Virus record (IMG/VR): IMGVR_UViG_3300028920_000050
Span: 37,395-101,394 of that record
DNA: 64,000 nucleotides
Strand: one strand, 5' to 3'
Source: a virus
Shown here: piece after piece, positions 1-64,000 of the stretch
Layout of the letters: every line of letters starts with the position of its first letter
How positions within the stretch are numbered: position 1 is the stretch's first letter
The notes under the pieces: model-generated
Told to the model about the DNA's origin: nothing
Database searches by the model: none
What the model saw: only the letters and a program-made list of their open reading frames with translations
Made by a program: the position numbers and the translations under genes

Positions 1-134
1 TGTCAACTCCAATTATAATGATACTCTCATTGTGCTCGAAATCGTTTTTTACTAAATCAAACACATTATCTGGAGATGTTATATAAGGAGCGTTTAGCTC
101 AGCAAGCTTTAGGTAGAAATACTTTACTTTAAAC

Positions 135-803
135 TTATCCTTGTACTTCATTTTCCACCTCTTCTTCATCTTCTTCGTACTCCCAAAAGCCAAAGTCAGA
201 TCCGTCACCTTCATGCGCTCCGAAGGTTGTACCATAAGGAGCAATTTCATTCATCTTATCCCAAATGACTTCATTTAACATTTCAGACGCTTCACTTTCC
301 TTGCCTATCTTTACAAGGTGTATAACATCCTTGCAATACCTTAGCAGGTTAGTGAGCCGGTGAGGTTCTACAGAATGTGGCGGAGTAATACTTATAAAAG
401 AACCTATAGCTTCCGCAATATCTTCTGGTTTATGTGTTGCACGAGAAACAGAATAATTAACGAAGCAGTTAGGGAGGCACTCCATATGCATATCGTTGTC
501 TATCATGGCCAGTTGACGAGAATTAATTGTGCACCAAACACCATTTATTTCCATAACCTTTTCTATGGTCTGCGGGGCCATTGGAATGATAAGGTAATTG
601 TGCAGATCCATGAACTCGGAAAAAACAATGTACGTGTCATATACGGCGGAACATACAATGTACCATACACATGTGCCTACTCCTTCACCAGACATGTAGA
701 TATACATAGGCATACTGTCTGTGCCAACCATTACATCAGCACTATCTACTAATCTATGTTTGCAGGACATTATTGTCCCAAGATTTTTTGTATACTTGTT
801 CAT
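135..803 (-). CDS. Hypothetical phage protein (C-terminal APxGxxFGAHxGDGSDFGFW motif, acidic tail)
   Basis: 222 aa ORF with AGGAG SD; C-terminal motif resembles conserved phage hypothetical proteins. Confidence 0.75.
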   Translation of the reverse strand: MNKYTKNLGTIMSCKHRLVDSADVMVGTDSMPMYIYMSGEGVGTCVWYIVCSAVYDTYIVFSEFMDLHNYLIIPMAPQTIEKVMEINGVWCTINSRQLAMIDNDMHMECLPNCFVNYSVSRATHKPEDIAEAIGSFISITPPHSVEPHRLTNLLRYCKDVIHLVKIGKESEASEMLNEVIWDKMNEIAPYGTTFGAHEGDGSDFGFWEYEEDEEEVENEVQG

Positions 804-931
804 AAATGAACTCCTTTTTTATTTTAGGTTAAAGGCAAGTCTGCAACTCCTGGGAGGACACCCGCCATCAACAAGGGTGTACCAGAATGGAGCTGCAGAC
901 TTACCTGCTTAACTAACAGATTGGTTATGAA

Positions 932-1327
932 TTAGCAAGCCTTTTTGTAAGATCTTACTTTTCTACTTTTTTCGTAGCGGTAAGTATCTTTATCTTTATG
1001 AGTGGAAGAGGACTCAACAATAATACTATCCCTGAACCATGTAACACCTGTAAACCTGTGTACATCTCCGGGCTTTACTCTCATGTAGTCTCCCTTGCGG
1101 AGAACATATATTTTATTATTGAGTTCCATGCGGACCTTGCCGCAAAGAATGATGAATACTTCATCTTTTAATTTATGATAGTGCAGACTGCACTGAAAAC
1201 CTGATTTTAATACAAGTACTTTCGTACAATAGTCACTATTAACTATAAATCCTTCGAGACCCCACACTTTACGTGCGATCTCTATAAAGAAGTTTTCTTT
1301 AAATTGACGTTTAAGATTTTTCCACAT
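932..1327 (-). CDS. Cupin-domain protein (mannose-6-phosphate isomerase-like cupin_2)
   Basis: KVWGxE...SLHYHxxKDExF...G...PGDVHRFTG cupin metal-binding motifs. Confidence 0.85.
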   Translation of the reverse strand: MWKNLKRQFKENFFIEIARKVWGLEGFIVNSDYCTKVLVLKSGFQCSLHYHKLKDEVFIILCGKVRMELNNKIYVLRKGDYMRVKPGDVHRFTGVTWFRDSIIVESSSTHKDKDTYRYEKSRKVRSYKKAC

Positions 1328-1344
1328 AATAATTTCCTCTAAAA

Positions 1345-1403
1345 AGGGGTTTCCGTACCAAACGGTATCTGCTGGTCGGATGCGTGCAAGGCACGGAAAC
1401 CCG
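1345..1403 (-). terminator. Inverted repeat / probable terminator
   Basis: GGGTTTCCGT...ACGGAAACCC stem followed by a U-run on the minus strand, downstream of 1430..1813. Confidence 0.5.
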
Positions 1404-1429
1404 TTTACCTAAAATGTTTTGGAGTTGAA

Positions 1430-1813
1430 TTAGCTTACCGTAACAGTATTCATGTTCCGGTAAATCCGTGTACGCTGTTTGTATTGTTTGTTTCTCTCGT
1501 TGATAAATGCACCAAGCAGTTTGCCAAGTGATTTACGGAGAGCTGTCCACCCTTCTTTTGGCTTAGGGTGGTTAGCAAGATAAAGAAGATCATTCTTTGC
1601 GGCAATAGGCAGTGTGGAGATAGAATAGACAACGGCAGCAAGCTTCTTTGCATGAGCGTCCTTTGCTTCTCCCATATCTTTTCTGGCCTTGGTTATTTCC
1701 TTCACAAGGTTATCCTTCCGTGTTTTAATTATTGACTGGACTTCCTTTTCCGGCTTTTCACCTTCAACTGAAGCAAGCTCCAGTTTAATTAATCTTATCG
1801 CTTCATCACGCAT
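1430..1813 (-). CDS. Hypothetical helical protein
   Basis: 127 aa ORF, AAGGAG SD. Confidence 0.75.
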   Translation of the reverse strand: MRDEAIRLIKLELASVEGEKPEKEVQSIIKTRKDNLVKEITKARKDMGEAKDAHAKKLAAVVYSISTLPIAAKNDLLYLANHPKPKEGWTALRKSLGKLLGAFINERNKQYKQRTRIYRNMNTVTVS

Positions 1814-1869
1814 GATGTACTCCTTAAAGTAAAATAAAGGCAGCCTAGCTACTCAACTGCCGGGGTAGT

Positions 1870-2290
1870 TTTCAATATAGTGGAGCGGGGGGCCGTGCCA
1901 GTATTCCTGACACTGCAGCCTTTGGTGACCGCTTCCCAGGGGGCATTATTTTCGCAACTTAAGAGGACTCACTGGCATAACGTTCCGTCTTAAGACTACC
2001 TTTCCTCTCCCTGCCCTACCAGAGGGCGGGGTTTGCAGGAGGCTCCGCAACTTGCAAGTCTGTATAAAAAAGAGTGTAAGTATAAAGTCATTGGTCAAAA
2101 AATAAATGATGTAAGATCTTACATCAGGCGACTGAACCGTTACAGGCCCCAACGTAAGATCTTACATCTGCGCGGCTAATTATACCCTGTAAAGTCCGCT
2201 ATCGGAACAGGGTGACGGAATTTCAGGATCAAAAGCATCCCGGAGTATCCGTAGATGTTTTCTCCCTAGCCGTGTCCGCTTGCGGAGAGT
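1870..2290 (-). ncRNA. Candidate structured RNA(s), two multi-stem blocks (about 1875-2060 and 2170-2290)
   Basis: GC-rich intergenic DNA with many complementary stems; no family recognised. Confidence 0.35.
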
Positions 2291-2291
2291 A

Positions 2292-2735
2292 TTAAGCTGA
2301 TCTTGCTTCTTCTTTTTCTTTGGTTTCTTCTGCTTTTTCATTGGAAGCCCCCTCAGCTTTTTTAGCTTTATCCTCAAGGCGCTTCTTTTTAGCGGCCTCA
2401 AGCTCAACCTTTTTAGCTTCTTTCCGTTTGATAAGCTCGTCCTCTATGCGCTGAACAGTATCAACACTGTGATACTCTCCCGGTTTCCATAAAGGGTGCT
2501 CAACATTACCGGTAATTCGGAGGTCCGTGGTGAGTTTACCGGCTGTATGGAACTCCTCAGTAAGAACTTTCTCAATGAGATCGAGCTTACCGACATAGAT
2601 ACGCTTGCGGATACCTGTAGTACCGCTGCCCTTGGTAAAGGCAATACGGACGGCAGGTTTACCGTAGTGGCTGACGTTTTGGATGTTGACATGAACACAC
2701 TTGATGTTCATTTCTTCGATAATTTTATCTTTCAT
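2292..2735 (-). CDS. Hypothetical protein, K/E-rich C-terminus
   Basis: 147 aa ORF, AAGGAG SD. Confidence 0.75.
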   Translation of the reverse strand: MKDKIIEEMNIKCVHVNIQNVSHYGKPAVRIAFTKGSGTTGIRKRIYVGKLDLIEKVLTEEFHTAGKLTTDLRITGNVEHPLWKPGEYHSVDTVQRIEDELIKRKEAKKVELEAAKKKRLEDKAKKAEGASNEKAEETKEKEEARSA

Positions 2736-2946
2736 CTTTTTTGTCTCCTTGTTTATTATTATAGTAACACTGTTGGTGGTGGACTATTAATTTGTCTACC
2801 TCATGTTCAGGTAACTTCCGTAGGGTAGTACCTGTATTGGAGTTCTTGTATTTCTTGCACCGTTTTAATGGACAATCTTTTTTAGGGGTGGGGCACTCTG
2901 TAAGGTAGGTCTTTATCATGTGCATAGATACAAGCATATCTATCAT
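2725..2946 (-). CDS. Small Cys-containing hypothetical protein
   Basis: 73 aa ORF, ATGA overlap with upstream gene. Confidence 0.5.
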   Translation of the reverse strand: MIDMLVSMHMIKTYLTECPTPKKDCPLKRCKKYKNSNTGTTLRKLPEHEVDKLIVHHQQCYYNNKQGDKKDER

Positions 2947-3266
2947 CCCCTAACTCCCGCAAAGAAGGAATACACTTTAAACTTAAACTTCCGCCAAGTC
3001 ATTTTCTTTTTCCAGTATGCGATCCTGTCAAGCACCTTTTTTTCAAGATCTTTATAATAGTCGATCTGCTCACAGCTGTCCGGACATGTCTTGCGGTCGG
3101 CGGACCGAAGGCGGAAGCCCTGGCAATTATTGCATATCGTATCACACGCTTCATTAAGAGCGTTGGACATCTTGACATGCAGGTCGTCATACTTTTTAGG
3201 TTTCATAATTACTCCAAAACAAATGTGAGGAGACCTACAATACCTCAGCGTTACAGATCTCCTCAC
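2943..3266 (-). CDS. Cys-rich hypothetical protein (true start probably the MKPKK Met near 3206)
   Basis: CxxxCxxC and CxxxC clusters; GGAG SD before internal Met. Confidence 0.6.
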   Translation of the reverse strand: MRRSVTLRYCRSPHICFGVIMKPKKYDDLHVKMSNALNEACDTICNNCQGFRLRSADRKTCPDSCEQIDYYKDLEKKVLDRIAYWKKKMTWRKFKFKVYSFFAGVRG

Positions 3267-3438
3267 AATAATTAGCTAGATTATTTGCTTGTATAATAAT
3301 TTGTTTTTATATTAGGTATTTTGTGTAGCTACCGCATAACACCCCCTTGCCTACTCTCAGGCGGTCCGGTTGTTTTTTGGTTGGCATACTTGCCGCTAAA
3401 GGTTTAAATATAAGGTTTGTGTTTCCACATGAAATACT

Positions 3439-3466
3439 ATTATACAATAAATGTAACATCTTACAA
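3439..3466 (-). promoter_or_regulatory. Sigma70-like promoter whose -35 lies within a palindrome copy
   Basis: Minus strand TTGTAA-N16-TATAAT; palindrome variant TGTAACATCTTACA at 3452-3465. Confidence 0.55.
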
Positions 3467-3885
3467 GTCCCCTCTATGTAACAGAGAAAAAAGAGCAGTT
3501 GTAATTAAGCAAAAATAAAAGTAAGACCCTACACCCTGAACTGCAGCTGGGAGGCCCCGCGATCCAGAATGTAAGATCTTACAATTTATAATATTTGTGG
3601 CAAGGCGCCACCACCCTTCCCTACTCTTTCTCCAAAATTTTATTTTAATACTTGCAGTAAAAATCTGCGGGGACCGCCAACCTTGTCCAGGCGATCCCCA
3701 CAGATGTTATTTACGTATACCGGATATAAAGGAAATTAAGACCGGACACACATAAACCAGTAAACAGTTATTTGCTAAAGCATAAGAGCTTTAAGCCGTA
3801 AATAAAAAACATAAATGTAAGTTCCCCCATAACAGAAATAAAAGAGATATTAAAACAAATAGTACAGGCCCATATTGATTAGGCC

Positions 3886-3933
3886 AAAAAAATACCCGGA
3901 AAGGATTATTATTTTTAATCCCTTCCGGGTATT
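3886..3933 (-). terminator. Rho-independent terminator
   Basis: AATACCCGGAA.GGATTA / TAATCC.TTCCGGGTATT stem plus U7 on the minus strand, downstream of 3994..4890. Confidence 0.75.
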
Positions 3934-3993
3934 GTAATGTAAGATCTTACAATCGAAATTGTAAGATCTTACATTTAGCAGGAAATGAAATGA

Positions 3994-4890
3994 TTATTTT
4001 TTTAACTTGCGGGTAATGGTGCGCTCATAATTTTCGGTAACCTTTTTGATATAATCAGTACAGGATTTTTCAACCTGTTTCAATTTATCTTTACCGATTT
4101 TGATCTTTAAAATGTCAGATACAATGTCAACAGCATTTTCAGCCAATAACATTTTACAGATCATTTCTTTTTGATCATTAGATTTTTTGTTTTCCTTTTT
4201 GATACTGTCTCGGTCAATTTGTTTTGACATTTCACTGATCATTTTTTCACGTTCTAAAATTGCATTGTGCTGTTTATCAATTTTTTCACGTTCTTTATTA
4301 TCGGTGATTTTTGCCGTATTTGGTAATAGATTTACTTCTTTTTTTGCCTGATCTATTCCGAGCTTGCAAATATACTTTTTATATTTGCTATCATCTTTTA
4401 AATTGCCGTTACCACTTGCAATATAGGTGATCAGCTTTTTGATGCTATCATCATTTAACTGATTTTTCTTGACCGTCTTTGCTAAGTTCATTAGAACCGA
4501 GTACGGTACATTTGTACCAAGTTCAATCTGAAAATTAGCAAAATACCCGGCTGAAATTAATTTCATTACTGCATTTTGTTTGACATGTAAACGGCTGAAA
4601 TATTCTTTCCAGTATTCATCCACGACCGAAGATATTGACGGTTTTTTGGAATAATTGTCAGGATTTTTTTTATAATCTGTTAACTTTTCTGTCAACAGAT
4701 CAGCAGTAAAATTATGTAACATGGCATGGTACACGATTTTACTTGCATTTTCATATTTTGACATGGTAATGATCTTTTTGAATTGATCATTACGATTGTT
4801 AACTACCGTTAACATATTGCCCATGTCAATAGATGATTTAAAGATTTTGTCCGTGTCGGATTTTGATACGATTGTTTGATTTTTATTCAT
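3994..4890 (-). CDS. Hypothetical K-rich protein, probable first early gene
   Basis: 298 aa ORF, visibly more AT-rich than neighbours, with own promoter and terminator. Confidence 0.8.
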   Translation of the reverse strand: MNKNQTIVSKSDTDKIFKSSIDMGNMLTVVNNRNDQFKKIITMSKYENASKIVYHAMLHNFTADLLTEKLTDYKKNPDNYSKKPSISSVVDEYWKEYFSRLHVKQNAVMKLISAGYFANFQIELGTNVPYSVLMNLAKTVKKNQLNDDSIKKLITYIASGNGNLKDDSKYKKYICKLGIDQAKKEVNLLPNTAKITDNKEREKIDKQHNAILEREKMISEMSKQIDRDSIKKENKKSNDQKEMICKMLLAENAVDIVSDILKIKIGKDKLKQVEKSCTDYIKKVTENYERTITRKLKK

Positions 4891-5004
4891 AATATTTTTC
4901 CTTTTATTTTAATTTAGTTAAAATGTAATATCTTACATTCTATATAAAAAATAAAATGTAATATTACATTTTTACAGGATCACAACATGCTGATCCTATT
5001 CTTA

Positions 5005-5032
5005 ATTGTATCATGATTATAGTTTTTGTCAA
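5005..5032 (-). promoter_or_regulatory. Sigma70-type promoter for 3994..4890
   Basis: TTGACA-N16-TACAAT with extended -10 TG; flanked by palindrome copies at 5052-5063, 4957-4968 and 4924-4937. Confidence 0.7.
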
Positions 5033-5247
5033 GTTTAATTTTTATCAATTTTGTAATATTACAAAAATCCGATACAGTAACCCGGAACCGTGATCCCGGT
5101 ACTGGAGATTGAAGGACACCCCCGACGCCGTCAGAGGGTCCGGGTCCCTATGTACTTGAAGCTGAGAACTTTAAAGGATTTAGATTTTAAGTTAGCAATA
5201 CATAAACATATCCAACACACTTTAAAACACACTTTGCAGCACACTCT

Positions 5248-5730
5248 TACTACTACTCTTATATAGGGTAATGTTAGAGGGCTTTCGGGCCTGGCTCCCG
5301 CCGGTTTTTAAAGCTGTATTATAGGAGCAAAAAATAATTCGGATCTTTGGAAATACAATATATAGCGTGCTTTGAACAATACCTGCTGCATAGAACGCAC
5401 GTAATACAGGATCTTTGTACTACTCTTACTATGTGTACTGTTAGTGTACTTGTTGGGCCGTTCTCCCGCCCGTTTTTAGATCTTGACACTTAAACAATAA
5501 TACAATGTAAGACCTTACATAATAGGTATGTATACCTATAAAGTATGTCTAAGTGTCAAGTGTTGATCGCTGTCATGATGTGCTTAGAGATCCCGATTAT
5601 ATGCGTAATACCACTGTGATCATGTTAAATAATAGGGTAGATCTGCTGTGGATCTGAGGGCAATACACTACTACATAGGTCTCTATATAGGGGGCATGTA
5701 GAGGGGTTTACCCGTATTCCCCCGCCCTGG
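5248..5730. repeat. Three imperfect ~60 bp direct repeats plus nested inverted repeats
   Basis: TACTACTCTTA...TGTTAG...GGGCC...CTCCCGCC.GTTTTTA at ~5248-5310 and ~5418-5478, degenerate copy ~5666-5730; CTTGACACTTA (5482-5492) / TAAGTGTCAAG (5550-5560) inverted pair. Confidence 0.6.
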
Positions 5731-5791
5731 CTACACAGAGGCTTTCTATGGGACGTTCTCAGGGAGGGTCTGCATATTGGGCCTACATACA

Positions 5792-5837
5792 GAAAAACCC
5801 TCTGTGCTGAAGCCGTATAAACAGCACAGAGGGTTTC
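5792..5837 (-). terminator. Rho-independent terminator ending the late gene block
   Basis: 15-bp stem AAACCCTCTGTGCTG / CAGCACAGAGGGTTT ending in a U-run on the minus strand. Confidence 0.75.
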
Positions 5838-5873
5838 ATGAGTGTACCCATAATTAGGAGGAACTTAAATAGC

Positions 5874-6275
5874 CTATCTGCCACGCACCTGTCTTAGAAA
5901 TATCTGGTTTCCCTGTGGATTACGTTTACCTATCCTTGGCTTACGCTTACCTGTAGATAAGAAGCTTTCACCAAACCACCCCTCCATTTTTTTGATATAG
6001 GCAGTTCGGCTTTTTATATGAAGCTTCTTTTTATACATGCTTATAGCAAGGTTGGCTTTCTGAGGATCTGTTAAATGCGGATTATAGTAGTACTCGTGTA
6101 TTCCCTTGGTGTGTATACCAATATCCTTTCTCAGAGCTTTTACTTTTCCAAGTAACTTTGCTCTTTGATCCCCGCTTAATTTTGCACGTGCCCATCTGTG
6201 GGCTTTATTTAGAACGTACTTTCTGCCCCGTATAAGCTTAGTCATTCCTACACGGAGCAACTGTTTTTTAGGCAT
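5874..6275 (-). CDS. Basic protein, shared N-terminal motif family
   Basis: LRVGMTKLIRGRKYVLNKAHRWAR. Confidence 0.8.
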   Translation of the reverse strand: MPKKQLLRVGMTKLIRGRKYVLNKAHRWARAKLSGDQRAKLLGKVKALRKDIGIHTKGIHEYYYNPHLTDPQKANLAISMYKKKLHIKSRTAYIKKMEGWFGESFLSTGKRKPRIGKRNPQGNQIFLRQVRGR

Positions 6276-6280
6276 TAATA

Positions 6281-6733
6281 TTATGCTTTTCTTTTACGGA
6301 CAGCTATTCTGTGACCAAGACGATTAATTGCTATAGATCCCACAGTGAGAGTAGCCAATGCTGCAATTCCTTTTCCTGATGTCATCAAACCGGCAGATCT
6401 TCCTGCTATCCTCATACTTCTCTGTGCTTTCCTGTACATGGAAGCGCCTTTTATTAAACTGCCTCTTTTAAGCATCCGTTTGGCTTCACCACTCATACGT
6501 ACTGCACGTTTTAACTCAACATGGTGCATAATACGTGCTCCGCTTTCCACTGCCAAATGTGCTCCGCCAGTAATAGCACCAATAGCTCCAACACCTGCAG
6601 TTATCCCACCTGCAAGCTGTCGGCCCACACCAGCACGTTCCCATCTGGATGTTTTACCTAATTTATAGGTTCTTCCTTTTACTGTTTTGGTCATTCCATG
6701 TTGAAGCTTTCGTCTTTGTTTCATACGAGCCAT
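6281..6733 (-). CDS. Basic protein with glycine-zipper segments, shared N-terminal motif family
   Basis: LQHGMTKTVKGRTYKLGKTSRWER followed by GGITAGVGAIGAITGG. Confidence 0.8.
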   Translation of the reverse strand: MARMKQRRKLQHGMTKTVKGRTYKLGKTSRWERAGVGRQLAGGITAGVGAIGAITGGAHLAVESGARIMHHVELKRAVRMSGEAKRMLKRGSLIKGASMYRKAQRSMRIAGRSAGLMTSGKGIAALATLTVGSIAINRLGHRIAVRKRKA

Positions 6734-6735
6734 AG

Positions 6736-7083
6736 TTAAGCCCTCCTTCTCTTTATTTTCTTTTTTTCTTTGATAACCATTATAAAACTGGCAATAGCAC
6801 CAAGGCTTGTGGCTATCTGCTGTATATAATCAAATATCATTGATACTATTGACTTCTTCTCAGCTGTTGTATTGGTAACACGTGAGTCCCTTCTTGGGCG
6901 CCGAGTTGTCCGATCTGCGGTTGCAGGAGCAGATCTCCTGTATACAAATGTGGAGTTATCAGTTTTAGCTTGTATGGAGAAATTAACAAGTTTCCTTCTT
7001 ATAAATGAAAGTGCAGCAAGAACAATAAATACAATACAGACTGTTGTTAATACTTTTAATTTAATATCTTTTATTTTACGCAC
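6736..7083 (-). CDS. Small two-TM membrane protein
   Basis: Hydrophobic VLTTVCIVFIVLAALSFI and IATSLGAIASFIMVI segments with basic termini. Confidence 0.7.
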   Translation of the reverse strand: MRKIKDIKLKVLTTVCIVFIVLAALSFIRRKLVNFSIQAKTDNSTFVYRRSAPATADRTTRRPRRDSRVTNTTAEKKSIVSMIFDYIQQIATSLGAIASFIMVIKEKKKIKRRRA

Positions 7084-7618
7084 GTATCCTCCTTCTCCTC
7101 GGCCTTCTGTAATTGGAAGCAGTAAGGTGAGTAGCTATTCCACGTTTCCGCAGATTTTCCATTGTACTTGGTTTCGTATCAAAAGATATACGAGATCCAG
7201 GCTTTAAGTCTCTATTCATCTGTGCAGTAATTAGAGTATTTACTACACCGAGCCTTCTTTCAGAAGCAGCTCTCTCCCGCTTTCTTGCTGACATCTTAAC
7301 CAAGAGTCCACTTACAAAAGCACCTGCACTTGTAGCAACTAAAGCCTTGTGTACTTTATAAGGTGCTTTCTTAAGTAACTTTGTTTTCTTACTGAGTGCT
7401 AAATAGCTGGCAGCTAGACCCAAACCAACCATACTCATGCGTTTTCCTAGACGGCCACGACTACTATAATCAAAACCTTCTATGTTCCTCTTACCTGTAC
7501 GTTCCCACCTATAGTTTTTATTCAGTTCATAGGTTATTCCGCTTACTGTTTTCTGTTGACCTATTTTAGCCTTTGCTTCTTTGGCATTTTTTCTGGCTCG
7601 TCTCTTGGTTGTTGGCAT
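7076..7618 (-). CDS. Basic protein with hydrophobic segments, shared N-terminal motif family
   Basis: AKIGQQKTVSGITYELNKNYRWER; two Gly/Ala-rich hydrophobic stretches. Confidence 0.8.
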   Translation of the reverse strand: MPTTKRRARKNAKEAKAKIGQQKTVSGITYELNKNYRWERTGKRNIEGFDYSSRGRLGKRMSMVGLGLAASYLALSKKTKLLKKAPYKVHKALVATSAGAFVSGLLVKMSARKRERAASERRLGVVNTLITAQMNRDLKPGSRISFDTKPSTMENLRKRGIATHLTASNYRRPRRRRIRA

Positions 7619-7636
7619 GCACTCCTCCTTAAATTA

Positions 7637-7680
7637 AATGAAAGAGATAAATGTAAGAACTTACATTTATCTCTTTCATT
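7637..7680. terminator. Long inverted repeat with palindrome variant at its core
   Basis: AATGAAAGAGATAAATGTAAG-AA-CTTACATTTATCTCTTTCATT. Confidence 0.65.
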
Positions 7681-7703
7681 GTTCTGTCATTGTCGCAGTG
7701 ACG

Positions 7704-7892
7704 TTATGACATCTTGACAGGGCCGATACCGTTGTGTGCCTTCGGTGCAGGATACTTTCCTTTGTATTTGTCAATCTTATCTTTTGCACCGGGAGCCTTA
7801 GACGGACCAATCCCATTACGGGCAAGCCCTGGCCGGCCAACCTGGTGTTTCGCACCTTTGTTCTTCGTGTTTTTTGGAAATGTTGCTGCCAT
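7704..7892 (-). CDS. Small basic protein with duplicated NGIGP motif (62 aa)
   Basis: AGGAGG SD before MAATFPK; ARNGIGPSK and AHNGIGPVK repeats. Confidence 0.7.
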   Translation of the reverse strand: MAATFPKNTKNKGAKHQVGRPGLARNGIGPSKAPGAKDKIDKYKGKYPAPKAHNGIGPVKMS

Positions 7893-7920
7893 AGTTTTCC
7901 TCCTGTTTAATATATTAAAC

Positions 7921-8379
7921 CTATAGTAGTCCGAGTTCTTTTTGAACTCGTTTACGTACACGACCTAGAGCTTCCCTTGTACGTTTAGCCTCAGGTGTAT
8001 TGACTGTACCATGTCGTTTGTGTGCCTCGTACACACTACTTAATTTCATATATCTTTTTCTTACTCCCGGATTTACTCGTCTAATCCCCTGCCTGAAAGA
8101 TGACTTGGCCCTTACAGTAACTTTACGAGTAGACAATATAGCAAGTGTAATAAAACCAGCAGTAATAGCTGCACCCTTGGCATACGCTTTAAGCCTCATT
8201 CTTCTTCTGTATTTTTCATAACTTATGGTTGGACCGGAAAAATATGCAGACTCTTTTAGCGGAACCTTTATATAATCTCTTTCCCATCTTGAAGTACGAC
8301 CAAGTTTATACCTCTTTCCTCTAACTGTTTTTGTAGCCCCTGGTCTTATACGTTTTTGATCATACTTCTTTCTTGCCAT
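7921..8379 (-). CDS. Basic protein with TM-like segment, shared N-terminal motif family
   Basis: IRPGATKTVRGKRYKLGRTSRWERDY; GAAITAGFITLAIL. Confidence 0.8.
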   Translation of the reverse strand: MARKKYDQKRIRPGATKTVRGKRYKLGRTSRWERDYIKVPLKESAYFSGPTISYEKYRRRMRLKAYAKGAAITAGFITLAILSTRKVTVRAKSSFRQGIRRVNPGVRKRYMKLSSVYEAHKRHGTVNTPEAKRTREALGRVRKRVQKELGLL

Positions 8380-8398
8380 AATGAAATCCAGATATTAA

Positions 8399-8833
8399 TT
8401 ATTTATTTCTTTTTCTTCGTTTATATGTAGAGTGTGCGATCTTTGTAGTAACAGCTGTACCTAATGCTACAGCCACACCTTTCTTACCGTGTTTAGCAAT
8501 AGCTTTGCTTAGGGGCTTACTGGCTTTTCGTATAGCTGCTCCTGCTCTGCTTATTGTTTTACTTGCTTTACCTGCCTTATGAGAACTACTCTCTACTCTT
8601 TTACCGAAGCGTTTAACCTCTTCGCCAGCTTTCTTCCCCGCAGTTTTAAAACCGCGGTCTACTGCTTTGTTTAGACCTTTAGCCTTACCGACTGCTCCTG
8701 TCTTTTGTACCTTGACCCACCGCACAACTCCTTTGCGGATCTCTGTCAAACGGAGCATAGCACCAGCTGCTCCTTTCTTCATAGCACCGATTTTCTGGCC
8801 GGCAGCTTTCTTTATTCTTTTCATTCTTGCCAT
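8399..8833 (-). CDS. Very basic K/A/G-rich protein, possible divergent family member
   Basis: KIGAMKKGAAGAMLRL...VRWVK; C-terminal GVAVALGTAVT. Confidence 0.75.
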   Translation of the reverse strand: MARMKRIKKAAGQKIGAMKKGAAGAMLRLTEIRKGVVRWVKVQKTGAVGKAKGLNKAVDRGFKTAGKKAGEEVKRFGKRVESSSHKAGKASKTISRAGAAIRKASKPLSKAIAKHGKKGVAVALGTAVTTKIAHSTYKRRKRNK

Positions 8834-8855
8834 TTGTTATCTCCTGTTTTTTATA

Positions 8856-9764
8856 TTAACGCTCTCTTCGCTGATACTCATAATCACGAAGAGCACGTTC
8901 AGTGTAATACCGTCTTTCCATAAGTGTTTTACGTATCCTATAGTATGTAATGCCAGATAGAATACCTAAAGCAACTCCGTAAGTAGGTCTCTTTTGTATA
9001 AACTTAAGACCAGATAAAGCAGAGTTATTAAAATGATATGTAAATCGTTTTGCTCCCCGGAACTGAAATCCCATCTTATTACCTATGGGAACCTTCTTCG
9101 CCAAAGCCTGAGCCATAGTTTTAGTTCTGGTTATTTTCTGTGCTCTTTTTATCTGATTTAGATGTAATGACTGCAGTGGCTTGGCTACCCTGGCTGTCAT
9201 GTTAGATATTCCCTGATGAACTGTTTTCCAAGGTTTAGACTTACGTATTCTATCAAGCTCAAGAACTTTAACAAGATTATTACGGAAGCCACCAAATCCT
9301 GTACCTCTCCTTCCCTTCCGTCCAATACTTACAGCTGCACCATAGATACTACCAACTACCCACAGACTCCTCTCCCTCCTGGTTAAAGCCGCACGCTTGA
9401 ACATATAATCTTCACGTAATTCTGATTTTGTTTTTCCGTGGTATGTCTTTACAGCAGATACTCTCTTTAGTCCCTTAACTGCTTCTGGATTACCTGGAGT
9501 TTCTTTGAAGAAATCTGATTTTGGATTTTTATGAATAAAACCTGACCTGTCCTCTGCTACACTTACAAGATCCTGCTGTTCTTTTGGACGGACAATAGGA
9601 GGTGCATGATCCTCCATTACTGGAGGTTTATTATTTGGAAGCCTGTAGTCACGTTCCCACCTGTGGGATCTCCGCCTGAGTTTGTACCTTAGACCTTTTA
9701 TAAATCTTATTGTTCCCAGCCTGGGTTCTTCTTTCTTTTTTGTTCGCTTCCTACCATTTGACAT
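8856..9764 (-). CDS. Basic 302 aa protein, shared N-terminal motif family
   Basis: PRLGTIRFIKGLRYKLRRRSHRWERDY; two hydrophobic Gly-rich segments. Confidence 0.8.
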   Translation of the reverse strand: MSNGRKRTKKKEEPRLGTIRFIKGLRYKLRRRSHRWERDYRLPNNKPPVMEDHAPPIVRPKEQQDLVSVAEDRSGFIHKNPKSDFFKETPGNPEAVKGLKRVSAVKTYHGKTKSELREDYMFKRAALTRRERSLWVVGSIYGAAVSIGRKGRRGTGFGGFRNNLVKVLELDRIRKSKPWKTVHQGISNMTARVAKPLQSLHLNQIKRAQKITRTKTMAQALAKKVPIGNKMGFQFRGAKRFTYHFNNSALSGLKFIQKRPTYGVALGILSGITYYRIRKTLMERRYYTERALRDYEYQRRER

Positions 9765-9879
9765 ACAGACTCCTTGCTAATGTAAGATCTTACATTCAGT
9801 TAATAAAATGGGGTTCTTCGTGCAGGACAGCGTTATATAATACGGATCGTCTTACTATTATTATAATGTAAAATCTCAA

Positions 9880-10914
9880 TTATTTCAAATTAAATCTCCT
9901 CTTTATAATCGAAGATCCCTCTTTTAGCGTATGAAATCCACCATATACGCTCTGGTAATTTACAATAAAATCAATATACCTGTGCCTAAGCTTCTCATCT
10001 ATGGGCCTGTTCAAGTAGTCATTTATGATAAATGATATATCATCTATGTACCCCACCTCTTTATAGTTAACAGACGGTATCCGATAACCAAGCCCAAGCG
10101 GAGTAACTACCGGCAAATTACTGAAGTACAGTACTTTCTTATTACTGAGTATGGCTTCAGCCAGGGAGGATGAATTGAAAGACACAACTATCTGTGCTTC
10201 TCGTATGTGTGTAAAATGATTTGCATTTTTATTAAACACAACTCGCTTGTCTTTAATAGGCACATAGTCATAAGTGAATCCACGCTTTTTATTATAGGCA
10301 CTTGGATGTGGTTTCACCACCAGAATAAAATCAGTATAAATATTTTTTATTATATTAAATACTGTGCGAACCATATCATTTGCTCTGTAAGGGTGTCCAC
10401 CAACAGATGTAATTGATTTATCTGTTGATTTCTGTAGTGGAAAATAAATAAGGGGTACTTTGTAGTTAGCCAAGGTCCCGTTCTTGTCATTATTATGTGC
10501 TACCCAATGCAGTTCAAACAAACTCACAAGCTTGTTTACTTTATACGGATAATTATTGAATGTCATATCCGTAGTATGACTGTTGAACATAGACATAGGA
10601 GCAAGCAGAGATCCACAATACTTATTATGATCCTGCCTGTCAATAAACTGATTGAACCTGAATGGTGACCTTTCAACAAATAGCATATTTCTGTAAGTAC
10701 TCTTTTTCATCAAGTCTACAAAAGATGATGGTATATTTCCTTTCTGATTGAAGAACTTTTTATAACACAAGTATCTATTCTTCTTCCCCTTATCCTTTAA
10801 ATAAATAGAATAGAAGTCATCAGTTGATACGTGTTCTATTTTTAAACCGAGTGGTTTAAGGTACGTATCAATTATATTGAACTCACAATTATAGATATTA
10901 GAATATACTTTCAT
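9880..10914 (-). CDS. KpsS/KpsC-like capsule-synthesis glycosyltransferase (putative beta-Kdo transferase)
   Basis: IYFPLQxxxDxSI, LVVKPHP and VVSFNSSSLAEAILxxKKV motifs of the Capsule_synth family. Confidence 0.8.
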   Translation of the reverse strand: MKVYSNIYNCEFNIIDTYLKPLGLKIEHVSTDDFYSIYLKDKGKKNRYLCYKKFFNQKGNIPSSFVDLMKKSTYRNMLFVERSPFRFNQFIDRQDHNKYCGSLLAPMSMFNSHTTDMTFNNYPYKVNKLVSLFELHWVAHNNDKNGTLANYKVPLIYFPLQKSTDKSITSVGGHPYRANDMVRTVFNIIKNIYTDFILVVKPHPSAYNKKRGFTYDYVPIKDKRVVFNKNANHFTHIREAQIVVSFNSSSLAEAILSNKKVLYFSNLPVVTPLGLGYRIPSVNYKEVGYIDDISFIINDYLNRPIDEKLRHRYIDFIVNYQSVYGGFHTLKEGSSIIKRRFNLK

Positions 10915-11945
10915 AAGCCTAACTTCTTAACAAGAAAAATCTTAAGATCTTTTCTTGCTGTAAAATTGTTAAAGAAAGACATCTCATTGATTATAAAATA
11001 AACATACTTGTTGTACGCTTCAGTATCTATATCTGTCATAAGATAGTCTCTTATAACCATAGCATTTTCATTTAGAAACCTCCCACCCGCATAATTCCAT
11101 GACGGTACTCGGTATCCTATATCATTACAGTCCACTACAGGCATGTTTGAGAAATATAATATCTTTTTATGAAGAAGTGCTGCTTCTGCTAAAGCAGATG
11201 AATTAAAACTCACAACTACTTTGGCTGCAGTGAGCAGTGCATAGTGTGATATGGAACTTGTAGTTATAACACGATTATCATCAAAATCAAATATATATTT
11301 ATAGTTTCCTCTATGGTACGGATGCTCACGCACTACAATAACAAAATCATTGTACATACGTGCAAACAATTTATAGATGACATTTATCATCTCATTAACA
11401 GGATAGGTCTCTGCTCCTCTGGATCTGAGTGATATATCCTGTGGTAATTGTAGCGGAAGGTAAACAAGGTTTCTTGTTTTTGGTATGTCTCCTGTGTCTT
11501 TATTTAAACCTAACCAGTGCTTCCTGAACCTTGACACAGTAGCATTCATGTCAGCTTTATATGTGAACTTATTGAACTTATGTAAATTACTATAATTCAC
11601 AAAAGAACTTATGTTGGCAAGCATTACTCCGCAGTTCCTGGAATTAATATTATCATCAGTTCCCTGTTTAAAACGAAATGGTGGTTTCTCAATAAAAAGT
11701 AAATGTCTAAAATCATCGAGCCTGAAAATCTCCCTGAAGTGATCGTAGGTCTTTACTTTAGTTCCATGCAGGAAGGTCTTACCCATTACATACATGTTTT
11801 CTTTGTCCTTGGCAGCTCTCCTATACAAATCCTCCCCCGCCGGCGGACGTTCAATGTCAACAGGCAACTTCAGTCTCTTAACATTACGTTCTAAGAGAGT
11901 GGCCTCCTCACTCTCTGAGTATATCATTATAAGCTTTTTCTTCAT
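10911..11945 (-). CDS. KpsS/KpsC-like capsule-synthesis glycosyltransferase, paralog 2
   Basis: VYLPLQLPQDISL, IVVREHP, VVSFNSSALAEAALLHKKI; clearly homologous to the adjacent 344 aa gene. Confidence 0.8.
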   Translation of the reverse strand: MKKKLIMIYSESEEATLLERNVKRLKLPVDIERPPAGEDLYRRAAKDKENMYVMGKTFLHGTKVKTYDHFREIFRLDDFRHLLFIEKPPFRFKQGTDDNINSRNCGVMLANISSFVNYSNLHKFNKFTYKADMNATVSRFRKHWLGLNKDTGDIPKTRNLVYLPLQLPQDISLRSRGAETYPVNEMINVIYKLFARMYNDFVIVVREHPYHRGNYKYIFDFDDNRVITTSSISHYALLTAAKVVVSFNSSALAEAALLHKKILYFSNMPVVDCNDIGYRVPSWNYAGGRFLNENAMVIRDYLMTDIDTEAYNKYVYFIINEMSFFNNFTARKDLKIFLVKKLGL

Positions 11946-12520
11946 TCAGCCACCTGACACACATACAACCTGTACGAATAATGTCTAGGATTAGGATGTC
12001 TCTGATTTATTTCGTATCTCTTTATGAGACCAATCCTGTTAACAAGCTCAAGCATGCTGTCAACAGTTATATTAAAATGTTTATGATAATGATTTCTCAT
12101 CTTAGTTTCATTGTCAGGATGTGAGAATATAACAAGACCACCTGGTTTAACACTGTTCTTAAATAAGAATAAAGTGCTCTCAAGTGATCTATCAAGATGT
12201 TCAATAGTTTCGAGAGAAACAACAGCATCGAAACCACCATTACCTATCCTTCCCTTTACCTTATTTAGATCTACAACATCATAAGCTATGGCTTTACTAT
12301 GATTGAAATGCTTAATAGCGTGACTTATTGCTTCCTTGGAGTTATCAATACCAACAACACTTCTGGCTGTCTCAGCAAGTATTGTGCTTCCGTATCCTAC
12401 TCCACATGCAGCATCAAGTACGTGCATGCCTCTACAAAATGAGCTGGCAATATAATACCTCTCCTTGTGTAGCTTCTCTATTTTTTCAAGTGCTGTTGCA
12501 TCCTGTCTTTCTCTGGCCAT
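11942..12520 (-). CDS. Class I SAM-dependent methyltransferase (glycan-cluster type)
   Basis: HxxRY, VLDAACGVGYG, FDAVVSLETIEHL. Confidence 0.9.
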   Translation of the reverse strand: MARERQDATALEKIEKLHKERYYIASSFCRGMHVLDAACGVGYGSTILAETARSVVGIDNSKEAISHAIKHFNHSKAIAYDVVDLNKVKGRIGNGGFDAVVSLETIEHLDRSLESTLFLFKNSVKPGGLVIFSHPDNETKMRNHYHKHFNITVDSMLELVNRIGLIKRYEINQRHPNPRHYSYRLYVCQVAE

Positions 12521-12521
12521 G

Positions 12522-13535
12522 TTACCTCACTCTCATATCTGCCTTGATCAGATCTCGACCATCATAAAACTTTGTACCAGTAAACGGCTTAAAAGTATAG
12601 TGACCCATGATCTTCATCTTTCCTTTATTCCTGTGTATAAAAGCACGTGTAAGTTTCCTGTCCTCTTCTGTCTCCCCCGGAAGTTTAAACATAAAAGAAG
12701 CGCCTACAGTTAGATTTATACTGTTACAAATATCGACTACTCTCTGATGATTTGCTACTGTAGTTCGTTTATTGAGAAGTTTAAGCATACGGTCACTACC
12801 ACTCTCCGCCCCGAACCTGACACTGCTAAACCCCATTTCCTTCATCATAATAGCAATTTCCTTATCGAAATTACTAGACCGAATAAATCCTCTGAGTGAA
12901 AAGCGTCTATTATAATCACGGAACATCCACATCTCGTGGATTTCCCGCAACCTCTTCTTATTAAATACGAATAAATCATCAAGTATGTATATTTCTTTTG
13001 CTTGAGGTTCTGTTCTTCTTATGAACTCTACCTCATCAATAAAGTAATCGGAGCTGTGAAACCTGACCTTTTTCCAAAAAACAGAACTGCTACAAAAATG
13101 ACAGTCATAGGGACACCCTCTCGCACTGATAATAGGAATAGACTTACCACACTTTCCTCTTATTGGGTATGGTAAATCATCTATGTTATCAATCTGTCCC
13201 GCCAAGGGATTAAATCTGCCATCAATTAAAGATTGAAACGGAAGTTCACCTTCTCCCTTTACAACATAATCAAAGCCTATATTATCGATCTTGGGCCACT
13301 GAGTTCCTTGACCACCTACACACACAGGTATATCTGTACTATTTAATATTTCATAAGCCTCCTTCATTCCGTGGTCATTGGTATACAGTCCTATCAAATC
13401 ACAGTTATTAAGTTTATTCCTATCCTGTACAATGGTTATCTTTGCTCCCTTACTGTAAGCAGCAAGGTAGCCTAAACCTAGAGGGTATTGAGATACTGGT
13501 CTCTCTCCCCCACACATGTACAGTTTTATTTTCAT
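12522..13535 (-). CDS. B12-binding radical SAM protein
   Basis: YPLGLGYLAA, VGG, VVKGEGE, ARGCPYDCHFC (CxxxCxxC), DDLF, FGAESGS, LPGET. Confidence 0.92.
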   Translation of the reverse strand: MKIKLYMCGGERPVSQYPLGLGYLAAYSKGAKITIVQDRNKLNNCDLIGLYTNDHGMKEAYEILNSTDIPVCVGGQGTQWPKIDNIGFDYVVKGEGELPFQSLIDGRFNPLAGQIDNIDDLPYPIRGKCGKSIPIISARGCPYDCHFCSSSVFWKKVRFHSSDYFIDEVEFIRRTEPQAKEIYILDDLFVFNKKRLREIHEMWMFRDYNRRFSLRGFIRSSNFDKEIAIMMKEMGFSSVRFGAESGSDRMLKLLNKRTTVANHQRVVDICNSINLTVGASFMFKLPGETEEDRKLTRAFIHRNKGKMKIMGHYTFKPFTGTKFYDGRDLIKADMRVR

Positions 13536-14017
13536 TTTGTTGCTTTTAGTTCAATGTCACACTCACGGCAATTAATAAGTTCAGTTACCTTAAAACCATT
13601 CACATTAAAAAACTCAACTAAAGATTTAGATGTATAGCCCCAATAATGATAGTAGTTCTCTCCCTTTCTCTGCCACCCAAAAAAAGCAGCCATAGCATGT
13701 TCAAAGTTACTGGCCTTTACAAATGGAGACTTCCCTGGCATGAGTAACTGCTTGGCATGGAACTCAAGATTAGGAACAATAACGTGTATAATACCCTTGG
13801 GCATGAGTACACGTCTCCATTCTTTTAGCGTGATGATAGCTAAGTCAGGAGTTAAATGCTCCAGAAAATGACGAGCATATATCTCCTCAAATGTGTCTGC
13901 TTCTTCAGGAATCTTCCACGCAGGATAGGGATACTCAACGTGTAGTGCTTTAGGATCTATATCAAGGTGCTGGTATCCCTCTCTCGGTTTCTTCCCTGAA
14001 CCTATTTCAAGTTTCAT
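13532..14017 (-). CDS. SAM-dependent methyltransferase (Methyltransf_11-like)
   Basis: LEIGSG, YARHFLEHL, EWRRVLxPxGxxxVxVPN. Confidence 0.88.
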   Translation of the reverse strand: MKLEIGSGKKPREGYQHLDIDPKALHVEYPYPAWKIPEEADTFEEIYARHFLEHLTPDLAIITLKEWRRVLMPKGIIHVIVPNLEFHAKQLLMPGKSPFVKASNFEHAMAAFFGWQRKGENYYHYWGYTSKSLVEFFNVNGFKVTELINCRECDIELKATK

Positions 14018-14289
14018 CCTATTGCTCGTTTAAGTATTTCCTTAGCTTGAGATTTGTTTGCGCAGATGTATTTATCGTTATAACTTTTTCCGTCCCCGAC
14101 CTGCAGACCTTTCTTGTTCATCTTGGGCGGAATGTAACCAGAGACTGTAGCTATAACTCCGTTCTTCGCCTTATCAATGCTGAAGTTACTGTGCTCCATA
14201 GGTCGCTTTGTAACTCTCGGTATCTTTATACTTGGAGAGATTTTACTGATACCTGCCGAAACTCCTCTGCTCATTTTTCTTTTAGCCAT
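14014..14289 (-). CDS. Small basic hypothetical protein
   Basis: 91 aa, AGGAGG SD. Confidence 0.7.
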   Translation of the reverse strand: MAKRKMSRGVSAGISKISPSIKIPRVTKRPMEHSNFSIDKAKNGVIATVSGYIPPKMNKKGLQVGDGKSYNDKYICANKSQAKEILKRAIG

Positions 14290-14310
14290 TTTGTTTTCCT
14301 CCTATTAAAT

Positions 14311-14340
14311 AAGGAGAGCCAAGTTTCCCTGGCTCTCCTT
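14311..14340 (-). terminator. Hairpin / probable terminator
   Basis: AAGGAGAGCC / GGCTCTCCTT stem downstream of the SH3 gene. Confidence 0.5.
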
Positions 14341-14378
14341 TGTGATTAGTACCTTATTATATTTTTATTATTGTAAAA

Positions 14379-14840
14379 TCACTCCAACTGAACATACCCA
14401 GGCACGCAGGTAATCCATCCGGTTGATCCATTTTGGAGTTTAACTTCATACTTTTCTACGGTGTACTCAAGTATTTTAAGTACAGCCCCAGGTAGCATAA
14501 AGCCTATTTTGTTTTTATCATTTTTAGCAGGGGAGCCTCTTATAACACAACCTTCACCATTTATAGTACCGGTCTCACCGGTCTTATCAACGTCAAGGTA
14601 TGTACTATAAACCCACCCCGTCTTACCTATCCACTTACTTCCTTTTTCAACGGTCCCCTTATAATAACCGATCTTCTCACCGACAACTTCAAACTCCTCA
14701 CCGGGAGCGGCGGTCCTGATTAACTCAGCACCATTGTCGGGAGCGTTACGGATATTAATATGCTTCACGATCCGCAGGTTCTCCGTATAAAGGAAGCTTG
14801 TGAATAAAATAAGCACAATGAATGTAGTTATTTTTTTCAT
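14379..14840 (-). CDS. Secreted bacterial SH3-domain protein
   Basis: MKK + hydrophobic signal peptide; INIRNAP...GWV and VIRGSP...GWI SH3b-type motifs. Confidence 0.8.
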   Translation of the reverse strand: MKKITTFIVLILFTSFLYTENLRIVKHINIRNAPDNGAELIRTAAPGEEFEVVGEKIGYYKGTVEKGSKWIGKTGWVYSTYLDVDKTGETGTINGEGCVIRGSPAKNDKNKIGFMLPGAVLKILEYTVEKYEVKLQNGSTGWITCVPGYVQLE

Positions 14841-14986
14841 CTTTTTTTCCTCTTGTTGGATTTTTTATGAGGACTTTTGTATCCACTCGCATGAGCTGCC
14901 CTCTGGATTTGAAGTGCTTTTGCTTTTGTTTTGAAAGGGCCACGTGACCCCCAATACCATCCGTTTGCTTTTTTAACTACCGGCAT
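14837..14986 (-). CDS. Small basic phage protein (49 aa, MPVVKKANGWYWGSRGPFKT...), absent from ORF track
   Basis: Manually translated; TAATG overlap upstream and ATGA overlap downstream. Confidence 0.7.
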   Translation of the reverse strand: MPVVKKANGWYWGSRGPFKTKAKALQIQRAAHASGYKSPHKKSNKRKKR

Positions 14987-15174
14987 TATTTCATTCTCCC
15001 TATGGGTCCTCTCCCTTTTCCCACACCAAGTCCCATTCCTCTCCCCCTACTCCTTATTTTACCTCCGGGGCAACACTCCCATCTGTGATTTTTATTTAAA
15101 CGATATAACTTATTATTAATCCTTTTAGTAGTTCCTACTTTAAGTCTAATATCTTTGTGTTTATTTCTAAGCAT
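14986..15174 (-). CDS. Minimal member of the shared N-terminal motif family (62 aa)
   Basis: LKVGTTKRINNKLYRLNKNHRWE followed by an RG-rich tail. Confidence 0.75.
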   Translation of the reverse strand: MLRNKHKDIRLKVGTTKRINNKLYRLNKNHRWECCPGGKIRSRGRGMGLGVGKGRGPIGRMK

Positions 15175-15186
15175 AACTTCTCCTTA

Positions 15187-16914
15187 CTATTTTACTCTCT
15201 CATATACTGATGTCGGAGCACGAGAAAGCTTTCTACCAAAAGCATCCCTCTCATCTCTCACGACTGTTTGAACTGGACCTCTACGTCTGAAATCATTAAC
15301 TACCAGTTCTTCATTCTTGATCTCTTCTACCTCTCCCATTTCTGGAATATAGGCTGCCCAGGTCATAAGGCTGAGACCATCAAAATAGTCATCGTGTGCA
15401 CCCTTGCGCTCCGGGTGGGCGCAGACAATATATTGATTTTTAGTTTTCTTCTCGATAGTTACTACTTCCTTGGCAAGTTCCTTTACCTCTTTATCTACTC
15501 GTGCTGTTCTACTCCACGGTATCCATACACGTCCGCCCTTCATTTCAACAATAAGGTTCTTGGCAAGTTTACTCTTCATGGGTATGCTGTATACAATGGG
15601 TTCCATCTCCATTTCGTATTCATACTTATTTACAAACCTGTCACCTATGGCATCCCCTACACCAGTACTATCGTATGCCATCTTTATAGGTATTCCACGT
15701 GACTCTCTTATAAAGTCATCAATGACATCACAGATTTCATAAAACTGAGTATCATAGTCTGTTCCTCGCCAAGAATAAATACCTAACACCTGCTTAGGTG
15801 GGGCAATAGTAAGATCTACTCTCAAGTTCCAGTGCTTAGTTCCTATAACAAGTACTGTCTTGTCGTCCTTCTTGGCAAAGTCCAAGCCGAAGTACAGTTC
15901 TGCTCCACGCTTAACTACATGCCACCCAAGTTCAAGCTCTGTTTTCTTGTTCTTGTTAAGCATCTTGTCATCAATAGCCATCCCGCCTTCAAACAGCCAT
16001 TTAAGACAGTAAGACTTCTGGAACTCGTCACTGTCCTCACCAAGTTCTTTCTTCTTTTTATCTATGTACGCTTTATAGTATGGGTTCTCGCGGATACCAT
16101 CTTTGTAGTCAGACACAAAGGTACATCTTTTATATCCCCTCACTTTCTTTCTTCGGGCCTCTCCATTGGTAATAAGCTTCCAGAACTTGTTCTTTGTTTC
16201 TCCCGCCACACCAAAAAAGAACTCAGAAGCGTTCCACGCAGCACCCATAGGTGAAGCATCAGCATCATAACGAGCAGTGTCTATGTCTTGCGCTTCATCA
16301 TATTGAAGTACTTTAAACGTACCAGACTCTACTTTTGCCTGTGGGTGCAGTGAGTACCACTGCATAATAGATCCGTTTGTAAGTTTTATCTTGTCATTTA
16401 TTTTACGCTTGCCTACGTTGATAGCTTTATCAGCCATTATCATCTCAGCATATTCAGTCTCAAGGATCTTATACGTACCTTCCCACACTGCAAGTGCTTG
16501 GTACTCGATGTTAGACATGTGACCTATCCACACACCGTTATTTTTTGGAAAATCAGGATTATAAAACTTAAGAAGTGGTTTGTGTACTGTATGAAAAAGC
16601 TTTGCTATGATTGGAATGAACAGCATAGCTGCGGCATCAAGGGACCTGAACAGCTCAGTCTTACCTCTCTGCCTTGAGAAAGAAATACCAACAGATGCCG
16701 GCTCATCGTTAAGCAGGATCTCAAAGAACCTGTAAGCTATCTTTTTTTGGAGGGGGTAAAGATAAGGAAGTCCACTGAACTGCTCTGTTACCGTGACAAG
16801 TCTGTCACATATCTCTCCAAGATTGAACTTCGTTATTTTAATTCGATCTTTTAAGACATATTGTTCATCATCAGTCAGTGCTTCTTTCATGTCAGCTACA
16901 TCAGATTGCTTCAT
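15187..16914 (-). CDS. terL: Terminase large subunit
   Basis: SRQRGKTE Walker A, YDEAQD Walker B, GLDFAK / DSTGVGD / HDDY RNaseH-like nuclease motifs. Confidence 0.92.
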   Translation of the reverse strand: MKQSDVADMKEALTDDEQYVLKDRIKITKFNLGEICDRLVTVTEQFSGLPYLYPLQKKIAYRFFEILLNDEPASVGISFSRQRGKTELFRSLDAAAMLFIPIIAKLFHTVHKPLLKFYNPDFPKNNGVWIGHMSNIEYQALAVWEGTYKILETEYAEMIMADKAINVGKRKINDKIKLTNGSIMQWYSLHPQAKVESGTFKVLQYDEAQDIDTARYDADASPMGAAWNASEFFFGVAGETKNKFWKLITNGEARRKKVRGYKRCTFVSDYKDGIRENPYYKAYIDKKKKELGEDSDEFQKSYCLKWLFEGGMAIDDKMLNKNKKTELELGWHVVKRGAELYFGLDFAKKDDKTVLVIGTKHWNLRVDLTIAPPKQVLGIYSWRGTDYDTQFYEICDVIDDFIRESRGIPIKMAYDSTGVGDAIGDRFVNKYEYEMEMEPIVYSIPMKSKLAKNLIVEMKGGRVWIPWSRTARVDKEVKELAKEVVTIEKKTKNQYIVCAHPERKGAHDDYFDGLSLMTWAAYIPEMGEVEEIKNEELVVNDFRRRGPVQTVVRDERDAFGRKLSRAPTSVYERVK

Positions 16915-16948
16915 TGAACTTCCTTATCTAAAATGTAATATCTTACAT

Positions 16949-17200
16949 TTATGCCTGGGAGTAGAACTCCATAACGGCAGATGTTACATCAACATGCTCA
17001 TCAACAGGTTTACCTGTATTAAGCTTTTTGTTGACGAAGGCTATTAACCTCATTGTCCCTTTCGGGGGGCCTTTTTTAGCAGGCGCTTTTTTAGTAGCCG
17101 ATTTCTTCTTTACTTTAGCTTTAGGTTTAGCTTTTCCTTTCAGCTTATCCTTAACCTTGGCTACTACACTTTTCTTTTTTTTTGGTTTTGCTTTCGCCAT
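16949..17200 (-). CDS. Histone H1-like K/A/P-rich small protein
   Basis: AKAKPKKKK...AKPKAKVKKKSATKKAPAKK low-complexity basic N-terminus. Confidence 0.7.
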   Translation of the reverse strand: MAKAKPKKKKSVVAKVKDKLKGKAKPKAKVKKKSATKKAPAKKGPPKGTMRLIAFVNKKLNTGKPVDEHVDVTSAVMEFYSQA

Positions 17201-17211
17201 AGCTTTCCTCC

Positions 17212-17508
17212 TTATAGTCTTTTAGTAAGTTCATCAATGCCTTCACTCATACCCACATCAATAAGCTTATCAACAGCAGGGTCAATAGCTCCGGCATTAA
17301 TCCTCTTCTTCAGTCTGTCTGCAAGACGGGGTGCAAGCTCATTTTTGATCTTGCTTTTAATCATGGGCTTACCCCACGTAAGCAGAGCGTAGCCAACACG
17401 TTTAAAAAACCCTTTAAACTTGGCTCTCCATCCAGTTGACCACCGCTCCTTACGAGCGGCTCTGCGTGCTGCACGTGCGGCACGTCTTTCTTCTCTTGAT
17501 CTTCCCAT
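17212..17508 (-). CDS. Small Arg-rich protein
   Basis: REERRAARAARRAARKERW; AGGAGG SD. Confidence 0.7.
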   Translation of the reverse strand: MGRSREERRAARAARRAARKERWSTGWRAKFKGFFKRVGYALLTWGKPMIKSKIKNELAPRLADRLKKRINAGAIDPAVDKLIDVGMSEGIDELTKRL

Positions 17509-17510
17509 AT

Positions 17511-17678
17511 TTATTTCCTCCTAATGGTTAGTCCAGTACTTTCATCTTGTTTATTACCGATAGGTGCAATATGTATACTCCCACATCTAGGACAGCAGGC
17601 TTCACTCATTTTCCTGTCCCACTCGTACCTGCATGATGTACATTTGTATCTTCGTGTTTTCGGATTATATATCGGCAT
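17511..17678 (-). CDS. Zinc-ribbon protein (FmdB-like, 55 aa), absent from ORF track
   Basis: Manual translation MPIYNPKTRRYKCTSC...CCPRCGS; TAATG coupling to upstream gene. Confidence 0.7.
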   Translation of the reverse strand: MPIYNPKTRRYKCTSCRYEWDRKMSEACCPRCGSIHIAPIGNKQDESTGLTIRRK

Positions 17679-18679
17679 TATGACGTGTATTCTGGAAGAT
17701 CAATAAACTCGGCTTCAAGCGTTCCTTTCGGTATCTTAAACTTCTTTTCATACCGACCGATCTTCAATATATAATACACATCTTCTCCGGTGTCTGCTGT
17801 CATGGTATCTGTTTCAATAAGATCCACTTCAGCTACTCCATCCCCGTCAAGATCAAGAACAAAGTCCTTGTCCCTTCTGACCTGGGCATTTCCATACCAT
17901 GCCCACTCACGATTAATGTAAACCAGTGACTCTTTTTCTGCGTAGTTCTCACCAAGCATGTTTACAATATCAAAGCGCACCTTACAGGTTTCCTTTTCCT
18001 TGGGAGTAATACCTACACTTACCTTCCTTACGTAGAATGGAAGAATAAAAGCAGTTTCGTCACCACCCGCCTCTGGTATTAAATATACTTTGTCGTAATA
18101 AAGCTTGGCGAGAGTAATAGCATTTGCAAGCTGATACCCGAACCTCCCTGTTATAGATCCATGAGGAGTTATTGATGTTATTGTTTCAAGGGGAACACCG
18201 ACACCATAGTCCTTTTTAGCTTCATCAATGTCATCATATATTTCAACTCTGACAACACTATCAGGATTTAAGGCTATTTTATTTTTAAAGAACTGGGCAG
18301 AAAGTACAAGCGGAGTATCCTGTACAGTAAGATCAAAACGATCTACACCAGTACCAAGTAACTCATATATAGTATCGAGTTCTTCATTTATATCAATCTC
18401 ATCATATCCAAAGTAATCCTCCCCGTCTTTTTGGGAAGTATACTTAACTTTGTACTGTGCTGCACCTAAAGGCGGAGTCCAGTTATAAAAATACTCTCCG
18501 TCAACATCTTCATTCATACCGTCAACAGAAAGTATTAACTCTACAGTATCATCCCCATTCATACGATAGAGATCCAATTTCGGATAATTTGCCGGCTGAT
18601 CTACAATTTTACTATCGTGCCCTATAGTGAAAGCATGAAGCGTAATACGTTTTCCTGCTGTAGCTCTTATCCTTGCCAT
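17678..18679 (-). CDS. Acidic putative virion protein (beta-sandwich domains)
   Basis: Start MARIRAT coupled by TAATG to the LamG gene; located in the fibre module. Confidence 0.65.
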   Translation of the reverse strand: MARIRATAGKRITLHAFTIGHDSKIVDQPANYPKLDLYRMNGDDTVELILSVDGMNEDVDGEYFYNWTPPLGAAQYKVKYTSQKDGEDYFGYDEIDINEELDTIYELLGTGVDRFDLTVQDTPLVLSAQFFKNKIALNPDSVVRVEIYDDIDEAKKDYGVGVPLETITSITPHGSITGRFGYQLANAITLAKLYYDKVYLIPEAGGDETAFILPFYVRKVSVGITPKEKETCKVRFDIVNMLGENYAEKESLVYINREWAWYGNAQVRRDKDFVLDLDGDGVAEVDLIETDTMTADTGEDVYYILKIGRYEKKFKIPKGTLEAEFIDLPEYTS

Positions 18680-19365
18680 TAAGCTGCCCTCCTCCTGTAT
18701 CCTAAACACAAATCTCCCGAATCATCAAACTCAGGAGTACCCGATATAAAATCAGCATCATTATCAGCGTCAGTTATATCAGTTACCAAATTACTTGTTA
18801 TTACAGTCCCCGGTTCTCTTTCAAAAAAAGTCCACCGTAAAATATTACTTAAAACATTTCCGTCTCGTCCCCTAGCGGTATACATTAATTCAATTTCCTC
18901 TACAGGTAAAACACGGGAATAACAACGAGGATCACCATATACACCTGTAAATGTATTTCCTGTTTCTCCTAAATGAAAACCATCATCCGTACTAAACGTA
19001 ATACTTGTACTGTTAGTAGCTACCTCAACAGCATTTACATACATACGCACAGTACTTCCATCCCAAGTAAGAGTAATAAAAATTGGATCAAGTGCTGACG
19101 TTAAAACATCTACTTCCCGACAATGATGTGTACTACCTGTACTATCCTGAAAAAAACCGTCAAGCCTATCACTACTACCTGCTTCCTCTCGTATCTGTGC
19201 TATAGGATAAGGTGATCCTGTCCACAAACACATACGAAGATTTCCAGTAGTAAAATCCTGATCGGGTATAAGCCAAAAAGAAATAGAGCAAGTATTACTT
19301 CCGCTTATACCTAAAGCAGAAGAAGTACGGATACGATCTCCCGTTGAAATAATACAGGCTGACAT
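18679..19365 (-). CDS. LamG / concanavalin A-like lectin domain protein
   Basis: SISFW, ITLTWDGSTVRMYVN, FTGVYGDPRCYSRVL. Confidence 0.85.
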   Translation of the reverse strand: MSACIISTGDRIRTSSALGISGSNTCSISFWLIPDQDFTTGNLRMCLWTGSPYPIAQIREEAGSSDRLDGFFQDSTGSTHHCREVDVLTSALDPIFITLTWDGSTVRMYVNAVEVATNSTSITFSTDDGFHLGETGNTFTGVYGDPRCYSRVLPVEEIELMYTARGRDGNVLSNILRWTFFEREPGTVITSNLVTDITDADNDADFISGTPEFDDSGDLCLGYRRRAA

Positions 19366-22019
19366 TATAAGTCCCCCGTATTTGTAAAGAATACTTCGAC
19401 CCCGGCAAACTTTACATTATAAGAAAAAGTATTACTGCCATTATCATGATCCCGTACCAAACAAAACTGAGCCTTATTTCCTGCTACCAACGTAGAAGAA
19501 AAATCATCAAAATTAATCTTACCAAAAGTATCACTTTCAAGATTTACAACCTGCCAAGCAAGACTTGAAGGAAGTGTTATTACACCTACAGTTAAAGCAC
19601 TCGTCCATGCCGACCATGTTCCATTATGAGCCTTTTGTCTCATATATAATTGAAATACAAAGTTTCCACCTGTTCCACCCCCGCCATTGGCATTTTTAAC
19701 TTCAACCCGCATTACCATAGCATTTGAGTTTTCATGTACCGGGACAGTAAAACCTATCGCTTCACTTTCAGTATTCCTAAATCGTGCAACTTTTACTGCA
19801 AAGTCATCACCGTCCGCAATAACACCTACGGGATTATTTACCGCCCAATCATTTACATTACACGGCTCCATTTGATCCGGCTGAAAATAATATCGCCTTG
19901 CACTTGCCCCCGCACCTATAGGAGTTAAAGAAATATCATCCCACCACATTTCATGGCTTGTAGTCATATTTGTCAAAATACGAAGCGTAAGTGAAGTATG
20001 CTCTCGACTATCATAATAAGTTTCTGCTGTCTGCCATTGATCAAGAACTGAATTAGAGGTATTTATTGTAAACTCACCATCACTATCGTTAAGATCAAGG
20101 GCTGAAGTTGCAGGTACTTCCCCTGTTTTTTTATAAAACCAAATCTTAATTCTGTACCTAGTATATGGCTGTACTGAAATTGTACAGTTCAAAGTCTGTA
20201 CTGAACCATTCCCCGTATGCTTCATAGACCATGTACCTATATTAGACCTGTCATTCACCCGTGTATATGAACTATGCTGTGTCCATCCGTCAGCAGATAT
20301 ACCTGTGCCTGCTTCAAAAGATGGATTGCCTATTATATTCTCAGGACTATAAGCAGGATCATGATAATGATAAGGGTCGGCAGATACTCCATTGAGTATT
20401 GACAATGGAACCCATGCTCCGCCATAATAAATAACCGGATAACCTAGTGTAGTATCATTTACTATAAACCCTGCTTTAGGAGCATTTATCTGACCTCTTT
20501 GTGTAGTTGTAAGCTGTGGAGGTTGATCCATAACGGTATTTGTACCGTTGTCTACTATATCATCTGCAAAATTACCGTAAAGTACATTACCTGTTGATCC
20601 AGATGCTATATTAATCTCATCAACAAGATGTCCCTGTATATAGTTGCCAGCAATAACGCAGTTATCAGCACCATCAATTTCTATACCATAGTCACTCGTA
20701 CCTGTTATGTGATTATTACATATAACTGAATTATTGCAGGCAGCAGAAAGTGTTATACCGTTAGTTTCGTTCGTTCCTATAGTATTATTTACTATTTCAA
20801 GATTGGCCCCCGTTCCATCTATCCCTTGTGAGGCATTATTAGTTATAGTACACCCACGTATCTTTACCCCTGCCCCTACATCACATCCTTTGTTATCATT
20901 ACTGTTTATTGTGCATCCTATTAAAGATATACGTACAGCACCATCAACTACTTCAACACCATCCCCGTCATTAAAAAGAGAATGACACATATTAAGTGTA
21001 AGGTCAGCACATGTTGCTCTTATGTTGTAACCACTTGTTCCATTACTATGGCTTATAGCAGACACAACCCGTATAGCACTTGATTCTGCAAAACGAAAAC
21101 CACCTGTTGTGCAGTTTTCTGCATAACAATTATCATCAATAGATCCGCTATGACTATCTACAATATTGAAACCGTTGGCTCCTGTGTTTCTCATAGCACA
21201 ATGACTTAAACTAAAATTACAGCAGTCCCGGATCTCAATCCCGTTATCCGAACTATTACTGACATCTACATTCTCAAGCTTAAGACCAACTACTCCACGA
21301 ATAAGCACAGCTTCAAGGACAGAGTTTATAACTGTTACATTTTCTATCTTAACTCCAGTGTACATAGGACGACTGTACATACTCTGTCCAGAAATATTAT
21401 CTCCTTTCCAGTTATATTTAATGTTAAGAAGTAGGTCAGTTGGTATAGTGTCAATCTCAACGTATGCTGACCCAAGTAGAATGTAGTCACCAGGACTTAG
21501 GTTTGTAAAAGAAGTACCAACTCCATTTACAATAGTAGATCCGCTGTTTACAGAAACTGTACCTGCGGTTTCAGGAGATATACCTGAAGAACATAGTATG
21601 TGATAAGATGCATTATTAAAATCAATAATGGTTCCTTTCTCACATATAAGCTGTCCTCCATCGGGTATTACTACATCAGCTGTTTCTGTGTAAGTTGATT
21701 TGCGTACAAATACAGTTTTATGTCCTGCGGTATATGCAGCAGCTACTGAGGTGTAATGCCCTGCCTGTCCAGCAGGTGCTACAATAGCATCATAGCCTAT
21801 ACGAAGAGATCTCTCTGTAACGAACTTTGTCCAATCGTTGTCTCCATTTCCGTATTTAAGCCATGCTAATGCTTCTGCTTCAGAGGTATCAAGTACAACA
21901 ACACCTTTTACAGCTGATTGCCCCATAGGGGTAGAGGTATCCTCGTTAAAGACACCCGCTTTATCATTGAAAGATATGCCCCTCTTAAAATGAGAAGCTC
22001 GTCCTACATTAAAAGACAC
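19365..22019 (-). CDS. Tailspike-like protein: right-handed beta-helix plus carbohydrate-binding module
   Basis: Repeated N/G/I parallel beta-helix rungs; NIIGNPSFE CBM4/9-like start. Confidence 0.8.
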   Translation of the reverse strand: MSFNVGRASHFKRGISFNDKAGVFNEDTSTPMGQSAVKGVVVLDTSEAEALAWLKYGNGDNDWTKFVTERSLRIGYDAIVAPAGQAGHYTSVAAAYTAGHKTVFVRKSTYTETADVVIPDGGQLICEKGTIIDFNNASYHILCSSGISPETAGTVSVNSGSTIVNGVGTSFTNLSPGDYILLGSAYVEIDTIPTDLLLNIKYNWKGDNISGQSMYSRPMYTGVKIENVTVINSVLEAVLIRGVVGLKLENVDVSNSSDNGIEIRDCCNFSLSHCAMRNTGANGFNIVDSHSGSIDDNCYAENCTTGGFRFAESSAIRVVSAISHSNGTSGYNIRATCADLTLNMCHSLFNDGDGVEVVDGAVRISLIGCTINSNDNKGCDVGAGVKIRGCTITNNASQGIDGTGANLEIVNNTIGTNETNGITLSAACNNSVICNNHITGTSDYGIEIDGADNCVIAGNYIQGHLVDEINIASGSTGNVLYGNFADDIVDNGTNTVMDQPPQLTTTQRGQINAPKAGFIVNDTTLGYPVIYYGGAWVPLSILNGVSADPYHYHDPAYSPENIIGNPSFEAGTGISADGWTQHSSYTRVNDRSNIGTWSMKHTGNGSVQTLNCTISVQPYTRYRIKIWFYKKTGEVPATSALDLNDSDGEFTINTSNSVLDQWQTAETYYDSREHTSLTLRILTNMTTSHEMWWDDISLTPIGAGASARRYYFQPDQMEPCNVNDWAVNNPVGVIADGDDFAVKVARFRNTESEAIGFTVPVHENSNAMVMRVEVKNANGGGGTGGNFVFQLYMRQKAHNGTWSAWTSALTVGVITLPSSLAWQVVNLESDTFGKINFDDFSSTLVAGNKAQFCLVRDHDNGSNTFSYNVKFAGVEVFFTNTGDL

Positions 22020-22030
22020 TTGCTAACTCC

Positions 22031-23830
22031 TTACAGTACTTTCCTCCGCACAATACGCACCCCGGCATTTACGTCAGACGTAAGCTTAAGCCGTAAGTCA
22101 TTACCATTCTTGTCTGCATCAATAACTACATTTGGAGGAGTTCCGATATCTTCCCAGTTATCATCAGAAAGATCCACTGTAACAGAATCTTTATGTGCAA
22201 GACAAGTTATCTCAGCAGCAGTCGCATCTGTGTCATCAGCAGTAGACCATACTGTTATATCCCACTTGTAACGATGAATGGCACTAAGAGTAATAGTATC
22301 AACAACCTTCTCTACAGTAGCAGCCAGGGTATCATTAATCTCAATACCAAGTCTATCAACTACATTAAGAAGATCCTGAATGTTCTGTTTAATATCTTCG
22401 TTGTCCGTAATACGTTTAGGGATCTCAGTACTGTTCTCTTGAGTATAAGTACCCATATGAATATTACTCTGAGCATAATTGGCAGTTCCTGTAAGAATAG
22501 ATCCTATGTTATCTATATTGCCGTCAAGTTTAGCAATACAGGTCTCAAGATCATCACTTGCCAGTATGTTCCCCGCACTTGCTGCATACCCGACAGATAG
22601 TCGCACAGCCTGGGCAGCCGCAATAAGTATGCGAATAAGAAATACAAGGTCAGACCCATTGTGCCTTATAACAGTAACTGTCTCTGATGTATCTGGATCA
22701 GAAGTGAGATCGAACTGTACAAAGAATACATCATTCTCTACAAGCTGATCTACTCCTGCGGTAGTTACTTTTAAAGTACCAGCGTCATCATATACCCTGA
22801 ATACTTTATGAGTGTCAGTACCATTATCACGTGATACCAGAAGGTCTCCATCTGAAAAGAAACCAATAGGTAATTGTGTAGGTGCGGCATCATCATCAAA
22901 ATAACCAACCTGAGATCCTGCATCAAGAATACTTGCAAGGGTAGTACCATTACTTGCTGCTCTTAGTGAAGCGTCATCTGTCATGACTACAGGTGTTTCT
23001 TTATACCAATTCATACCTGTAGTGAGTGCCGCAATATTATCAACATTGGTTTTCATCTGACCATCAAGGTCACTCAGATTTTTAAGCAGTTGCTCCGCTT
23101 TACTCCAATAGTTCTCATTCGTAACTACACTATCGGGTCCGATTGCACTATCAAGATCATCAATGTGTTTACGTATCGCTTCGGTATTTACAAGTTGATT
23201 ATTAGATCTTACCTGCGGTGTTACAACGGCTCCTACTTTTGTATCAAGCTTTCCAATGGCAGCTTCAAGATCATCACTGTTTGCCACTACAAATGTAGAT
23301 GAGTAAGACGGCAATTCATTTCCAACCGCCCCCTTCCCGATAAAAGCGTTAACGTAAGGAACATCTGCATCCAGTTTTCCGATTGCAGTTACAAGACTAT
23401 CGTTGTCTGCTACTACATTAGTGTTATCATAGTCGGGCATACTATTGCCGGCAGACTTGCCCATGAAAGAAAGAGAATACCCTGCTTCAGCATCAAGCTT
23501 ACCACAAGCCTCTTCAAGGCTATCTCCGTCAGTAATTATATTCTCTGATGTATAATCAGGAATATCACTTCCAGCTGATTTACCCATAAAAGTGTTCTGG
23601 TAACCATCCTCAAGTGATCCGCTACCAGAAGATACCTTTACCCAATCAGTATTTCCTGCTCCTGTCTTTCTCCACTTCTCAGCAGTGCCTCCGTTGTTTC
23701 TCCATAACTCAGATCCTATGTTGGCGGCATACCCACCGCCTGCACTCGGATCAATATCGTCTGGAATTAATGACGGACCGTTTCTAATCTCAAGACCAGC
23801 TGCACCTATTTTTGATTTTGTTGAAGGCAT
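22031..23830 (-). CDS. Fibrous virion protein with 'D-x-L-x-x-A-I-G-K-L-D' repeats
   Basis: Three tandem ~42 aa repeats plus degenerate copies; C-terminal domain similar to 23842..24237. Confidence 0.75.
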   Translation of the reverse strand: MPSTKSKIGAAGLEIRNGPSLIPDDIDPSAGGGYAANIGSELWRNNGGTAEKWRKTGAGNTDWVKVSSGSGSLEDGYQNTFMGKSAGSDIPDYTSENIITDGDSLEEACGKLDAEAGYSLSFMGKSAGNSMPDYDNTNVVADNDSLVTAIGKLDADVPYVNAFIGKGAVGNELPSYSSTFVVANSDDLEAAIGKLDTKVGAVVTPQVRSNNQLVNTEAIRKHIDDLDSAIGPDSVVTNENYWSKAEQLLKNLSDLDGQMKTNVDNIAALTTGMNWYKETPVVMTDDASLRAASNGTTLASILDAGSQVGYFDDDAAPTQLPIGFFSDGDLLVSRDNGTDTHKVFRVYDDAGTLKVTTAGVDQLVENDVFFVQFDLTSDPDTSETVTVIRHNGSDLVFLIRILIAAAQAVRLSVGYAASAGNILASDDLETCIAKLDGNIDNIGSILTGTANYAQSNIHMGTYTQENSTEIPKRITDNEDIKQNIQDLLNVVDRLGIEINDTLAATVEKVVDTITLSAIHRYKWDITVWSTADDTDATAAEITCLAHKDSVTVDLSDDNWEDIGTPPNVVIDADKNGNDLRLKLTSDVNAGVRIVRRKVL

Positions 23831-23841
23831 ATTAAATCTCC

Positions 23842-24237
23842 TTAAATAAAGTTACGCACCACCTTACAGGTGATCGTATGTATTTCATTATTCTGTACAT
23901 ACAAGTTTATGTATGTGCCATCAAATGTTATATTTATAACGTGCGGAATCTCTGGTCCTACAATATCCCAAGTTTGATAATCGGGATTGGTTGCATCTAC
24001 ATGTGCTACTACTAATTTGTATTGCAGATATTTTTTAAGTGTTGGATCTTCAATATAGACCCACCACTCTACTGACTTATTGAGAGCGACTTCAAACTTA
24101 TCGACAAGAGAGTTTACAGAAGCATTTATATTTACTTCAGACTTCTGACTTACCTCCTCCTCGATCTGTTCTTCAATATATTCCTCAAGTCCGTCAATAT
24201 GTTCGGGAGGTATTTTACCAGTTAGTATAATAGCCAT
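23842..24237 (-). CDS. Small virion protein, paralogous to C-terminal domain of 22031..23830
   Basis: VD.F/I...W.V/I......AH........W..G...VI...DG/NG..L.......K/R.VR pattern in both. Confidence 0.65.
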   Translation of the reverse strand: MAIILTGKIPPEHIDGLEEYIEEQIEEEVSQKSEVNINASVNSLVDKFEVALNKSVEWWVYIEDPTLKKYLQYKLVVAHVDATNPDYQTWDIVGPEIPHVINITFDGTYINLYVQNNEIHTITCKVVRNFI

Positions 24238-24839
24238 TAAAAACTAACCCTCCGCATCCAGCTTCTCCAGAAGATCTCCTGACTAGGATCTTTCTTTATG
24301 ATCTTCTTATATCGTATATATTGTTCCCCGTTTAGAGCCTTCATAAGTGGCCCCTCGTCCCTTGGAAGAAGCATATTGGCTGCATTTAGTGTTTTCATCC
24401 CTATTTTACCATCTACAACCAAATCTGCGTAGAGTCTGCTGTCATTGTTCCTATTAAGTGTATTTAGGGCCTCCTGAAGCACTCTGACGGCCCCTGAGAT
24501 CCCGCAATTCACTCCTGTATCAAATAACTCGTGCTGGACCTTCTCAGAGGCAACAGAGCTTAATCTGAGGGCTTCCCAATATTCCTTGTCATAAAAGGCT
24601 TCTATCTTCTTTCTAAGGAACTGGTGCTTATCGAGAACTTTACTGAACTCTTTCCATTCAGCTTTTGTCGTAAGCTTCCGCCCGTCCTTGAGCATATCAA
24701 TAGTTTTCCACCCTTCCCAGGATGGGTGCTTCTTCCGGGCAATCCCGCAGTATGTTTCGCCCCCACGATCTTTCTTGTGGTTACAGTAGCCACCTTCAAA
24801 CTTCTCGACTACTTCACCAATAATATCCTGTTTAGTCAT
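24237..24839 (-). CDS. Endolysin, glycoside hydrolase family 108 with peptidoglycan-binding domain
   Basis: EGGYxNHxxDRGGETxxGI, FDTGVNCG, LVVDGKIGxKT; AGGAG SD supports start MTKQD at 24839. Confidence 0.9.
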   Translation of the reverse strand: MTKQDIIGEVVEKFEGGYCNHKKDRGGETYCGIARKKHPSWEGWKTIDMLKDGRKLTTKAEWKEFSKVLDKHQFLRKKIEAFYDKEYWEALRLSSVASEKVQHELFDTGVNCGISGAVRVLQEALNTLNRNNDSRLYADLVVDGKIGMKTLNAANMLLPRDEGPLMKALNGEQYIRYKKIIKKDPSQEIFWRSWMRRVSF

Positions 24840-24886
24840 CTTCTTTCTCCTATTGAATAGTTTTGAAAGAAACATAACGTACACCT

Positions 24887-25330
24887 TTATTTTGAAAATA
24901 GTTTCAACAGTAATGTAAAAAATAAACCTACGGTAGCTCCTGAACCTATAGCAAGTCCAACGAGTTTCCATATTGATAAAGATACTTTCTCAAGTTTTCC
25001 TTCTGCGATAGAAACACGTTTGTCAATCTCTTTTCCGTATTTCTTCTCAGACTCCTTGAAGTCGATTAACTCTTTAGCTTGATTTGCAATCTCCTGTTCT
25101 ATCTTTATAATTTTATCGTGATCCTTCTGCCAGTTATCCTTAAGTTCTGTCATTGTATTCTCAAGACGACTTATATCATTTTTAATATTTGTATAATTAT
25201 GTTTTACTAAAGTAGCTACAGATCCTATATCCTTGCTCAGCGACCCTGTGACAGATTTTATATTTTCTCTGATGCCCTCAAACGCTGATTTGAGCATCTC
25301 ATCCATGACAACTTTAACTTCATCAGGCAA
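24887..25330 (-). CDS. Coiled-coil protein with C-terminal TM helix (holin/XhlA-like lysis accessory)
   Basis: Heptad-rich body, C-terminal IWKLVGLAIGSGATVGLFFTLLL; adjacent to endolysin. Confidence 0.6.
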   Translation of the reverse strand: MPDEVKVVMDEMLKSAFEGIRENIKSVTGSLSKDIGSVATLVKHNYTNIKNDISRLENTMTELKDNWQKDHDKIIKIEQEIANQAKELIDFKESEKKYGKEIDKRVSIAEGKLEKVSLSIWKLVGLAIGSGATVGLFFTLLLKLFSK

Positions 25331-25342
25331 TTTAATTCCCTC

Positions 25343-26266
25343 CTAAATAAGTAGCTCCGGTAAAAAGCTATTCGCCCACTGCTCTCCTATTATCTTGTAG
25401 GTTTGAAGATATTTGTTTTTAACTTTATCGAGATCCATCAGTTTATTCGGTATTCTCCCGTCTACCCTGAAAACATTAAGACCAAGTTCCTCTGCATCAT
25501 TAACCTGTTCCCATATAGCCTGCTCACGTGCTATCGGTAAGAAGTTTTTTATCTGACGTATAAACCCTTGTCTCTCTTCTGTTCCAAGATTAGTATAGCC
25601 ACACCCACAGGAGAGTATAAAATAATTAGATCCTGCTTTAAGCCTTCTGGTTTCTATGTAAGCTTGCATAAGTGTACAACTTTGTGTACCACATCCGCCA
25701 TCTGTCCATATACCACCCTCTTTATCTCCGGACTTAAGAACATCTTTTTTGTCCTCAAAGTACCCAAAATAAGTCGGCGCTGAATATGTTGCCATAACAG
25801 GAAAGGCAGTAATAATATCTTTATACTTTTTCTTATAAGATTTAAAAAAATGAGTAAGCTTAGAGTCCTTCATATTAATTCCAGTAACAACAAGCTTTAT
25901 CTTTGCTTTATTCATAGGAAAATGAAGATACTTTAACATAAGAGCATCAGCGTACCCACGCTTGTACCTAGATCCTGTAAACCATGTTGCAGGATTAAAA
26001 AGCCCAAGAAATCTCTTCTTAAATATCTTTTTAAGTTCCTTAAGATACATATCTAAGATCTTTGATGCAGGCATACCCGAAGCAATAAGAGCAGCGGTTA
26101 TTCCTCCGGTAGATGTGCCTATAACCAGATCAAATATCTTGTGACATGGTTTACCCAGTGCTTTTTCAAGTCTTGAAAGAAAAGCAAGAAACATTACACC
26201 CTTCGCCCCGCCACCGTCAAGCTGAAGTACTTTTAACTTTTTATTATATTTAGATTTTAATTTCAT
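25343..26266 (-). CDS. Patatin-like phospholipase
   Basis: LDGGGAKG oxyanion motif, GTSTG nucleophile, SAPTYF, DGG catalytic Asp. Confidence 0.93.
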   Translation of the reverse strand: MKLKSKYNKKLKVLQLDGGGAKGVMFLAFLSRLEKALGKPCHKIFDLVIGTSTGGITAALIASGMPASKILDMYLKELKKIFKKRFLGLFNPATWFTGSRYKRGYADALMLKYLHFPMNKAKIKLVVTGINMKDSKLTHFFKSYKKKYKDIITAFPVMATYSAPTYFGYFEDKKDVLKSGDKEGGIWTDGGCGTQSCTLMQAYIETRRLKAGSNYFILSCGCGYTNLGTEERQGFIRQIKNFLPIAREQAIWEQVNDAEELGLNVFRVDGRIPNKLMDLDKVKNKYLQTYKIIGEQWANSFLPELLI

Positions 26267-26297
26267 TCTTTACTCCTTAAATGTAAGATCTTACATT

Positions 26298-26936
26298 TTA
26301 ATAATATATTGTATTAAGATCATGAATACTACTGCCACCCCCTGCCTGTCCTATTGCCATGTCTGCTGCACGCACAACAAGATCAGCTTGCGTATAAGAA
26401 GAGCCTTTGTACACACTTCCATTTCTTGCTATATGTATGTACGAATTATTTCCATTGAAAGCAGTTATAAATGCAGAACGGATATAAGCAAGTGGAAGCT
26501 TTCCTTGTGATCCATAAAAAGTTATCCACTGTATACCATCAAACTCTGCTCCCGCAAAAGTATCCCAATTACGGGGAGAAGGATGTGTCATACTAGGTCC
26601 AGGACTAAAAAAGAAATTGGTAGGATAAGGCCCACCACCCGAATAACCTGGACCAGTAAATGTTAACATTCCTACACTTGTTCCTGCATGCCACTCTTCA
26701 TTCATCTGTATAGGTGTGTTCCCTCTATAAAAATAAGAAGCTCCACTTGATGAAGTTGCAGGCTTAAAACTACTTTGTGTATTATTAGCCTGTGATGGAC
26801 TATTAACCAGATCCTGTATTGCTACTGAATAACCTTCAGGTGGGCTATAGTTACCTATACGAAGTGCGTTATAAAATCCAAAAGACGGAAGGATCACATA
26901 ACTCTCCTTAATTAGAGTCCATGAGTGAACAGGCAC
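26298..26936 (-). CDS. Putative tail fibre-associated protein
   Basis: G/S-rich 212 aa ORF downstream of the tail fibre. Confidence 0.6.
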   Translation of the reverse strand: MPVHSWTLIKESYVILPSFGFYNALRIGNYSPPEGYSVAIQDLVNSPSQANNTQSSFKPATSSSGASYFYRGNTPIQMNEEWHAGTSVGMLTFTGPGYSGGGPYPTNFFFSPGPSMTHPSPRNWDTFAGAEFDGIQWITFYGSQGKLPLAYIRSAFITAFNGNNSYIHIARNGSVYKGSSYTQADLVVRAADMAIGQAGGGSSIHDLNTIYY

Positions 26937-27294
26937 AATAGAGTGTCGTACCCATTCTTATTATTGTTAAACTAAATAACTCTCCGTTACCTATGTTGTT
27001 AGCGATATTCCTCACCTTACCTCCCGCCCATACTACTGAAGCAACTTGACTGGCAGAGTAAAGGTCAAGATTAGTCCCGCCGGCATCATTACTGTTTTTA
27101 CAACTAAGACTGAACGTAGTGGGCTTATTCATTATAAGCATATAAGGCACACCCTCTTCAGGACAGTATACAAAGTAAGTACCATTACCATAGTCCGTTT
27201 TTACATGTGGCTTGTCTTTATCAAGAGCAGTGGCTGCTCCTGTTAAAGTTGAAATAGCAGTAGTTATACCACCAGAAGGATCTATATTTTTCAT
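26908..27294 (-). CDS. Putative tail fibre-associated protein
   Basis: 128 aa, AAGGAG SD, fibre module. Confidence 0.6.
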   Translation of the reverse strand: MKNIDPSGGITTAISTLTGAATALDKDKPHVKTDYGNGTYFVYCPEEGVPYMLIMNKPTTFSLSCKNSNDAGGTNLDLYSASQVASVVWAGGKVRNIANNIGNGELFSLTIIRMGTTLYCACSLMDSN

Positions 27295-27307
27295 TTAATT
27301 CTCCTTA

Positions 27308-30300
27308 TTAAAATGTACCTCTAACTGAGTATTTTGCTGTAGGTGTCCCTCCAGACCCTACTCCAATATCAACCCATTCACAATTTGAATTATTATAAGT
27401 TCCAGGAGCATATACAGATGCTAAATATTGACAAGTATGGAACCCGTAAATAGTTCCACTCGGAGCAGTAAAACTTAAGCTGTACTCACACGATGCTATT
27501 AACTCACACTCATTAAAACCATAGGCATTAGCAGCCGTACTTGATATATAAGAAGCAGTACACGAATCCAATCTACGACAGTCATTAAATCCGTAAGCAC
27601 TAGAAGCAGTTGTTGATGATATAAGGGTAGCTTCACAACTACTTAAGTTATAAGAACTATTGAAACCCCAGGCCGGTCCACCAGCATTAACAAGATCATT
27701 AGCCTCACATGAAGCGATCCTGTGACAGTCATTAAATCCAATTACATTCCCTCCACCACTTCCTCCATTAAAATCATAGGCATAACATGCTGACACGTTC
27801 CTGCAACTGTTGTACCCATATAAAGCAGCATTGTCACTTGAAGTTATATTACTAACAGCACAAGCAGATACTCTTTTACAGGTATCAAAACCTCTAAAGC
27901 TACCACTTGTTGTAATTGTTACGTTTTTTATCTCACAAGCAGATATCTTCTCTGATTGATAAAAACCATAAGTAGTTGATCCCCCAGGAAATGAAATACT
28001 ATCTATTACTACACTGGTAACATTATGACACAGTTCAACTAATCGGAGACCAGTTGCAGTAAGTGTCTTAGCAGAGCAATTAGACACCCCGATACACTGA
28101 TTAAATAAACGAATAACATCACCAAGAGCATCTACATCTTCAATTCTGCAATTAGATACCCGTTCACATATATTAAAAACATTAGTCCATTTACCAGAAT
28201 CTATATTGTGTACAGTACAATTAGTAACACTCTTACAGGTTTGAAAGGGATAGACAGCACCTAATGCTGCATCCATATTCTCAACCCTGCAATTAACAAC
28301 GTTGTGTGCATTATAAAAACCATATAGATCCTTATCTGAAGCTGTTGTTTTAAGATTATCAACTGTACAATTAATAAACTTTGAACTTCTATAAAATGCA
28401 TCACTTGCATTGTAACGAAAACCACTCATAGTTACACTTGAGTACCTGTCCTTTACAGTTACATTTTCAAATGTAAGGTTTCTCTGTGTTATATAAAATG
28501 AATATATTATTGGTGCAGCAGAAGATCCAAGACCTTTAACTGTTACATCCTTTATATAAGCATATTCACAATCTACATAAAAGTACCCATTGTTATCTCC
28601 ATAATAAAAATATGATCCGGGGTCCATTTGTAAATGTGAACAGTTATTAAAATGAAGAAATCCATAAGTGTCTCCCCCACTTAAAAAACTCTGCATATCA
28701 TATCCGCCACTTAAATATTTACAATAAACAGATCTGTATTCGCTTTTAAACCTATAGGTGTTTGTCGTTGTTCGTTCTATAATGGCGTTAAACTCTGCTT
28801 GAGTAGCAACAACTACATCTTTAGTAGCAACTCTTTTAAGTGAAATACCGAGTTCATCGTCATTTACGACAGGAGAATACCCCGCCTTACCAGAAAGGCT
28901 ACTATCTGTTACATCAGACAGTTCAGGAAAACTGGCAGGACTCCATGCTTCTCCGCCAATAATAAGTACACGGTAGTTACCTGTTGTAGGAAACCGTACT
29001 TTGACATTATTTAAAGTATAATCCTTTACTTCAGGAATAACATACTCGTCATTATCAATATCCTGAGCATATACCCAATAGTGAGTGTCAGTCTGTATGG
29101 GAAAGAAGGTAACTGTATGCCACGTTCCCGCCGTGTAAGATATTACATACGGATCAATAGAATTAGGCTGTGCTACTTCACGAAGTTCAAACTTCTTACT
29201 GGTATTATTCCAGACAACAGCATACCCTTCTTCGCTTGCCCCCGGACTTGTTATATCAACATCTTGGAGGTCAACGAGACTATTAAAGATGTTACTCTCT
29301 TCCCACTGTGTAGTATACACCCAATAACGAGAAGGAGAAGGAGATTTAACCTGTACAAGAAAGCCAGTCTCAGGCTCAGTAAAGGTCCAGGCATCAGGAT
29401 TAAGCTCTGTAGACCACTGTGCAATCTCATCAGCATGACCAGACCATGCACCTGTAGGTGTATCTCCTATTATATATCTCTCATCATCAACAGGAGATCC
29501 AGGAGGATCATTTTGTATAGCTTCTACTGCAGTCTGCATAGACTGCCCCTGCTGAAAAGCCTGAAAGTAATCATAAATAGCTTTGGTAGAAGCAAACACA
29601 TCTGTAGCTGTTTCATATCCATTAAGTGTATCAACAAACTTCTTTCCATGAACAGCATTTGCAGGAGCAGGTACGTTTGCAATATGTGCTTCATGGTTTG
29701 CCTTATTATCCATGATGTCATCAAGGAGACCGGTATTAGTATCATAACTTTCCCGTTCATCAACAATACTTGTTCCAGATACACTGGCAACTTTAAGATT
29801 AAGTCCGATATCCCAAAAACCTCCGGTATCAGGTGCCATCTCCACATCAGCTTCAATAGTGTCACCGTAGTATATCTCACACACAAGCTGTAGTCTTGCA
29901 CACCGCATAACATTAAGAAGAGGGTGTACAAGATTAGGGTCCTCGGTATAGTCTACATACTTGAAAGAAAGCTTATAATAAAAATTCTTATTAAGAGTAA
30001 GATCAAGCTGATCCCCTGAGGTGGTTCTGTCATTAAGATTGGCATTTGTTTTTGTTATTTCAAGATCCTCATAAAGAGTAAATACAAAACCCTTATAAAC
30101 CCACGTCCCCGCCTTAATCTTAACACGACCATTATCCATCTTTTCAATAAGAAGGCCGTCAGAATAAAATACACTGCCGGCTCCGCCGACAAGCTTCAAA
30201 GTCTCACGCTGTATATTAAGTACTATATCCTGAAAGTTGTTCCAATCAACGTCAAGAACAGGTACTCCCATTTGAAGTACAGATGCAATATAGTTTTTAT

Positions 30301-30346
30301 AAAACTGAGTTATATTACCGCCGATCTTTAAGTTTTCTTTAGACAT
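27308..30346 (-). CDS. Tail fibre / receptor-binding protein
   Basis: N-terminal QMGVPVLDVDWN baseplate-attachment-like motif; DUF2793-like PPGSP...GAWSGH...IAQW; Cys-rich YGFNxCxxxxxC beta-helix repeats. Confidence 0.8.
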   Translation of the reverse strand: MSKENLKIGGNITQFYKNYIASVLQMGVPVLDVDWNNFQDIVLNIQRETLKLVGGAGSVFYSDGLLIEKMDNGRVKIKAGTWVYKGFVFTLYEDLEITKTNANLNDRTTSGDQLDLTLNKNFYYKLSFKYVDYTEDPNLVHPLLNVMRCARLQLVCEIYYGDTIEADVEMAPDTGGFWDIGLNLKVASVSGTSIVDERESYDTNTGLLDDIMDNKANHEAHIANVPAPANAVHGKKFVDTLNGYETATDVFASTKAIYDYFQAFQQGQSMQTAVEAIQNDPPGSPVDDERYIIGDTPTGAWSGHADEIAQWSTELNPDAWTFTEPETGFLVQVKSPSPSRYWVYTTQWEESNIFNSLVDLQDVDITSPGASEEGYAVVWNNTSKKFELREVAQPNSIDPYVISYTAGTWHTVTFFPIQTDTHYWVYAQDIDNDEYVIPEVKDYTLNNVKVRFPTTGNYRVLIIGGEAWSPASFPELSDVTDSSLSGKAGYSPVVNDDELGISLKRVATKDVVVATQAEFNAIIERTTTNTYRFKSEYRSVYCKYLSGGYDMQSFLSGGDTYGFLHFNNCSHLQMDPGSYFYYGDNNGYFYVDCEYAYIKDVTVKGLGSSAAPIIYSFYITQRNLTFENVTVKDRYSSVTMSGFRYNASDAFYRSSKFINCTVDNLKTTASDKDLYGFYNAHNVVNCRVENMDAALGAVYPFQTCKSVTNCTVHNIDSGKWTNVFNICERVSNCRIEDVDALGDVIRLFNQCIGVSNCSAKTLTATGLRLVELCHNVTSVVIDSISFPGGSTTYGFYQSEKISACEIKNVTITTSGSFRGFDTCKRVSACAVSNITSSDNAALYGYNSCRNVSACYAYDFNGGSGGGNVIGFNDCHRIASCEANDLVNAGGPAWGFNSSYNLSSCEATLISSTTASSAYGFNDCRRLDSCTASYISSTAANAYGFNECELIASCEYSLSFTAPSGTIYGFHTCQYLASVYAPGTYNNSNCEWVDIGVGSGGTPTAKYSVRGTF

Positions 30347-30356
30347 TTAGATCTCC

Positions 30357-30818
30357 TTAATTCATTAAAACAAGATTTACGTACCTGTTAACAGTCTCAC
30401 CGCCAGCTTTGACTGCTTTAGGATGTATTTCATGAAGGATCATGGTTCCTTCGTCTACTCCTGGTATATCACTACCTTCAGGATCTACAAATACTGCGAA
30501 CTCCCTGAGTTCACCTATTGCTTCATCTGTATCAAGCTCAACTCTGAACTGTAGCTTTTTAGTAGGAGTAATAGATACCTGATTGTTATCATCAATATAA
30601 TCAGTATCAGATACATTATCGATCTTTTTACGGAATACCTCATTGAAAAGAGTCGTTCTTGATCTGCTTTTTTTACTCAAACCTTTATCTGCTTCATTAT
30701 CCCACTGAGTATCTCCAGATCCTACAGCATAATAAAGAGTACAATTTGATTTTAAAAGTTTATTTAGAAGTGGACCAAATGCATCCACAAATATATTAGG
30801 ATTGGTAAGTATCATCAT
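30357..30818 (-). CDS. Baseplate / tail-fibre attachment protein
   Basis: YYAVGSGDxxWD...LxNEVFRK...LREFAVF pattern; position. Confidence 0.7.
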   Translation of the reverse strand: MMILTNPNIFVDAFGPLLNKLLKSNCTLYYAVGSGDTQWDNEADKGLSKKSRSRTTLFNEVFRKKIDNVSDTDYIDDNNQVSITPTKKLQFRVELDTDEAIGELREFAVFVDPEGSDIPGVDEGTMILHEIHPKAVKAGGETVNRYVNLVLMN

Positions 30819-30841
30819 TACCCTCCTTTTTAATTATAACA

Positions 30842-31831
30842 TTAACCAAGCGTGTATTCCACTAAATTATCCAATTCTTTGTCCAAAACAGCATCAGAAA
30901 AGTACATTGGATACGGTATTATGCTAACATACTCAGGAAAATAGTTATTGAGTATTTCACACGCTCTCTCATATAACAAACTATGTCTATACGTATTAAA
31001 TGGTATGAAAATAAAAACATACATCAAATCAACTAAATAAGTAGTCTCTCCATATCCAGAATAATCTATAGTTCTTTTTAAAATGTCACGGTGCGTTCCA
31101 AGATCTTGCACACGATGTATATCCGGGTCAAATGTAATTGACCCATTATATTCACATGAATAAAACCCGCTTTTATGTGCTGACTTATAAAGTATCTGTG
31201 CATTAAAATTAAACAACCAATATAAATATCTCTTAATGCCAGACTCTGTTCCTTTAGCCTTCGCCCCCAAAAGAAAATATGTAAGTTCATTAGAATAATA
31301 ATCAACAGGAAGGTTATCCCTGAAAGAAACACCAATCCTTTCATATAGTACTTTTGTAAACTTTATAGGTACAGCCCTTAAGTGAAATATATCATCAATC
31401 TGCCTTATCTTAGATTTTATTCCGCCAAAAAACTTACCGAATGTATTGAATAATGCTTTAAGCTCCTCAGCTGACGTATACTTTTTATAGTTGGTCCACA
31501 CTAACCTCTTCCACATGTAATCACCATAATCATAATTATATGGACCTATTATAGAATCTCTATTATCACTGGCAGAATAATATACACTATCTTTTTCTAT
31601 AAATAATGTATAACAATAAATCTTTCCCTCTTCAACATCACTGTCTTTATAGTACTTGTTAGTACCTACATAAACAGTATCTCCATCGTACACATCGAGA
31701 GGATACCCTTTACTGTTTTTAACAAGATGATAAACACCATCTTCTATAGGTGAATTATCTGTCCAGCTTATATCTACTATGCCCGGATCAAAAGAGTGCT
31801 GGCATACAAGTGGACTGATATGTATATTCAT
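30842..31831 (-). CDS. Baseplate wedge protein (gpI-like)
   Basis: Follows baseplate J; KAKGTESGI motif. Confidence 0.7.
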   Translation of the reverse strand: MNIHISPLVCQHSFDPGIVDISWTDNSPIEDGVYHLVKNSKGYPLDVYDGDTVYVGTNKYYKDSDVEEGKIYCYTLFIEKDSVYYSASDNRDSIIGPYNYDYGDYMWKRLVWTNYKKYTSAEELKALFNTFGKFFGGIKSKIRQIDDIFHLRAVPIKFTKVLYERIGVSFRDNLPVDYYSNELTYFLLGAKAKGTESGIKRYLYWLFNFNAQILYKSAHKSGFYSCEYNGSITFDPDIHRVQDLGTHRDILKRTIDYSGYGETTYLVDLMYVFIFIPFNTYRHSLLYERACEILNNYFPEYVSIIPYPMYFSDAVLDKELDNLVEYTLG

Positions 31832-33324
31832 TCCTGGCCACCCTCCACTGTAATATTAAGATTTCCTAAAACAGGAAGTTCATACTCAGTCATTTCTATA
31901 GATGACACACCCTCTGTTCCTCCCTGACGAAAAAGCTTATTAACAACAATGTCATCTACACGATTATCTACTTTATAGAGTACAGTAATGTCTGAAGGCC
32001 GTATAGTTGCTTTAAACAACCAATTATCTTTTATAAAATAATCACTGGCAAGCCTTGTGTAATAGGAAGCCATCTCTGCATTACTTAGTGTAGAATCTGC
32101 AAGCTTTATATAAATATCAACATCAATAGCTACCCTGACTGGCGGATAGACTGTAATCACATATCCTATTGCAGACTTACTCTCAAGATACGTTTTAAGA
32201 TTAAAAGACTGTGCTTCAGTTACCTCTCCATCCCCATTTACATCCACATAGGCAGCTAAATGTCTGTTACTTGTAGCAAAGAAACGACTATCAAAAGATA
32301 CATACCTTGCACGTATACCGAACAGTGGGTTCTCATCAATCAGCTGCTCTATATCAGGAATAGTAATTCCCCGATCCTGTGCATTAATATAACCAGGAAC
32401 TAAAAACTTAGTCTCTTCAGTTGTGTATGTATTAATACCTCCCTCAGCCTCCTCTATATTAATTACATCAGTAAACTCTGTTATAGAGCTATCTATAAAC
32501 TCAGTAATAATACCCGCGGGTACATTACCTTTATCTCCGTCACTCTTCCTCCACTTAGAAGTTACCTTTGCACCTTCAGGTATCAGAAGCCCCTTACTTC
32601 CATCACCAGACTCTATGTATGGAACATAGTCATTATTAAGTAACACCCTGTAGTGCTTGTTATAAAACTGACTGTTACGAAAAGTTTCAACACGCTTCCA
32701 TTCCTCACCATTAACAAACAGCTGCATGGAAGCTTCCTGATAATTTCTATCAGAACATTTTACAAAAAAGTATTTACCATCAGCCGTACCGAAATCTTCT
32801 ATAATAGTTTCACCCTGAGTAACAACAGCATTTACACTCGACTCTCCTGATTTTATAAGTTGTGTTTCAAATACTTCATAAGGTATATTCCTCCCGGTTT
32901 CCACATCAAGATACCCTACCTTATAACCGGCAGGTAATACTATATCTCTCTCAAGCGGAGAGAAAGTTATCATAACTGTAGTTACAGCACTAAGGTATCC
33001 TCTTCTTTTAAAATTGAATATATCAATGTAGTTCCTTATGTTCTCAATCTCTCTTGCATGAAATGGATTTAATTCATTGAATGTACGATCAGTATAAAAA
33101 GAAAGTACATCACCTACATAAGAAAAAGCCTCAATATCCATCATGAGTGGATCATTATCATCGAAATTACGAAAATACTCCTGATGGTTCGCTTCGAGAT
33201 AACTTATAATTCCATCCTTGAAAGACTGAAAATCCCTACCTGTATAATCAATCTGATCAAAAGACCCCCTTACAAATGTACTCACATACGAGCTTACAGG
33301 TACTGAACTATTTACTTCTGACAT
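31828..33324 (-). CDS. Baseplate wedge J / T4 gp6-like
   Basis: IDYTGRDFQS, YVGDVLSFYTD, GDGSKG, GDKGNV, QDRGIT motifs. Confidence 0.9.
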   Translation of the reverse strand: MSEVNSSVPVSSYVSTFVRGSFDQIDYTGRDFQSFKDGIISYLEANHQEYFRNFDDNDPLMMDIEAFSYVGDVLSFYTDRTFNELNPFHAREIENIRNYIDIFNFKRRGYLSAVTTVMITFSPLERDIVLPAGYKVGYLDVETGRNIPYEVFETQLIKSGESSVNAVVTQGETIIEDFGTADGKYFFVKCSDRNYQEASMQLFVNGEEWKRVETFRNSQFYNKHYRVLLNNDYVPYIESGDGSKGLLIPEGAKVTSKWRKSDGDKGNVPAGIITEFIDSSITEFTDVINIEEAEGGINTYTTEETKFLVPGYINAQDRGITIPDIEQLIDENPLFGIRARYVSFDSRFFATSNRHLAAYVDVNGDGEVTEAQSFNLKTYLESKSAIGYVITVYPPVRVAIDVDIYIKLADSTLSNAEMASYYTRLASDYFIKDNWLFKATIRPSDITVLYKVDNRVDDIVVNKLFRQGGTEGVSSIEMTEYELPVLGNLNITVEGGQE

Positions 33325-33343
33325 TTTGATCTCCTTAAATCAA

Positions 33344-33724
33344 TTATATATTTTCATTATCAAGTTTAAATATAACTTTATCCTCAAGCTCTGCAAAACT
33401 TAAACCAATTATAAGTGCTGACTCTTTTTTATTACGTGAGTCCTGAATGTATATATTAAGTAATGTGTAATCTGGAACTACACGTGTAACAATACGTTTA
33501 ATGCAAGCATAGAACTCTGGACCGTATATTTCCTGTTCGGTTCTATGTATATAATCAATGGGAAGCTCCTCCTCATCAAACTCATCATTCATAAGTCTTT
33601 CACCGTGATGCATAGTTAAAGCACAAAGTAACTTTCCCATCTCTGAACTTATACCTTCATCTACAGCAAATCCTTTTGTTTTGCTTATTAAAAGAGGAAA
33701 ACTTCTAGTTCGTATTACTGCCAC
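33344..33724 (-). CDS. Baseplate gp25-like protein
   Basis: SFPL...LTMHHGERLMNDEF; immediately upstream of J-like gene. Confidence 0.75.
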   Translation of the reverse strand: MAVIRTRSFPLLISKTKGFAVDEGISSEMGKLLCALTMHHGERLMNDEFDEEELPIDYIHRTEQEIYGPEFYACIKRIVTRVVPDYTLLNIYIQDSRNKKESALIIGLSFAELEDKVIFKLDNENI

Positions 33725-36046
33725 TTATACCTCCTGAGACTTCACAAGCACTTTAGTTCCTGCACTTATAGATGTCTTGGTAGCATCCTTGCTCATCGTA
33801 AAAGTATTTGATTCTTCGTCAACTGTTAAAAGAGTAGTTCCTTGAGGTATTCCCCCTCCCTCAGCTCTTATTGACCACCCTGCTTGTGCCGGTGATATAT
33901 TACCATTTCCAAAGTTACTCCCTTCCTCAATATAAACAGTCTTAGTAGCGGGTAACTCAAGTTTTTCAGGATCTATACCGAAATAATTAAACATAGCAAG
34001 AAAAGCTTTTATTCCATCAAACACTTTATTAACACCTTCCTGATCAAAAGAAGGATAACCTGTAAAAAAATAGAGACCGAGTGTAAGGTGATTATCTTTT
34101 ATAAAACCATTACTACGAAGATGGTTCATATTACCTTCAAGTTCTGTCCTTATTAACTCGTTGCCCCCTGGTCCTCCCCACACAGATCCATTGACAGGAG
34201 GCATATACCAAGCACTTGCGCTTGCACTTAAATCCTTTAATGTATTTATAAACTTCTCAATAACATCAATGGTTTTTGATATAATATTAATGTAATAAGT
34301 GACGAGCTTTCTTTTGTCCTCTATAAGTTTAACCATATCCTCAAGTGGATTATTAAAAGAGTCGAACAGATTTCTAAAGTTTAACATCTCCCGTCTTACA
34401 GTATCAAACATAGTCTTTATAGGTGGAACAAGCTGAGCGAATGTAGTACCTATCCAGGGAGTAGTTGTAGAGGACACTGGGGGAGGAACATCATAAGCCT
34501 GTTTAAATGTTGGTATATAAATAGGTCCGCTATCATAAACAGATCCTACCTCGTCCTCTGGATAGCTTTCAATAATACCAATCTCATTTCTATAGACACG
34601 CAATCTGCAGGTACCATACTGATCAATACCCTCTGCATCTCTCATTGGATAGTTATACATGTTACCTATAGAATCATCCTCTTTAGACACAGATCTTCTG
34701 AATACAAGAATAGCATTTCCATTCGGACCCCAAGAATAATTAGCACCATCAGATCTTGGAAACAGTCTTTCTATTTCAGCTTCCATACGGGCACATACTT
34801 CACCAATCATATTTTGGTTGACTCCGTACCTGCTTGACCGCTTGCCTCCTCCATCTACACTATTAAGCCCACACACCCACACATCAAAATCTGAATTATC
34901 TTCCGCATACTGTTCCTGTAATGTCTTTACAGGCCCGTCAAGACTTACTTCATCTCGTGGTGTTTGTGCTTCTTCTTTATAAAAACTTATACGTATATGT
35001 GGTATACACGTTATTTCTTTTGAAAAACCAGTAGCTGTAGCTCCTTCATCCTCATTAGCTGCTGGATACATATTTCTCCGCTTACTGAAATCAGTACCTT
35101 GTATAGCTACTATTAAACTTGTCCAGCTTACTATAGCATCATCTCGCTGTCTCCTTACACTTACCTTAAACCCCTTAAGTGTAGCTAGTAGTACAGGCTG
35201 CCTCCATATCTTAGGAAGAACTTCCTTAAGATTATCGAACAGCTTATTTGGAAATGAAAAAGAAACAATAAAGCCGGCACCCATTACCACATCGGACTCA
35301 CTGAAGTTAGGACCTACTGTATCAGTAAGTAAATCAAGTGCCTTTTCTATCCTTTTTTTCTTCTCTTCATCCTCCTCTTTTTCATCCTTCTCCTCTACCT
35401 CACCGAGTAAACCTCCGAGATAGTTATTTACAATCTTCCTGGTACGGGCAGCAGTTACATCAATCGTTCCAGCGGTCCCCCTGAACGACTCCGCAAAATA
35501 AAACGCATTATTGATCTGCTCAAGAACATTACCTACACCCCTTCTGGCTTCATTAGGATATATAGGTAAAAGAAATGCTCCTGTATCCTCTATGCTACTA
35601 AGCATATCATCAATGTAAGCTATAACTTCATCTATGACAGCAGTAAGTGGATTTAAAGATATAAACTTTGTAAGTTCAGATATAATCTTCATTACTTCTT
35701 CTATAGCTTTAAGTATGGTGTCAGCTTTCTCCCCCACCTGACTAACTAGATCAATAAACCCCTGAATAGCATCACCAAGCTCAATACCTGCTTGGCCCAT
35801 ATAAGAAAAGTCGCTGTGTATATCCTCAGCTTTAGTTTTTAAGATCCTGCCTTCTTCCCCGGCAAAATTATATTCCTCATTACGCTTTTCATACCAGTCT
35901 CTAGATCTTAATCCTGAATTATACCAGATGTTTGTACTACGGAACTCGGACCACAGGTCAGATATACTGCCTCCCTCCTTAAAAGGAGCAGTAGAAGCAC
36001 CAACTACAGTGTTCTTATCTCCGTTATTTTGAGTTACCTGTGCCAT
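33725..36046 (-). CDS. Large baseplate-region protein with duplicated helical domain
   Basis: 773 aa between spike/PAAR and gp25. Confidence 0.6.
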   Translation of the reverse strand: MAQVTQNNGDKNTVVGASTAPFKEGGSISDLWSEFRSTNIWYNSGLRSRDWYEKRNEEYNFAGEEGRILKTKAEDIHSDFSYMGQAGIELGDAIQGFIDLVSQVGEKADTILKAIEEVMKIISELTKFISLNPLTAVIDEVIAYIDDMLSSIEDTGAFLLPIYPNEARRGVGNVLEQINNAFYFAESFRGTAGTIDVTAARTRKIVNNYLGGLLGEVEEKDEKEEDEEKKKRIEKALDLLTDTVGPNFSESDVVMGAGFIVSFSFPNKLFDNLKEVLPKIWRQPVLLATLKGFKVSVRRQRDDAIVSWTSLIVAIQGTDFSKRRNMYPAANEDEGATATGFSKEITCIPHIRISFYKEEAQTPRDEVSLDGPVKTLQEQYAEDNSDFDVWVCGLNSVDGGGKRSSRYGVNQNMIGEVCARMEAEIERLFPRSDGANYSWGPNGNAILVFRRSVSKEDDSIGNMYNYPMRDAEGIDQYGTCRLRVYRNEIGIIESYPEDEVGSVYDSGPIYIPTFKQAYDVPPPVSSTTTPWIGTTFAQLVPPIKTMFDTVRREMLNFRNLFDSFNNPLEDMVKLIEDKRKLVTYYINIISKTIDVIEKFINTLKDLSASASAWYMPPVNGSVWGGPGGNELIRTELEGNMNHLRSNGFIKDNHLTLGLYFFTGYPSFDQEGVNKVFDGIKAFLAMFNYFGIDPEKLELPATKTVYIEEGSNFGNGNISPAQAGWSIRAEGGGIPQGTTLLTVDEESNTFTMSKDATKTSISAGTKVLVKSQEV

Positions 36047-36200
36047 CCTTTACCCCGGCCATTTTCTTTAATTTAGCTATCTCTTTATTATACTCAATAT
36101 CAAGTAATTTTTCAATCTTAAAAAGAGATTCCCGAACAAACTTTAGCTGTTCAAGCTGCTTTTCAAACATGCTTTTTGGCCTTTTCTTAGTATCTGACAT
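36024..36200 (-). CDS. Small coiled-coil protein (58 aa, MSDTKKRPKSMFEKQ...), absent from ORF track
   Basis: Manual translation; GAGGT SD immediately after a palindrome copy. Confidence 0.6.
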   Translation of the reverse strand: MSDTKKRPKSMFEKQLEQLKFVRESLFKIEKLLDIEYNKEIAKLKKMAGVKDGTGNSK

Positions 36201-36229
36201 TATTTACCTCAAAATGTAATATCTTACAT

Positions 36230-36676
36230 TTAACTGCCCTGACAGTCAGACTGCCCACCATCCACTATTTCAATAGTACAAGATCCAGTAATAGGTGTAA
36301 TAACACCTGTCTGGTTATGTGCTGAGTTTATGGCACACGAACAAGTAGCTGAGTCACCTTTTTTCATACAGGCTTTTCCATTCTCTTTGTTGTCTGTCAT
36401 CCCCGCATTTATAGTATATGAACCTGTATTAGTTGGTGTATCTGTATGTGTACCTGCTTTTTGTCCTGGTGACTCACACCCCCAGGCAGGTAATGATCCA
36501 CCAGACGGATTCGTAATCTTGTCAGTTAATACCTTTTTACCTGACGGCATTTCATTATCAGTATCTTCATTTACAGTACAGTCATCTTTTCCACCTGAAC
36601 TTATACCAGGGATCGCAGCTGCGTTCTGAGTTACAGAGAACTCAAAGTCTACATTAACATGATCATCTGCTGCCAT
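36230..36676 (-). CDS. Spike tip / PAAR-like protein
   Basis: Cys-containing G/S/T-rich 148 aa protein directly after the gp5-like spike. Confidence 0.6.
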   Translation of the reverse strand: MAADDHVNVDFEFSVTQNAAAIPGISSGGKDDCTVNEDTDNEMPSGKKVLTDKITNPSGGSLPAWGCESPGQKAGTHTDTPTNTGSYTINAGMTDNKENGKACMKKGDSATCSCAINSAHNQTGVITPITGSCTIEIVDGGQSDCQGS

Positions 36677-37827
36677 TATGTTGCCACCGTATGCTTTCCG
36701 CCATTGATATCAACCTTTCCGTTTTCCATTGATATCTTATTTCCATTCTTACAGTCAATAACTGTACCATCACTATTCATTGTATATTTATTACCTGTAT
36801 TTTTACCATCCTCAACAATGATACCTGATGAGTCAAAGGTCGCCTTGTGACCATTATTAGTATCATCAATAACCAATGATTTATTTGTTCCATCAAGTTT
36901 AATGTTGTACCCGAACAAATCGAACTCAAGTGTCTTATCAGACTCTTTGATCTCAAACTTAACCTTATTAGTTTCAAACAGGTTAGTAAGAAACTCAGCA
37001 CTTCCTGTTGTAAGATATTTAAAAATAAGTTCTAAAGCAGGAGATGTAATTTCATCCATAACACTTGAAGTGGGCGGAGTATTGATGCCCATGATTAATT
37101 TATAACCATCAGCTGTATACTCTTCTCTCGATCCAGATGTATAAGCAGCACCACCTGACTTATGTGTATAACTATCAGCTATATATTTATGATAACGCTT
37201 ATCCCCACTTTGCTCATGGAACTCCCCCATAACACTAAGGCGCATAGCCTTACCTACTGTCTGTACAAGCTCATTACCTATAGACCTGACATAGCTACCA
37301 AGTACTTTCTTCTTATCTCCCCCGCGAATAACCTGAACTTTATCCCGGATCACTTTTCGCTCGAAAGTACCATCCTCAAGCATGCGCATATAAGATCCAG
37401 ACAAATCATGAAACAAACCTATGAGTTTAAAATAATCATCAAATAAAAGTCGTCCAGTATTATTTTTAAGAACCTTCTGCTGTTCACCTACAGACGGAGC
37501 ATTGGATTCCCCAAATCCATCTATCTCATAATAGCACCCCGTCCATATAGGCTTTGATGGATCAAACCTCTCAAACTCAATCCACACACCAGTACCTACT
37601 TGAGGGACAGTATAATCATTTATAGTAGGAACACTTGCCCTGGCCCATTTTGTAGTTATACCTTCCACCAAGAGTTTCGCTCTTACTCTTCCTTGGTTCA
37701 TTGGATCTTTATTGTCAACAACCCTTGCCCTGTACTTTCCGATCATAGGCTGGTAAGGTAAACTTGCATTTACACCCAAAAACTTTAATAAAAGTTGTCT
37801 TACATAATTTTCAATCTTCTGCCACAT
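36676..37827 (-). CDS. Baseplate central spike (gp5/gpV/VgrG OB-fold)
   Basis: GKYRARVVDNKDPxxxGRVR...WA...VPxVGxGVWIEF..DPxxPIW. Confidence 0.9.
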   Translation of the reverse strand: MWQKIENYVRQLLLKFLGVNASLPYQPMIGKYRARVVDNKDPMNQGRVRAKLLVEGITTKWARASVPTINDYTVPQVGTGVWIEFERFDPSKPIWTGCYYEIDGFGESNAPSVGEQQKVLKNNTGRLLFDDYFKLIGLFHDLSGSYMRMLEDGTFERKVIRDKVQVIRGGDKKKVLGSYVRSIGNELVQTVGKAMRLSVMGEFHEQSGDKRYHKYIADSYTHKSGGAAYTSGSREEYTADGYKLIMGINTPPTSSVMDEITSPALELIFKYLTTGSAEFLTNLFETNKVKFEIKESDKTLEFDLFGYNIKLDGTNKSLVIDDTNNGHKATFDSSGIIVEDGKNTGNKYTMNSDGTVIDCKNGNKISMENGKVDINGGKHTVAT

Positions 37828-38654
37828 TACTCAATCCCTAAAGCTTCTTTATCTTCATCTAACTGTTTAAGTGCAGAAAACACATCTGTTGCTACACTAA
37901 GTTCATCTTCCACAAGATAATCAGAGAAGTTATCAAATGCTTCCATTTTCATATTGTCGTGCATAGCTCCATAAACAGTATTCATTCTGCTACCTTGACT
38001 GGAAAAAAGAGATCCAGAATAATCCCCAAAACCAAATACAGCTTTCATTCTTTGTGTAAGAAGGTATTCATTTACTCCAGCTGCATCTCCTGACAATACG
38101 TTAACCCCTTCCTGGTCCTTCATCTCCCCGACTTTTTCTTCTGACTTTTTTGACTGATTGTCACTTATCTTCTTATTGAAAATCTCAAGTGACTCCTGAA
38201 AGTCAAACATAGATACTATCCTTTCCTTAAAACCTACCCCAAGTACACTGGCAATAGTACCTACCATTCTCTGACCTTTTTTTATAAACTCATCAGTGGT
38301 TATACACCCCGCCTTTGCTTTAAAACCCCCACGTGAGTCAAGTGTGTTAGTTAACTCTTTGAGAGTATAGGTTCCCTCCATCTCCCCAGGACCCTTAAGG
38401 CTTACACGTGTTGGTACAATCCCCCAGGTGGTAACTGTTCTCTGCTGTATGTTAGTATTAGATATCTGCTCAGAGTTTTTTACAAATGAATTACTTCCTA
38501 GCATAACGTCAGCCGATTGAAGAGTTAATGTAACATCATTAAAGAAAGAGTCTTTTATTTTCTTTATGTATGTTTCATATAGATCACGTGGACTTCCTCC
38601 ACTACTTCCACGATTGCCTCTTCGTCCTCTATTACGTCCCGGTCTGTAAGCCAT
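37827..38654 (-). CDS. Baseplate hub-associated protein
   Basis: EGTYxLKELTNTLDSRGGF resembles the C-terminus of gpD/gp27-type hubs; position. Confidence 0.5.
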   Translation of the reverse strand: MAYRPGRNRGRRGNRGSSGGSPRDLYETYIKKIKDSFFNDVTLTLQSADVMLGSNSFVKNSEQISNTNIQQRTVTTWGIVPTRVSLKGPGEMEGTYTLKELTNTLDSRGGFKAKAGCITTDEFIKKGQRMVGTIASVLGVGFKERIVSMFDFQESLEIFNKKISDNQSKKSEEKVGEMKDQEGVNVLSGDAAGVNEYLLTQRMKAVFGFGDYSGSLFSSQGSRMNTVYGAMHDNMKMEAFDNFSDYLVEDELSVATDVFSALKQLDEDKEALGIE

Positions 38655-41629
38655 TATTCAGTAGCTTCCTTTTTCTTAATGTACTTTTTATATACTTCTG
38701 TTTTGTTCTCTATATCAGTGAGCTTACTGCTCACATCTGCATGCAAATCCTGGAGGTTACGAACTCTACCTGACTCTGATGAACCATCAACCATAGCTTC
38801 GTAGTCCTTACTTACAACCTCACGTGCCATATCAATACTGTTGGCTATCTCTGTCGCATTGTAGTCTTTCACTGTTCTTGGATCATAGTGTATTATACGT
38901 GCCGCCTTTTTAACCGCCATTTCCTGTATGTTAATAAGAGAGTCCTCCATTTGCTGTAAAAGAGTTTCAAGCTGATCTTCCATAGCACGTATGCCGTCTT
39001 TAAGATACCTCTGCCATGCATCTTCTGCAGCAAGCTTGTCCCTCTCATTACCTTGAAAAGCTTCTAAAATACCGTAACCAGATCCATGCAGAACATTACC
39101 TGCTATAGATCCTTTCTGTACAGCATTTACTATTCCGTCCCACCATCTACCAAGTATTCCACGATCTTCTTCAACCTGTGTCATGTAAGTTTTTATGTCA
39201 ACTATTCTGTTTATTACCTCAAGGTAGTCGGCAGCAAGTACTACTGCCTGTGGATCTACTTCGTGTTTTATAGCTACCTTACCTGTGGCTATCTCTCTCC
39301 ACTTCCCACTCTTTAACTTTATCTTTATATGGCCGTATCCTGCATGTACCAGATTTAAGTTTAATGGGTCCAATATTGACTTCTTTAAAAAATCAAAAGC
39401 ACTTTGATTACCTCTCCATACTACATAAGGAATACGTGGCAGATCCCAAAACTCTTCTATATCATTAAGCTTAGTTACCTCCTTCCTTCCCTCCTCATTC
39501 CAGGTTTTTGATACGTGGTCTGTTATTGTAGCTTTAGCATCAGGATTTCTTTCAACCCATGCATCTCTATCATCAGAGTCTACCGACCACGCATAATAAG
39601 AAGTCACACTGTCACTATCTAATGCTGCTCCATTATTATAGACATAAACATCAGCTACGTTTTTAGGAGGTTCCCAAAAGTCATCTGTCTTTTTATTGCG
39701 TTCTTCAAGATCATAATTATACCTTCTTACTTTACTTTCCTCCTCTTCAACTTTATTTACCCATGAACTCATACGTTCCTTAGCTGCTTTTTCATCTGCT
39801 GAACCTTTTATGTAACGAAGAGATCTTATAGAATAGTAAGCATATATATCACTATTAGGATCTGGAGGTGCCATTTGTAAATTAAACATGGCTATTACTT
39901 CCCCAAGTATTTCAAGGAAGTTTTTATTTATAAAAACTACATCAAGTGACCCCGGCTTAACACGTATATTACTTTCATTAAATAACTGCATATACCTTAA
40001 ATGTGCCTTAGCACTCTTAGTACTGAACTCATTAACATACGTAGTTATATCTTTGTACTCATTACGCTCATCACCTATTCTGTTTTTATTAAGCTCTGCT
40101 TTTGGTGGTACATCATACTTATAAGCTTCAAAGGGTTTGGCTACTTTCCACGACTTTTTGTAAGCCCCAAGCTCTGTAAAGTACTTATACTTACGATAAC
40201 GAGTAACGGCTAGGTTCTTCAATAGATAAAGAGCCTCAACAAATACAATGGTTATCTCAGGTACCCCTCCTTCTGGAAACTTAGGTTCAATGCGATCAAT
40301 AATTCCGGTAAACTTATACGGATTAAAATTAACTCTCTCAGAATGTGGTGTGTTTCTACTCTTTACATTAAACTGGTTATACGAATTGTTACCATAACCA
40401 ATAGTCCATACACAGTTCCTGCGCATCCACTGCACACTAAGATCATAAGCTCTCTTCTTAGGATCTTCTCCTATGGTAAAAGACTGCTCGTAGTGATCAA
40501 AGAAAGAAGGAAAACTCATTGGAGTAGTTGTAGTTATATCATAGTTAGGATGATTAGGATCATCTTTCACCGTTGTACTATCCGCCTGTCTTTTAAGTCC
40601 TTTACTGTACTCTTCGGCCCAAGCTGTCCACCCAGGAATATTTCCATTTACAAACTCATTATAAAAAAGACCTTTCTGCTTCTTGAACGTCTCATGCTTA
40701 AACGGAGTTACAATATAACCAACTCCGCCAAATCTTATCTCTGCAAGAATATACCCCTTCTCTGTTCTGGCTGACATCATTTCATTAGCAGCTTCTTCTG
40801 AGAAACCAGCTCCGCCAGGAGGAGTAAGCTGAACCCATGTTTTGAAATTAGATCCAACATTCTTTTCATTTAATTTTATATAATAATGGTTTGTAGTTTG
40901 CTTAGAATAAGTACCTACAGACTTAAATAACTGCAGTTCTCCTACACCGTCAGGGTTTGTTTCTGCAGCTGTAAGCCCCCACGTCCATGCTTCGTCAAAT
41001 CTATAGTTATCACTAAACTCTGCTACATCCCCCCATGGATAGCCGGTCTGACCTGCCAGCTCACGTACTGTTCCTATGTATTCAAGGTTAGCCCCTGTAT
41101 CAGCAGTACCACTTAATCCCCATATAGAAGGATCACCCTGCTTTGCACCATAGGCCCAATATAAAAGAGCATCTAACTTTTCCTCTTCAGTTAACGGACT
41201 AGGAATAGCACTACCTACAGATACAAGCTTTCCATCAACTGTTATCTTAGACTCTATATCTTCTTTAGGAAAACGTATAGGGCGGTCCTTCCCTTTTCTT
41301 ATAAAAATAAAATTAGGATCTGCAAATGTATATTTTAAAGTATCAAACTTAACAGCACTATCAGTGTGCTGAAGTCTTATAAAATTCTGTTTTATATAAC
41401 TGATCTGAGTATGCCCTTTCATCTTACTTCCTAACTTTGTGCCAGGAACAGGATGGTATGGACTTTGGTGCTCATCTACTACAAGCTCACCAAAAATATC
41501 TACCCAATGTGGAATGAGGTTTATTAAAGGAACAGATGTATGTAAAGCTTGAGCAGTTACCTTACCAGTACTTGCCTTCTTGCTCTTACTCCTTCTGTAA
41601 CTTGTTAACTTCCTGCTAGGTTTACCCAT
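38654..41629 (-). CDS. Large baseplate hub protein (gpD/gp27-like with insertions)
   Basis: 991 aa between LysM and spike; IGY...FTGIIDRIEPKFPEGGVPEITI and NQSAFDFL segments. Confidence 0.65.
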   Translation of the reverse strand: MGKPSRKLTSYRRSKSKKASTGKVTAQALHTSVPLINLIPHWVDIFGELVVDEHQSPYHPVPGTKLGSKMKGHTQISYIKQNFIRLQHTDSAVKFDTLKYTFADPNFIFIRKGKDRPIRFPKEDIESKITVDGKLVSVGSAIPSPLTEEEKLDALLYWAYGAKQGDPSIWGLSGTADTGANLEYIGTVRELAGQTGYPWGDVAEFSDNYRFDEAWTWGLTAAETNPDGVGELQLFKSVGTYSKQTTNHYYIKLNEKNVGSNFKTWVQLTPPGGAGFSEEAANEMMSARTEKGYILAEIRFGGVGYIVTPFKHETFKKQKGLFYNEFVNGNIPGWTAWAEEYSKGLKRQADSTTVKDDPNHPNYDITTTTPMSFPSFFDHYEQSFTIGEDPKKRAYDLSVQWMRRNCVWTIGYGNNSYNQFNVKSRNTPHSERVNFNPYKFTGIIDRIEPKFPEGGVPEITIVFVEALYLLKNLAVTRYRKYKYFTELGAYKKSWKVAKPFEAYKYDVPPKAELNKNRIGDERNEYKDITTYVNEFSTKSAKAHLRYMQLFNESNIRVKPGSLDVVFINKNFLEILGEVIAMFNLQMAPPDPNSDIYAYYSIRSLRYIKGSADEKAAKERMSSWVNKVEEEESKVRRYNYDLEERNKKTDDFWEPPKNVADVYVYNNGAALDSDSVTSYYAWSVDSDDRDAWVERNPDAKATITDHVSKTWNEEGRKEVTKLNDIEEFWDLPRIPYVVWRGNQSAFDFLKKSILDPLNLNLVHAGYGHIKIKLKSGKWREIATGKVAIKHEVDPQAVVLAADYLEVINRIVDIKTYMTQVEEDRGILGRWWDGIVNAVQKGSIAGNVLHGSGYGILEAFQGNERDKLAAEDAWQRYLKDGIRAMEDQLETLLQQMEDSLINIQEMAVKKAARIIHYDPRTVKDYNATEIANSIDMAREVVSKDYEAMVDGSSESGRVRNLQDLHADVSSKLTDIENKTEVYKKYIKKKEATE

Positions 41630-41913
41630 TAAGCACTCTCTTCCATTACCGGAATTTTTATAATATCTCCTTTCTTAAGTTCAGTAGGATCTCTGAACTG
41701 TGGATTTAAGAGCATTATATATTTCCAGTGTTCCGTGCTTCCAAGAAGCGACTTAGCTACTCGGTCTATACGATCACCTTCTTTAAAAATATACTTGTAA
41801 TATTCAATATCCCTGAAAAGAGGAACCATAGCTTGATGTATAGAAATATAATCAACAACAACACCATCGGCTCTTATAAGCTCCATATCTACACAAGCGT
41901 TATATACAGACAC
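41629..41913 (-). CDS. LysM / tail X (gp53-like) baseplate protein
   Basis: YIFKEGDRIDRVAxxxLG...W..I..LNP...P.EL..G.IIKIP. Confidence 0.85.
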   Translation of the reverse strand: MSVYNACVDMELIRADGVVVDYISIHQAMVPLFRDIEYYKYIFKEGDRIDRVAKSLLGSTEHWKYIMLLNPQFRDPTELKKGDIIKIPVMEESA

Positions 41914-41925
41914 AATACTCTCCTT

Positions 41926-42738
41926 CTATTCAAGGTACTTCTTTGAAAAGGCGGCATACTTCTCTCCAGAAGTAAGCTTAGCTACAACATCATCCTCCCA
42001 TGTTACTTTATCTATGGCATACGAACTTGACATGTTATTAAATAAAGTAGGGATAGAACCATCAAAAATATAGCTGTTATAATTACACTCAGCTAATTTA
42101 AAAGACAAGGTTATATCTACTGTTTGTATATTTAAGTATGGATCAAACTGCTTAAGATCAAATCGTATATCATTAAGTACCCATACTAGAGGCACATGAT
42201 TACCCATTATAATCTTAACTAGGGGAGTTAGTAGGTACCTGGATGTCTCCTCGAACTCAGTATTGGGATACTGGAGTGAGTCAAGAAACACCAGACGAGC
42301 ATATAGATCTTTGTATGCCTGAACATTATCACCTGAATTAAAAAATACCTCATTACCTTTATCAAAGGATGGAAAGTCACTATCAGGAGTTAATACTGGA
42401 TGGTACTTAGCATTTACAACAGAAGAAGCATCTGTGTTAAGTACATCCCATGTGTCTCCACGAGTATTCAGTCTCAAAACAAAATCAAGCGTATTAGCGG
42501 CTCCGCCAAGTATCTCGACCGGCGGATTGTACTCACCTGCTGCAGGATTTTCTTTTGAAGAAACTTTCTTACCATACCCTATCTTTTCAGGGTTCCACTG
42601 TGCTGTAATAAATGTACCTGTTCCTTTTATTACCTGATTACTTTTAAGCCTAACCCCGCTGTTAGATACCTTTTCAATATTAAGACGGTTTTCTGCCTTA
42701 ACTCTGTAAAACTCATTTATTGTAGAATAGCCTGCCAT
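41926..42738 (-). CDS. Tail tube initiator / CIS tube-like protein
   Basis: QWNPEKI...LDSLQYP...PLV...G...FD....VDITLSF; follows tape measure. Confidence 0.75.
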   Translation of the reverse strand: MAGYSTINEFYRVKAENRLNIEKVSNSGVRLKSNQVIKGTGTFITAQWNPEKIGYGKKVSSKENPAAGEYNPPVEILGGAANTLDFVLRLNTRGDTWDVLNTDASSVVNAKYHPVLTPDSDFPSFDKGNEVFFNSGDNVQAYKDLYARLVFLDSLQYPNTEFEETSRYLLTPLVKIIMGNHVPLVWVLNDIRFDLKQFDPYLNIQTVDITLSFKLAECNYNSYIFDGSIPTLFNNMSSSYAIDKVTWEDDVVAKLTSGEKYAAFSKKYLE

Positions 42739-42769
42739 ACATACTCCTTAAAAATGTAAGATCTTACAT

Positions 42770-45700
42770 TTACTGGTAGCTATACGTAAAATCTTCATCG
42801 AGAACGTTAGCCAGCTTCTCCTGAAGTGTTCTCAGAAAATCCTCAGGTAAATCGCCTACTACATTACCATTAAAATTAACAGGCATATTTATATGGTAAG
42901 TATTGCCTCCACCTGCTCCACTACTTAATGGAGCAACCTTTGCTGGAGGAACTATTTTTTCATAAGGATGTGTTACATTAACGAGACCCGGACGTACAAC
43001 AATCCCGCCTTCCTGCATGTTGGGTATTCCTATATCTCCGTATGCAGACTGATACTCTTTCTTAGGAGAAAACTTTGTGGCAGCAGCTGACCCTACAGCA
43101 CCCGCGGCGAGTGCTCCCATTATAAGCTTAGGAGTAGCCATCCATGTTGCTCCCCCGGTATAAAATCCTCCTATTACTGTAACTAAAGCAGCTATGCCAA
43201 GACCTATAGCTACTATATACTTCTTGAACTTCTCAACAATGTTATCCCACTTAGAAGCTACATAACTTAACGCTGTAGAAATTATCATGATCTGTATACC
43301 GAACTTAGAAACAAAAGCCCATACCCTACCCAAGGCTCCTGTTGCAGCTCCTATCTTACCTGTCATAGCACCGGCTGTAGCTGCTGTGCCGGCAACTCCA
43401 GCACCTACCTTCACACCTTTAGCTACACCAGATGTAGCTTTTGCCATAGTAGCTGCAGTAGCTGTACCACCTACTCCACCTAATCCAGTGGCAACCGCCC
43501 CTTTACCAAAAGCTCTGACTATCGCATTATGTACAATAAGTGCTCCTGCTTTAAGTGCCTGAAGTATTGAGGTAGCCATTGGAGGAAGCCTCCCCATAAG
43601 AGATGATTTAAACACTCCTGCATAATGCATGATCTTCTTCCATAAACCAGCCCTTACTTGTTCTGTTTGTAATTGCTGTCTGCTTGCAGAAAGTTGAGAT
43701 TTCTGACCAAACAGTATAACCTTCATAACTTTAACAACTCCCCACAAAGGTCTACCGAAGCTTTTAAAGTAACCAAGCAAAATCCATCCCATTCTGCCCA
43801 TAGTCGCCATAAGATTTACGATCATAGCTATAGCAGGTACAGCAGCTAGTATTCCTACAAGCATACCTGTTCCTCTGGCTCCCAAGGCCCCCGCTATATA
43901 TCCGAATACTTTTCCTATACCACGCATGATATCCATGAAACCCTGAAAACCTGGACTGTTAAAAAAATCTTCTACAGTCTTTTGCCATCTCTTAAGGGCT
44001 TCTGCTGAATTATCTATTATCCGATCTGTACCTGTCAAACCCTTGTACACTTCTTTAAACCCTTCAGCAAATGCCTTAAAACCTTTTTTAAGAAAATCTG
44101 TAAAAGCGGACCACGTAATAGTAATCCTCTTAAGAACACCACTAAGTAGTGTACCGAATGATGGGAATATTTTACTAAGAGCAGTAAGGCTTACAAATAA
44201 AACACCAAATGTCCCAACAAACCGGATCATAAGAGGAAGTAGACTTTTTATAGAGTTCTCAAACTTACCTGTTCCAAAAAGAGTAGATACCCATCCAAGT
44301 CCTGTCCTACCCATACCAGCGATCCCGCCTACAATACCTCCCCTGCCTACTAGGGCACCAAGCATGCCTATTCCCTTACCTGCTCCAGTGGCTACACCTA
44401 TTGCCCCAATCCTCCCCATCATACCAGCAAACTTTACCTGAAGCATACTGACCAATGGTCCAATCGCAGCTACTGCCCCACCAAAGGCGGTTACAGCAAG
44501 AGTTGCTGCCACAAAATACTTAACGAGTGGCAACTGTAACATTCTTATTACTACGTTAACACCCTTCGTCATACCTTTATACATAGCCTGTTGAAAAGGT
44601 TGAAAGGTACGGCCAAGTAGTGTCCATGCAGTATCCATAGATCCTTGTAACTGCTTCTTCCACCCGGATACTGTGTTAATCATATCATCACGAAATGATT
44701 CGGCTGCTCCTTTTGACTCATTCTTTAATTCGCTGTACCACTCTCTTACTCTTCCAAGCCCCACCTTAATTACATTCATAAAAGGAGCAAGGTAATACTC
44801 AGATGGAAATATTTCACGTAACTGCTTCTGTATCTCCTTGGCCTGTCCACGTGTAGCAATATTAGCAGCTGTAAGGCCAAGCTTACCGGCAATCGCTCCG
44901 ATCATATCCATAAGCTGTCTGTTCTTTCCTTCTGATGTAAGGAAGGACTGTCCAGTGATCCTCTCGTATGCTTTCTTATTCATGGATAATGCCCGGATCA
45001 TCATATCAATACCGAACCCTGCCATTACAGGGTTCATCGGATTTGTTTGCTTTAAAGCTCCCATTACAGCAAGAGTAGCTTCAAGATCCTGGTTGTACGC
45101 TGAAATGGCACGAGATGCACCTTGGAAAGCAGGACCGAACTCCTGCATAACAAAAGGAGAGATCCTCTGCATAGTAGTTAGAACATCGGCCTGTCTACGT
45201 GAGGACTCGGCGAGTTCCCAACGGGTTTTTCCGTTGACCTCATTAAACATGTTTAAAGTCTGAATTAATAAATTACTTCCCTCTGCAAGACCCATGTTGC
45301 CGGCGAGTGCCGCATCCATCATAGCGGGAGTTGCTGCCAGTGTTTTATTTACATCTCCGAGAGAAGAGGCCAGATAGTATACCGCCTGTGCGGACTCGGC
45401 CATTGAGAAAGGTGTATCTATACCTAATTGAATTATGGTCTGATCGACCATACGTGCCTGGGCAGCTGTTGACCCAAGCACAAAGTTTACTTCTTTAAGT
45501 TTTACCTGATACTGTTCCGCAGCACGTGTTGCCCTGTGGATCATGGCAATAGCGCCTGCTCCAAAGATCCCGCCCCATACGGTAGCTGCTGAGAAAGAAA
45601 CAAAGGTCTGCCACAGTTTATTGGCTGTAACGTTAGCTACACCCATAGCAGTGCTTGCTCCGGTAGCTGCTTTTGCCATTCCGACAAAACGCTGACCTAT

Positions 45701-45994
45701 AGTTCGGATAACAGCCCCTGCCCTTGTCTGTGATATAAATCTTTTATAAACGAGTGTGAGGCCACCAATAGCTGTAGCACCTATGGCTACATTTTTAGCT
45801 ATGGCTTTAAAATGATTAGTTTGTGCTTTTGAGGAGTCCTTTAACCTGCGTTCTACATGTTTCGTAGTATCATCAGTAGCTTTCTGCCACTTTCCGAGAG
45901 AACCAGTCATGTGATTGACAGTTCTCTCGAAACTTTTATCCTCAGCAGAGAACTCTGTATGTACTCGATGCTTTTCGTAGCTAGTGTCTGCCAA
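42770..45994 (-). CDS. Tail tape measure protein
   Basis: 1074 aa A/G-rich helical protein, TP901-type core (TPFSMAESAQA...), TM segments. Confidence 0.92.
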   Translation of the reverse strand: MADTSYEKHRVHTEFSAEDKSFERTVNHMTGSLGKWQKATDDTTKHVERRLKDSSKAQTNHFKAIAKNVAIGATAIGGLTLVYKRFISQTRAGAVIRTIGQRFVGMAKAATGASTAMGVANVTANKLWQTFVSFSAATVWGGIFGAGAIAMIHRATRAAEQYQVKLKEVNFVLGSTAAQARMVDQTIIQLGIDTPFSMAESAQAVYYLASSLGDVNKTLAATPAMMDAALAGNMGLAEGSNLLIQTLNMFNEVNGKTRWELAESSRRQADVLTTMQRISPFVMQEFGPAFQGASRAISAYNQDLEATLAVMGALKQTNPMNPVMAGFGIDMMIRALSMNKKAYERITGQSFLTSEGKNRQLMDMIGAIAGKLGLTAANIATRGQAKEIQKQLREIFPSEYYLAPFMNVIKVGLGRVREWYSELKNESKGAAESFRDDMINTVSGWKKQLQGSMDTAWTLLGRTFQPFQQAMYKGMTKGVNVVIRMLQLPLVKYFVAATLAVTAFGGAVAAIGPLVSMLQVKFAGMMGRIGAIGVATGAGKGIGMLGALVGRGGIVGGIAGMGRTGLGWVSTLFGTGKFENSIKSLLPLMIRFVGTFGVLFVSLTALSKIFPSFGTLLSGVLKRITITWSAFTDFLKKGFKAFAEGFKEVYKGLTGTDRIIDNSAEALKRWQKTVEDFFNSPGFQGFMDIMRGIGKVFGYIAGALGARGTGMLVGILAAVPAIAMIVNLMATMGRMGWILLGYFKSFGRPLWGVVKVMKVILFGQKSQLSASRQQLQTEQVRAGLWKKIMHYAGVFKSSLMGRLPPMATSILQALKAGALIVHNAIVRAFGKGAVATGLGGVGGTATAATMAKATSGVAKGVKVGAGVAGTAATAGAMTGKIGAATGALGRVWAFVSKFGIQIMIISTALSYVASKWDNIVEKFKKYIVAIGLGIAALVTVIGGFYTGGATWMATPKLIMGALAAGAVGSAAATKFSPKKEYQSAYGDIGIPNMQEGGIVVRPGLVNVTHPYEKIVPPAKVAPLSSGAGGGNTYHINMPVNFNGNVVGDLPEDFLRTLQEKLANVLDEDFTYSYQ

Positions 45995-46003
45995 GGTTAT
46001 CTC

Positions 46004-46255
46004 CTAAAACACTTTTGACTTTGGATTAAAACGTCTATTCCGTGGTGGAGACTTCGGCTCTTTACTGGCCTTCTCCACCTCTTCACGTTCTGCATCCAAC
46101 TGTTTATTAAGAGATGTTACCCTTCTGTTCCTCTCTTTAATTGTCCAACTATCAACATCTAGGGCACTAGTTTTATAATGATACATCAAGAAGTGATAAT
46201 GACTATCCCTGATCTCATTATACTCCTTTAAGTACGATGTATCATTTATTAAAAA
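46004..46255 (-). CDS. Tail assembly chaperone frameshift extension (GT-like)
   Basis: Frame is open from the U9 run at 46251-46259 through the annotated 61 aa ORF, -1 relative to 46249..47001. Confidence 0.7.
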   Translation of the reverse strand, partial: FLINDTSYLKEYNEIRDSHYHFLMYHYKTSALDVDSWTIKERNRRVTSLNKQLDAEREEVEKASKEPKSPPRNRRFNPKSKVF

Positions 46256-47001
46256 AAAAGTGCTATCGGGACCTCTCGTTCCTCAGCATGACCACAGTTA
46301 TCACATGTATCCGTTACACGTAACTGCGGACCTACTCCTTCAGACAGCTTATTGATTTCTTCAATAAGCCGTGTAACAGTAGCAGACTTTACGTTGTCAA
46401 AGAATTGCAAGGGATTTACCCTTGTTAGACTGTCCTTCTTGTTAGACTTTACTCCGAGTAAACAGTGCTTGATCATGGCCATTTTTATAGCAACAGGATC
46501 TTGGTTATTCAATGCATCAAAGAAAGAGACCTGACAATCACCATTTGGCATTGTGATACGAGCAAACTTAAACTCTGCATCCTCCTGCTTATATGGTGAC
46601 AGCAACTCTACATCCCTCTCTGGCTCCTCACAGTCATTAACCGGCATGCTCATAAGATTTACCGTCTTATTACTTTTGTGCTGACATGTAGGGCACTCGT
46701 GTATATACTTGAAAGTTTCGTCATCGAGTAACCTGAGATGAAGCATTATGAGATTTCTATCACATACCTTGAGCTTCCCTGCCTGCTGCCTCCGCATTTC
46801 ACTGTACGGACCGAACTTTAAAGTTATGGCAGTGATCAGTTCAGTAACACCCCTCGCAGGGTTATTAAGGTATTCCTTCTTAACAACCCTGCGTTCATGC
46901 TTACCAGTATACTCATCAATTTTTATTTCCTTAATAGTCTCATCCACTGAGGACTTCCATCCAACCAGCAGATCAAACTCGGAAACCGCTTTTACTTCCA
47001 T
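46249..47001 (-). CDS. Tail assembly chaperone (T4 gp26-like, two CxxC)
   Basis: DRNLIMLHLR, CPTC, CDNC; ends LFF on a slippery run; lies between tube and tape measure. Confidence 0.8.
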   Translation of the reverse strand: MEVKAVSEFDLLVGWKSSVDETIKEIKIDEYTGKHERRVVKKEYLNNPARGVTELITAITLKFGPYSEMRRQQAGKLKVCDRNLIMLHLRLLDDETFKYIHECPTCQHKSNKTVNLMSMPVNDCEEPERDVELLSPYKQEDAEFKFARITMPNGDCQVSFFDALNNQDPVAIKMAMIKHCLLGVKSNKKDSLTRVNPLQFFDNVKSATVTRLIEEINKLSEGVGPQLRVTDTCDNCGHAEEREVPIALFF

Positions 47002-47079
47002 TGTATCTCCTTTTTATTCTATATTAAATAAACCATTAAGTAGTACGTTGTTATACTATAAATAATATTATACTGATGT

Positions 47080-47745
47080 TTAAACACCAGTGGGTGTGAA
47101 CGTAGATATGAGATTTGCTCCTACCTGTGACTTCCAGTTCTTTTCCATAAGCACGTCATCTACAACGCAGCCTTCATGCTCAAGGGTAATGGTAGCCAGG
47201 GAAATCCCATCAGACTCACGATCAAGCTCTCCCATATCATACTCAGAGGGCCAGCTGTTAACGACCTTCCATGCTCTTTCAATGTCACCTTCGATAAACT
47301 TGGCGCCTGATGAATCTGAGGACGTTTCATCATAGTAATATGACAACTGGTATATGTTCATCTGTAAAACCTTAAAGCTAGGTACACCTGCACCTAGTCT
47401 GAGGTTAAACACCCGCTTACACCATTCCCATACACCGTCCTCCGCGAACACGGCCCTTGTAAAAACAATAGGCTCATATTCAGGACGGGTAGGAATGACA
47501 CGTGGGGTCATACCACCACCATCATAGTACTTAAACGTACCGGTTTTCCATTTGAGGCCCGATATCTTAGTCACACCCATAAAAGGCACCTCTGTAGTAC
47601 CTGCCTGTAATGTGACCAGGAAACGGAAGGGACGTAGGGGATCTTTTGCTGCGGAGCCGTCTAAGTAAAACTCAACATCATTCGTTCCGAGCTTGGAGTC
47701 CTTAAACAGCGTATAGTTTACTTCATAGGGATTGTCTGTTGACAT
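47080..47745 (-). CDS. Tail tube protein (T4 gp19-like)
   Basis: DPLRPFRFLV, ISGL, YxDGG, WPSEY..GELD, TLEHEG. Confidence 0.92.
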   Translation of the reverse strand: MSTDNPYEVNYTLFKDSKLGTNDVEFYLDGSAAKDPLRPFRFLVTLQAGTTEVPFMGVTKISGLKWKTGTFKYYDGGGMTPRVIPTRPEYEPIVFTRAVFAEDGVWEWCKRVFNLRLGAGVPSFKVLQMNIYQLSYYYDETSSDSSGAKFIEGDIERAWKVVNSWPSEYDMGELDRESDGISLATITLEHEGCVVDDVLMEKNWKSQVGANLISTFTPTGV

Positions 47746-47758
47746 AGTGTTGCCCTCC

Positions 47759-49417
47759 TTAACTTACGAGTTCCGCACTTCCGGAAAAGAAGCCGATCTT
47801 AAAAATAAAGAACTCGACCATCCTTGCCAGTCGCACACCAACCTCAGCATAGGCCATATCTTTTGCAAGAATGGCTTCTGTGTTGAGAGTGGGGTCATCA
47901 ACCCTCAAGTGAATACTTTCAGCAAACACTGGAGAGTAAAACATCCCTGCTGTATTCTTGAGTATCTTGTCAAGCCTCTGATATATAAGCTTCTCAGCAG
48001 CAGGGAGGAACCCTTTGTCCAAGGGACGGAAAACAAAACCCCGTCCGAGTTTCAACATATCACGCTGTATCCACGTTAAGGCCCTCCTGTTAGGAAAGAA
48101 CTTATAATCGTTATCACGTGACAATGTACGCTCACCCCAGGACATAACAATAAGTGTGTCGTCATTCGAGTAAAACTTTCGTACCTCGGATATCCGACCA
48201 GCAAGAAGGTCTTTACCCTCTTCCTCACTTATGTCATGTGACAGACCAAAGGCTCCCTTATCTGTATAAGAACCGTAAGGACTGTTTGAGATCGCAAGAT
48301 TACGTCCGCTTGAAATCCCGCCCTCTTTGAGAAGGGCGATATCCTGGGCGCAGTAACCTCCAATTTCAAAACCACATGCAGGGACTTTAATGAAGTCACC
48401 TGTAGCCTTGACCTGATCATACATTTCGATCCACGGATAAGCAATCTTCATAAACGAATTAATATAATCGTTTATATTGATCTTTTCAGTATCAATAGGA
48501 TACTCAGCGGGGTCTTCACCATAGTCCTTTTTGGACAGTACAATTCCCTTTGAAGAAGCGGAGTTAGGAAGGGTATCACTTGGAAGGGTAGATACAAAAG
48601 GTATATTGTATGCAGCACCGAACTTAACAAGGGCTTCGATATATGAGTCAGTAAAGATTTCAACATTTGCTATAAAATCAATCTTGCTGTAGATCGGAAG
48701 AATTGCGTACATACCTGTCTTGGATGACTTAACACCTATGTAGTCAGCTTCAAGGGCTTCAATACCGTCACTCCCTCCCGCAAGCGTAAATGCCGGACTG
48801 TTATTTCCAGCAGACACACCTTTAGGAAGATTTGAACTCCCGGTACTGTCAACCACATAGATATAGTCAGATCCGAGATCATTTATAACTTCGCCGTTTG
48901 AGTTGTACTTGTTAAGCTCCTTCTCCCAAAAAAGCACATTGTCCGGGTCTTTTGAAAGCGGACCATATGTGATTATGGTGTTGGAGTTTCTGCGTAAGCG
49001 AAGATAGAATAGATCTGACTCGCCAGGAACGGGGGCACATACAACACTGAACTGATTACCTGCAGCGCAGGCATAGTTAAAGTATATGTCACCGATCTTA
49101 GTGTCGCCGTCATCAACGACAGGTATAGTAGCCTGTGTAGGCTGTGCAACTGTAGTAGACGCTTTTAAGCTCTGTACATAACAGACACTTCCACCCGCCC
49201 TGAAGAACGAATAAACAACGTAAGGGAGGTACGCACCGCTTATAAAGCTACCGAACTTGATTTTGTAATCAGTCCAAGAAGTAACTTTAATAGGTACACC
49301 AATGTACCCCCACTCTGTTTTACCTGTAAAAAACGGAGTGGTAGCGGCAACTGATGGAATTGCCCGAGCACCGAACTTGGTCTCCTGATAATAAGCATCA
49401 GCTCTGCCTAGTTTCAT
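47759..49417 (-). CDS. Tail sheath protein
   Basis: FTGKTEWG...P..VTSWTDY...FG, LAGGSDG, YPWI, WGERTL, RMVEFFIFKI. Confidence 0.95.
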   Translation of the reverse strand: MKLGRADAYYQETKFGARAIPSVAATTPFFTGKTEWGYIGVPIKVTSWTDYKIKFGSFISGAYLPYVVYSFFRAGGSVCYVQSLKASTTVAQPTQATIPVVDDGDTKIGDIYFNYACAAGNQFSVVCAPVPGESDLFYLRLRRNSNTIITYGPLSKDPDNVLFWEKELNKYNSNGEVINDLGSDYIYVVDSTGSSNLPKGVSAGNNSPAFTLAGGSDGIEALEADYIGVKSSKTGMYAILPIYSKIDFIANVEIFTDSYIEALVKFGAAYNIPFVSTLPSDTLPNSASSKGIVLSKKDYGEDPAEYPIDTEKININDYINSFMKIAYPWIEMYDQVKATGDFIKVPACGFEIGGYCAQDIALLKEGGISSGRNLAISNSPYGSYTDKGAFGLSHDISEEEGKDLLAGRISEVRKFYSNDDTLIVMSWGERTLSRDNDYKFFPNRRALTWIQRDMLKLGRGFVFRPLDKGFLPAAEKLIYQRLDKILKNTAGMFYSPVFAESIHLRVDDPTLNTEAILAKDMAYAEVGVRLARMVEFFIFKIGFFSGSAELVS

Positions 49418-49419
49418 AG

Positions 49420-50442
49420 TTATGCTCCTGTATTATATTTAGTAAAGATAAAGTTAAAGTTTTGCAGTATTTTGTAAGCTTCATATACATCATGTTTTAG
49501 ATAAATAATTCCTTCATACTCAATAACATTATCCGATATTCCATTATCGTCTCCAACTACATCCAAAGAAGATGCGTTATCTTTACGAATGAAAATCGCA
49601 CGATGTCTCTCCTCGGAACCTACCTGAATTGAAAAAGCCCTGGTCAGCTTATTCATAAGCTGTGAGTACACACCCATACCTGTATACTCATTGTTGGCTC
49701 TAATCAATACCCGTAACCGAAGCTTGTATGGAACAATTTCAGAAACAGGTATGTAGGCTCCCTTTTTTCTGGAGTACAATGCATTAAGCTTAGGCTCACG
49801 CATGTAATCCTCAACAAGACTTACCGCTCGAATAAGTATTGCCGTATAAGGTTTGTCTACGTCTGGTTCTACTGTATAGAACTCACGATCAGGTGTACCG
49901 AAAATAGTTTTACACTTCACATCCATAAAGCCACACTGGAAGTTCTTATGCACTACCAAACTTCCAGCGGGAAAATCTTTACTCAGTGGAGTAGTAAACT
50001 GTACTTCCCGTACACCTTCATCCTGTACTGAATAATCAAGTACTTCTTTGCTTTCAACGTCATTTCCGTTAACCACGTCCACCTCCATCCCGGTGTGGAA
50101 TAGGTCAAGTCTCGGAACCACTACTTTATCTTCACCCGAACTTGCATTCTCCAGTGTTTGATCTACAGGATTTTTGTAAACCGATTCTCTAAACTTATTA
50201 TAAGCTATAATAGTAGATTTGTCAATTTTAAACACTGCATTTAAGAAGGAAACCCCATTATATTCGTTATTTATACTTATTATGGTTTTCTTCTTAAGCA
50301 CAGTACTTAATTCTTTGGTCGCTGTAACTGGTATAATTCTGGTATTTTTTACGCATGTATCCTCAAGTGACACCCGATATAAAGTAGCCACCTTAGTAAA
50401 ATGACGAACCAACTTATCTACTACTTGCTCAAGCGTATACAT
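49420..50442 (-). CDS. Putative tail terminator / neck protein
   Basis: Position directly upstream of sheath. Confidence 0.55.
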   Translation of the reverse strand: MYTLEQVVDKLVRHFTKVATLYRVSLEDTCVKNTRIIPVTATKELSTVLKKKTIISINNEYNGVSFLNAVFKIDKSTIIAYNKFRESVYKNPVDQTLENASSGEDKVVVPRLDLFHTGMEVDVVNGNDVESKEVLDYSVQDEGVREVQFTTPLSKDFPAGSLVVHKNFQCGFMDVKCKTIFGTPDREFYTVEPDVDKPYTAILIRAVSLVEDYMREPKLNALYSRKKGAYIPVSEIVPYKLRLRVLIRANNEYTGMGVYSQLMNKLTRAFSIQVGSEERHRAIFIRKDNASSLDVVGDDNGISDNVIEYEGIIYLKHDVYEAYKILQNFNFIFTKYNTGA

Positions 50443-50911
50443 TATAAACTAATCTCCAAGTTGCCCGCCTTCCTTTCTTTGACCTCTTAAATGCCGGCTC
50501 AAGATGAGGGCGCTGTGCTTCAAGTATCTCCCCAAGTTCAGCATAACTTAAAGTAGTCCCTGGCACCTTAACGTAAGGGGAAGGCCCAACAAAAACAGAA
50601 TTACTATTACGAGCTACTTTAAAAACACGTATACTATCAAGATACCCTTTTGTAGAAATAAGTATCCTCCTATCCTTACCCTCCCTGACTTTTCTTTTAA
50701 GATAACTCAACTTAAGAGGTATGTTAGCACCAGGAAAATCCTGTGCTTTAATTATATTAACAAGCATATCCCTGTACATCTGTGCATTAACAGCAGGTGC
50801 TCTGTTCTTAAGAGTTTTCATCCTATTTACTTTTTCATTAAAAACATTACGAAGTAAATATGCTCCCCGTATTACTGACTTTGTTCTTAACTTCGGACCT
50901 GCGTAAGCCAT
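50429..50911 (-). CDS. Putative tail completion / neck protein (basic)
   Basis: PLKxSYLxRK...LIxTxxY...LExxRPHLxPA pattern; likely start MAYAGP. Confidence 0.65.
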   Translation of the reverse strand: MAYAGPKLRTKSVIRGAYLLRNVFNEKVNRMKTLKNRAPAVNAQMYRDMLVNIIKAQDFPGANIPLKLSYLKRKVREGKDRRILISTKGYLDSIRVFKVARNSNSVFVGPSPYVKVPGTTLSYAELGEILEAQRPHLEPAFKRSKKGRRATWRLVYNVYA

Positions 50912-50912
50912 G

Positions 50913-51434
50913 TTAACCCTCGAAATAAATATCAAAACCCATAGGCTCACCCTGCCACCGGCTATGAGGCTCTACACGACTTACAGTTTTAGTAATCTTT
51001 TTACCTAACTCAGTATATGTAATCTTAGCACCTACCCACTCTTCCTTATTAAGTGGAAGTTTTGCACTCCTTAACTGATCAATTATTGTAACGAGATCTC
51101 CAGTAACCTCACTCTGCTTAGCCCCGCCATCCCCCTCAACAATATCTGTATAAGTTGTAGACATTAAACAATAAAACTTTCTTGGATACTTATACTTCTT
51201 AACAATACTATCAGCTGGCCTGTCGGTCGCCACAGGTGTATTGGATGGCTCCACTTCCGGTGAAAAGATATCTATGTCATCGTAATCTTCAGTTTCAACA
51301 TCATCCTGATCCAGTTCAGATGGTTTAGTTATCATGCTGTGCGTTCTTTTATTATCGAATATAGCCACCTTGACAATCTGTCCATAACCGATAAGTAATT
51401 TAGTAGCTGCTCTTACGAGCTTTTCTTTTGTCAT
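50913..51434 (-). CDS. Putative head closure protein
   Basis: Position in neck module. Confidence 0.5.
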   Translation of the reverse strand: MTKEKLVRAATKLLIGYGQIVKVAIFDNKRTHSMITKPSELDQDDVETEDYDDIDIFSPEVEPSNTPVATDRPADSIVKKYKYPRKFYCLMSTTYTDIVEGDGGAKQSEVTGDLVTIIDQLRSAKLPLNKEEWVGAKITYTELGKKITKTVSRVEPHSRWQGEPMGFDIYFEG

Positions 51435-52546
51435 TTTGTTATGACAAGCTCCTTACTTTTAATAACAGTATTCTGCATGTTAAGTGCAACAATTTTAAAA
51501 TATTTACTTTGTCCTTCACTTAACCCTGCATAAAAATCAGCCATAACATACTCAGGATACTGACTGTCTGTTATAGTTGTTTCAAGCGTAACACTCTCAG
51601 GCATATCCGCAATCTTCATTGGAACATGAAAGCTTTCAGTATGCGAGTACACTCTGTACTCTTTAAAATCAGCACCCCTTAACTGTGTCCAGTTAAGAAT
51701 AAGATCATTTCTAAGTTTAGTAAACTTAATTTCAATTCGCTGACTAGCCTCAATATTCCTTAATGGTATTTCATTTCCTGTTATACTATCTACAACAGTT
51801 TTGTGTCCTATAACCACTTCAGGCATAGAACCTGTTCCGTCATCAATGAACTTCTTGGCAAGATCCTGGTACTGCTTGGCCATGTCATGCCAATGCTTAG
51901 CAATACTCTGCACATCCTGACTGAGGCTTGTATCGGATGTAATTGATATCTTTCCAAGATTTACTGTTTCTTTTTCAATGACCGTAAGCTTTGACACAGA
52001 CTCAAGTAAAGCTGCTCCCCGTTTGTTACATAGGCCCATAGCCGCAAGCCACTTGACATAAACAAGTTCACTGGGGTCAAGATCTTCTACGTCATATCCT
52101 TCTTTAACCAGGGAAACCGCATCCTCTATAGCGGTATCATATACATAGTTAGGATAGAAACTGCTTACATACAGGTCTACCCCCGGTGTTCTGGTTTCAG
52201 GATTGTCGTCATTGAATATAATAGATGTTTTTGGCTGATAAAAAAGACCTGTTATGTTATAGGATATAACAATGTTAGGATCAAGGTCCACCTTCATGCC
52301 TGGGATAGCTGTGTAGTGTTTTATAAGATCAAGTAAAGTAACCACATCCGTACTCGTAAACAATACTTCATGAGTTGTCTCGTTAGTGTCACCTTCCCCA
52401 AGAATAACCTTTATACGATCAGCTGTTATTTCTACAGAAGCTTTATCTTTTTCACCTTCATACTGAAAGCGGGCAAACTTTCTCCGCTCAAACTCGTCAG
52501 CAATAGTGACCCGAAGATCGTTACGCAGTTTTTCCAAGTTTGTCAT
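51431..52546 (-). CDS. Putative head-tail adaptor with C-terminal FnIII-like domain
   Basis: LRVTIAD N-terminus; LNWT...FKEYRVY...YFKIVA. Confidence 0.6.
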   Translation of the reverse strand: MTNLEKLRNDLRVTIADEFERRKFARFQYEGEKDKASVEITADRIKVILGEGDTNETTHEVLFTSTDVVTLLDLIKHYTAIPGMKVDLDPNIVISYNITGLFYQPKTSIIFNDDNPETRTPGVDLYVSSFYPNYVYDTAIEDAVSLVKEGYDVEDLDPSELVYVKWLAAMGLCNKRGAALLESVSKLTVIEKETVNLGKISITSDTSLSQDVQSIAKHWHDMAKQYQDLAKKFIDDGTGSMPEVVIGHKTVVDSITGNEIPLRNIEASQRIEIKFTKLRNDLILNWTQLRGADFKEYRVYSHTESFHVPMKIADMPESVTLETTITDSQYPEYVMADFYAGLSEGQSKYFKIVALNMQNTVIKSKELVITK

Positions 52547-53714
52547 TATTTAAGACCTCATTTATTTTTTTAATTATCCTTTTAGGATTTAACTTAAGCA
52601 TGCACTCACCCTGAAGCTTTCCGTTTATAAGACATTTATTATGCCAGCTTCGTATGTTACTCCAACAGGGACGATCCTTGCACTTAATGCCGGCATTTAC
52701 TACATTAAGATTTTTATGTCCCCATATCTTATAGGGAGTCGGACCGTAGATACACACATTCCGTACATTATAGAGTGAAGCAATATGGGTAAGGAACCCG
52801 TCTACTCCTATATACAGATCACAGTTCTTTATGTAGCCTACTGCCTGTTGAAGTGCTGTAGTTCCGACAAGTGATTTAACTCCAGGTATTATATTGGTAA
52901 ACTTGTCACCAACTTGATACACCTTATAGTTTATGTTTTCAAGGTACTCTACTACCTCTTTGAATAAGTTTACAGGATAACTCTTTACTTGTGTGCCTCC
53001 CGCCCCGTCACATACAATGACTGCATGTTTTTCTTGTGTTATTGGATAATCACAAGAAGTAGGTATGTCGAACCACATATCTTCTTCACGCACTTCAATA
53101 CCTATACTTTTTTTGTATACATCTGTCCACCACAAACCTGACTTCTTGATCCATTCATAACTCGACATTTTCTTATTATAAAAATGTAGCCTTCTGAACT
53201 TATCAGATTTTTTTAATTCTGGATATTTTTCTGGAAGTTTAGGATTGAAATACCACACTTCTGCATCCGGTTTAGTTGCAAAGAACATATCGAAATCATA
53301 TATATTCCTTTTAAAAAATATATCCTCACCGGAATAGCAATTATGCAGTCTTGCTTGATTAATATGTGGAAATCTTCGCAGCATCTGAATGAACTGCGGT
53401 GTCGTGTACCATGTTATAAAGGCATCAGGATACTTTCTCCTGATGCCTGTAGCTATAGCTGTACCAAGTAAAACATCACCATACCCTCCGTTACGCATAA
53501 TACCTATACGTAAGTGAGGTGATGTGGGCTGGTCCCCAGCCGTACTGCTTATGCGCTTATTATCATCAACAGCACAAAACTGATCGCTATTACATAAATG
53601 ATTATATAGGTGTGCTTCTAAATTACCAGTAGGCCCACGTCTAAAGGTATAACGGTTCTTACCTAATATAAAACTAACATCCTTTAGACAGAACAGCTCT
53701 TTAGACTTTTCCAC
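52521..53714 (-). CDS. Glycosyltransferase family 9 (ADP-heptose:LPS heptosyltransferase-like)
   Basis: GGYGDVLLGT..IRRKYPDAFI, KSYP, YQVG, YIGVDGFLTHIA, IYGPT; probable GTG start at 53714 (ORF-track start overlaps upstream gene by about 200 nt). Confidence 0.88.
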   Translation of the reverse strand: MEKSKELFCLKDVSFILGKNRYTFRRGPTGNLEAHLYNHLCNSDQFCAVDDNKRISSTAGDQPTSPHLRIGIMRNGGYGDVLLGTAIATGIRRKYPDAFITWYTTPQFIQMLRRFPHINQARLHNCYSGEDIFFKRNIYDFDMFFATKPDAEVWYFNPKLPEKYPELKKSDKFRRLHFYNKKMSSYEWIKKSGLWWTDVYKKSIGIEVREEDMWFDIPTSCDYPITQEKHAVIVCDGAGGTQVKSYPVNLFKEVVEYLENINYKVYQVGDKFTNIIPGVKSLVGTTALQQAVGYIKNCDLYIGVDGFLTHIASLYNVRNVCIYGPTPYKIWGHKNLNVVNAGIKCKDRPCWSNIRSWHNKCLINGKLQGECMLKLNPKRIIKKINEVLNNDKLGKTA

Positions 53715-54309
53715 CCTTTTCAAGGACAAATAAGATTTTGTTCGGTACTCGTAACCTGGCTCCCTTCCTGTAGGGACCGTACCATGTTCCATTACCCCGC
53801 TGTGCGGAACCATAAAAGAAACGTGGAACATCTTCAACAAGACGAACAGTAACCATTTCGTTTGGATCATTGACCCTCCTCCCTGCTCCAAGGTCACCTA
53901 AGACCTGGATGCTTGTATCGGTTTTGGTGGGTTCTTCTTTACTGGCATCGTCTGCTTGCTTTTTAAGTGCTGCCTTTCCTTCATCTGTCATAGACACCTT
54001 ACCTTCAGGGTAAGTAGCATTAGACTCAGGTTTTGTTTCTTTAAGTTCTTTTTCTGTAGGTTCTCCGTCAACCGCATCTACATCTTCAATAAGATCTTCA
54101 CCTGTAGGCTCATCAGCCGCAGTTAACGGCCTACTCTTTTCAATACGCTTATTTACTTTTTTAGCGGACTTCTTCCCCATACCCCTTGCCTTCTTTATGG
54201 CTGCGATTGCTCTTTTGAGGTCACTATCTGCCCAATCCTCGCGGATCGGTTCATCATTAGTTATTTTATTCCATTCTGCAACAAGGTTTGCATTAAGTTT
54301 ATCAGACAT
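53701..54309 (-). CDS. Capsid-adjacent hypothetical protein
   Basis: Follows MCP; acidic linker; small C-terminal VRLVEDV...G...YRKG...VP domain. Confidence 0.7.
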   Translation of the reverse strand: MSDKLNANLVAEWNKITNDEPIREDWADSDLKRAIAAIKKARGMGKKSAKKVNKRIEKSRPLTAADEPTGEDLIEDVDAVDGEPTEKELKETKPESNATYPEGKVSMTDEGKAALKKQADDASKEEPTKTDTSIQVLGDLGAGRRVNDPNEMVTVRLVEDVPRFFYGSAQRGNGTWYGPYRKGARLRVPNKILFVLEKGGKV

Positions 54310-54327
54310 TTTTTCTCCTTATTATAA

Positions 54328-54374
54328 TGCCCTCCCGCAAAAAATGTAAGATATTACATTTTTGCGGGAGGGCA
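54328..54374 (-). terminator. Post-MCP hairpin containing palindrome copy
   Basis: TGCCCTCCCGCAAAAAATGTAA-GATA-TTACATTTTTGCGGGAGGGCA. Confidence 0.7.
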
Positions 54375-54386
54375 GTTTAGGCCCTT

Positions 54387-55301
54387 TTAGGCAGTATAAA
54401 TATTTACGATATTTTCGGAAGTGATAATTCCCGAACCGTACATACCGTAGTGTGCCAGAGCACGCTTCCTCTGGAAGTCCTCAATACCGTTATCCCGCAT
54501 TTCAACGGGAAGCCCTACAGCGTAGCCTACGGCATATTCACCAAAGATGACAGCCTGATAGACGTTTACTGCGGCAGAGCCGGTAATGATGGGCATGACA
54601 GTTGTTTCAATGAAGATAACATTATCGTACATGCCAGTTTCGCCCAGGAAGATGTTCCTTGCGCCTGCGTACTTGTTTGCAGATACCCACTCAGCATCAT
54701 CTTTGAGGCCACGTGCCTGATGGGGATGTAAGAAACAAACAAAGTACTGACCGACAACCTCATAAGCGTTGTTAGTCCGCAGAACCTCAACCGCATCCTT
54801 AATAATTGTGGTGTTGAACAGATCGGTTGCTATAATTTCATTTACAGCAGTCCGTCCGTTAGGAAACACCGTATTAAGAGATGAGAGATAAGAGTTCTTT
54901 GCCAGCCGGTCAGCAAGGTGACCATAGTTCCGCCCGAGAAGAACGGAAGCGTCCTGCATCGTGTTTGTAAACGAAGCTTTCAACAGCTTGTTTGAAACTG
55001 CTACCGCTTTTGCGTACTCAGTAACAGTGATCTGGATGCGGGAGCTTTCCAGTGCCTCGGTTTCAATCGGAATATGTTCCTGCAGTTCTTCGTCACCTTC
55101 GGAAAGGTTGTTATACTTTGTAAAGTTGATCGTCAGACCGGGGGCATTAAGCAGTTCCGTTTTCTGATTAACGAACTGCTGAAAGCGAAGTACAGGCTCA
55201 GCCTGGAACAGAAGCTCCATGCTGTATACTTCTTTAATGTTGTTAGGGAGTGCTTTATACCCTGAACCAACATCGGTTGCAGTTGCAGTAATAAAGTTCA
55301 T
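54387..55301 (-). CDS. Major capsid protein (N4-gp56-like family, HK97 fold)
   Basis: LRFQQF...PGLTINFTKY..L, ITVTEY, YVCxxHPHQ-like motif, GETGMYDNVIFIET, DFQRKRALA. Confidence 0.92.
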   Translation of the reverse strand: MNFITATATDVGSGYKALPNNIKEVYSMELLFQAEPVLRFQQFVNQKTELLNAPGLTINFTKYNNLSEGDEELQEHIPIETEALESSRIQITVTEYAKAVAVSNKLLKASFTNTMQDASVLLGRNYGHLADRLAKNSYLSSLNTVFPNGRTAVNEIIATDLFNTTIIKDAVEVLRTNNAYEVVGQYFVCFLHPHQARGLKDDAEWVSANKYAGARNIFLGETGMYDNVIFIETTVMPIITGSAAVNVYQAVIFGEYAVGYAVGLPVEMRDNGIEDFQRKRALAHYGMYGSGIITSENIVNIYTA

Positions 55302-55338
55302 ACTTTACTCCTCGAAGTTATTTTGATATTAGAAATTT

Positions 55339-56253
55339 TTAACCAGTCATCTCCGTCGAGCTTTTTGCTGCTTCAGTGAGTAATTCCTTTCTTTTCTGCT
55401 TATAGTCTTTCATGTCGGTCGGGACTTGAATGTTGCCATTCCCCGCCGCACTCGAATTGTCGATGTTTTGTCCAGCATTTTGCGGTACACTAATTTTTTG
55501 ATCGGAAGGGGATGCTCCCTGATCTGCACCAGTAGCTTTTCTAATATTAGCAATAACATCCTGCAACTGCTCAGGCTTAACTCCCAGTGTTTGTGCAAAA
55601 GCACTGGTCTGTTGAGCCTTAACAGCTTGTGCTGTCTTGAATGATTCATTTAATTCATCTATAGTATTACCTTGGACAAGCTCAGGAATGATATCGTCAC
55701 GTACTTTCCCGTCAGGTGTTTTGATAATAGTATTCCTGTACGATGAGAGATCATTCTTATTAAGCCGTTCTGTTATAGAACCAATAGCCTGTGTAACTTG
55801 TGTTATCTGGTTGTTGAACATTTCATTCTGCTTGCGAAGTGTCTCCGCAAGTTGCTCATCAGGCTTAAGTGAATTGAAGTTTTCCTGGTCCTTTTTTTTC
55901 TGAGCTTCCTGTGCTGCTTTCTCAGCATCAGCTTTCGCTTGAGTGAGAGTCTGAACCTGCTTTGTCAAGTTTTCGATCTCACCGTAATGCTGTGACTTAA
56001 AAGTTTCAGCAGCAGTCTTTGTTGCGTTCTCGGTAATATTTTTAGTAAGATCAGGGAGTAAGCCACTTACTGACTCCGCCACGATCTTAGTTATGTCCTC
56101 AGTTGTTGGTGCTTTTGGCTTATTGTCTCCGCCATCTGCTGGTTTCTGATTTTTTTGCCATGCTTCTAACGCTTTGTTTACAACTCCGGTAATAGCTTCA
56201 GCTGTTAATCCTACGTTATTAGTGTTTCCACTGTCATCATTAGTCTCTGCCAT
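55339..56253 (-). CDS. Capsid scaffolding protein
   Basis: Coiled-coil Q/E/K-rich protein directly upstream of MCP; IIPELVQGNTIDEL. Confidence 0.8.
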   Translation of the reverse strand: MAETNDDSGNTNNVGLTAEAITGVVNKALEAWQKNQKPADGGDNKPKAPTTEDITKIVAESVSGLLPDLTKNITENATKTAAETFKSQHYGEIENLTKQVQTLTQAKADAEKAAQEAQKKKDQENFNSLKPDEQLAETLRKQNEMFNNQITQVTQAIGSITERLNKNDLSSYRNTIIKTPDGKVRDDIIPELVQGNTIDELNESFKTAQAVKAQQTSAFAQTLGVKPEQLQDVIANIRKATGADQGASPSDQKISVPQNAGQNIDNSSAAGNGNIQVPTDMKDYKQKRKELLTEAAKSSTEMTG

Positions 56254-56281
56254 AGATCCTCTCCTTTGTTAGTATACTACT

Positions 56282-56311
56282 ATTATAACACAAAATAATA
56301 GTTTTTTGCAA
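56282..56311 (-). promoter_or_regulatory. Sigma70-type promoter for scaffold/MCP
   Basis: TTGCAA-N18-TATAAT with extended -10 (TGtTATAAT). Confidence 0.6.
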
Positions 56312-56324
56312 GTAAAAACTTAAT

Positions 56325-58865
56325 TTAATACCCAAAATGCCTTAAAATGCCCTCATGTAGGCTACCAAGGATCTCATTTTTAGTCTTTTTTACCAGAAAA
56401 TCAAATGTCTCTGAAAACACTTCTTTAAAATAAGTATGATCTTTTACAAAGGTTCCCATTATAACTCTCATCTGCTCGCCTGTACTTTTAGCAGAATAAA
56501 ATCTTGTAGCTATTTTTTTAAGCTTAGGTGTCGGACGTAACTGCATTGTATCCTTAAGTTTTGTCTTGAATAACTTAACAGTCTCCTGTTTACCGGCAAG
56601 TTTAAGGTGATTACCTATACGTGCCACTCTTTGAATATTATCACCAACAGCATCAGCAATCTGATCAGAAAGTAAACCATAAACATCCTGCGGCTTAAAT
56701 CCTGGCTGAGCCAGCCAATACTCAATATTCTTTGTATAGATAATTATGTCTCCGGGTCCAGACAATATTGTCTGTGGCTTTCCTTTTACAAATACACGAT
56801 ACCTATATGTATGTCTACGCAGTTTAACCATCTGCTTAGACACTCTTCTCCGCCCTGCCGGTCCTGTACGTAGTACTGTCCTGCTATTCATCCACCCATC
56901 AATAGTATCTCCTGCTGGTGTTTTATTAGCACTGTCTGAAAGTACTGATGTAAAATCATTTACCATGTGCCTTGAAGCAAGTCCATGCTCATCAATTATT
57001 CCTCCGCTTTTTGATTTCTCAAGTATATATCTGTAAGCAATAAGCTTTCGCTTCCTGTCAAGTGTTATAGCATCCTTTACACCTAACAAACTCTCAATCT
57101 TAATAAGCTTATCTTTTATTGTAAGCTCAAGCTTCTCTGAAAGAGATTTAGACTCTATAAGCCTTCCCCTCTTATCTCGCTTGTCAAAAACATAATCACC
57201 GTACACAGCTACAAGTGTATGCCTGATCTTTTTTCTAAGCTCTCTTCGTTCCAGTTCTTCTGGTGTATATTCTGGAGGTCTAGTAGGTTCTACATCAGGT
57301 GCGCGTGGCACGTATGGTTTTTGTATTTCAATATTATTCTCTTCAATAATATCCCGCAAATCAATAGAGGATATAACACACCATCCGTTCTTGTGATCGC
57401 GGGGAGTATGCATCGGTAAATATATGTTTTTAAATAACTCAGCAGGTACTCCTGCTTCTATAATATCTTTAATGATCTGCTCTATTGTAAAAAATACTGG
57501 AAGCCTAAGCTCTCCTCCTCTCGGATTATTAAATGATTTTAATGTCCTATTCCTCCCTGGCTTTTCTTTATTATAAACTGCTGCTTCAGCTTCATATACA
57601 GAAGAGGGTATAGCTCCCGGATCATACATATCCTCTGTCGGTGTATCTTCATTGTATGATAAGAAAGGATGCCCTTCCTCACTTACAAAAAACTGACCAG
57701 AGTAAACATCACATATATCAAATGGCCTATTCTTGCTCTCAAGCCACTCAAAGTGAGCATCGTAACTCATATCATATTTCATTAAAAGAAAGGGGGAGTC
57801 TGTATTATGAAACCAGTTTCTGAACATGTTACTATTTATACCACCGCTACCCATCATGTCTATGAAGTTATTAAAAGTGGTATCACTCATAGGTTTACCT
57901 GTAGCGTAATTCTCTGGAACAACTACATCCTTAACACTGTGTATTGCTTCATCAGAGAAGTACTTGAAGTCCTCTGCATAAGCACGTTCTGTTACCTTAG
58001 ATATACTATCTCTTAATTCAGGATCAGTTCTGTCTAATATTAAATCAAGAACACTATTAAAAGCTTTTATAGTTCCCTTTCTTATTAAACCAGTAATACC
58101 ACTTGCAATAAACTGATTAAACCTAAGGAGCCTTCTCTGCCCCTCAGTGAGTTCAAGCTCCCGCCCGCCCTCAGTAAGTGTTCTTGTTGAATATCCTTCA
58201 TGCCCATTTATTATTTTATCTATACGATCTTTAATATCAGAATAACTCTCATCATTAACATAGTCTCCTACCTCAAGACCCCGCATAGCACTTTGTATAA
58301 AATCGTCACTTAATCCTGCGTCTCTCATTTCTTTATAGTACTCATTCTTTACATCACTTACATACTTACCTGTAATAAGAGACCATAACTGCTTTCTTGT
58401 TTTATTATTTAAAGGAAGATTTCTCGGCCTGTACTTTCTCTCATCAAGTTCATGATAGCTTGGTGCTGAAGTTGTTAATGCTAATTTTTGTCCAGCCATC
58501 CCCTTAGTTATAACAGGAACTCGTGGTATAGGTCTCTTAAGCTCCTGTCCAGATCCACTTCTGGATACTGTTTGCATCATGCTATTACCAAAGCCAATCT
58601 GCATAGTATCTTCAAAGTACTGCTGTTCTTTTTTAGTAGCCAATTCACCTGTGCGTGGCTTTACTCCCTCTGCACGAGCGAGTACCCACCTTTTAAACCT
58701 AGTTCTTTCTTGCGGTGAAGTTGAGTAACCTTGAGCGGCCAGATCTGCAAACTCTTCTACTAGATCTTTCCGTCTGTTTTTTAGATATTTTTTGACTTTA
58801 TTATTTACTGATCTTGATGTATTAAATACATCAATAAACTTGCTCAGATACTGATCTTGGCTCAT
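56325..58865 (-). CDS. Extended minor head protein (MuF-like position)
   Basis: 846 aa between portal and scaffold; DICDVY...G and PMHTP...NGWC reminiscent of MuF C-terminal motif. Confidence 0.55.
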   Translation of the reverse strand: MSQDQYLSKFIDVFNTSRSVNNKVKKYLKNRRKDLVEEFADLAAQGYSTSPQERTRFKRWVLARAEGVKPRTGELATKKEQQYFEDTMQIGFGNSMMQTVSRSGSGQELKRPIPRVPVITKGMAGQKLALTTSAPSYHELDERKYRPRNLPLNNKTRKQLWSLITGKYVSDVKNEYYKEMRDAGLSDDFIQSAMRGLEVGDYVNDESYSDIKDRIDKIINGHEGYSTRTLTEGGRELELTEGQRRLLRFNQFIASGITGLIRKGTIKAFNSVLDLILDRTDPELRDSISKVTERAYAEDFKYFSDEAIHSVKDVVVPENYATGKPMSDTTFNNFIDMMGSGGINSNMFRNWFHNTDSPFLLMKYDMSYDAHFEWLESKNRPFDICDVYSGQFFVSEEGHPFLSYNEDTPTEDMYDPGAIPSSVYEAEAAVYNKEKPGRNRTLKSFNNPRGGELRLPVFFTIEQIIKDIIEAGVPAELFKNIYLPMHTPRDHKNGWCVISSIDLRDIIEENNIEIQKPYVPRAPDVEPTRPPEYTPEELERRELRKKIRHTLVAVYGDYVFDKRDKRGRLIESKSLSEKLELTIKDKLIKIESLLGVKDAITLDRKRKLIAYRYILEKSKSGGIIDEHGLASRHMVNDFTSVLSDSANKTPAGDTIDGWMNSRTVLRTGPAGRRRVSKQMVKLRRHTYRYRVFVKGKPQTILSGPGDIIIYTKNIEYWLAQPGFKPQDVYGLLSDQIADAVGDNIQRVARIGNHLKLAGKQETVKLFKTKLKDTMQLRPTPKLKKIATRFYSAKSTGEQMRVIMGTFVKDHTYFKEVFSETFDFLVKKTKNEILGSLHEGILRHFGY

Positions 58866-58868
58866 TCA

Positions 58869-60740
58869 TTATTCTTCGTTAGCACCTAGTTTGGCATCTG
58901 CCTGTTTATCTACACCACCATCTTGTGATTGATTTGTAACCTGTGTAGCAGGAGTAGAACCTCCTCCACTAGAACCAGGAGGTACATTGTCAAACCCACC
59001 ATCCATAGGAGGCTCAAGTATAGCGTTCTTCTTAGAGTCATGCATAGCTTTACGAAGTTCATCACGTTCTATTTGAGCAAGATATCCATCAGGATCTGAT
59101 ACCTCAAGTTTCTTAAGAGCGTCACGATCAGTTATAAGAGACAAGTCTTTACGATCACGTATATTACCTATCTCTGTGTACTCATCTTTCGGAAGAGAAT
59201 AAGCAATACCAATATCCATGTCCTCAACCCAACGAGCATAGATACCTTCCTTCATAAACTTAAAGTAATCGAACACACCTGTTTCATTCTTTGTCTGAAC
59301 AATGTCCACCTTAAGTACAAGTGCAGCCATAAGCTTTGAGAACTTATCTACAGGAAATGCTTCAGGATCTTTTCGTGCCTTATCAAGGGCTTCCTTTAAA
59401 TCTTTAACTCCCAGGTCAGCTCCTATGTTATCTATGGTCTTGTCAACATGAATAAAAAGACCATTATACAGAAAGCCATAGCATATAATTATACGATTAA
59501 GTTTTTTAAATCCTTCTATATAATTATCCTTGCACATATCTGTGGCCCGAATAAGAGAATAATATTCTGTGTGAAGGGCGGAACCTGATGTATTTGAAAT
59601 GGCACTTTCAGTCCCACCAAGGGATCTTGCATGCACACCAGTAGCTTCATGCAGTGCCTGTTTTATTAATTCAAGAAACTTTGTAGCTGCCGGCAGATCA
59701 GTATCGAGAGTAACATGCTTCAGATCTGCACCTTTAGGAATAGCATAAGTTTTGTCTGGACCCACCACCATTGACTTAAGAGAAGCTCCTGTCAAAACTG
59801 TCATTGGTGAAGCGAAGTACCTTACAATACCACGTATATCGCGAACAATATCGTTGTAAATAAAATTAAGATTATATGATTTCTGAACGTCAGACTCTCC
59901 GAAGTCGCTGTTCTTTACCTCAGAGTTGACAATATGAGCAATAGGTATATAACCAAGATAGTTCGGAGCGGGGTATCCCATTACAAGTTTATCATCCTTG
60001 TAAACAGCTACTGTGGTTTTTGTCCACACTTCCCGCAACGTGAACGAATTACCATCATCAGTAACACCGTCCATGAATACTTCACACTTAACCATCTCCT
60101 TCCTTGGAGTGTAAGCATAGGTTGGGAATACACGCTTCTCATCAAGAACGAGTATCTCCATTTTAAGATTGGCAGGATCGAAACTATCAGTTAAAACATA
60201 AGCCCCTTCATCAACAACCTTGTCCTGGCTCTCATCGAGAACAAGATGAAGCTTCTCTATCTCTGATGTTTCCTGTGAGATAGCCGCTGTATCATCAGCA
60301 ACTCCTTCACTTTCAAACTTATTATCCTTGGTAACTTCTCTGCCTACAGTATCCACATAAGGGATCACTTTTATAAAGGCATCACCAGCTACCTTACCTG
60401 TACGGACGATCTCCTTAGCCTTCTTGTCACGGCCATTGAGTTCCCATACTTTGTTTACAAAATCTTGGAGGGTTTGGTTGTAAGGAATATAGGGCTTGAT
60501 GCCCTTGCCAACCATGAAGTGAACCAGAGCGTCAATGAACACTCTGTTATAATTGATGTCAGCCGTTATAAGTCTGCCGTCATTTTTGTCCTGCAAATTA
60601 TCGGCCTTCGTTCTATAGGCTATCCAGAACTTACGGTAGTTATTAACTCGCTCAGTGTGCTGCTTCTCAACATCAAGGTCTGTAACCTTAAACTGTAGAG
60701 CATACCTTTTATAGAACTCATTAGCTGTGTTAACTGCCAT
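58869..60740 (-). CDS. Portal protein (SPP1 gp6-like)
   Basis: INYNRVFID..VHFMVGKG, GDAFIKV, N.LGYIPIAHI.N...FGESD, SNTSGSAL. Confidence 0.92.
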   Translation of the reverse strand: MAVNTANEFYKRYALQFKVTDLDVEKQHTERVNNYRKFWIAYRTKADNLQDKNDGRLITADINYNRVFIDALVHFMVGKGIKPYIPYNQTLQDFVNKVWELNGRDKKAKEIVRTGKVAGDAFIKVIPYVDTVGREVTKDNKFESEGVADDTAAISQETSEIEKLHLVLDESQDKVVDEGAYVLTDSFDPANLKMEILVLDEKRVFPTYAYTPRKEMVKCEVFMDGVTDDGNSFTLREVWTKTTVAVYKDDKLVMGYPAPNYLGYIPIAHIVNSEVKNSDFGESDVQKSYNLNFIYNDIVRDIRGIVRYFASPMTVLTGASLKSMVVGPDKTYAIPKGADLKHVTLDTDLPAATKFLELIKQALHEATGVHARSLGGTESAISNTSGSALHTEYYSLIRATDMCKDNYIEGFKKLNRIIICYGFLYNGLFIHVDKTIDNIGADLGVKDLKEALDKARKDPEAFPVDKFSKLMAALVLKVDIVQTKNETGVFDYFKFMKEGIYARWVEDMDIGIAYSLPKDEYTEIGNIRDRKDLSLITDRDALKKLEVSDPDGYLAQIERDELRKAMHDSKKNAILEPPMDGGFDNVPPGSSGGGSTPATQVTNQSQDGGVDKQADAKLGANEE

Positions 60741-61191
60741 TCCCTCCTCCCTTTTTTCCGCCTAAAAGGGTCTCAAGGATGGTTTGTCCTGGCCCAGGGG
60801 TATCACCCCCTTCTCTTTTAATAGTAACAACTTCTTTATTTGTAGACAAGTCCTTGATCACCTTAGCCAGTTTAAATATATTCTCTGCCTGTTGTGTGAC
60901 ATTTTTATCATGAGATCCACCAGATAGTTCTTCAAAGGTAGTGCCCCGCATGTACCTTTCCATTTCTTTCTGCATAATAGCAAGTAAAGCAGGGGCTAGG
61001 TCTTTTACCTTCTCAATGGCGGGACCATTAGCTAATTGACACTTTTGCCCTGACTTCTTAAGTGAACACTGCTCATTATAATCACAGTTATCACATACAA
61101 GTGCATTGTCAATATAAACAGCAACTTTATTGCTGCCATTATCAACAACTACTTGCTTGCCGGCATTTTCTTTCTTCTTGCCTTTAGCCAT
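60730..61191 (-). CDS. Cys-cluster protein upstream of portal (possible small terminase-like)
   Basis: CDNC..C..C plus helical EELSGG.D region; function inferred only from position. Confidence 0.45.
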   Translation of the reverse strand: MAKGKKKENAGKQVVVDNGSNKVAVYIDNALVCDNCDYNEQCSLKKSGQKCQLANGPAIEKVKDLAPALLAIMQKEMERYMRGTTFEELSGGSHDKNVTQQAENIFKLAKVIKDLSTNKEVVTIKREGGDTPGPGQTILETLLGGKKGGGNGS

Positions 61192-61208
61192 AATGTAAGA
61201 TATTACAT

Positions 61209-61517
61209 TTAGACTTTCGATAAAGTAAAAACCGTAACGCTTACTTCCTTCTGCTGGATCTGCTTTGTCTTGTAACCAAGATCGATTCCTACACGATAGT
61301 TGTCTGCGAAAATTAATCTTTTTACTTCAATGATTGTCTTGACTGCTTGTGACACTGGCAAAACACCGATTGCATGGAGTTCTACCTTCTTTACATCCTG
61401 GGTATAAAGATGACGTATCCCGGAGGCCGCCTTCTTATGAGAAGTACCCTTGGCTATAAAATAAACAGCTACACCATCAACTATTTTTACGTCTTGCTTT
61501 TGCTTCGTTTCTTCCAC
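61209..61517 (-). CDS. spoVS: SpoVS-family protein (Alba-like fold)
   Basis: AxGI......VELHAIGxxPVSQAVKTI matches SpoVS EIQAIGAGALNQAVKAV pattern. Confidence 0.8.
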   Translation of the reverse strand: MEETKQKQDVKIVDGVAVYFIAKGTSHKKAASGIRHLYTQDVKKVELHAIGVLPVSQAVKTIIEVKRLIFADNYRVGIDLGYKTKQIQQKEVSVTVFTLSKV

Positions 61518-62086
61518 TCGTTATCCTCTTTTTTAATTAATGCCTCAATCACTTCACGCTGATACGTAAAGTGCTTACTTTTTACATTGTTTCTTATATT
61601 ATAATACAATAAGGCTATATTTGCAAGGATAAAAGCATCTGCTTCATCGTCATTATTGATGTCTAAACAGTATTTTTTATAGATCTCCCGGATTATTATG
61701 GTTTTCGCCTCTTTTCCCTTGGCTTTTTTCATGAGTTGAGGACCAAGTATAAACTTCTTGAGCTGGATCGGAACAGGCTCTATAATAACAGAAGGAGTAA
61801 ACGAATATATCTTAAATCGTATATGACTACCAATTTCCACAAGCTGAGCAAGCTTACCCTTAGATGCAAAAGAATAAGCCTCAATAGCCGTACACATAAT
61901 AATATTTTTACCAAGAGCAGCTAATACTTCTTTGCCTACATTCTTTATACGTAGCATCCTTCCACTAACATCATTACCTATATTCTCTGACGTTATATGT
62001 GTTATAATACAAACTTTCCCCTTCTCGTTAATGACACAGACACCTGTACTAGTAAGAGATATATCAAGTCCTAAAAAGTATTTCAT
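61487..62086 (-). CDS. ruvC: RuvC-like Holliday junction resolvase
   Basis: GLDISLTSTG, IEAYSF, LKKF..G, NDDEADAFILA catalytic acidic residues. Confidence 0.9.
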   Translation of the reverse strand: MKYFLGLDISLTSTGVCVINEKGKVCIITHITSENIGNDVSGRMLRIKNVGKEVLAALGKNIIMCTAIEAYSFASKGKLAQLVEIGSHIRFKIYSFTPSVIIEPVPIQLKKFILGPQLMKKAKGKEAKTIIIREIYKKYCLDINNDDEADAFILANIALLYYNIRNNVKSKHFTYQREVIEALIKKEDNEWKKRSKSKT

Positions 62087-62110
62087 CAGTTACTCCACTT
62101 ATTTCTATCT

Positions 62111-62245
62111 TCATTTCTTCCTCCTTTTTCTGCGTATTAAAATAATAACTACAGCCCAAAAACCCCCACCTATAATAGTAAGGCCCAAACTATAAATTAT
62201 AAAAAAAGATATTACACTAAGAGAATATTCTCCATCTGGTATCAT
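62111..62245 (-). CDS. Small TM protein (44 aa), absent from ORF track
   Basis: Manual translation MIPDGEYSLSVISFFIIYSLGLTIIGGGFWAVVIILIRRKRRKK; ATGA overlap. Confidence 0.55.
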   Translation of the reverse strand: MIPDGEYSLSVISFFIIYSLGLTIIGGGFWAVVIILIRRKRRKK

Positions 62246-62535
62246 ATTTTTTTCCTAACTTTACCTCTAAAATAAAACCCGCAAGCAATCAAAAGAACAT
62301 TCTTAAAAATATCCCTGAAACCTTCCGGGTGTATTACAGTTAAAAGACACAGAGTAAATATCATCATGATCCATGTAATATCTACTATAGTCTCTGTATC
62401 AAAAACTTCCCTTACTATTAAAGTAATTATCTTATGAAAAAACTTACCCGTCCTCTCTGTTAATCTTCTTCGTCTGTTCCGGGGTCGCTTTGACAATAAG
62501 TTTCTCTTTCGCTTTACCTTTGAGGTCTGTTTCAA
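62242..62535 (-). CDS. Small membrane protein (start uncertain)
   Basis: Two hydrophobic segments in C-terminal half. Confidence 0.45.
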   Translation of the reverse strand: MKQTSKVKRKRNLLSKRPRNRRRRLTERTGKFFHKIITLIVREVFDTETIVDITWIMMIFTLCLLTVIHPEGFRDIFKNVLLIACGFYFRGKVRKKI

Positions 62536-62863
62536 TTATAACTACCTCCCCACTTATTCTCACAACCTTCATTATCTTTCCGGTTTTATCCGTATAAAAA
62601 GGTGTGGTGACAGGTCGCCCGAAAAGACCACAATCATTCAAGGCAGCGATCTCAAGCCACCCCTCTTTGGCATTTGCCTTTATGACATTACGAGCAAACC
62701 TTGCATTAAAAAAAGGAAGCCCAATGGGGTCATCAGGCTTCCTGTCCATAAAACTACACAGCTCTAACTGTTTGTAGTTCTCACGATTAACGTACAGTTC
62801 TACAAGTTCACTTGCTTTGTATTCCTGCATATTGTTACTATTGGCTTTGTTAGCTTGATCCAT
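62444..62863 (-). CDS. Hypothetical protein
   Basis: 139 aa, AAGGA SD. Confidence 0.7.
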   Translation of the reverse strand: MDQANKANSNNMQEYKASELVELYVNRENYKQLELCSFMDRKPDDPIGLPFFNARFARNVIKANAKEGWLEIAALNDCGLFGRPVTTPFYTDKTGKIMKVVRISGEVVIIETDLKGKAKEKLIVKATPEQTKKINREDG

Positions 62864-62877
62864 AAAATTATCCTTTA

Positions 62878-63012
62878 TTATAGTTTATATTTAAGTAGTC
62901 CCCACACGACCATCAGTATAAGCAAAACAGTAATGACTACAACTGAGCCAAAAACTATCTTACCTAACGGAGTGAACATGTGGTCGAACCATTTACGTAT
63001 CCTTCTTAACAT
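62878..63012 (-). CDS. Small TM protein (44 aa), absent from ORF track
   Basis: Manual translation MLRRIRKWFDHMFTPLGKIVFGSVVVITVLLILMVVWGLLKYKL; GGAGG SD. Confidence 0.6.
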   Translation of the reverse strand: MLRRIRKWFDHMFTPLGKIVFGSVVVITVLLILMVVWGLLKYKL

Positions 63013-63027
63013 TATTCCCTCCCGGTT

Positions 63028-63204
63028 TTATTTTTCTACTAAGAAATACTTTCCGTCTTTATGCATGTGAGTACAATTACAATAACACCCCATTTTAAGA
63101 TAAAATATAATAGAGTCTAGGTTCCCATCAGAAAACGGATAACCATTTTCCTTCATGTGCTGTGCCACACACTCCTTTAGTGTCTTACCTTTATATACTT
63201 TCAT
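63028..63204 (-). CDS. Small protein (58 aa, MKVYKGKTLKEC...), absent from ORF track
   Basis: Manual translation; ATG directly follows a palindrome copy. Confidence 0.55.
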   Translation of the reverse strand: MKVYKGKTLKECVAQHMKENGYPFSDGNLDSIIFYLKMGCYCNCTHMHKDGKYFLVEK

Positions 63205-63222
63205 AATGTAAGATCTTACAAT

Positions 63223-63795
63223 TTAATAAGTAGAGTGCTTACGCATACTGTGCTTCTCATAACCTTGACGGCGGGTTATCTCACGTGACAGGGCATCTAC
63301 TTTTTTCAGAACACCCGCACATATAGATCTAAGAAGATGTGCTTTAGTGTGCGCCTTACCTTTCTCCAGAAGCGCCCTGGTCGTTTCCCGATGGGTCTTG
63401 GCCGCGGCATCCCGATCTTCCCTGGATGTAAGACCTTGTATAATGTCCTCAATAAGAATGACGGAAAAGGTATGATCGTAAATAATTTCATTATTTACCT
63501 CCTCTATTTCAGCTATTGCCAACTCATAAGCAAGCCAGCTATAATACTCAACAAACTCAGCATACTTCTTTCCAAGTGCCGGCCCCTCAAGCCTAGTTAT
63601 ATCCCCTAACTTAAGGTCCACCTTAGTAGGTGGCTTGGGTACAGCAATATGACTCTTAGCAATATCAGCCTGTGCCTGCTTGGTGTCCCCGAACTTTTTA
63701 AGCTTGGAAACTACCTCCTTCTTTGTAAGGATCTCTTTTGACTTCTTAAGATCCCCCAGTGCTTGCAACCTTGTTTCAGACGTTTTTGTTGGCAT
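63223..63795 (-). CDS. Helical hypothetical protein (weakly UvsY-like)
   Basis: 190 aa, AGGAG SD, C-terminal LSREITRR; function speculative. Confidence 0.6.
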   Translation of the reverse strand: MPTKTSETRLQALGDLKKSKEILTKKEVVSKLKKFGDTKQAQADIAKSHIAVPKPPTKVDLKLGDITRLEGPALGKKYAEFVEYYSWLAYELAIAEIEEVNNEIIYDHTFSVILIEDIIQGLTSREDRDAAAKTHRETTRALLEKGKAHTKAHLLRSICAGVLKKVDALSREITRRQGYEKHSMRKHSTY

Positions 63796-64000
63796 CGTTT
63801 TGTTCTCCTGTAATTACTTTTACTATCTTCCAAAGAGTAGGACCGAATATAAATAAAAATAATAAATATAGTCCTCCGCTAAACAGTAACACTAAAATCA
63901 TATCAATATAATCACGAATAAATAGTCTTAATTCTAATGACATTTCTTCCTCTTTATTTTATACTTTTTAATAAAATAAACTATAATAACAACCACCATC

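Follow-up and report, generated by a model that had tools for sequence, protein, structure and literature searches.

The question raised by this locus is what a short palindrome, scattered over the 101-kb contig of an uncultured marine-sediment phage, does in that genome. The contig (C1, 101,394 bp) represents 82% of the phage genome, to which all searches of genome content refer, and the window is the 64,000-nt stretch of DNA analysed (coordinates prefixed w). An initial annotation had reported about 20 copies of TGTAA-N4-TTACA, and this observation was confirmed, the system being even more extensive than described. Exact matches to the palindrome TGTAANNNNTTACA number 17 in the window compared to 0.18 ± 0.46 expected from 100 dinucleotide shuffles, and 20 matches are obtained when one mismatch is allowed, one of which (w47363) looks like a chance occurrence. 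Allowing up to one mismatch, the 12-mer core GTAAGATCTTAC is represented by 37 copies in the contig, 19 of them in the window and the other 18 spread over the 37 kb to its left, versus approximately 0.2 expected. Overall, the palindrome exceeds expectation by more than 90-fold. Elsewhere, the 16-mer was detected only as 32 singletons in the genomes of 185,579 species and as 5 singletons in IMG/VR.

The copies share the consensus AA(T/a)GTAAGATCTTACATT. As the initial annotation had stated, the arms are nearly invariant and variation is mostly restricted to the central 4 nt: all single mismatches of the core are located there, and the arms are invariant across the 37 copies within the selection criterion used to collect them. 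The centre is GATC in 22 copies, TATC in eight, GATA in four and GATG, GGTC and GTTC in one each. A central CG step, which defines the CcpA cre and LacI-family operators, occurs in 0/37 copies, and the proposed likeness to the cre has to be abandoned. N4 is the sole enriched arm spacing, with 40 copies compared to ~3 for every other spacing; a shorter variant with a 2-nt centre, TGTAATATTACA, was observed at w4957 and w5051. Neither a second palindrome family nor compensatory arm variants were found in the genome. Extension of the symmetry into the flanks, also suggested earlier, is evident from the sequence logo, by which the site is a perfect palindrome of 18 bp. An A at +12 is retained in 35/37 copies. 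A minor strand asymmetry exists at −1/+12, A being present at −1 in 10 copies and the mirror base in none, which is unexpected for a purely symmetric site.

Folded as RNA, the copies form stems of 5–9 bp, mostly A-U and typically of −3 to −10 kcal/mol. Long stems are confined to w7652..7665, the tip of a perfect 20-bp hairpin (−24 kcal/mol as RNA) before a 180-aa gene, and w54345..54358, the tip of a GC-rich 20-bp hairpin (−33.5 kcal/mol) that follows the genes of the capsid region. The GC-rich stem and U tract of an intrinsic terminator are lacking, 35 of the 37 stems being A-U-rich and 5–9 bp long, and as the hairpin extends only 0-1 bp past the core in 22/37 copies, it is apparently the sequence that is selected and not the structure. 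An RNA-level element, that is, a hairpin followed by U's before the ribosome-binding site serving as partial terminator, as processing or stability signal or as target of an RNA-binding translational regulator, would fit the two 20-bp stems, the polarity relative to the gene strand and the T's at +13 and +14, following the conserved A, in 27/37 copies. RNase E has a degenerate preference, with which the AC/AUU after the stem is compatible. However, the stems are weak, none of the 37 copies shows a compensatory change, the loop is as strongly conserved as the stem, and the helical phasing described below would be meaningless for RNA. Moreover, the w5051 variant lies upstream of the nearest promoter-like sequence and w3570 just upstream of its own predicted start, so that each could be transcribed as a whole only by read-through. 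An RNA-level function thus appears quite unlikely. That the copies are docking sites in double-stranded DNA is fairly secure, and most likely they are bound by one paired (dimeric) DNA-binding protein. The fixed arms and mostly fixed centre, the lack of compensatory variants, the enrichment of N4 only, the junction bias, the weak hairpins, the helically phased clusters and the copies on promoter hexamers all argue for docking of a dimer.

Between 28 and 32 of the 37 copies are located at gene junctions. At most nine lie deep inside crude ORF calls, which cover 87% of positions (P about 1e-17), a strong intergenic enrichment in line with the initial annotation. A stop codon is found within −7 to +1 of the core in ~24/37 copies and the next start follows 3–36 nt downstream in most, an arrangement that an RNA-level element would also explain; the distance from the centre to the start codon is 9–42 nt at most junction copies. 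The sites, given here without strand, include w16934..16947, which follows a stop codon and precedes the ribosome-binding site of the large terminase gene, w26282..26295 at another stop/ribosome-binding-site junction, w36215..36228 between the baseplate and fibre blocks, and w42755..42768 immediately past the stop of the tape-measure gene with AAGGAG 6 nt further on. At w61194..61207, after a SpoVS-like gene, and at w63207..63220, an ATG without a ribosome-binding site follows 2 nt past the 14-mer. The copy at w946..959, which reads AGTAAGATCTTACA on the gene strand and falls within the final 9 codons of a cupin gene (w932-1327), had been regarded as the only intragenic one; this was not confirmed, as w29134..29147 is also intragenic, inside a 1012-aa tail-fibre-like ORF.

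Near-identical copies at module boundaries could also represent recombination joints or a self-spreading mini-palindrome, recently duplicated at points of module exchange and devoid of a regulatory role. Recombination has been documented between the repeats of Cluster O mycobacteriophages (PMC4351075), and the replication module carries HNH/NUMOD4 signatures of homing-type endonucleases. Nevertheless, the element comprises just 18 bp without an associated transposase, the flanks are unrelated, and 37 copies varying only in the centre require purifying selection at every position, which makes this origin very improbable.

A group of sites clusters in the early region. Eleven copies had been assigned to the first 5.6 kb; all of these sites are present, but two of them, w4957..4968 and w5051..5062, are the shorter variant. 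Five copies bracket a gene on the minus strand (w3994..4890) encoding a helical orphan protein of 298 aa, which has its own strong host-type promoter-like sequence (TTGACA-16-TACAAT with TG, w5005..5032, minus strand) and an intrinsic terminator (18-bp stem plus T run, w3891..3933, minus strand). The w5051 variant is situated 18 nt upstream of the −35 of this promoter and 95 bp from the w4957 variant, which lies at about +30 and 32 bp from the copy in the 5′ leader at about +61 (w4924..4937). Between the stop codon and the terminator, the tandem pair w3960..3973 (first) and w3938..3951 (second), with centres 22 bp apart, together forms a larger palindrome with 18-nt arms. The 298-aa gene is a candidate for the reader of the sites or for their first target. 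Elsewhere in this region, w2153..2166 lies ~8 nt past the predicted start of a TTCCGA-17-TATAAT promoter-like sequence, and its partner w2110..2123, at a centre distance of 43 bp, at about +51; w5506..5519 (gene-strand centre GGTC) is found within a non-coding stretch of 900 bp. The spacings of 22, 43, 32 and 95 bp correspond to 2.1, 4.1, 3.05 and 9.05 helical turns, and the pair w3452/w3570, 118 bp apart, is out of phase; the phasing rests on just these five spacings.

Early-region copies fall on the −35, −10 or +1 of promoters of the host type, or shortly downstream of them; these promoters are consensus matches only, and that of w2153/w2110 was read by eye. Across the contig, the −35 is covered by w3452..3465 (gene-strand centre GATG; promoter-like w3466-3439) and by w54345, the CTTACA of which is the −35 of the promoter-like w54350-54321, whereas w3570..3583 provides a −10 and C1:24740 coincides with a +1. 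In the 5′ leader at w9781..9794, directly before the ribosome-binding site, the centre is ~65 nt past the predicted start of TTGAAA-17-TATAAT (w9888-9860).

Based on this arrangement, we tentatively favour, with somewhat less than even confidence, a model in which the copies are double-stranded docking sites for one dimeric protein that gates transcription genome-wide. The 18-bp palindrome AATGTAAGATCTTACATT would dock a sequence-specific dimer, phage-encoded or possibly host-encoded. In the early control region (w2100-5600), the phased clusters on or just after host-type promoters would act as operators, and at ~25 junctions of the replication and structural modules, single sites between a stop and the next ribosome-binding site would be roadblocks or boundaries to elongating RNA polymerase, by which one protein could gate the whole genome. 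Protein binding, the dimer state and the effect on transcription are all inferred from the sequence. Several observations argue against the operator and roadblock view: a lytic phage with a roadblock on each of its operons would need a release mechanism, and none was seen; w3452/w3570 are out of phase and two copies form the tips of 20-bp hairpins; and three genes starting 3-4 nt past the 12-mer core without a ribosome-binding site fit a promoter better.

These three starts, reminiscent of leaderless messages, might indeed point to a phage-specific promoter lacking a −35, with TAAGAT as the −10-like element recognized by host polymerase plus a phage factor and transcription starting at or just after the +12 A, so highly retained. 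Two sigma-70-like promoters that possess good −35 boxes have TAAGAT as their −10, namely TTGCCA-16-TAAGAT at w3603-3576, using the hexamer of the w3570 copy itself, and C1:16417-16389, where only a half-site of the palindrome is present; in addition, functional gene blocks of the late region are headed by sites. Yet such a promoter leaves the perfect dyad symmetry unexplained. The best −35 matches upstream of TAAGAT are distributed like the genome background, only w3571 scoring 5/6 for a −35 hexamer 16-18 nt upstream, and TG abuts the hexamer instead of having extended −10 spacing. Sigma region 4 was undetected in the 82% of the genome available, the tandem pair w3938/3960 sits 5 nt before a strong terminator, and good host-type promoters already serve the late genes, making the sites dispensable as promoters. 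We consider a promoter function improbable.

The spacing of the sites has to be evaluated with respect to a lattice for genome organisation or replication, in which dimeric docking sites coat, condense, segregate or prime the chromosome, and in which the intergenic location would chiefly reflect the difficulty of accommodating an 18-bp palindrome within a gene. Within modules, the sites are spaced more evenly than expected at random (CV 0.55 and 0.50; P 0.0045 and 0.03), and the intragenic copies C1:7030 and C1:28541 are near the midpoints of long site-free intervals. Support also comes from SIO-2-like vibriophages. Their 12-bp perfect palindrome GCAATTAATTGC, not found in the literature searched, is present in 14-33 very evenly spaced copies per ~80-kb genome (CV 0.38-0.60), enriched between genes and sometimes at terminator stem tips, approximately half of the copies being intragenic; many precede a conserved TTGACAAAAC promoter by 8-10 nt, whereas copies here lie just before the ribosome-binding site. 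These phages encode, within their replication genes, a homologue (31% identity) of the 154-aa MerR-like protein of the replication module here, which is the sole detectable helix-turn-helix protein of our phage. Dispersed, dimer-read short palindromes, located both at promoters and at a distance from them, are likewise known as KorB/OB of RK2, parS and NBS, and the moderately even spacing of KorB/OB and ParB-type lattices may have a counterpart here. The parS sequence is unrelated to the palindrome; a separate parS-like 14-mer, GTTTCACGTGAAAC, occurs once (C1:15945). However, a six-frame search of the 82%-complete contig for ParB_N (PF02195) yielded no candidate at E up to 10, and the parS/Noc analogy of the initial annotation could not be maintained. 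Furthermore, evenness is weak against a null restricted to gene junctions (P 0.11 and 0.025), site density differs threefold between modules, the junction preference far exceeds that of the vibriophages, and eleven sites cluster on early promoters. We regard a lattice as less likely than the operator and roadblock network, a preference that is tentative.

With regard to the reader, the notion of one dimeric protein on all sites agrees with the invariant arms and centre, the phasing and the promoter overlap, but no binder was found. Pfam/PHROG scans of nearly all ORFs, in 82% of the genome, detected no integrase, S24 repressor or partition gene, leaving a role in lysogenic silencing without support. 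Among the phage genes is one for a Dam-family methyltransferase (PF05869, E 2e-27), and GATC is not avoided (1.4x); since 22/37 centres are also GATC, methylation-sensitive binding through the centre is plausible.

The centre also recalls quorum-sensing operators. Lux boxes are 20-bp dyads that carry CTG/CAG at positions 3-5 and 16-18 and are centred near −42.5 of the target promoter. The sites here share with lux/tra boxes the TGT-N8-ACA frame and the GATC centre, and the central 14 bp are identical to those of the synthetic, fully palindromic Aliivibrio logei lux box ACCTGTAAGATCTTACAGGT (PMC13398223). Sites of this type might be read by a host acyl-homoserine-lactone receptor (LuxR-type), with host density gating transcription genome-wide and Dam methylation of GATC as second input. 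The outer CC/GG of the lux box is replaced by A/T, however, the flanks are ATG/CAT instead of CTG/CAG, and at most junction copies start codons are only 9-42 nt from the centre, whereas a lux box lies 42 bp upstream of transcription starts. A six-frame search of the contig (82% of the genome) gave no match to the GerE/LuxR domain (PF00196). Control by a host receptor is considered very improbable.

The operator and roadblock network proposed above would resemble stoperators or the dispersed operators of P1 C1, but with a symmetric site. The stoperators of Cluster A mycobacteriophages (L5 gp71 type) are a single short site repeated ~30 times in narrow intergenic gaps throughout the genome and also at the early promoter, a placement likewise found here, and are proposed to block elongating polymerase, as we propose (PMC9283540). 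They are asymmetric, read by a monomer and functional in one orientation, in contrast to the 18-bp perfect palindrome, and belong to temperate phages with a known repressor, whereas no repressor or lysogeny gene was found in 82% of the genome here.

A signal of this kind is already known in other phages, the published precedent being Cluster O mycobacteriophages, with 17-bp dyad repeats TGTTCGGNNNCCGAACA, 34 copies in Corndog, which that study interpreted as sites bound by dimeric proteins (PMC4351075). Both systems have more than 30 dispersed copies, invariant arms, a variable centre, a bias towards short intergenic regions, no copies in host genomes and a proposed dimeric binder. Together with the SIO-2-like palindromes observed here, this indicates that dispersed junction palindromes recur in unrelated large phages. 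The present phage is an unusually clean example, with 37 copies of an 18-bp perfect dyad, operator-like early placement plus single junction copies, and a methylatable centre combined with a Dam-type gene in the same genome. Its reader, if found, would show a single protein co-ordinating the whole genome of a large phage and would yield a compact, orthogonal operator/repressor pair. Sequence and host are unrelated to those of Cluster O, and the 4-nt centre is mostly palindromic (GATC). The junction preference is stronger here, ~5-9 of 37 copies being inside genes compared to 11 of 34 clearly in coding regions of Corndog, and clustering on early promoters is, unlike in Cluster O, a feature of this phage.

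The 18-bp palindrome built on TGTAA-N4-TTACA clearly forms a dispersed system, as the initial annotation had proposed, since the window contains 17 occurrences of the arms with this spacing where 0.18 were expected. Scanning the full phage sequence, represented by a contig estimated to be 82% complete, yielded 37 copies of the 12-mer core GTAAGATCTTAC when a single mismatch was tolerated, 19 of them in the window (~0.2 expected). All single mismatches fall within the central four bases, which read GATC in 22 copies, TATC in eight, GATA in four and are singletons in the remaining three. When the distance between GTAA and TTAC was varied, 4 nt alone was enriched (40 copies vs ~3 at each other spacing), the exception being two TGTAATATTACA copies adjoining one promoter. 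The sequence logo is aAA(T/a)GTAAGATCTTACATT, with no information beyond it upstream or downstream, and neither other palindrome families nor families with different complementary arms were over-represented. The base preceding the core on the gene strand is A in ten copies, all located in the replication and early part (C1:3801-38341; C1 denotes positions in the whole contig, w positions in the window), and the mirror variant does not occur among the copies, a polarity which a purely symmetric site would not be expected to show. Outside this phage the exact 16-mer was found as five singletons in IMG/VR, three of which were checked and contained no extra copies in their records, and as 32 singletons in the genome collection, showing no taxon enrichment.

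The contig originates from marine sediment metagenomes and comprises 101,394 bp without end repeats, of which the window covers bases 37,395-101,394. In two DNA sequencing runs the phage was present and varied hardly at all. The sequence has a GC content of 39%, and nearly all genes are carried on the minus strand. The window holds the structural module of a myovirus (portal, capsid-region genes, sheath, tube, tape measure, baseplate, fibres and large terminase) with an early region rich in intergenic DNA at its low-coordinate end, and the 37 kb to the left encode replication proteins, namely a DnaB-type helicase, RecA, a family A polymerase, a DnaG-type primase, SSB and a Dam-family methyltransferase. 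Searches for tRNAs and Rfam families gave no match. Megablast with 10 kb against 50,697 phage records detected no relative, the viral and metagenome collections yielded no useful related loci, and judged by these searches the phage is an orphan. Protein searches retrieved one sheath homologue (55%) on a 34.5-kb contig, and among cultured phages Bacillus phage BCD7 is the most closely related, with 24-28% identity in sheath and terminase. In the head module, w61209-61517 encodes a 102-aa SpoVS-like protein, whose PF04232 match (E 1.9e-5) narrowly exceeds the curated cut-off; the BCD7 annotation also includes a small 'sporulation protein'. Two adjacent small genes, one of them the cupin gene w932-1327, contain the halves of a perfect 17-nt inverted repeat, TTGCCGCAAAGAATGAT (w1137-1153 and w1589-1605), separated by 435 nt.

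The claimed intergenic position of most copies was confirmed. At most nine of the 37 lie deep inside ORFs by crude ORF calls, and about five on inspection, compared to 87% of genome positions (P ~1e-17). In ~24 copies the upstream gene terminates at a stop codon placed between -7 and +1 relative to the core, and in ~7 the TAA of the motif itself serves as stop codon. Downstream of most junction copies a start codon is reached after 3 to 36 nt, usually with an AAGGAG ribosome-binding site. Gaps of at least 14 nt hold sites in 25 of 60 cases, shorter gaps in none of 68. In the late module the nine junction copies divide recognisable gene blocks, for example at the borders between tape measure and baseplate, between baseplate and fibres, and ahead of the terminase.

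Several copies, mainly in the early region, are closely associated with promoter-like sequences. They overlap the -35 element at w3466-3439 and w54350-54321, the -10 element at w3603-3576, and position +1 of the promoter TTGACA-17-TAGGAT at C1:24780-24752. Others follow downstream: w2153 and w2110 at about +8 and +51 of a promoter read by eye, w4957 (a shortened variant with a 2-nt centre) and w4924 at about +30 and +61, and w9781 at about +65. The second shortened variant, w5051, is situated upstream of the nearest promoter-like sequence and w3570 just upstream of the predicted start of its own promoter-like element, so that each would be transcribed as a whole through read-through only. Adjacent copies are 22, 43, 32 and 95 bp apart, corresponding to 2.1, 4.1, 3.05 and 9.05 helical turns; a further pair, separated by 118 bp, is not in phase. 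The right arm CTTACA was also considered as a general -35 element and rejected, as a correctly spaced -10 exists at w54345 only. Between the late-operon terminator (w5790-5835) and a 298-aa orphan gene (w3994-4890, minus strand), ~900 bp (w4940-5870) are devoid of ORFs and contain GC-rich segments and 26-40-nt direct repeats (w5245-5284/w5412-5451 and w5260-5285/w5684-5709); this region could encode small RNAs or contain the replication origin.

The palindrome might itself be part of a promoter, with TAAGAT acting as a -10-like element. It does so together with a perfect TTGACA at C1:16417-16389, and three genes without a ribosome-binding site begin with an ATG 3-4 nt past the core (w61189-61191, w63202-63204 and C1:14472-14474), which could be leaderless or re-initiation starts. 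This explanation is nevertheless weak, as -35 matches upstream of the sites are distributed no differently from background, the dyad symmetry is left unexplained and the tandem pair w3938/3960 directly precedes a strong terminator. Moreover, the late module already contains good host-type promoter-like sequences, for example TTGAAA-17-TATAAT at w36115-36087 and TTGCAA-18-TATAAT with TG at w56311-56282; the latter, rated strong, immediately precedes the capsid-region gene w55339-56253 and has no palindrome copy within 1.9 kb.

Transcribed into RNA, the palindrome would form a 5-bp stem with a 4-nt loop. In 22 of the 37 copies the stem extends past the core by 0-1 bp, and folding of the 52-nt context mostly yields -3 to -10 kcal/mol; exceptions are w7652 and w54345, each located at the tip of a perfect 20-bp hairpin. 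Conservation is equally strong in loop and stem, and the 37 copies show not one compensatory change, an indication that the sequence is recognised rather than the fold. Together with promoter overlap and helical phasing, these features fit a dimeric protein that probably binds duplex DNA, co-operatively at promoters. One such protein would act as an operator-bound regulator at promoters and as a roadblock or boundary at gene junctions. We prefer this reading, although tentatively, because it explains promoter clusters and junction singletons alike; against it counts that no repressor, lysogeny gene or release mechanism is apparent in the 82%-complete contig.

When nearly all ORFs of the contig were scanned against Pfam and PHROG, a single helix-turn-helix protein was detected, a MerR_1-like 154-aa ORF at C1:15482-15943 (E 2.6e-4, below the curated cut-off), which has a further match to the PHROG family 'excisionase and transcriptional regulator' and groups in the ESM Atlas with viral 'HTH merR-type' clusters (TM 0.59-0.62). 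Its gene is part of the replication module and is followed by a site after the stop codon. No match was obtained in a PDB sequence search, and the structural model (pLDDT 50) was too poor for a fold search. Protein searches revealed two homologues (67-68%) on 3.8- and 5.2-kb contigs, and weak homologues (31% identity) in SIO-2-like vibriophages only. The gap between this ORF and a 129-aa ORF is filled by a parS-like 14-bp palindrome, GTTTCACGTGAAAC (C1:15945-15958). An alternative candidate reader is the product of the 298-aa orphan gene, which is bracketed by five copies; it has no homologue and no match in Pfam, PHROG or PDB, and its AlphaFold model (pLDDT 38) was too poor to use.

SIO-2-like vibriophages (VA-RY-4, SIO-2, LV6, VH2_2019 and Vibrio phage 1) carry a dispersed 12-bp palindrome of their own, GCAATTAATTGC, with 14-33 very evenly spaced copies (CV 0.38-0.60) per ~80-kb genome, about half of them between genes. 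Many precede a conserved TTGACAAAAC...ATAAT promoter by 8-10 nt and follow terminators, and some occupy the tips of terminator stems; in the literature searched, GCAATTAATTGC was absent save for one unrelated paper. Covariation of recognition helix and palindrome across these phages was uninformative, as the helix varies while the palindrome is constant. The BCD7 genome contains no palindrome like that of the sediment phage. Its repeat TTGAC(t/c)..TTACCAACTA..TATAAT (~29 directional copies on the gene strand, concentrated in early regions) constitutes a family of sigma-A promoters in which the spacer is conserved, and between tandem copies of it in the early region the 14-mer GTTTCACGTGAAAC occurs twice and a one-mismatch variant once. 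Thus a MerR-like family and a 12-bp dyad lattice appear to be common to two unrelated marine phage groups, with BCD7 having neither, which is suggestive only. The vibriophage parallel would also suit a genome-organising or replication-linked lattice of sites, as would spacing within modules that is more even than that of random positions; compared with random gene junctions, however, the evenness is weak (P 0.11 and 0.025), and we consider such a lattice unlikely.

Methylation-sensitive binding, suggested earlier from the GATC centres, remains a reasonable proposal. The phage encodes a Dam-family N6-adenine methyltransferase (C1:7283-7810; PF05869, E 2e-27), and GATC is not avoided in the genome but 1.4-fold over-represented, with CTAG, CGCG and GCGC depleted. 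The 22 GATC-centred and 15 other copies would constitute two classes.

Among known systems, the analogies drawn in the initial annotation to the CcpA cre and to parS/Noc sites do not hold, the former failing on its central CG and the latter for want of a ParB; domain searches of the 82%-complete contig found no ParB_N, GerE/LuxR or sigma region 4 (Sigma70_r4) domain. A literature search with the 12-mer returned one paper, describing the 'fully palindromic lux-box' ACCTGTAAGATCTTACAGGT of Aliivibrio logei (PMC13398223), which matches the phage motif exactly over its central 14 bp. However, the outer bases differ, the phage sites do not lie at the distance from promoters at which an activator would bind, and the contig has no LuxR-type gene; by analogy, a host LuxR-type protein would be a low-probability reader, interesting if true. 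Stoperators resemble the phage palindrome in layout but are asymmetric and read by a monomer (PMC9283540). The closest published phenomenon is the 17-bp dyad repeat of Cluster O mycobacteriophages, with 34 copies, invariant arms and unknown function (PMC4351075). The palindrome described here is a real and clean new example of this kind of phage-wide signal, a kind known from other phages.

Follow-up and report, generated by a model that had tools for sequence, protein, structure and literature searches.

Why would a cluster of small, extremely basic phage proteins with unrelated bodies carry the same short sequence near their N-termini? The question is raised by an uncultured marine-sediment phage, represented by the 101,394-bp IMG/VR record IMGVR_UViG_3300028920_000050, and by the window analysed here, a stretch of 64,000 nucleotides of that record. 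Six of its proteins, all encoded on the minus strand by genes at 5874, 6281, 7076, 7921, 8856 and 14986, have in common a near-N-terminal module that can be written G-x-TK-x-V-x-G-x-x-Y-x-L-x-x-x-x-RWER. The features of the locus are given below in order along the minus strand; E values marked HMM are from a profile built from 77 module copies of foreign proteins of at least 400 aa, with the window sequences left out (the foreign-only HMM).

15187..16914, minus: large terminase gene (terL), closing the structural block ahead of the first module-bearing gene, which begins 13 nt after it.
14986..15174, minus: module-bearing 62-aa protein directly after terL; module at ~15073-15144 (HMM E 2.9e-12); Arg/Gly-rich tail, CPGG...GRGxGLGxGKGRGP.
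14837..14986, minus: basic 49-aa protein lacking the module and paired with the 62-aa protein (phrog_31267, E 0.0019).
9860..9888, minus: sigma-70-like promoter match, TTGAAA-17-TATAAT (11/12), just upstream of the main array; a consensus match only, to a consensus that may not be the host's.
8856..9764, minus: module-bearing 302-aa protein; module at ~9651-9725, with a one-residue insertion (HMM E 0.016).
8399..8833, minus: Lys/Ala/Gly-rich basic 144-aa protein; possible, unproven degenerate module at ~8711-8797 (loose regular expression only).
7921..8379, minus: module-bearing 152-aa protein; module at ~8278-8349 (HMM E 4.2e-9; AF2 model mfcd89efe9bf6).
7704..7892, minus: small conserved Gly/Pro/Lys-rich ORF without the module, 62 aa from its second Met; its syntenic counterpart in the relative L034 shares 68% identity over 63 aa.
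7076..7618, minus: module-bearing 180-aa protein; module at ~7499-7570 (HMM E 3.8e-10).
6736..7083, minus: untagged 115-aa protein, a conserved array member, with hydrophobic segments at its N- and C-terminus and a KKKIKRRRA tail; 39% identical to L034:1026-1391 over its full length.
6281..6733, minus: module-bearing 150-aa protein; module at ~6635-6706 (HMM E 4.8e-10); two Gly/Ala-rich hydrophobic segments.
5874..6275, minus: module-bearing 133-aa protein; module at ~6186-6257 (HMM E 1.2e-11); no hydrophobic segment; 45% identical to L034:131-529 over its full length.

Aligned over ~40 columns, the six N-termini have a mean column identity of 46%, with G, Y, L, R and W invariant. A six-frame scan of the complete record (2,010 stop-to-stop frames) with a loose regular expression matched seven proteins only, each near its N-terminus. 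The foreign-only HMM recovered five proteins at E 3e-12 to 4e-9 and the 8856 protein at 0.016, and the best frame after these six scored E 0.53. A family of six with a possible divergent seventh member at 8399 had been proposed by the first-pass annotation; the six stand, while the seventh is unsupported, since the 8399-8833 protein is unmatched by the foreign-only HMM. That protein has a weak tape-measure PHROG match (E 0.015). The first-pass annotation had also described the sequences past the module as unrelated and extremely rich in K and R. Outside the module the paralogues indeed show no mutual alignment (best blastp E 0.069), and the six tested proteins have 23-31% K+R and a pI of 11.2-12.0. 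It had credited most of them with one or two Gly/Ala-rich hydrophobic helices; segments of this kind, of at least 19 aa, occur in three of the six tested window proteins and in most relatives, and the other three window proteins have no hydrophobic segment. A K/R-rich leader and the module head each small, mostly helical, extremely basic array protein, and no Pfam, PHROG or NCBIfam domain is found in these proteins of 62-302 aa. In the 7921 protein the body is predicted as three long helices, with a hydrophobic segment in the first.

Within the module, DNA identity between paralogues is only ~44-68%, which points to old duplications kept by selection and not to a recent repeat. Conservation between this phage and its syntenic relative L034 ends right after the module in two orthologue pairs; the 7076 protein is 60% identical to its orthologue over the first 45 aa only, and the alignment of the 6281 protein covers the first 75 aa only. 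Among other relatives, P0070 is orthologue-like to the 302-aa protein, and P0038 joins homologues of the 62-aa and 49-aa proteins in one chain. The tagged genes lie downstream of terL, as had been noted from the sequence: the first module copy abuts it, and the array is ~45 kb from the portal gene in the record. A B12-binding radical SAM enzyme and two methyltransferases are encoded between the first tagged gene and the array, and an endolysin gene is located at 24237-24971, 15 kb from the array.

The module is not confined to this locus. An exhaustive profile search of 1.84 billion proteins returned 97 module clusters at E<=1e-3 and 23 at E<=1e-10, most of them giant polyvalent phage proteins with one to four copies each, placed between SNF2/methylase (DarB-like), ART-PolyVal, InPase, Ntox46 or Zeta-toxin domains. 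The consensus of 145 copies is L-x-[VP]-G-x-T-K-x-[VIE]-N-G-x-T-Y-x-L-N-x-N-H-R-W-E-[RL], and its invariant core of G0, G7, Y10, L12, R17 and W18 recurs in the window alignment. Where N-x-N-H is well conserved elsewhere, the window variants often carry G-K-T-S, with N13, N15 and H16 replaced. Judged by these comparisons, the window family forms one divergent branch within a motif distributed over bacterial phyla and is not private to this phage; a nearly identical module occurs in elements from at least eight of them. The first-pass annotation had not recognised the module as a named family; it matched no model in Pfam, PHROGs or NCBIfam and no PDB sequence, and is unnamed. It was likewise not found in the 72,556 plasmids and 50,697 GenBank phage records searched.

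Pfam domains in 36 bearers comprise SNF2 (9), Helicase_C (8), Eco57I (7), ART-PolyVal (6), N6_Mtase (4), InPase (3), Portal_Mu (2) and Ntox46 (2), and nucleases are also among the effector domains that the module heads or separates. Many called proteins start with it, among them P0100 and P0101, in the order module-ART-PolyVal-MuF, and P0111 and P0112, in the order module-linker-Zeta toxin. Five more have near-identical starts, and four of these (P0108-P0110, P0114) look like members of the Zeta group although they have no precomputed Pfam domain. Among 17 IMG/VR records retrieved with one DNA pattern, Portal_Mu fusions of the module ORF occur in G005, G008 and G010 and MuF fusions in G008 and G013, and MuF is encoded within 3.5 kb of the ORF in G001, G012 and G015. 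Surrounding genes encode terminases, portals of several families, major and minor head proteins, a head maturation protease and a DarB-like protein. In genome contigs, Portal_Mu, a cement protein and BppU are among the neighbours, and conjugation genes are not. The first-pass annotation had staked its proposal on variable fused cargo in other phages, and the module does occur there with varied cargo, in head-gene neighbourhoods. Its description of the module as an N-terminal tag applies in part: the Zeta-toxin and ART-PolyVal-MuF proteins have it at their exact N-terminus, whereas 74 of 119 copies are situated over 60 residues from the N-terminus, and portal proteins carry it too. A free N-terminus is therefore not required by the module. 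In metagenomic DarB-like proteins it is usually found 500-800 residues from the start, and foreign copies are single and hundreds of residues apart.

Turning to structure, AF2 predicts the module of the 7921 protein with a pLDDT of ~94 and strands at residues 16-19, 22-26 and 32-34. The same three strands are predicted in two unrelated bearers, one from the window and one foreign (module pLDDT 86-94), so that the ~25-residue module is confidently predicted to fold as a three-stranded beta-hairpin, in keeping with the hairpin first suggested from the letters. In the foreign one, a Zeta-toxin bearer, the hairpin leads into a long linker predicted to be disordered: residues 30-112 have a pLDDT of 29-43, except for residues 80-82 at 50 or above, and the model therefore reads as tag, tether and cargo. 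Foldseek returned a 34-residue phiKZ capsid chain (8y6v_I, E 1.0, 26 columns) and a C-LytA row, both non-significant.

Since in many other phages the module heads toxins and anti-restriction enzymes that are encoded beside, or fused to, portal and MuF proteins, its bearers probably travel inside the virion head and reach the host together with the DNA. That no copy was found in the plasmids fits such a virion-specific role. With a probability of about 0.5, we infer that the module is a docking tag on proteins held inside the head and ejected with the DNA. In function it would be comparable to the capsid-targeting sequences of T4 and P1, to which its sequence is unrelated. The hairpin, on its flexible tether, would keep the bearer inside the procapsid, on or close to the portal/MuF complex or the inner shell; the tagged protein would then travel in the head and exit with the DNA. 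In this phage the tagged bodies are cationic helical proteins, not enzymes, and Gly/Ala-rich hydrophobic helices are frequent among them. Such bodies could neutralise packed DNA, insert into the host membrane on infection, or do both. A broader version is doubtful, namely that one universal, self-contained 25-residue loading and ejection tag serves tailed-phage capsids in at least eight phyla and with several portal types, is sufficient for any protein, and is used by this marine-sediment myovirus for cationic membrane-active internal proteins in place of enzymes. If it were true, a single peptide would be enough to get any protein packaged and then injected together with the DNA.

Several facts count against a docking tag, and some are also points in favour of rival roles. 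Near-identity across at least eight phyla and several portal families is unusual for a tag co-evolving with a structural partner, and the module is found on portal proteins, which need no address. If instead the hairpin, with its conserved K, R, H, Y and W, bound DNA or a DNA end, the bearers would ride the genome in the head and into the cell, and DNA as a universal partner would explain the conservation across phyla. The window bearers are strongly cationic, and the MuF-family protein gp7 of SPP1 is reported to be DNA-binding. We nevertheless consider such a tether unlikely. The canonical module has a net charge of only ~+2 (counted by eye on the consensus) and sits in acidic or Pro/Gln-rich linkers (D+E is 21% downstream of it in large bearers); the searches gave no copy in polyvalent proteins of plasmids or conjugative elements, in which a DNA tether would be of equal use; and, as proteins cannot pass the portal channel with DNA, a separate loading step would still be needed. 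The internal copies, a further point against docking, lie in linkers between domains and after the portal domain, where the hairpin might mark or present cut sites in polyvalent proteins inside the head, an N-terminal copy being a removable propeptide like the T4 CTS. Head maturation protease genes are among the neighbours, and Met stands just upstream of 25 of the 74 internal copies against ~10% expected, which suggests fusion of once-separate units. A processing role seems improbable, given that a folded 25-residue motif exceeds the needs of a protease site, that no conserved cleavage-like residue pair was found flanking the module, and that no known prohead protease family was detected in the phage; with N13, N15 and H16 replaced in the window variants, self-cleavage via Asn would not be general.

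The conservation across phyla could also reflect a conserved host component, such as the replisome clamp, RNA polymerase, the ribosome or a membrane lipid, to which the hairpin would dock once injected or synthesised and so concentrate effectors, with packaging left to other parts. Of 145 copies, 13-19 are followed by a Q-x-S-L-F-like peptide that resembles the beta-clamp-binding motif. This peptide is missing from the window proteins, the module was not found in plasmid-borne polyvalent proteins with the same host targets, and its linkage and fusion to portal and MuF are tight; we give the idea little credence. Other objections to docking come from the locus itself: the tagged genes follow terL, far from the portal gene, the main array is preceded by a promoter-like site of its own, the window variants often depart from N-x-N-H, and the 82%-complete record yielded no MuF, Mu-type portal or known prohead protease. 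For the window proteins only, an unpackaged role in the membrane of infected cells, such as lysis control, superinfection exclusion or membrane remodelling, in which the basic tag would face the cytoplasm, would suit an array remote from head genes and with a promoter-like site. It would suit, too, the conserved untagged two-TM protein within the array and the K/R-flanked Gly/Ala-rich helices, which fit the positive-inside rule. This would leave unexplained the same module on soluble toxins and DarB-like enzymes beside portals elsewhere, as well as the three window members that have no hydrophobic segment; seven paralogues would be many for a lysis function, and the endolysin is encoded elsewhere. 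We regard it as a long shot. Finally, a common N-terminus with variable C-termini next to a B12-radical-SAM enzyme and methyltransferases recalls RiPP-like precursors with a shared leader. The idea is scarcely credible: the module also occurs in 1,000-3,000-aa enzymes and portal fusions, the families commonest around foreign modules include no radical SAM enzyme, the would-be cores are strongly basic and 30-260 aa long, and the leader is a predicted folded hairpin.

Several known systems resemble parts of this picture. Choline- or cell-wall-binding hairpin repeats (CW_binding_1, tandem ~20-residue G-W-x-K-x-x-G-x-W-Y-Y) were set aside, with no Pfam match at E<=1, none in foreign bearers and single copies only, the non-significant C-LytA row being the one trace of them. 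Holins were set aside too: no family match was obtained, the endolysin gene is 15 kb away and three members have no hydrophobic segment. The polyvalent proteins and MuF/portal-fused polymorphic toxins of Iyer et al. 2017 (PMC5512222) are predicted to be packaged and injected. They share with the module's bearers the SNF2/methylase dyad, ART-PolyVal, InPase, Zeta toxin, RelA/SpoT, LPD1, LPD3 and the portal/MuF fusion. That paper catalogues globular domains; a word search of its text found no description of the present motif, and no Pfam LPD model covers it. The window proteins are single small non-enzymatic bodies that have only the module in common with polyvalent proteins. In P1, the first 30 residues of DarB are enough to bring a reporter into capsids (PMC9024508), and T4 uses its CTS to load internal proteins into the prohead for injection (summarised in PMC9024508). 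Among bearers of the module, DarB-like methylase-helicase giants rank with the most frequent, although P1 positions 1-48000, which include the dar genes, gave no module match (best E 0.076), and the window proteins have no Pfam or PHROGs family match to P1 Dar proteins. In phiKZ, N-terminal parts of gp93 and gp162 bind the inner capsid and their helical parts go to the inner body, as internal material that is ejected (PMC11297242). The 7921 protein is predicted to have the same layout, a hairpin and then long helices; there is no sequence relation, and in phiKZ the head protease cuts these proteins.

Encapsulin cargo-loading peptides are short portable peptides on a flexible tether that bring diverse cargo into an HK97-fold shell. 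They are usually C-terminal, ~10 residues long and extended, whereas the module is a hairpin of unrelated sequence. Also comparable are the T4 CTS on the internal proteins IPI-III and Alt and the hypervariable ip loci of T-even phages. The CTS has ~10-20 residues and is restricted to T4-like phages; it binds the scaffold core, and gp21 cuts it off after L/I-x-E. The hairpin module has no sequence similarity to it, is a predicted folded hairpin of 25 residues, recurs across phyla, frequently in internal positions, and gives no sign of being removed. The T4-type prohead protease family (PF03420, gp21) had no match in the record, a weak result since control genomes were unmatched too. The likeness to T4 lies in the arrangement: small basic proteins with unrelated bodies and a short common N-terminal element in a contractile-tailed phage, the window bodies resembling T4 internal proteins or ejection proteins.

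Every open reading frame named in the first-pass annotation is present in the window as described, and the shared N-terminal module proposed there holds as well. The six tagged proteins, named here by gene start (5874, 6281, 7076, 7921, 8856 and 14986), align over about 40 residues with G, Y, L, R and W invariant. When the whole record was scanned in six frames with a loose pattern, only these six and a suspected seventh matched, each near the N-terminus. To keep the profile non-circular, an HMM was built from 77 motif copies, drawn exclusively from foreign proteins 400 aa or longer, and run on the 2,010 frames of the record. Five window proteins were recovered at E-values of 3e-12 to 4e-9, and the 302-aa protein at 8856, whose module carries a one-residue insertion, at 0.016; the next-best frame scored 0.53. 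The 144-aa protein at 8399, suggested earlier as the seventh member, was not matched by this HMM and its membership is unproven. Beyond the module the paralogues show no mutual alignment (best E 0.069). Module DNA identity among them is only about 44-68%, which points to an old duplication under selection rather than a recent repeat. The six proteins are strongly basic (pI 11.2-12.0, K+R 23-31%), and three of the six have Gly/Ala-rich hydrophobic segments, as do most relatives. No tagged window protein has a match in Pfam, PHROGs or NCBIfam. Their modules form a diverged branch without N6 and often with G-K-T-S in place of N-x-N-H. The 62-aa tagged protein ends in a Cys-Cys-Pro-Gly turn followed by an Arg/Gly-rich tail; together with the adjacent 49-aa basic protein (14837-15174) it appears in reverse order as a single fused 108-aa protein, P0038, in a relative, which suggests that the two work together.

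Outside the record, a word-indexed search with a window-only profile found one protein, and an exhaustive HMMER search of 1.84 billion representatives gave 97 matches at E<=1e-3, 23 of them at E<=1e-10. Among the 97, P0017 was rejected as an artefact of a satellite-like repeat and P0029 as a tandem Cys repeat. The latter is a secreted-looking protein of 619 aa with nine tandem 28-residue repeats (C-P-E-G-Q-I-A-R-L-N-E-K-D-N-R-W-E-C) that echo the second half of the module flanked by cysteines. Bearers are mostly 600-3,100 aa long with 1-4 module copies. The Pfam domains of 36 bearers include SNF2 (9), Helicase_C (8), ResIII (8), Eco57I (7), ART-PolyVal (6), N6_Mtase (4), InPase (3), Portal_Mu (2), Ntox46 (2) and WGR (2), with LPD1, LPD3, sigma-70, RadC, RNase_T and YqaJ in one bearer each. 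This domain set is that of the phage-type polyvalent proteins of Iyer et al. 2017 (PMC5512222), and word searches of that text yield no description of the module. Searching again with a module alignment of 35 rows brought in proteins that start exactly with the module. In P0100 and P0101 it is followed by ART-PolyVal and then MuF, and in P0111 and P0112 by a Pro/Gln-rich linker and a Zeta toxin; five others with near-identical starts (P0108-P0110, P0114 and P0116) have no precomputed Pfam domain, and four of these resemble the Zeta group. The expectation that the module would occur with variable cargo elsewhere is thus borne out by fusions to toxin, methylase-helicase, ART, portal and MuF domains.

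The consensus of 145 non-redundant copies is L(-3)-x-[VP]-G-x-T-K-x-[VIE]-N-G-x-T-Y-x-L-N-x-N-H-R-W-E-[RL]. G0 and W18 are present in 100% of copies and G7, Y10 and R17 in 97%, with conservation confined to positions -3 to +21. Acidic or Pro/Gln-rich linkers flank the module in the large bearers. A peptide of the form S-P-G-Q-x-S-L-F or Q-G-G-L-F-G lies within 25 residues after the module in 13-19 of the 145 copies (P0007, P0050, P0078 and P0095 for example) and resembles the bacterial beta-clamp-binding motif, Q-L-[SD]-L-F; it is absent from the window proteins. In the DarB-like bearers of the viral records G001-G017, the module has a fixed sub-architecture, located at a constant 95-120 residues past a domain matching phrog_5143 positions 1790-1970 and preceding the methylase-helicase part. 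The commonest neighbour "family", phrog_5143, was set aside, being itself a polyvalent-protein model, and is absent from the window phage.

Distribution was assessed with one degenerate DNA pattern encoding Y-x-L-N-E-N-H-R-W-E, which matched 17 IMG/VR contigs and 13 genome contigs, all encoding the module. The genome contigs belong to Planctomycetota, Cyanobacteria, Bacteroidota, Ignavibacteriota, Bacillota, Acidobacteriota, Deinococcota and Hydrogenedentes. The 26-residue consensus has no true copy in 72,556 PLSDB plasmids or 50,697 GenBank phage records; all plasmid and phage matches (H25-H32) are a look-alike in cofactor-independent phosphoglycerate mutase. The same enzyme supplies the look-alike in the PDB, GRYYAMDRDKRWDRV (E 0.088; 7tl8_A, 4my4_A), where the sequence search returned no chain with the module. 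Its pattern, G-x-x-A-x-x-x-G-R-Y-Y-A-M-D-R-D-K-R-W-D/E-R-V, is probably a chance or convergent hairpin. In the first 48 kb of bacteriophage P1, DarB and the dar operon included, the module has no match. A related-locus search with the module alignment or the foreign bearer P0031 as query found none, tblastn with P0031 gave no match among GenBank phages, and the ESM Atlas gave no usable match.

The earlier suggestion of a small beta-hairpin agrees with AlphaFold2, which predicts the same three strands in one window bearer and one foreign bearer. For the 7921 protein, modelled from a 41-row alignment, pLDDT is about 94 for residues 11-30, and strands at 16-19, 22-26 and 32-34 precede three long helices. 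In a foreign tagged Zeta-toxin protein the strands fall at 8-11, 14-18 and 24-26 (pLDDT 86-93); residues 30-112 then have pLDDT 29-43, except 80-82 (>=50), before a confident kinase fold. The models thus describe the module as a self-contained small hairpin carried on a flexible tether. Foldseek, run with the 7921 model on BFVD and PDB, returned nothing at E<=0.001; the one suggestive row, at E 1.0, was to a chain of 34 residues that lies on the phiKZ capsid.

Window 5874-8379 has a syntenic counterpart in L034, a metagenome contig of 2,969 bp. Full-length alignment extends over 5874 (45% identity), the untagged two-TM 6736 (39%) and ORF 7704-7892 (68%). For 6281 and 7076, alignment to the L034 orthologues is confined to the leader and module (the first 75 and first 45 residues, respectively), so some bodies turn over fast behind a conserved tag. 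An upstream 295-aa tagged protein of L034 has no window counterpart. The best-conserved array protein, ORF 7704-7892 (62 aa from the second Met; partner L034:1724-1927), is Gly/Pro/Lys-rich and untagged, with no family match.

The record is 101,394 bp, of which the window takes bases 37395-101394; it is classed as linear and 82% complete, and the same DNA is present in two marine-sediment metagenome studies, at low depth in the second. The minus strand carries all genes, which in transcription order are:

58869-60740, minus strand: portal, the first in order
Between portal and major head protein, minus strand: an 846-aa protein (56325-58865), then a coiled-coil scaffold-like protein (55339-56253)
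54387-55301, minus strand: major head protein, after the scaffold-like protein
3' of the major head protein, minus strand: GT9 glycosyltransferase, then sheath, tube, tape measure, baseplate and fibres
24237-24971, minus strand: endolysin, after the fibres
After the endolysin, minus strand: beta-helix spike, then terL (15187-16914)

The sheath, tube and baseplate genes therefore indicate a contractile-tailed phage. Its terL has no relative in IMG/VR by pattern search and no close relative in GenBank phages, the best matches being 22-28% identical; the gene closes the structural operon at its far end, with some 42 kb separating it from the portal (15187-16914 vs 58869-61191). A 153-aa ORF adjoining the portal (60730-61191) has weak PHROG matches, both terS-like and queuine-tRNA-ribosyltransferase-like. 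Between terL and the array, a modification cluster (9880-14017) encodes two paralogous Capsule_synth (KpsC/KpsS-like) proteins, a B12-binding radical SAM enzyme and two SAM methyltransferases. With the GT9 heptosyltransferase-like gene inside the head/tail block (52521-53897), it may serve virion-protein glycosylation or DNA hypermodification. Downstream of the array, roughly 1 kb (4891-5873) is free of ORFs of at least 60 aa, and neither this stretch nor the rest of the window contains a tRNA or a member of an Rfam family. Gene 3994-4890 has a promoter-like sequence close to consensus ahead of it on the minus strand (5032-5005), and a hairpin resembling a strong terminator occupies 3933-3891. 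The record gave no match to the prohead protease families S78, S77 and ClpP, and the S77 control likewise gave none anywhere.

In the 17 viral records, the module is linked to head genes. The module ORF also bears Portal_Mu in three of them (G005, G008, G010) and MuF in two (G008, 563 aa; G013, 777 aa), where the module is N-terminal. In G001, G012 and G015 a MuF match is no more than 3.5 kb away from the module ORF. The order in G013 is portal, a tagged 490-aa protein, a 1,867-aa protein with three modules and a tagged MuF protein. PHROG matches among 48 neighbour ORFs comprise head maturation protease (3), major head (2), minor head (2), terminases (3) and DarB-like (2), and four portal families are named. 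Genome-contig neighbours include Portal_Mu, cement protein, BppU, Zeta toxin, RelA/SpoT and ART-PolyVal, with no relaxase or type IV secretion gene.

The data thus describe a portable tag that stands in front of, or between, very different proteins. It is linked to the portal/MuF block of phages and was not found on the plasmids searched. The simplest mechanism, to which a probability of about 0.5 is given, is docking inside the procapsid. Tagged proteins would dock there, travel in the head and exit with the DNA, and the window phage would place the tag on cationic, helical, partly hydrophobic proteins instead of enzymes. The window bodies would fit internal or ejection proteins, and the first-pass reading of head-loaded, delivered cargo is to that extent partly supported. 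Against docking count the conservation of the tag across phyla and across portal families, its presence on portals themselves, the internal position of most copies (74/119), an array far from the head genes with its own promoter-like site, and the failure to detect MuF, a Mu-type portal or a known prohead protease in the record.

These points keep rival explanations alive. The module could tether its bearers to DNA, which is rather unlikely, or mark module boundaries as a processing element, which is doubtful. Asn-dependent self-cleavage at N-x-x-H, for which the NPTH of FlhB/YscU is the precedent, was rejected, since the window variants have other residues at N13 and H16. A docking motif directed at the host is improbable, and for the window proteins alone there is a small chance that they are unpackaged membrane proteins. 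The adjoining radical SAM and methyltransferase genes suggest a RiPP leader, but the distribution of the module rules against this, making it very improbable.

The module is widely distributed and apparently undescribed, and would belong to a known class, that of phage-delivered proteins. To our knowledge, experimental evidence for capsid-targeting signals is confined to a few model phages (T4, P1), and these signals are lineage-specific. If a short folded tag is indeed common to phages of many phyla, injected proteins, including anti-restriction enzymes, toxins and internal proteins, could be predicted from sequence. Such a tag would also help explain the assembly of polyvalent proteins from tagged units and, as a portable handle, would allow phage heads to be loaded with foreign proteins. 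The bearers in the window are of a new type, being non-enzymatic, strongly cationic and partly hydrophobic, and may be the internal or ejection proteins of a myovirus lineage not yet cultured. Module-bearing prophage-like regions occur in the cultured strains Calidithermus chliarophilus DSM 9957 (contig NZ_KE387029.1, loci L030 and L031) and Leptolyngbya sp. FACHB-36 (L021), so the idea is open to bench testing. The T4 CTS proteins and P1 DarB are loaded into the head and released with the DNA, as is proposed for the tagged proteins, and the first 30 residues of DarB suffice for loading (PMC9024508).
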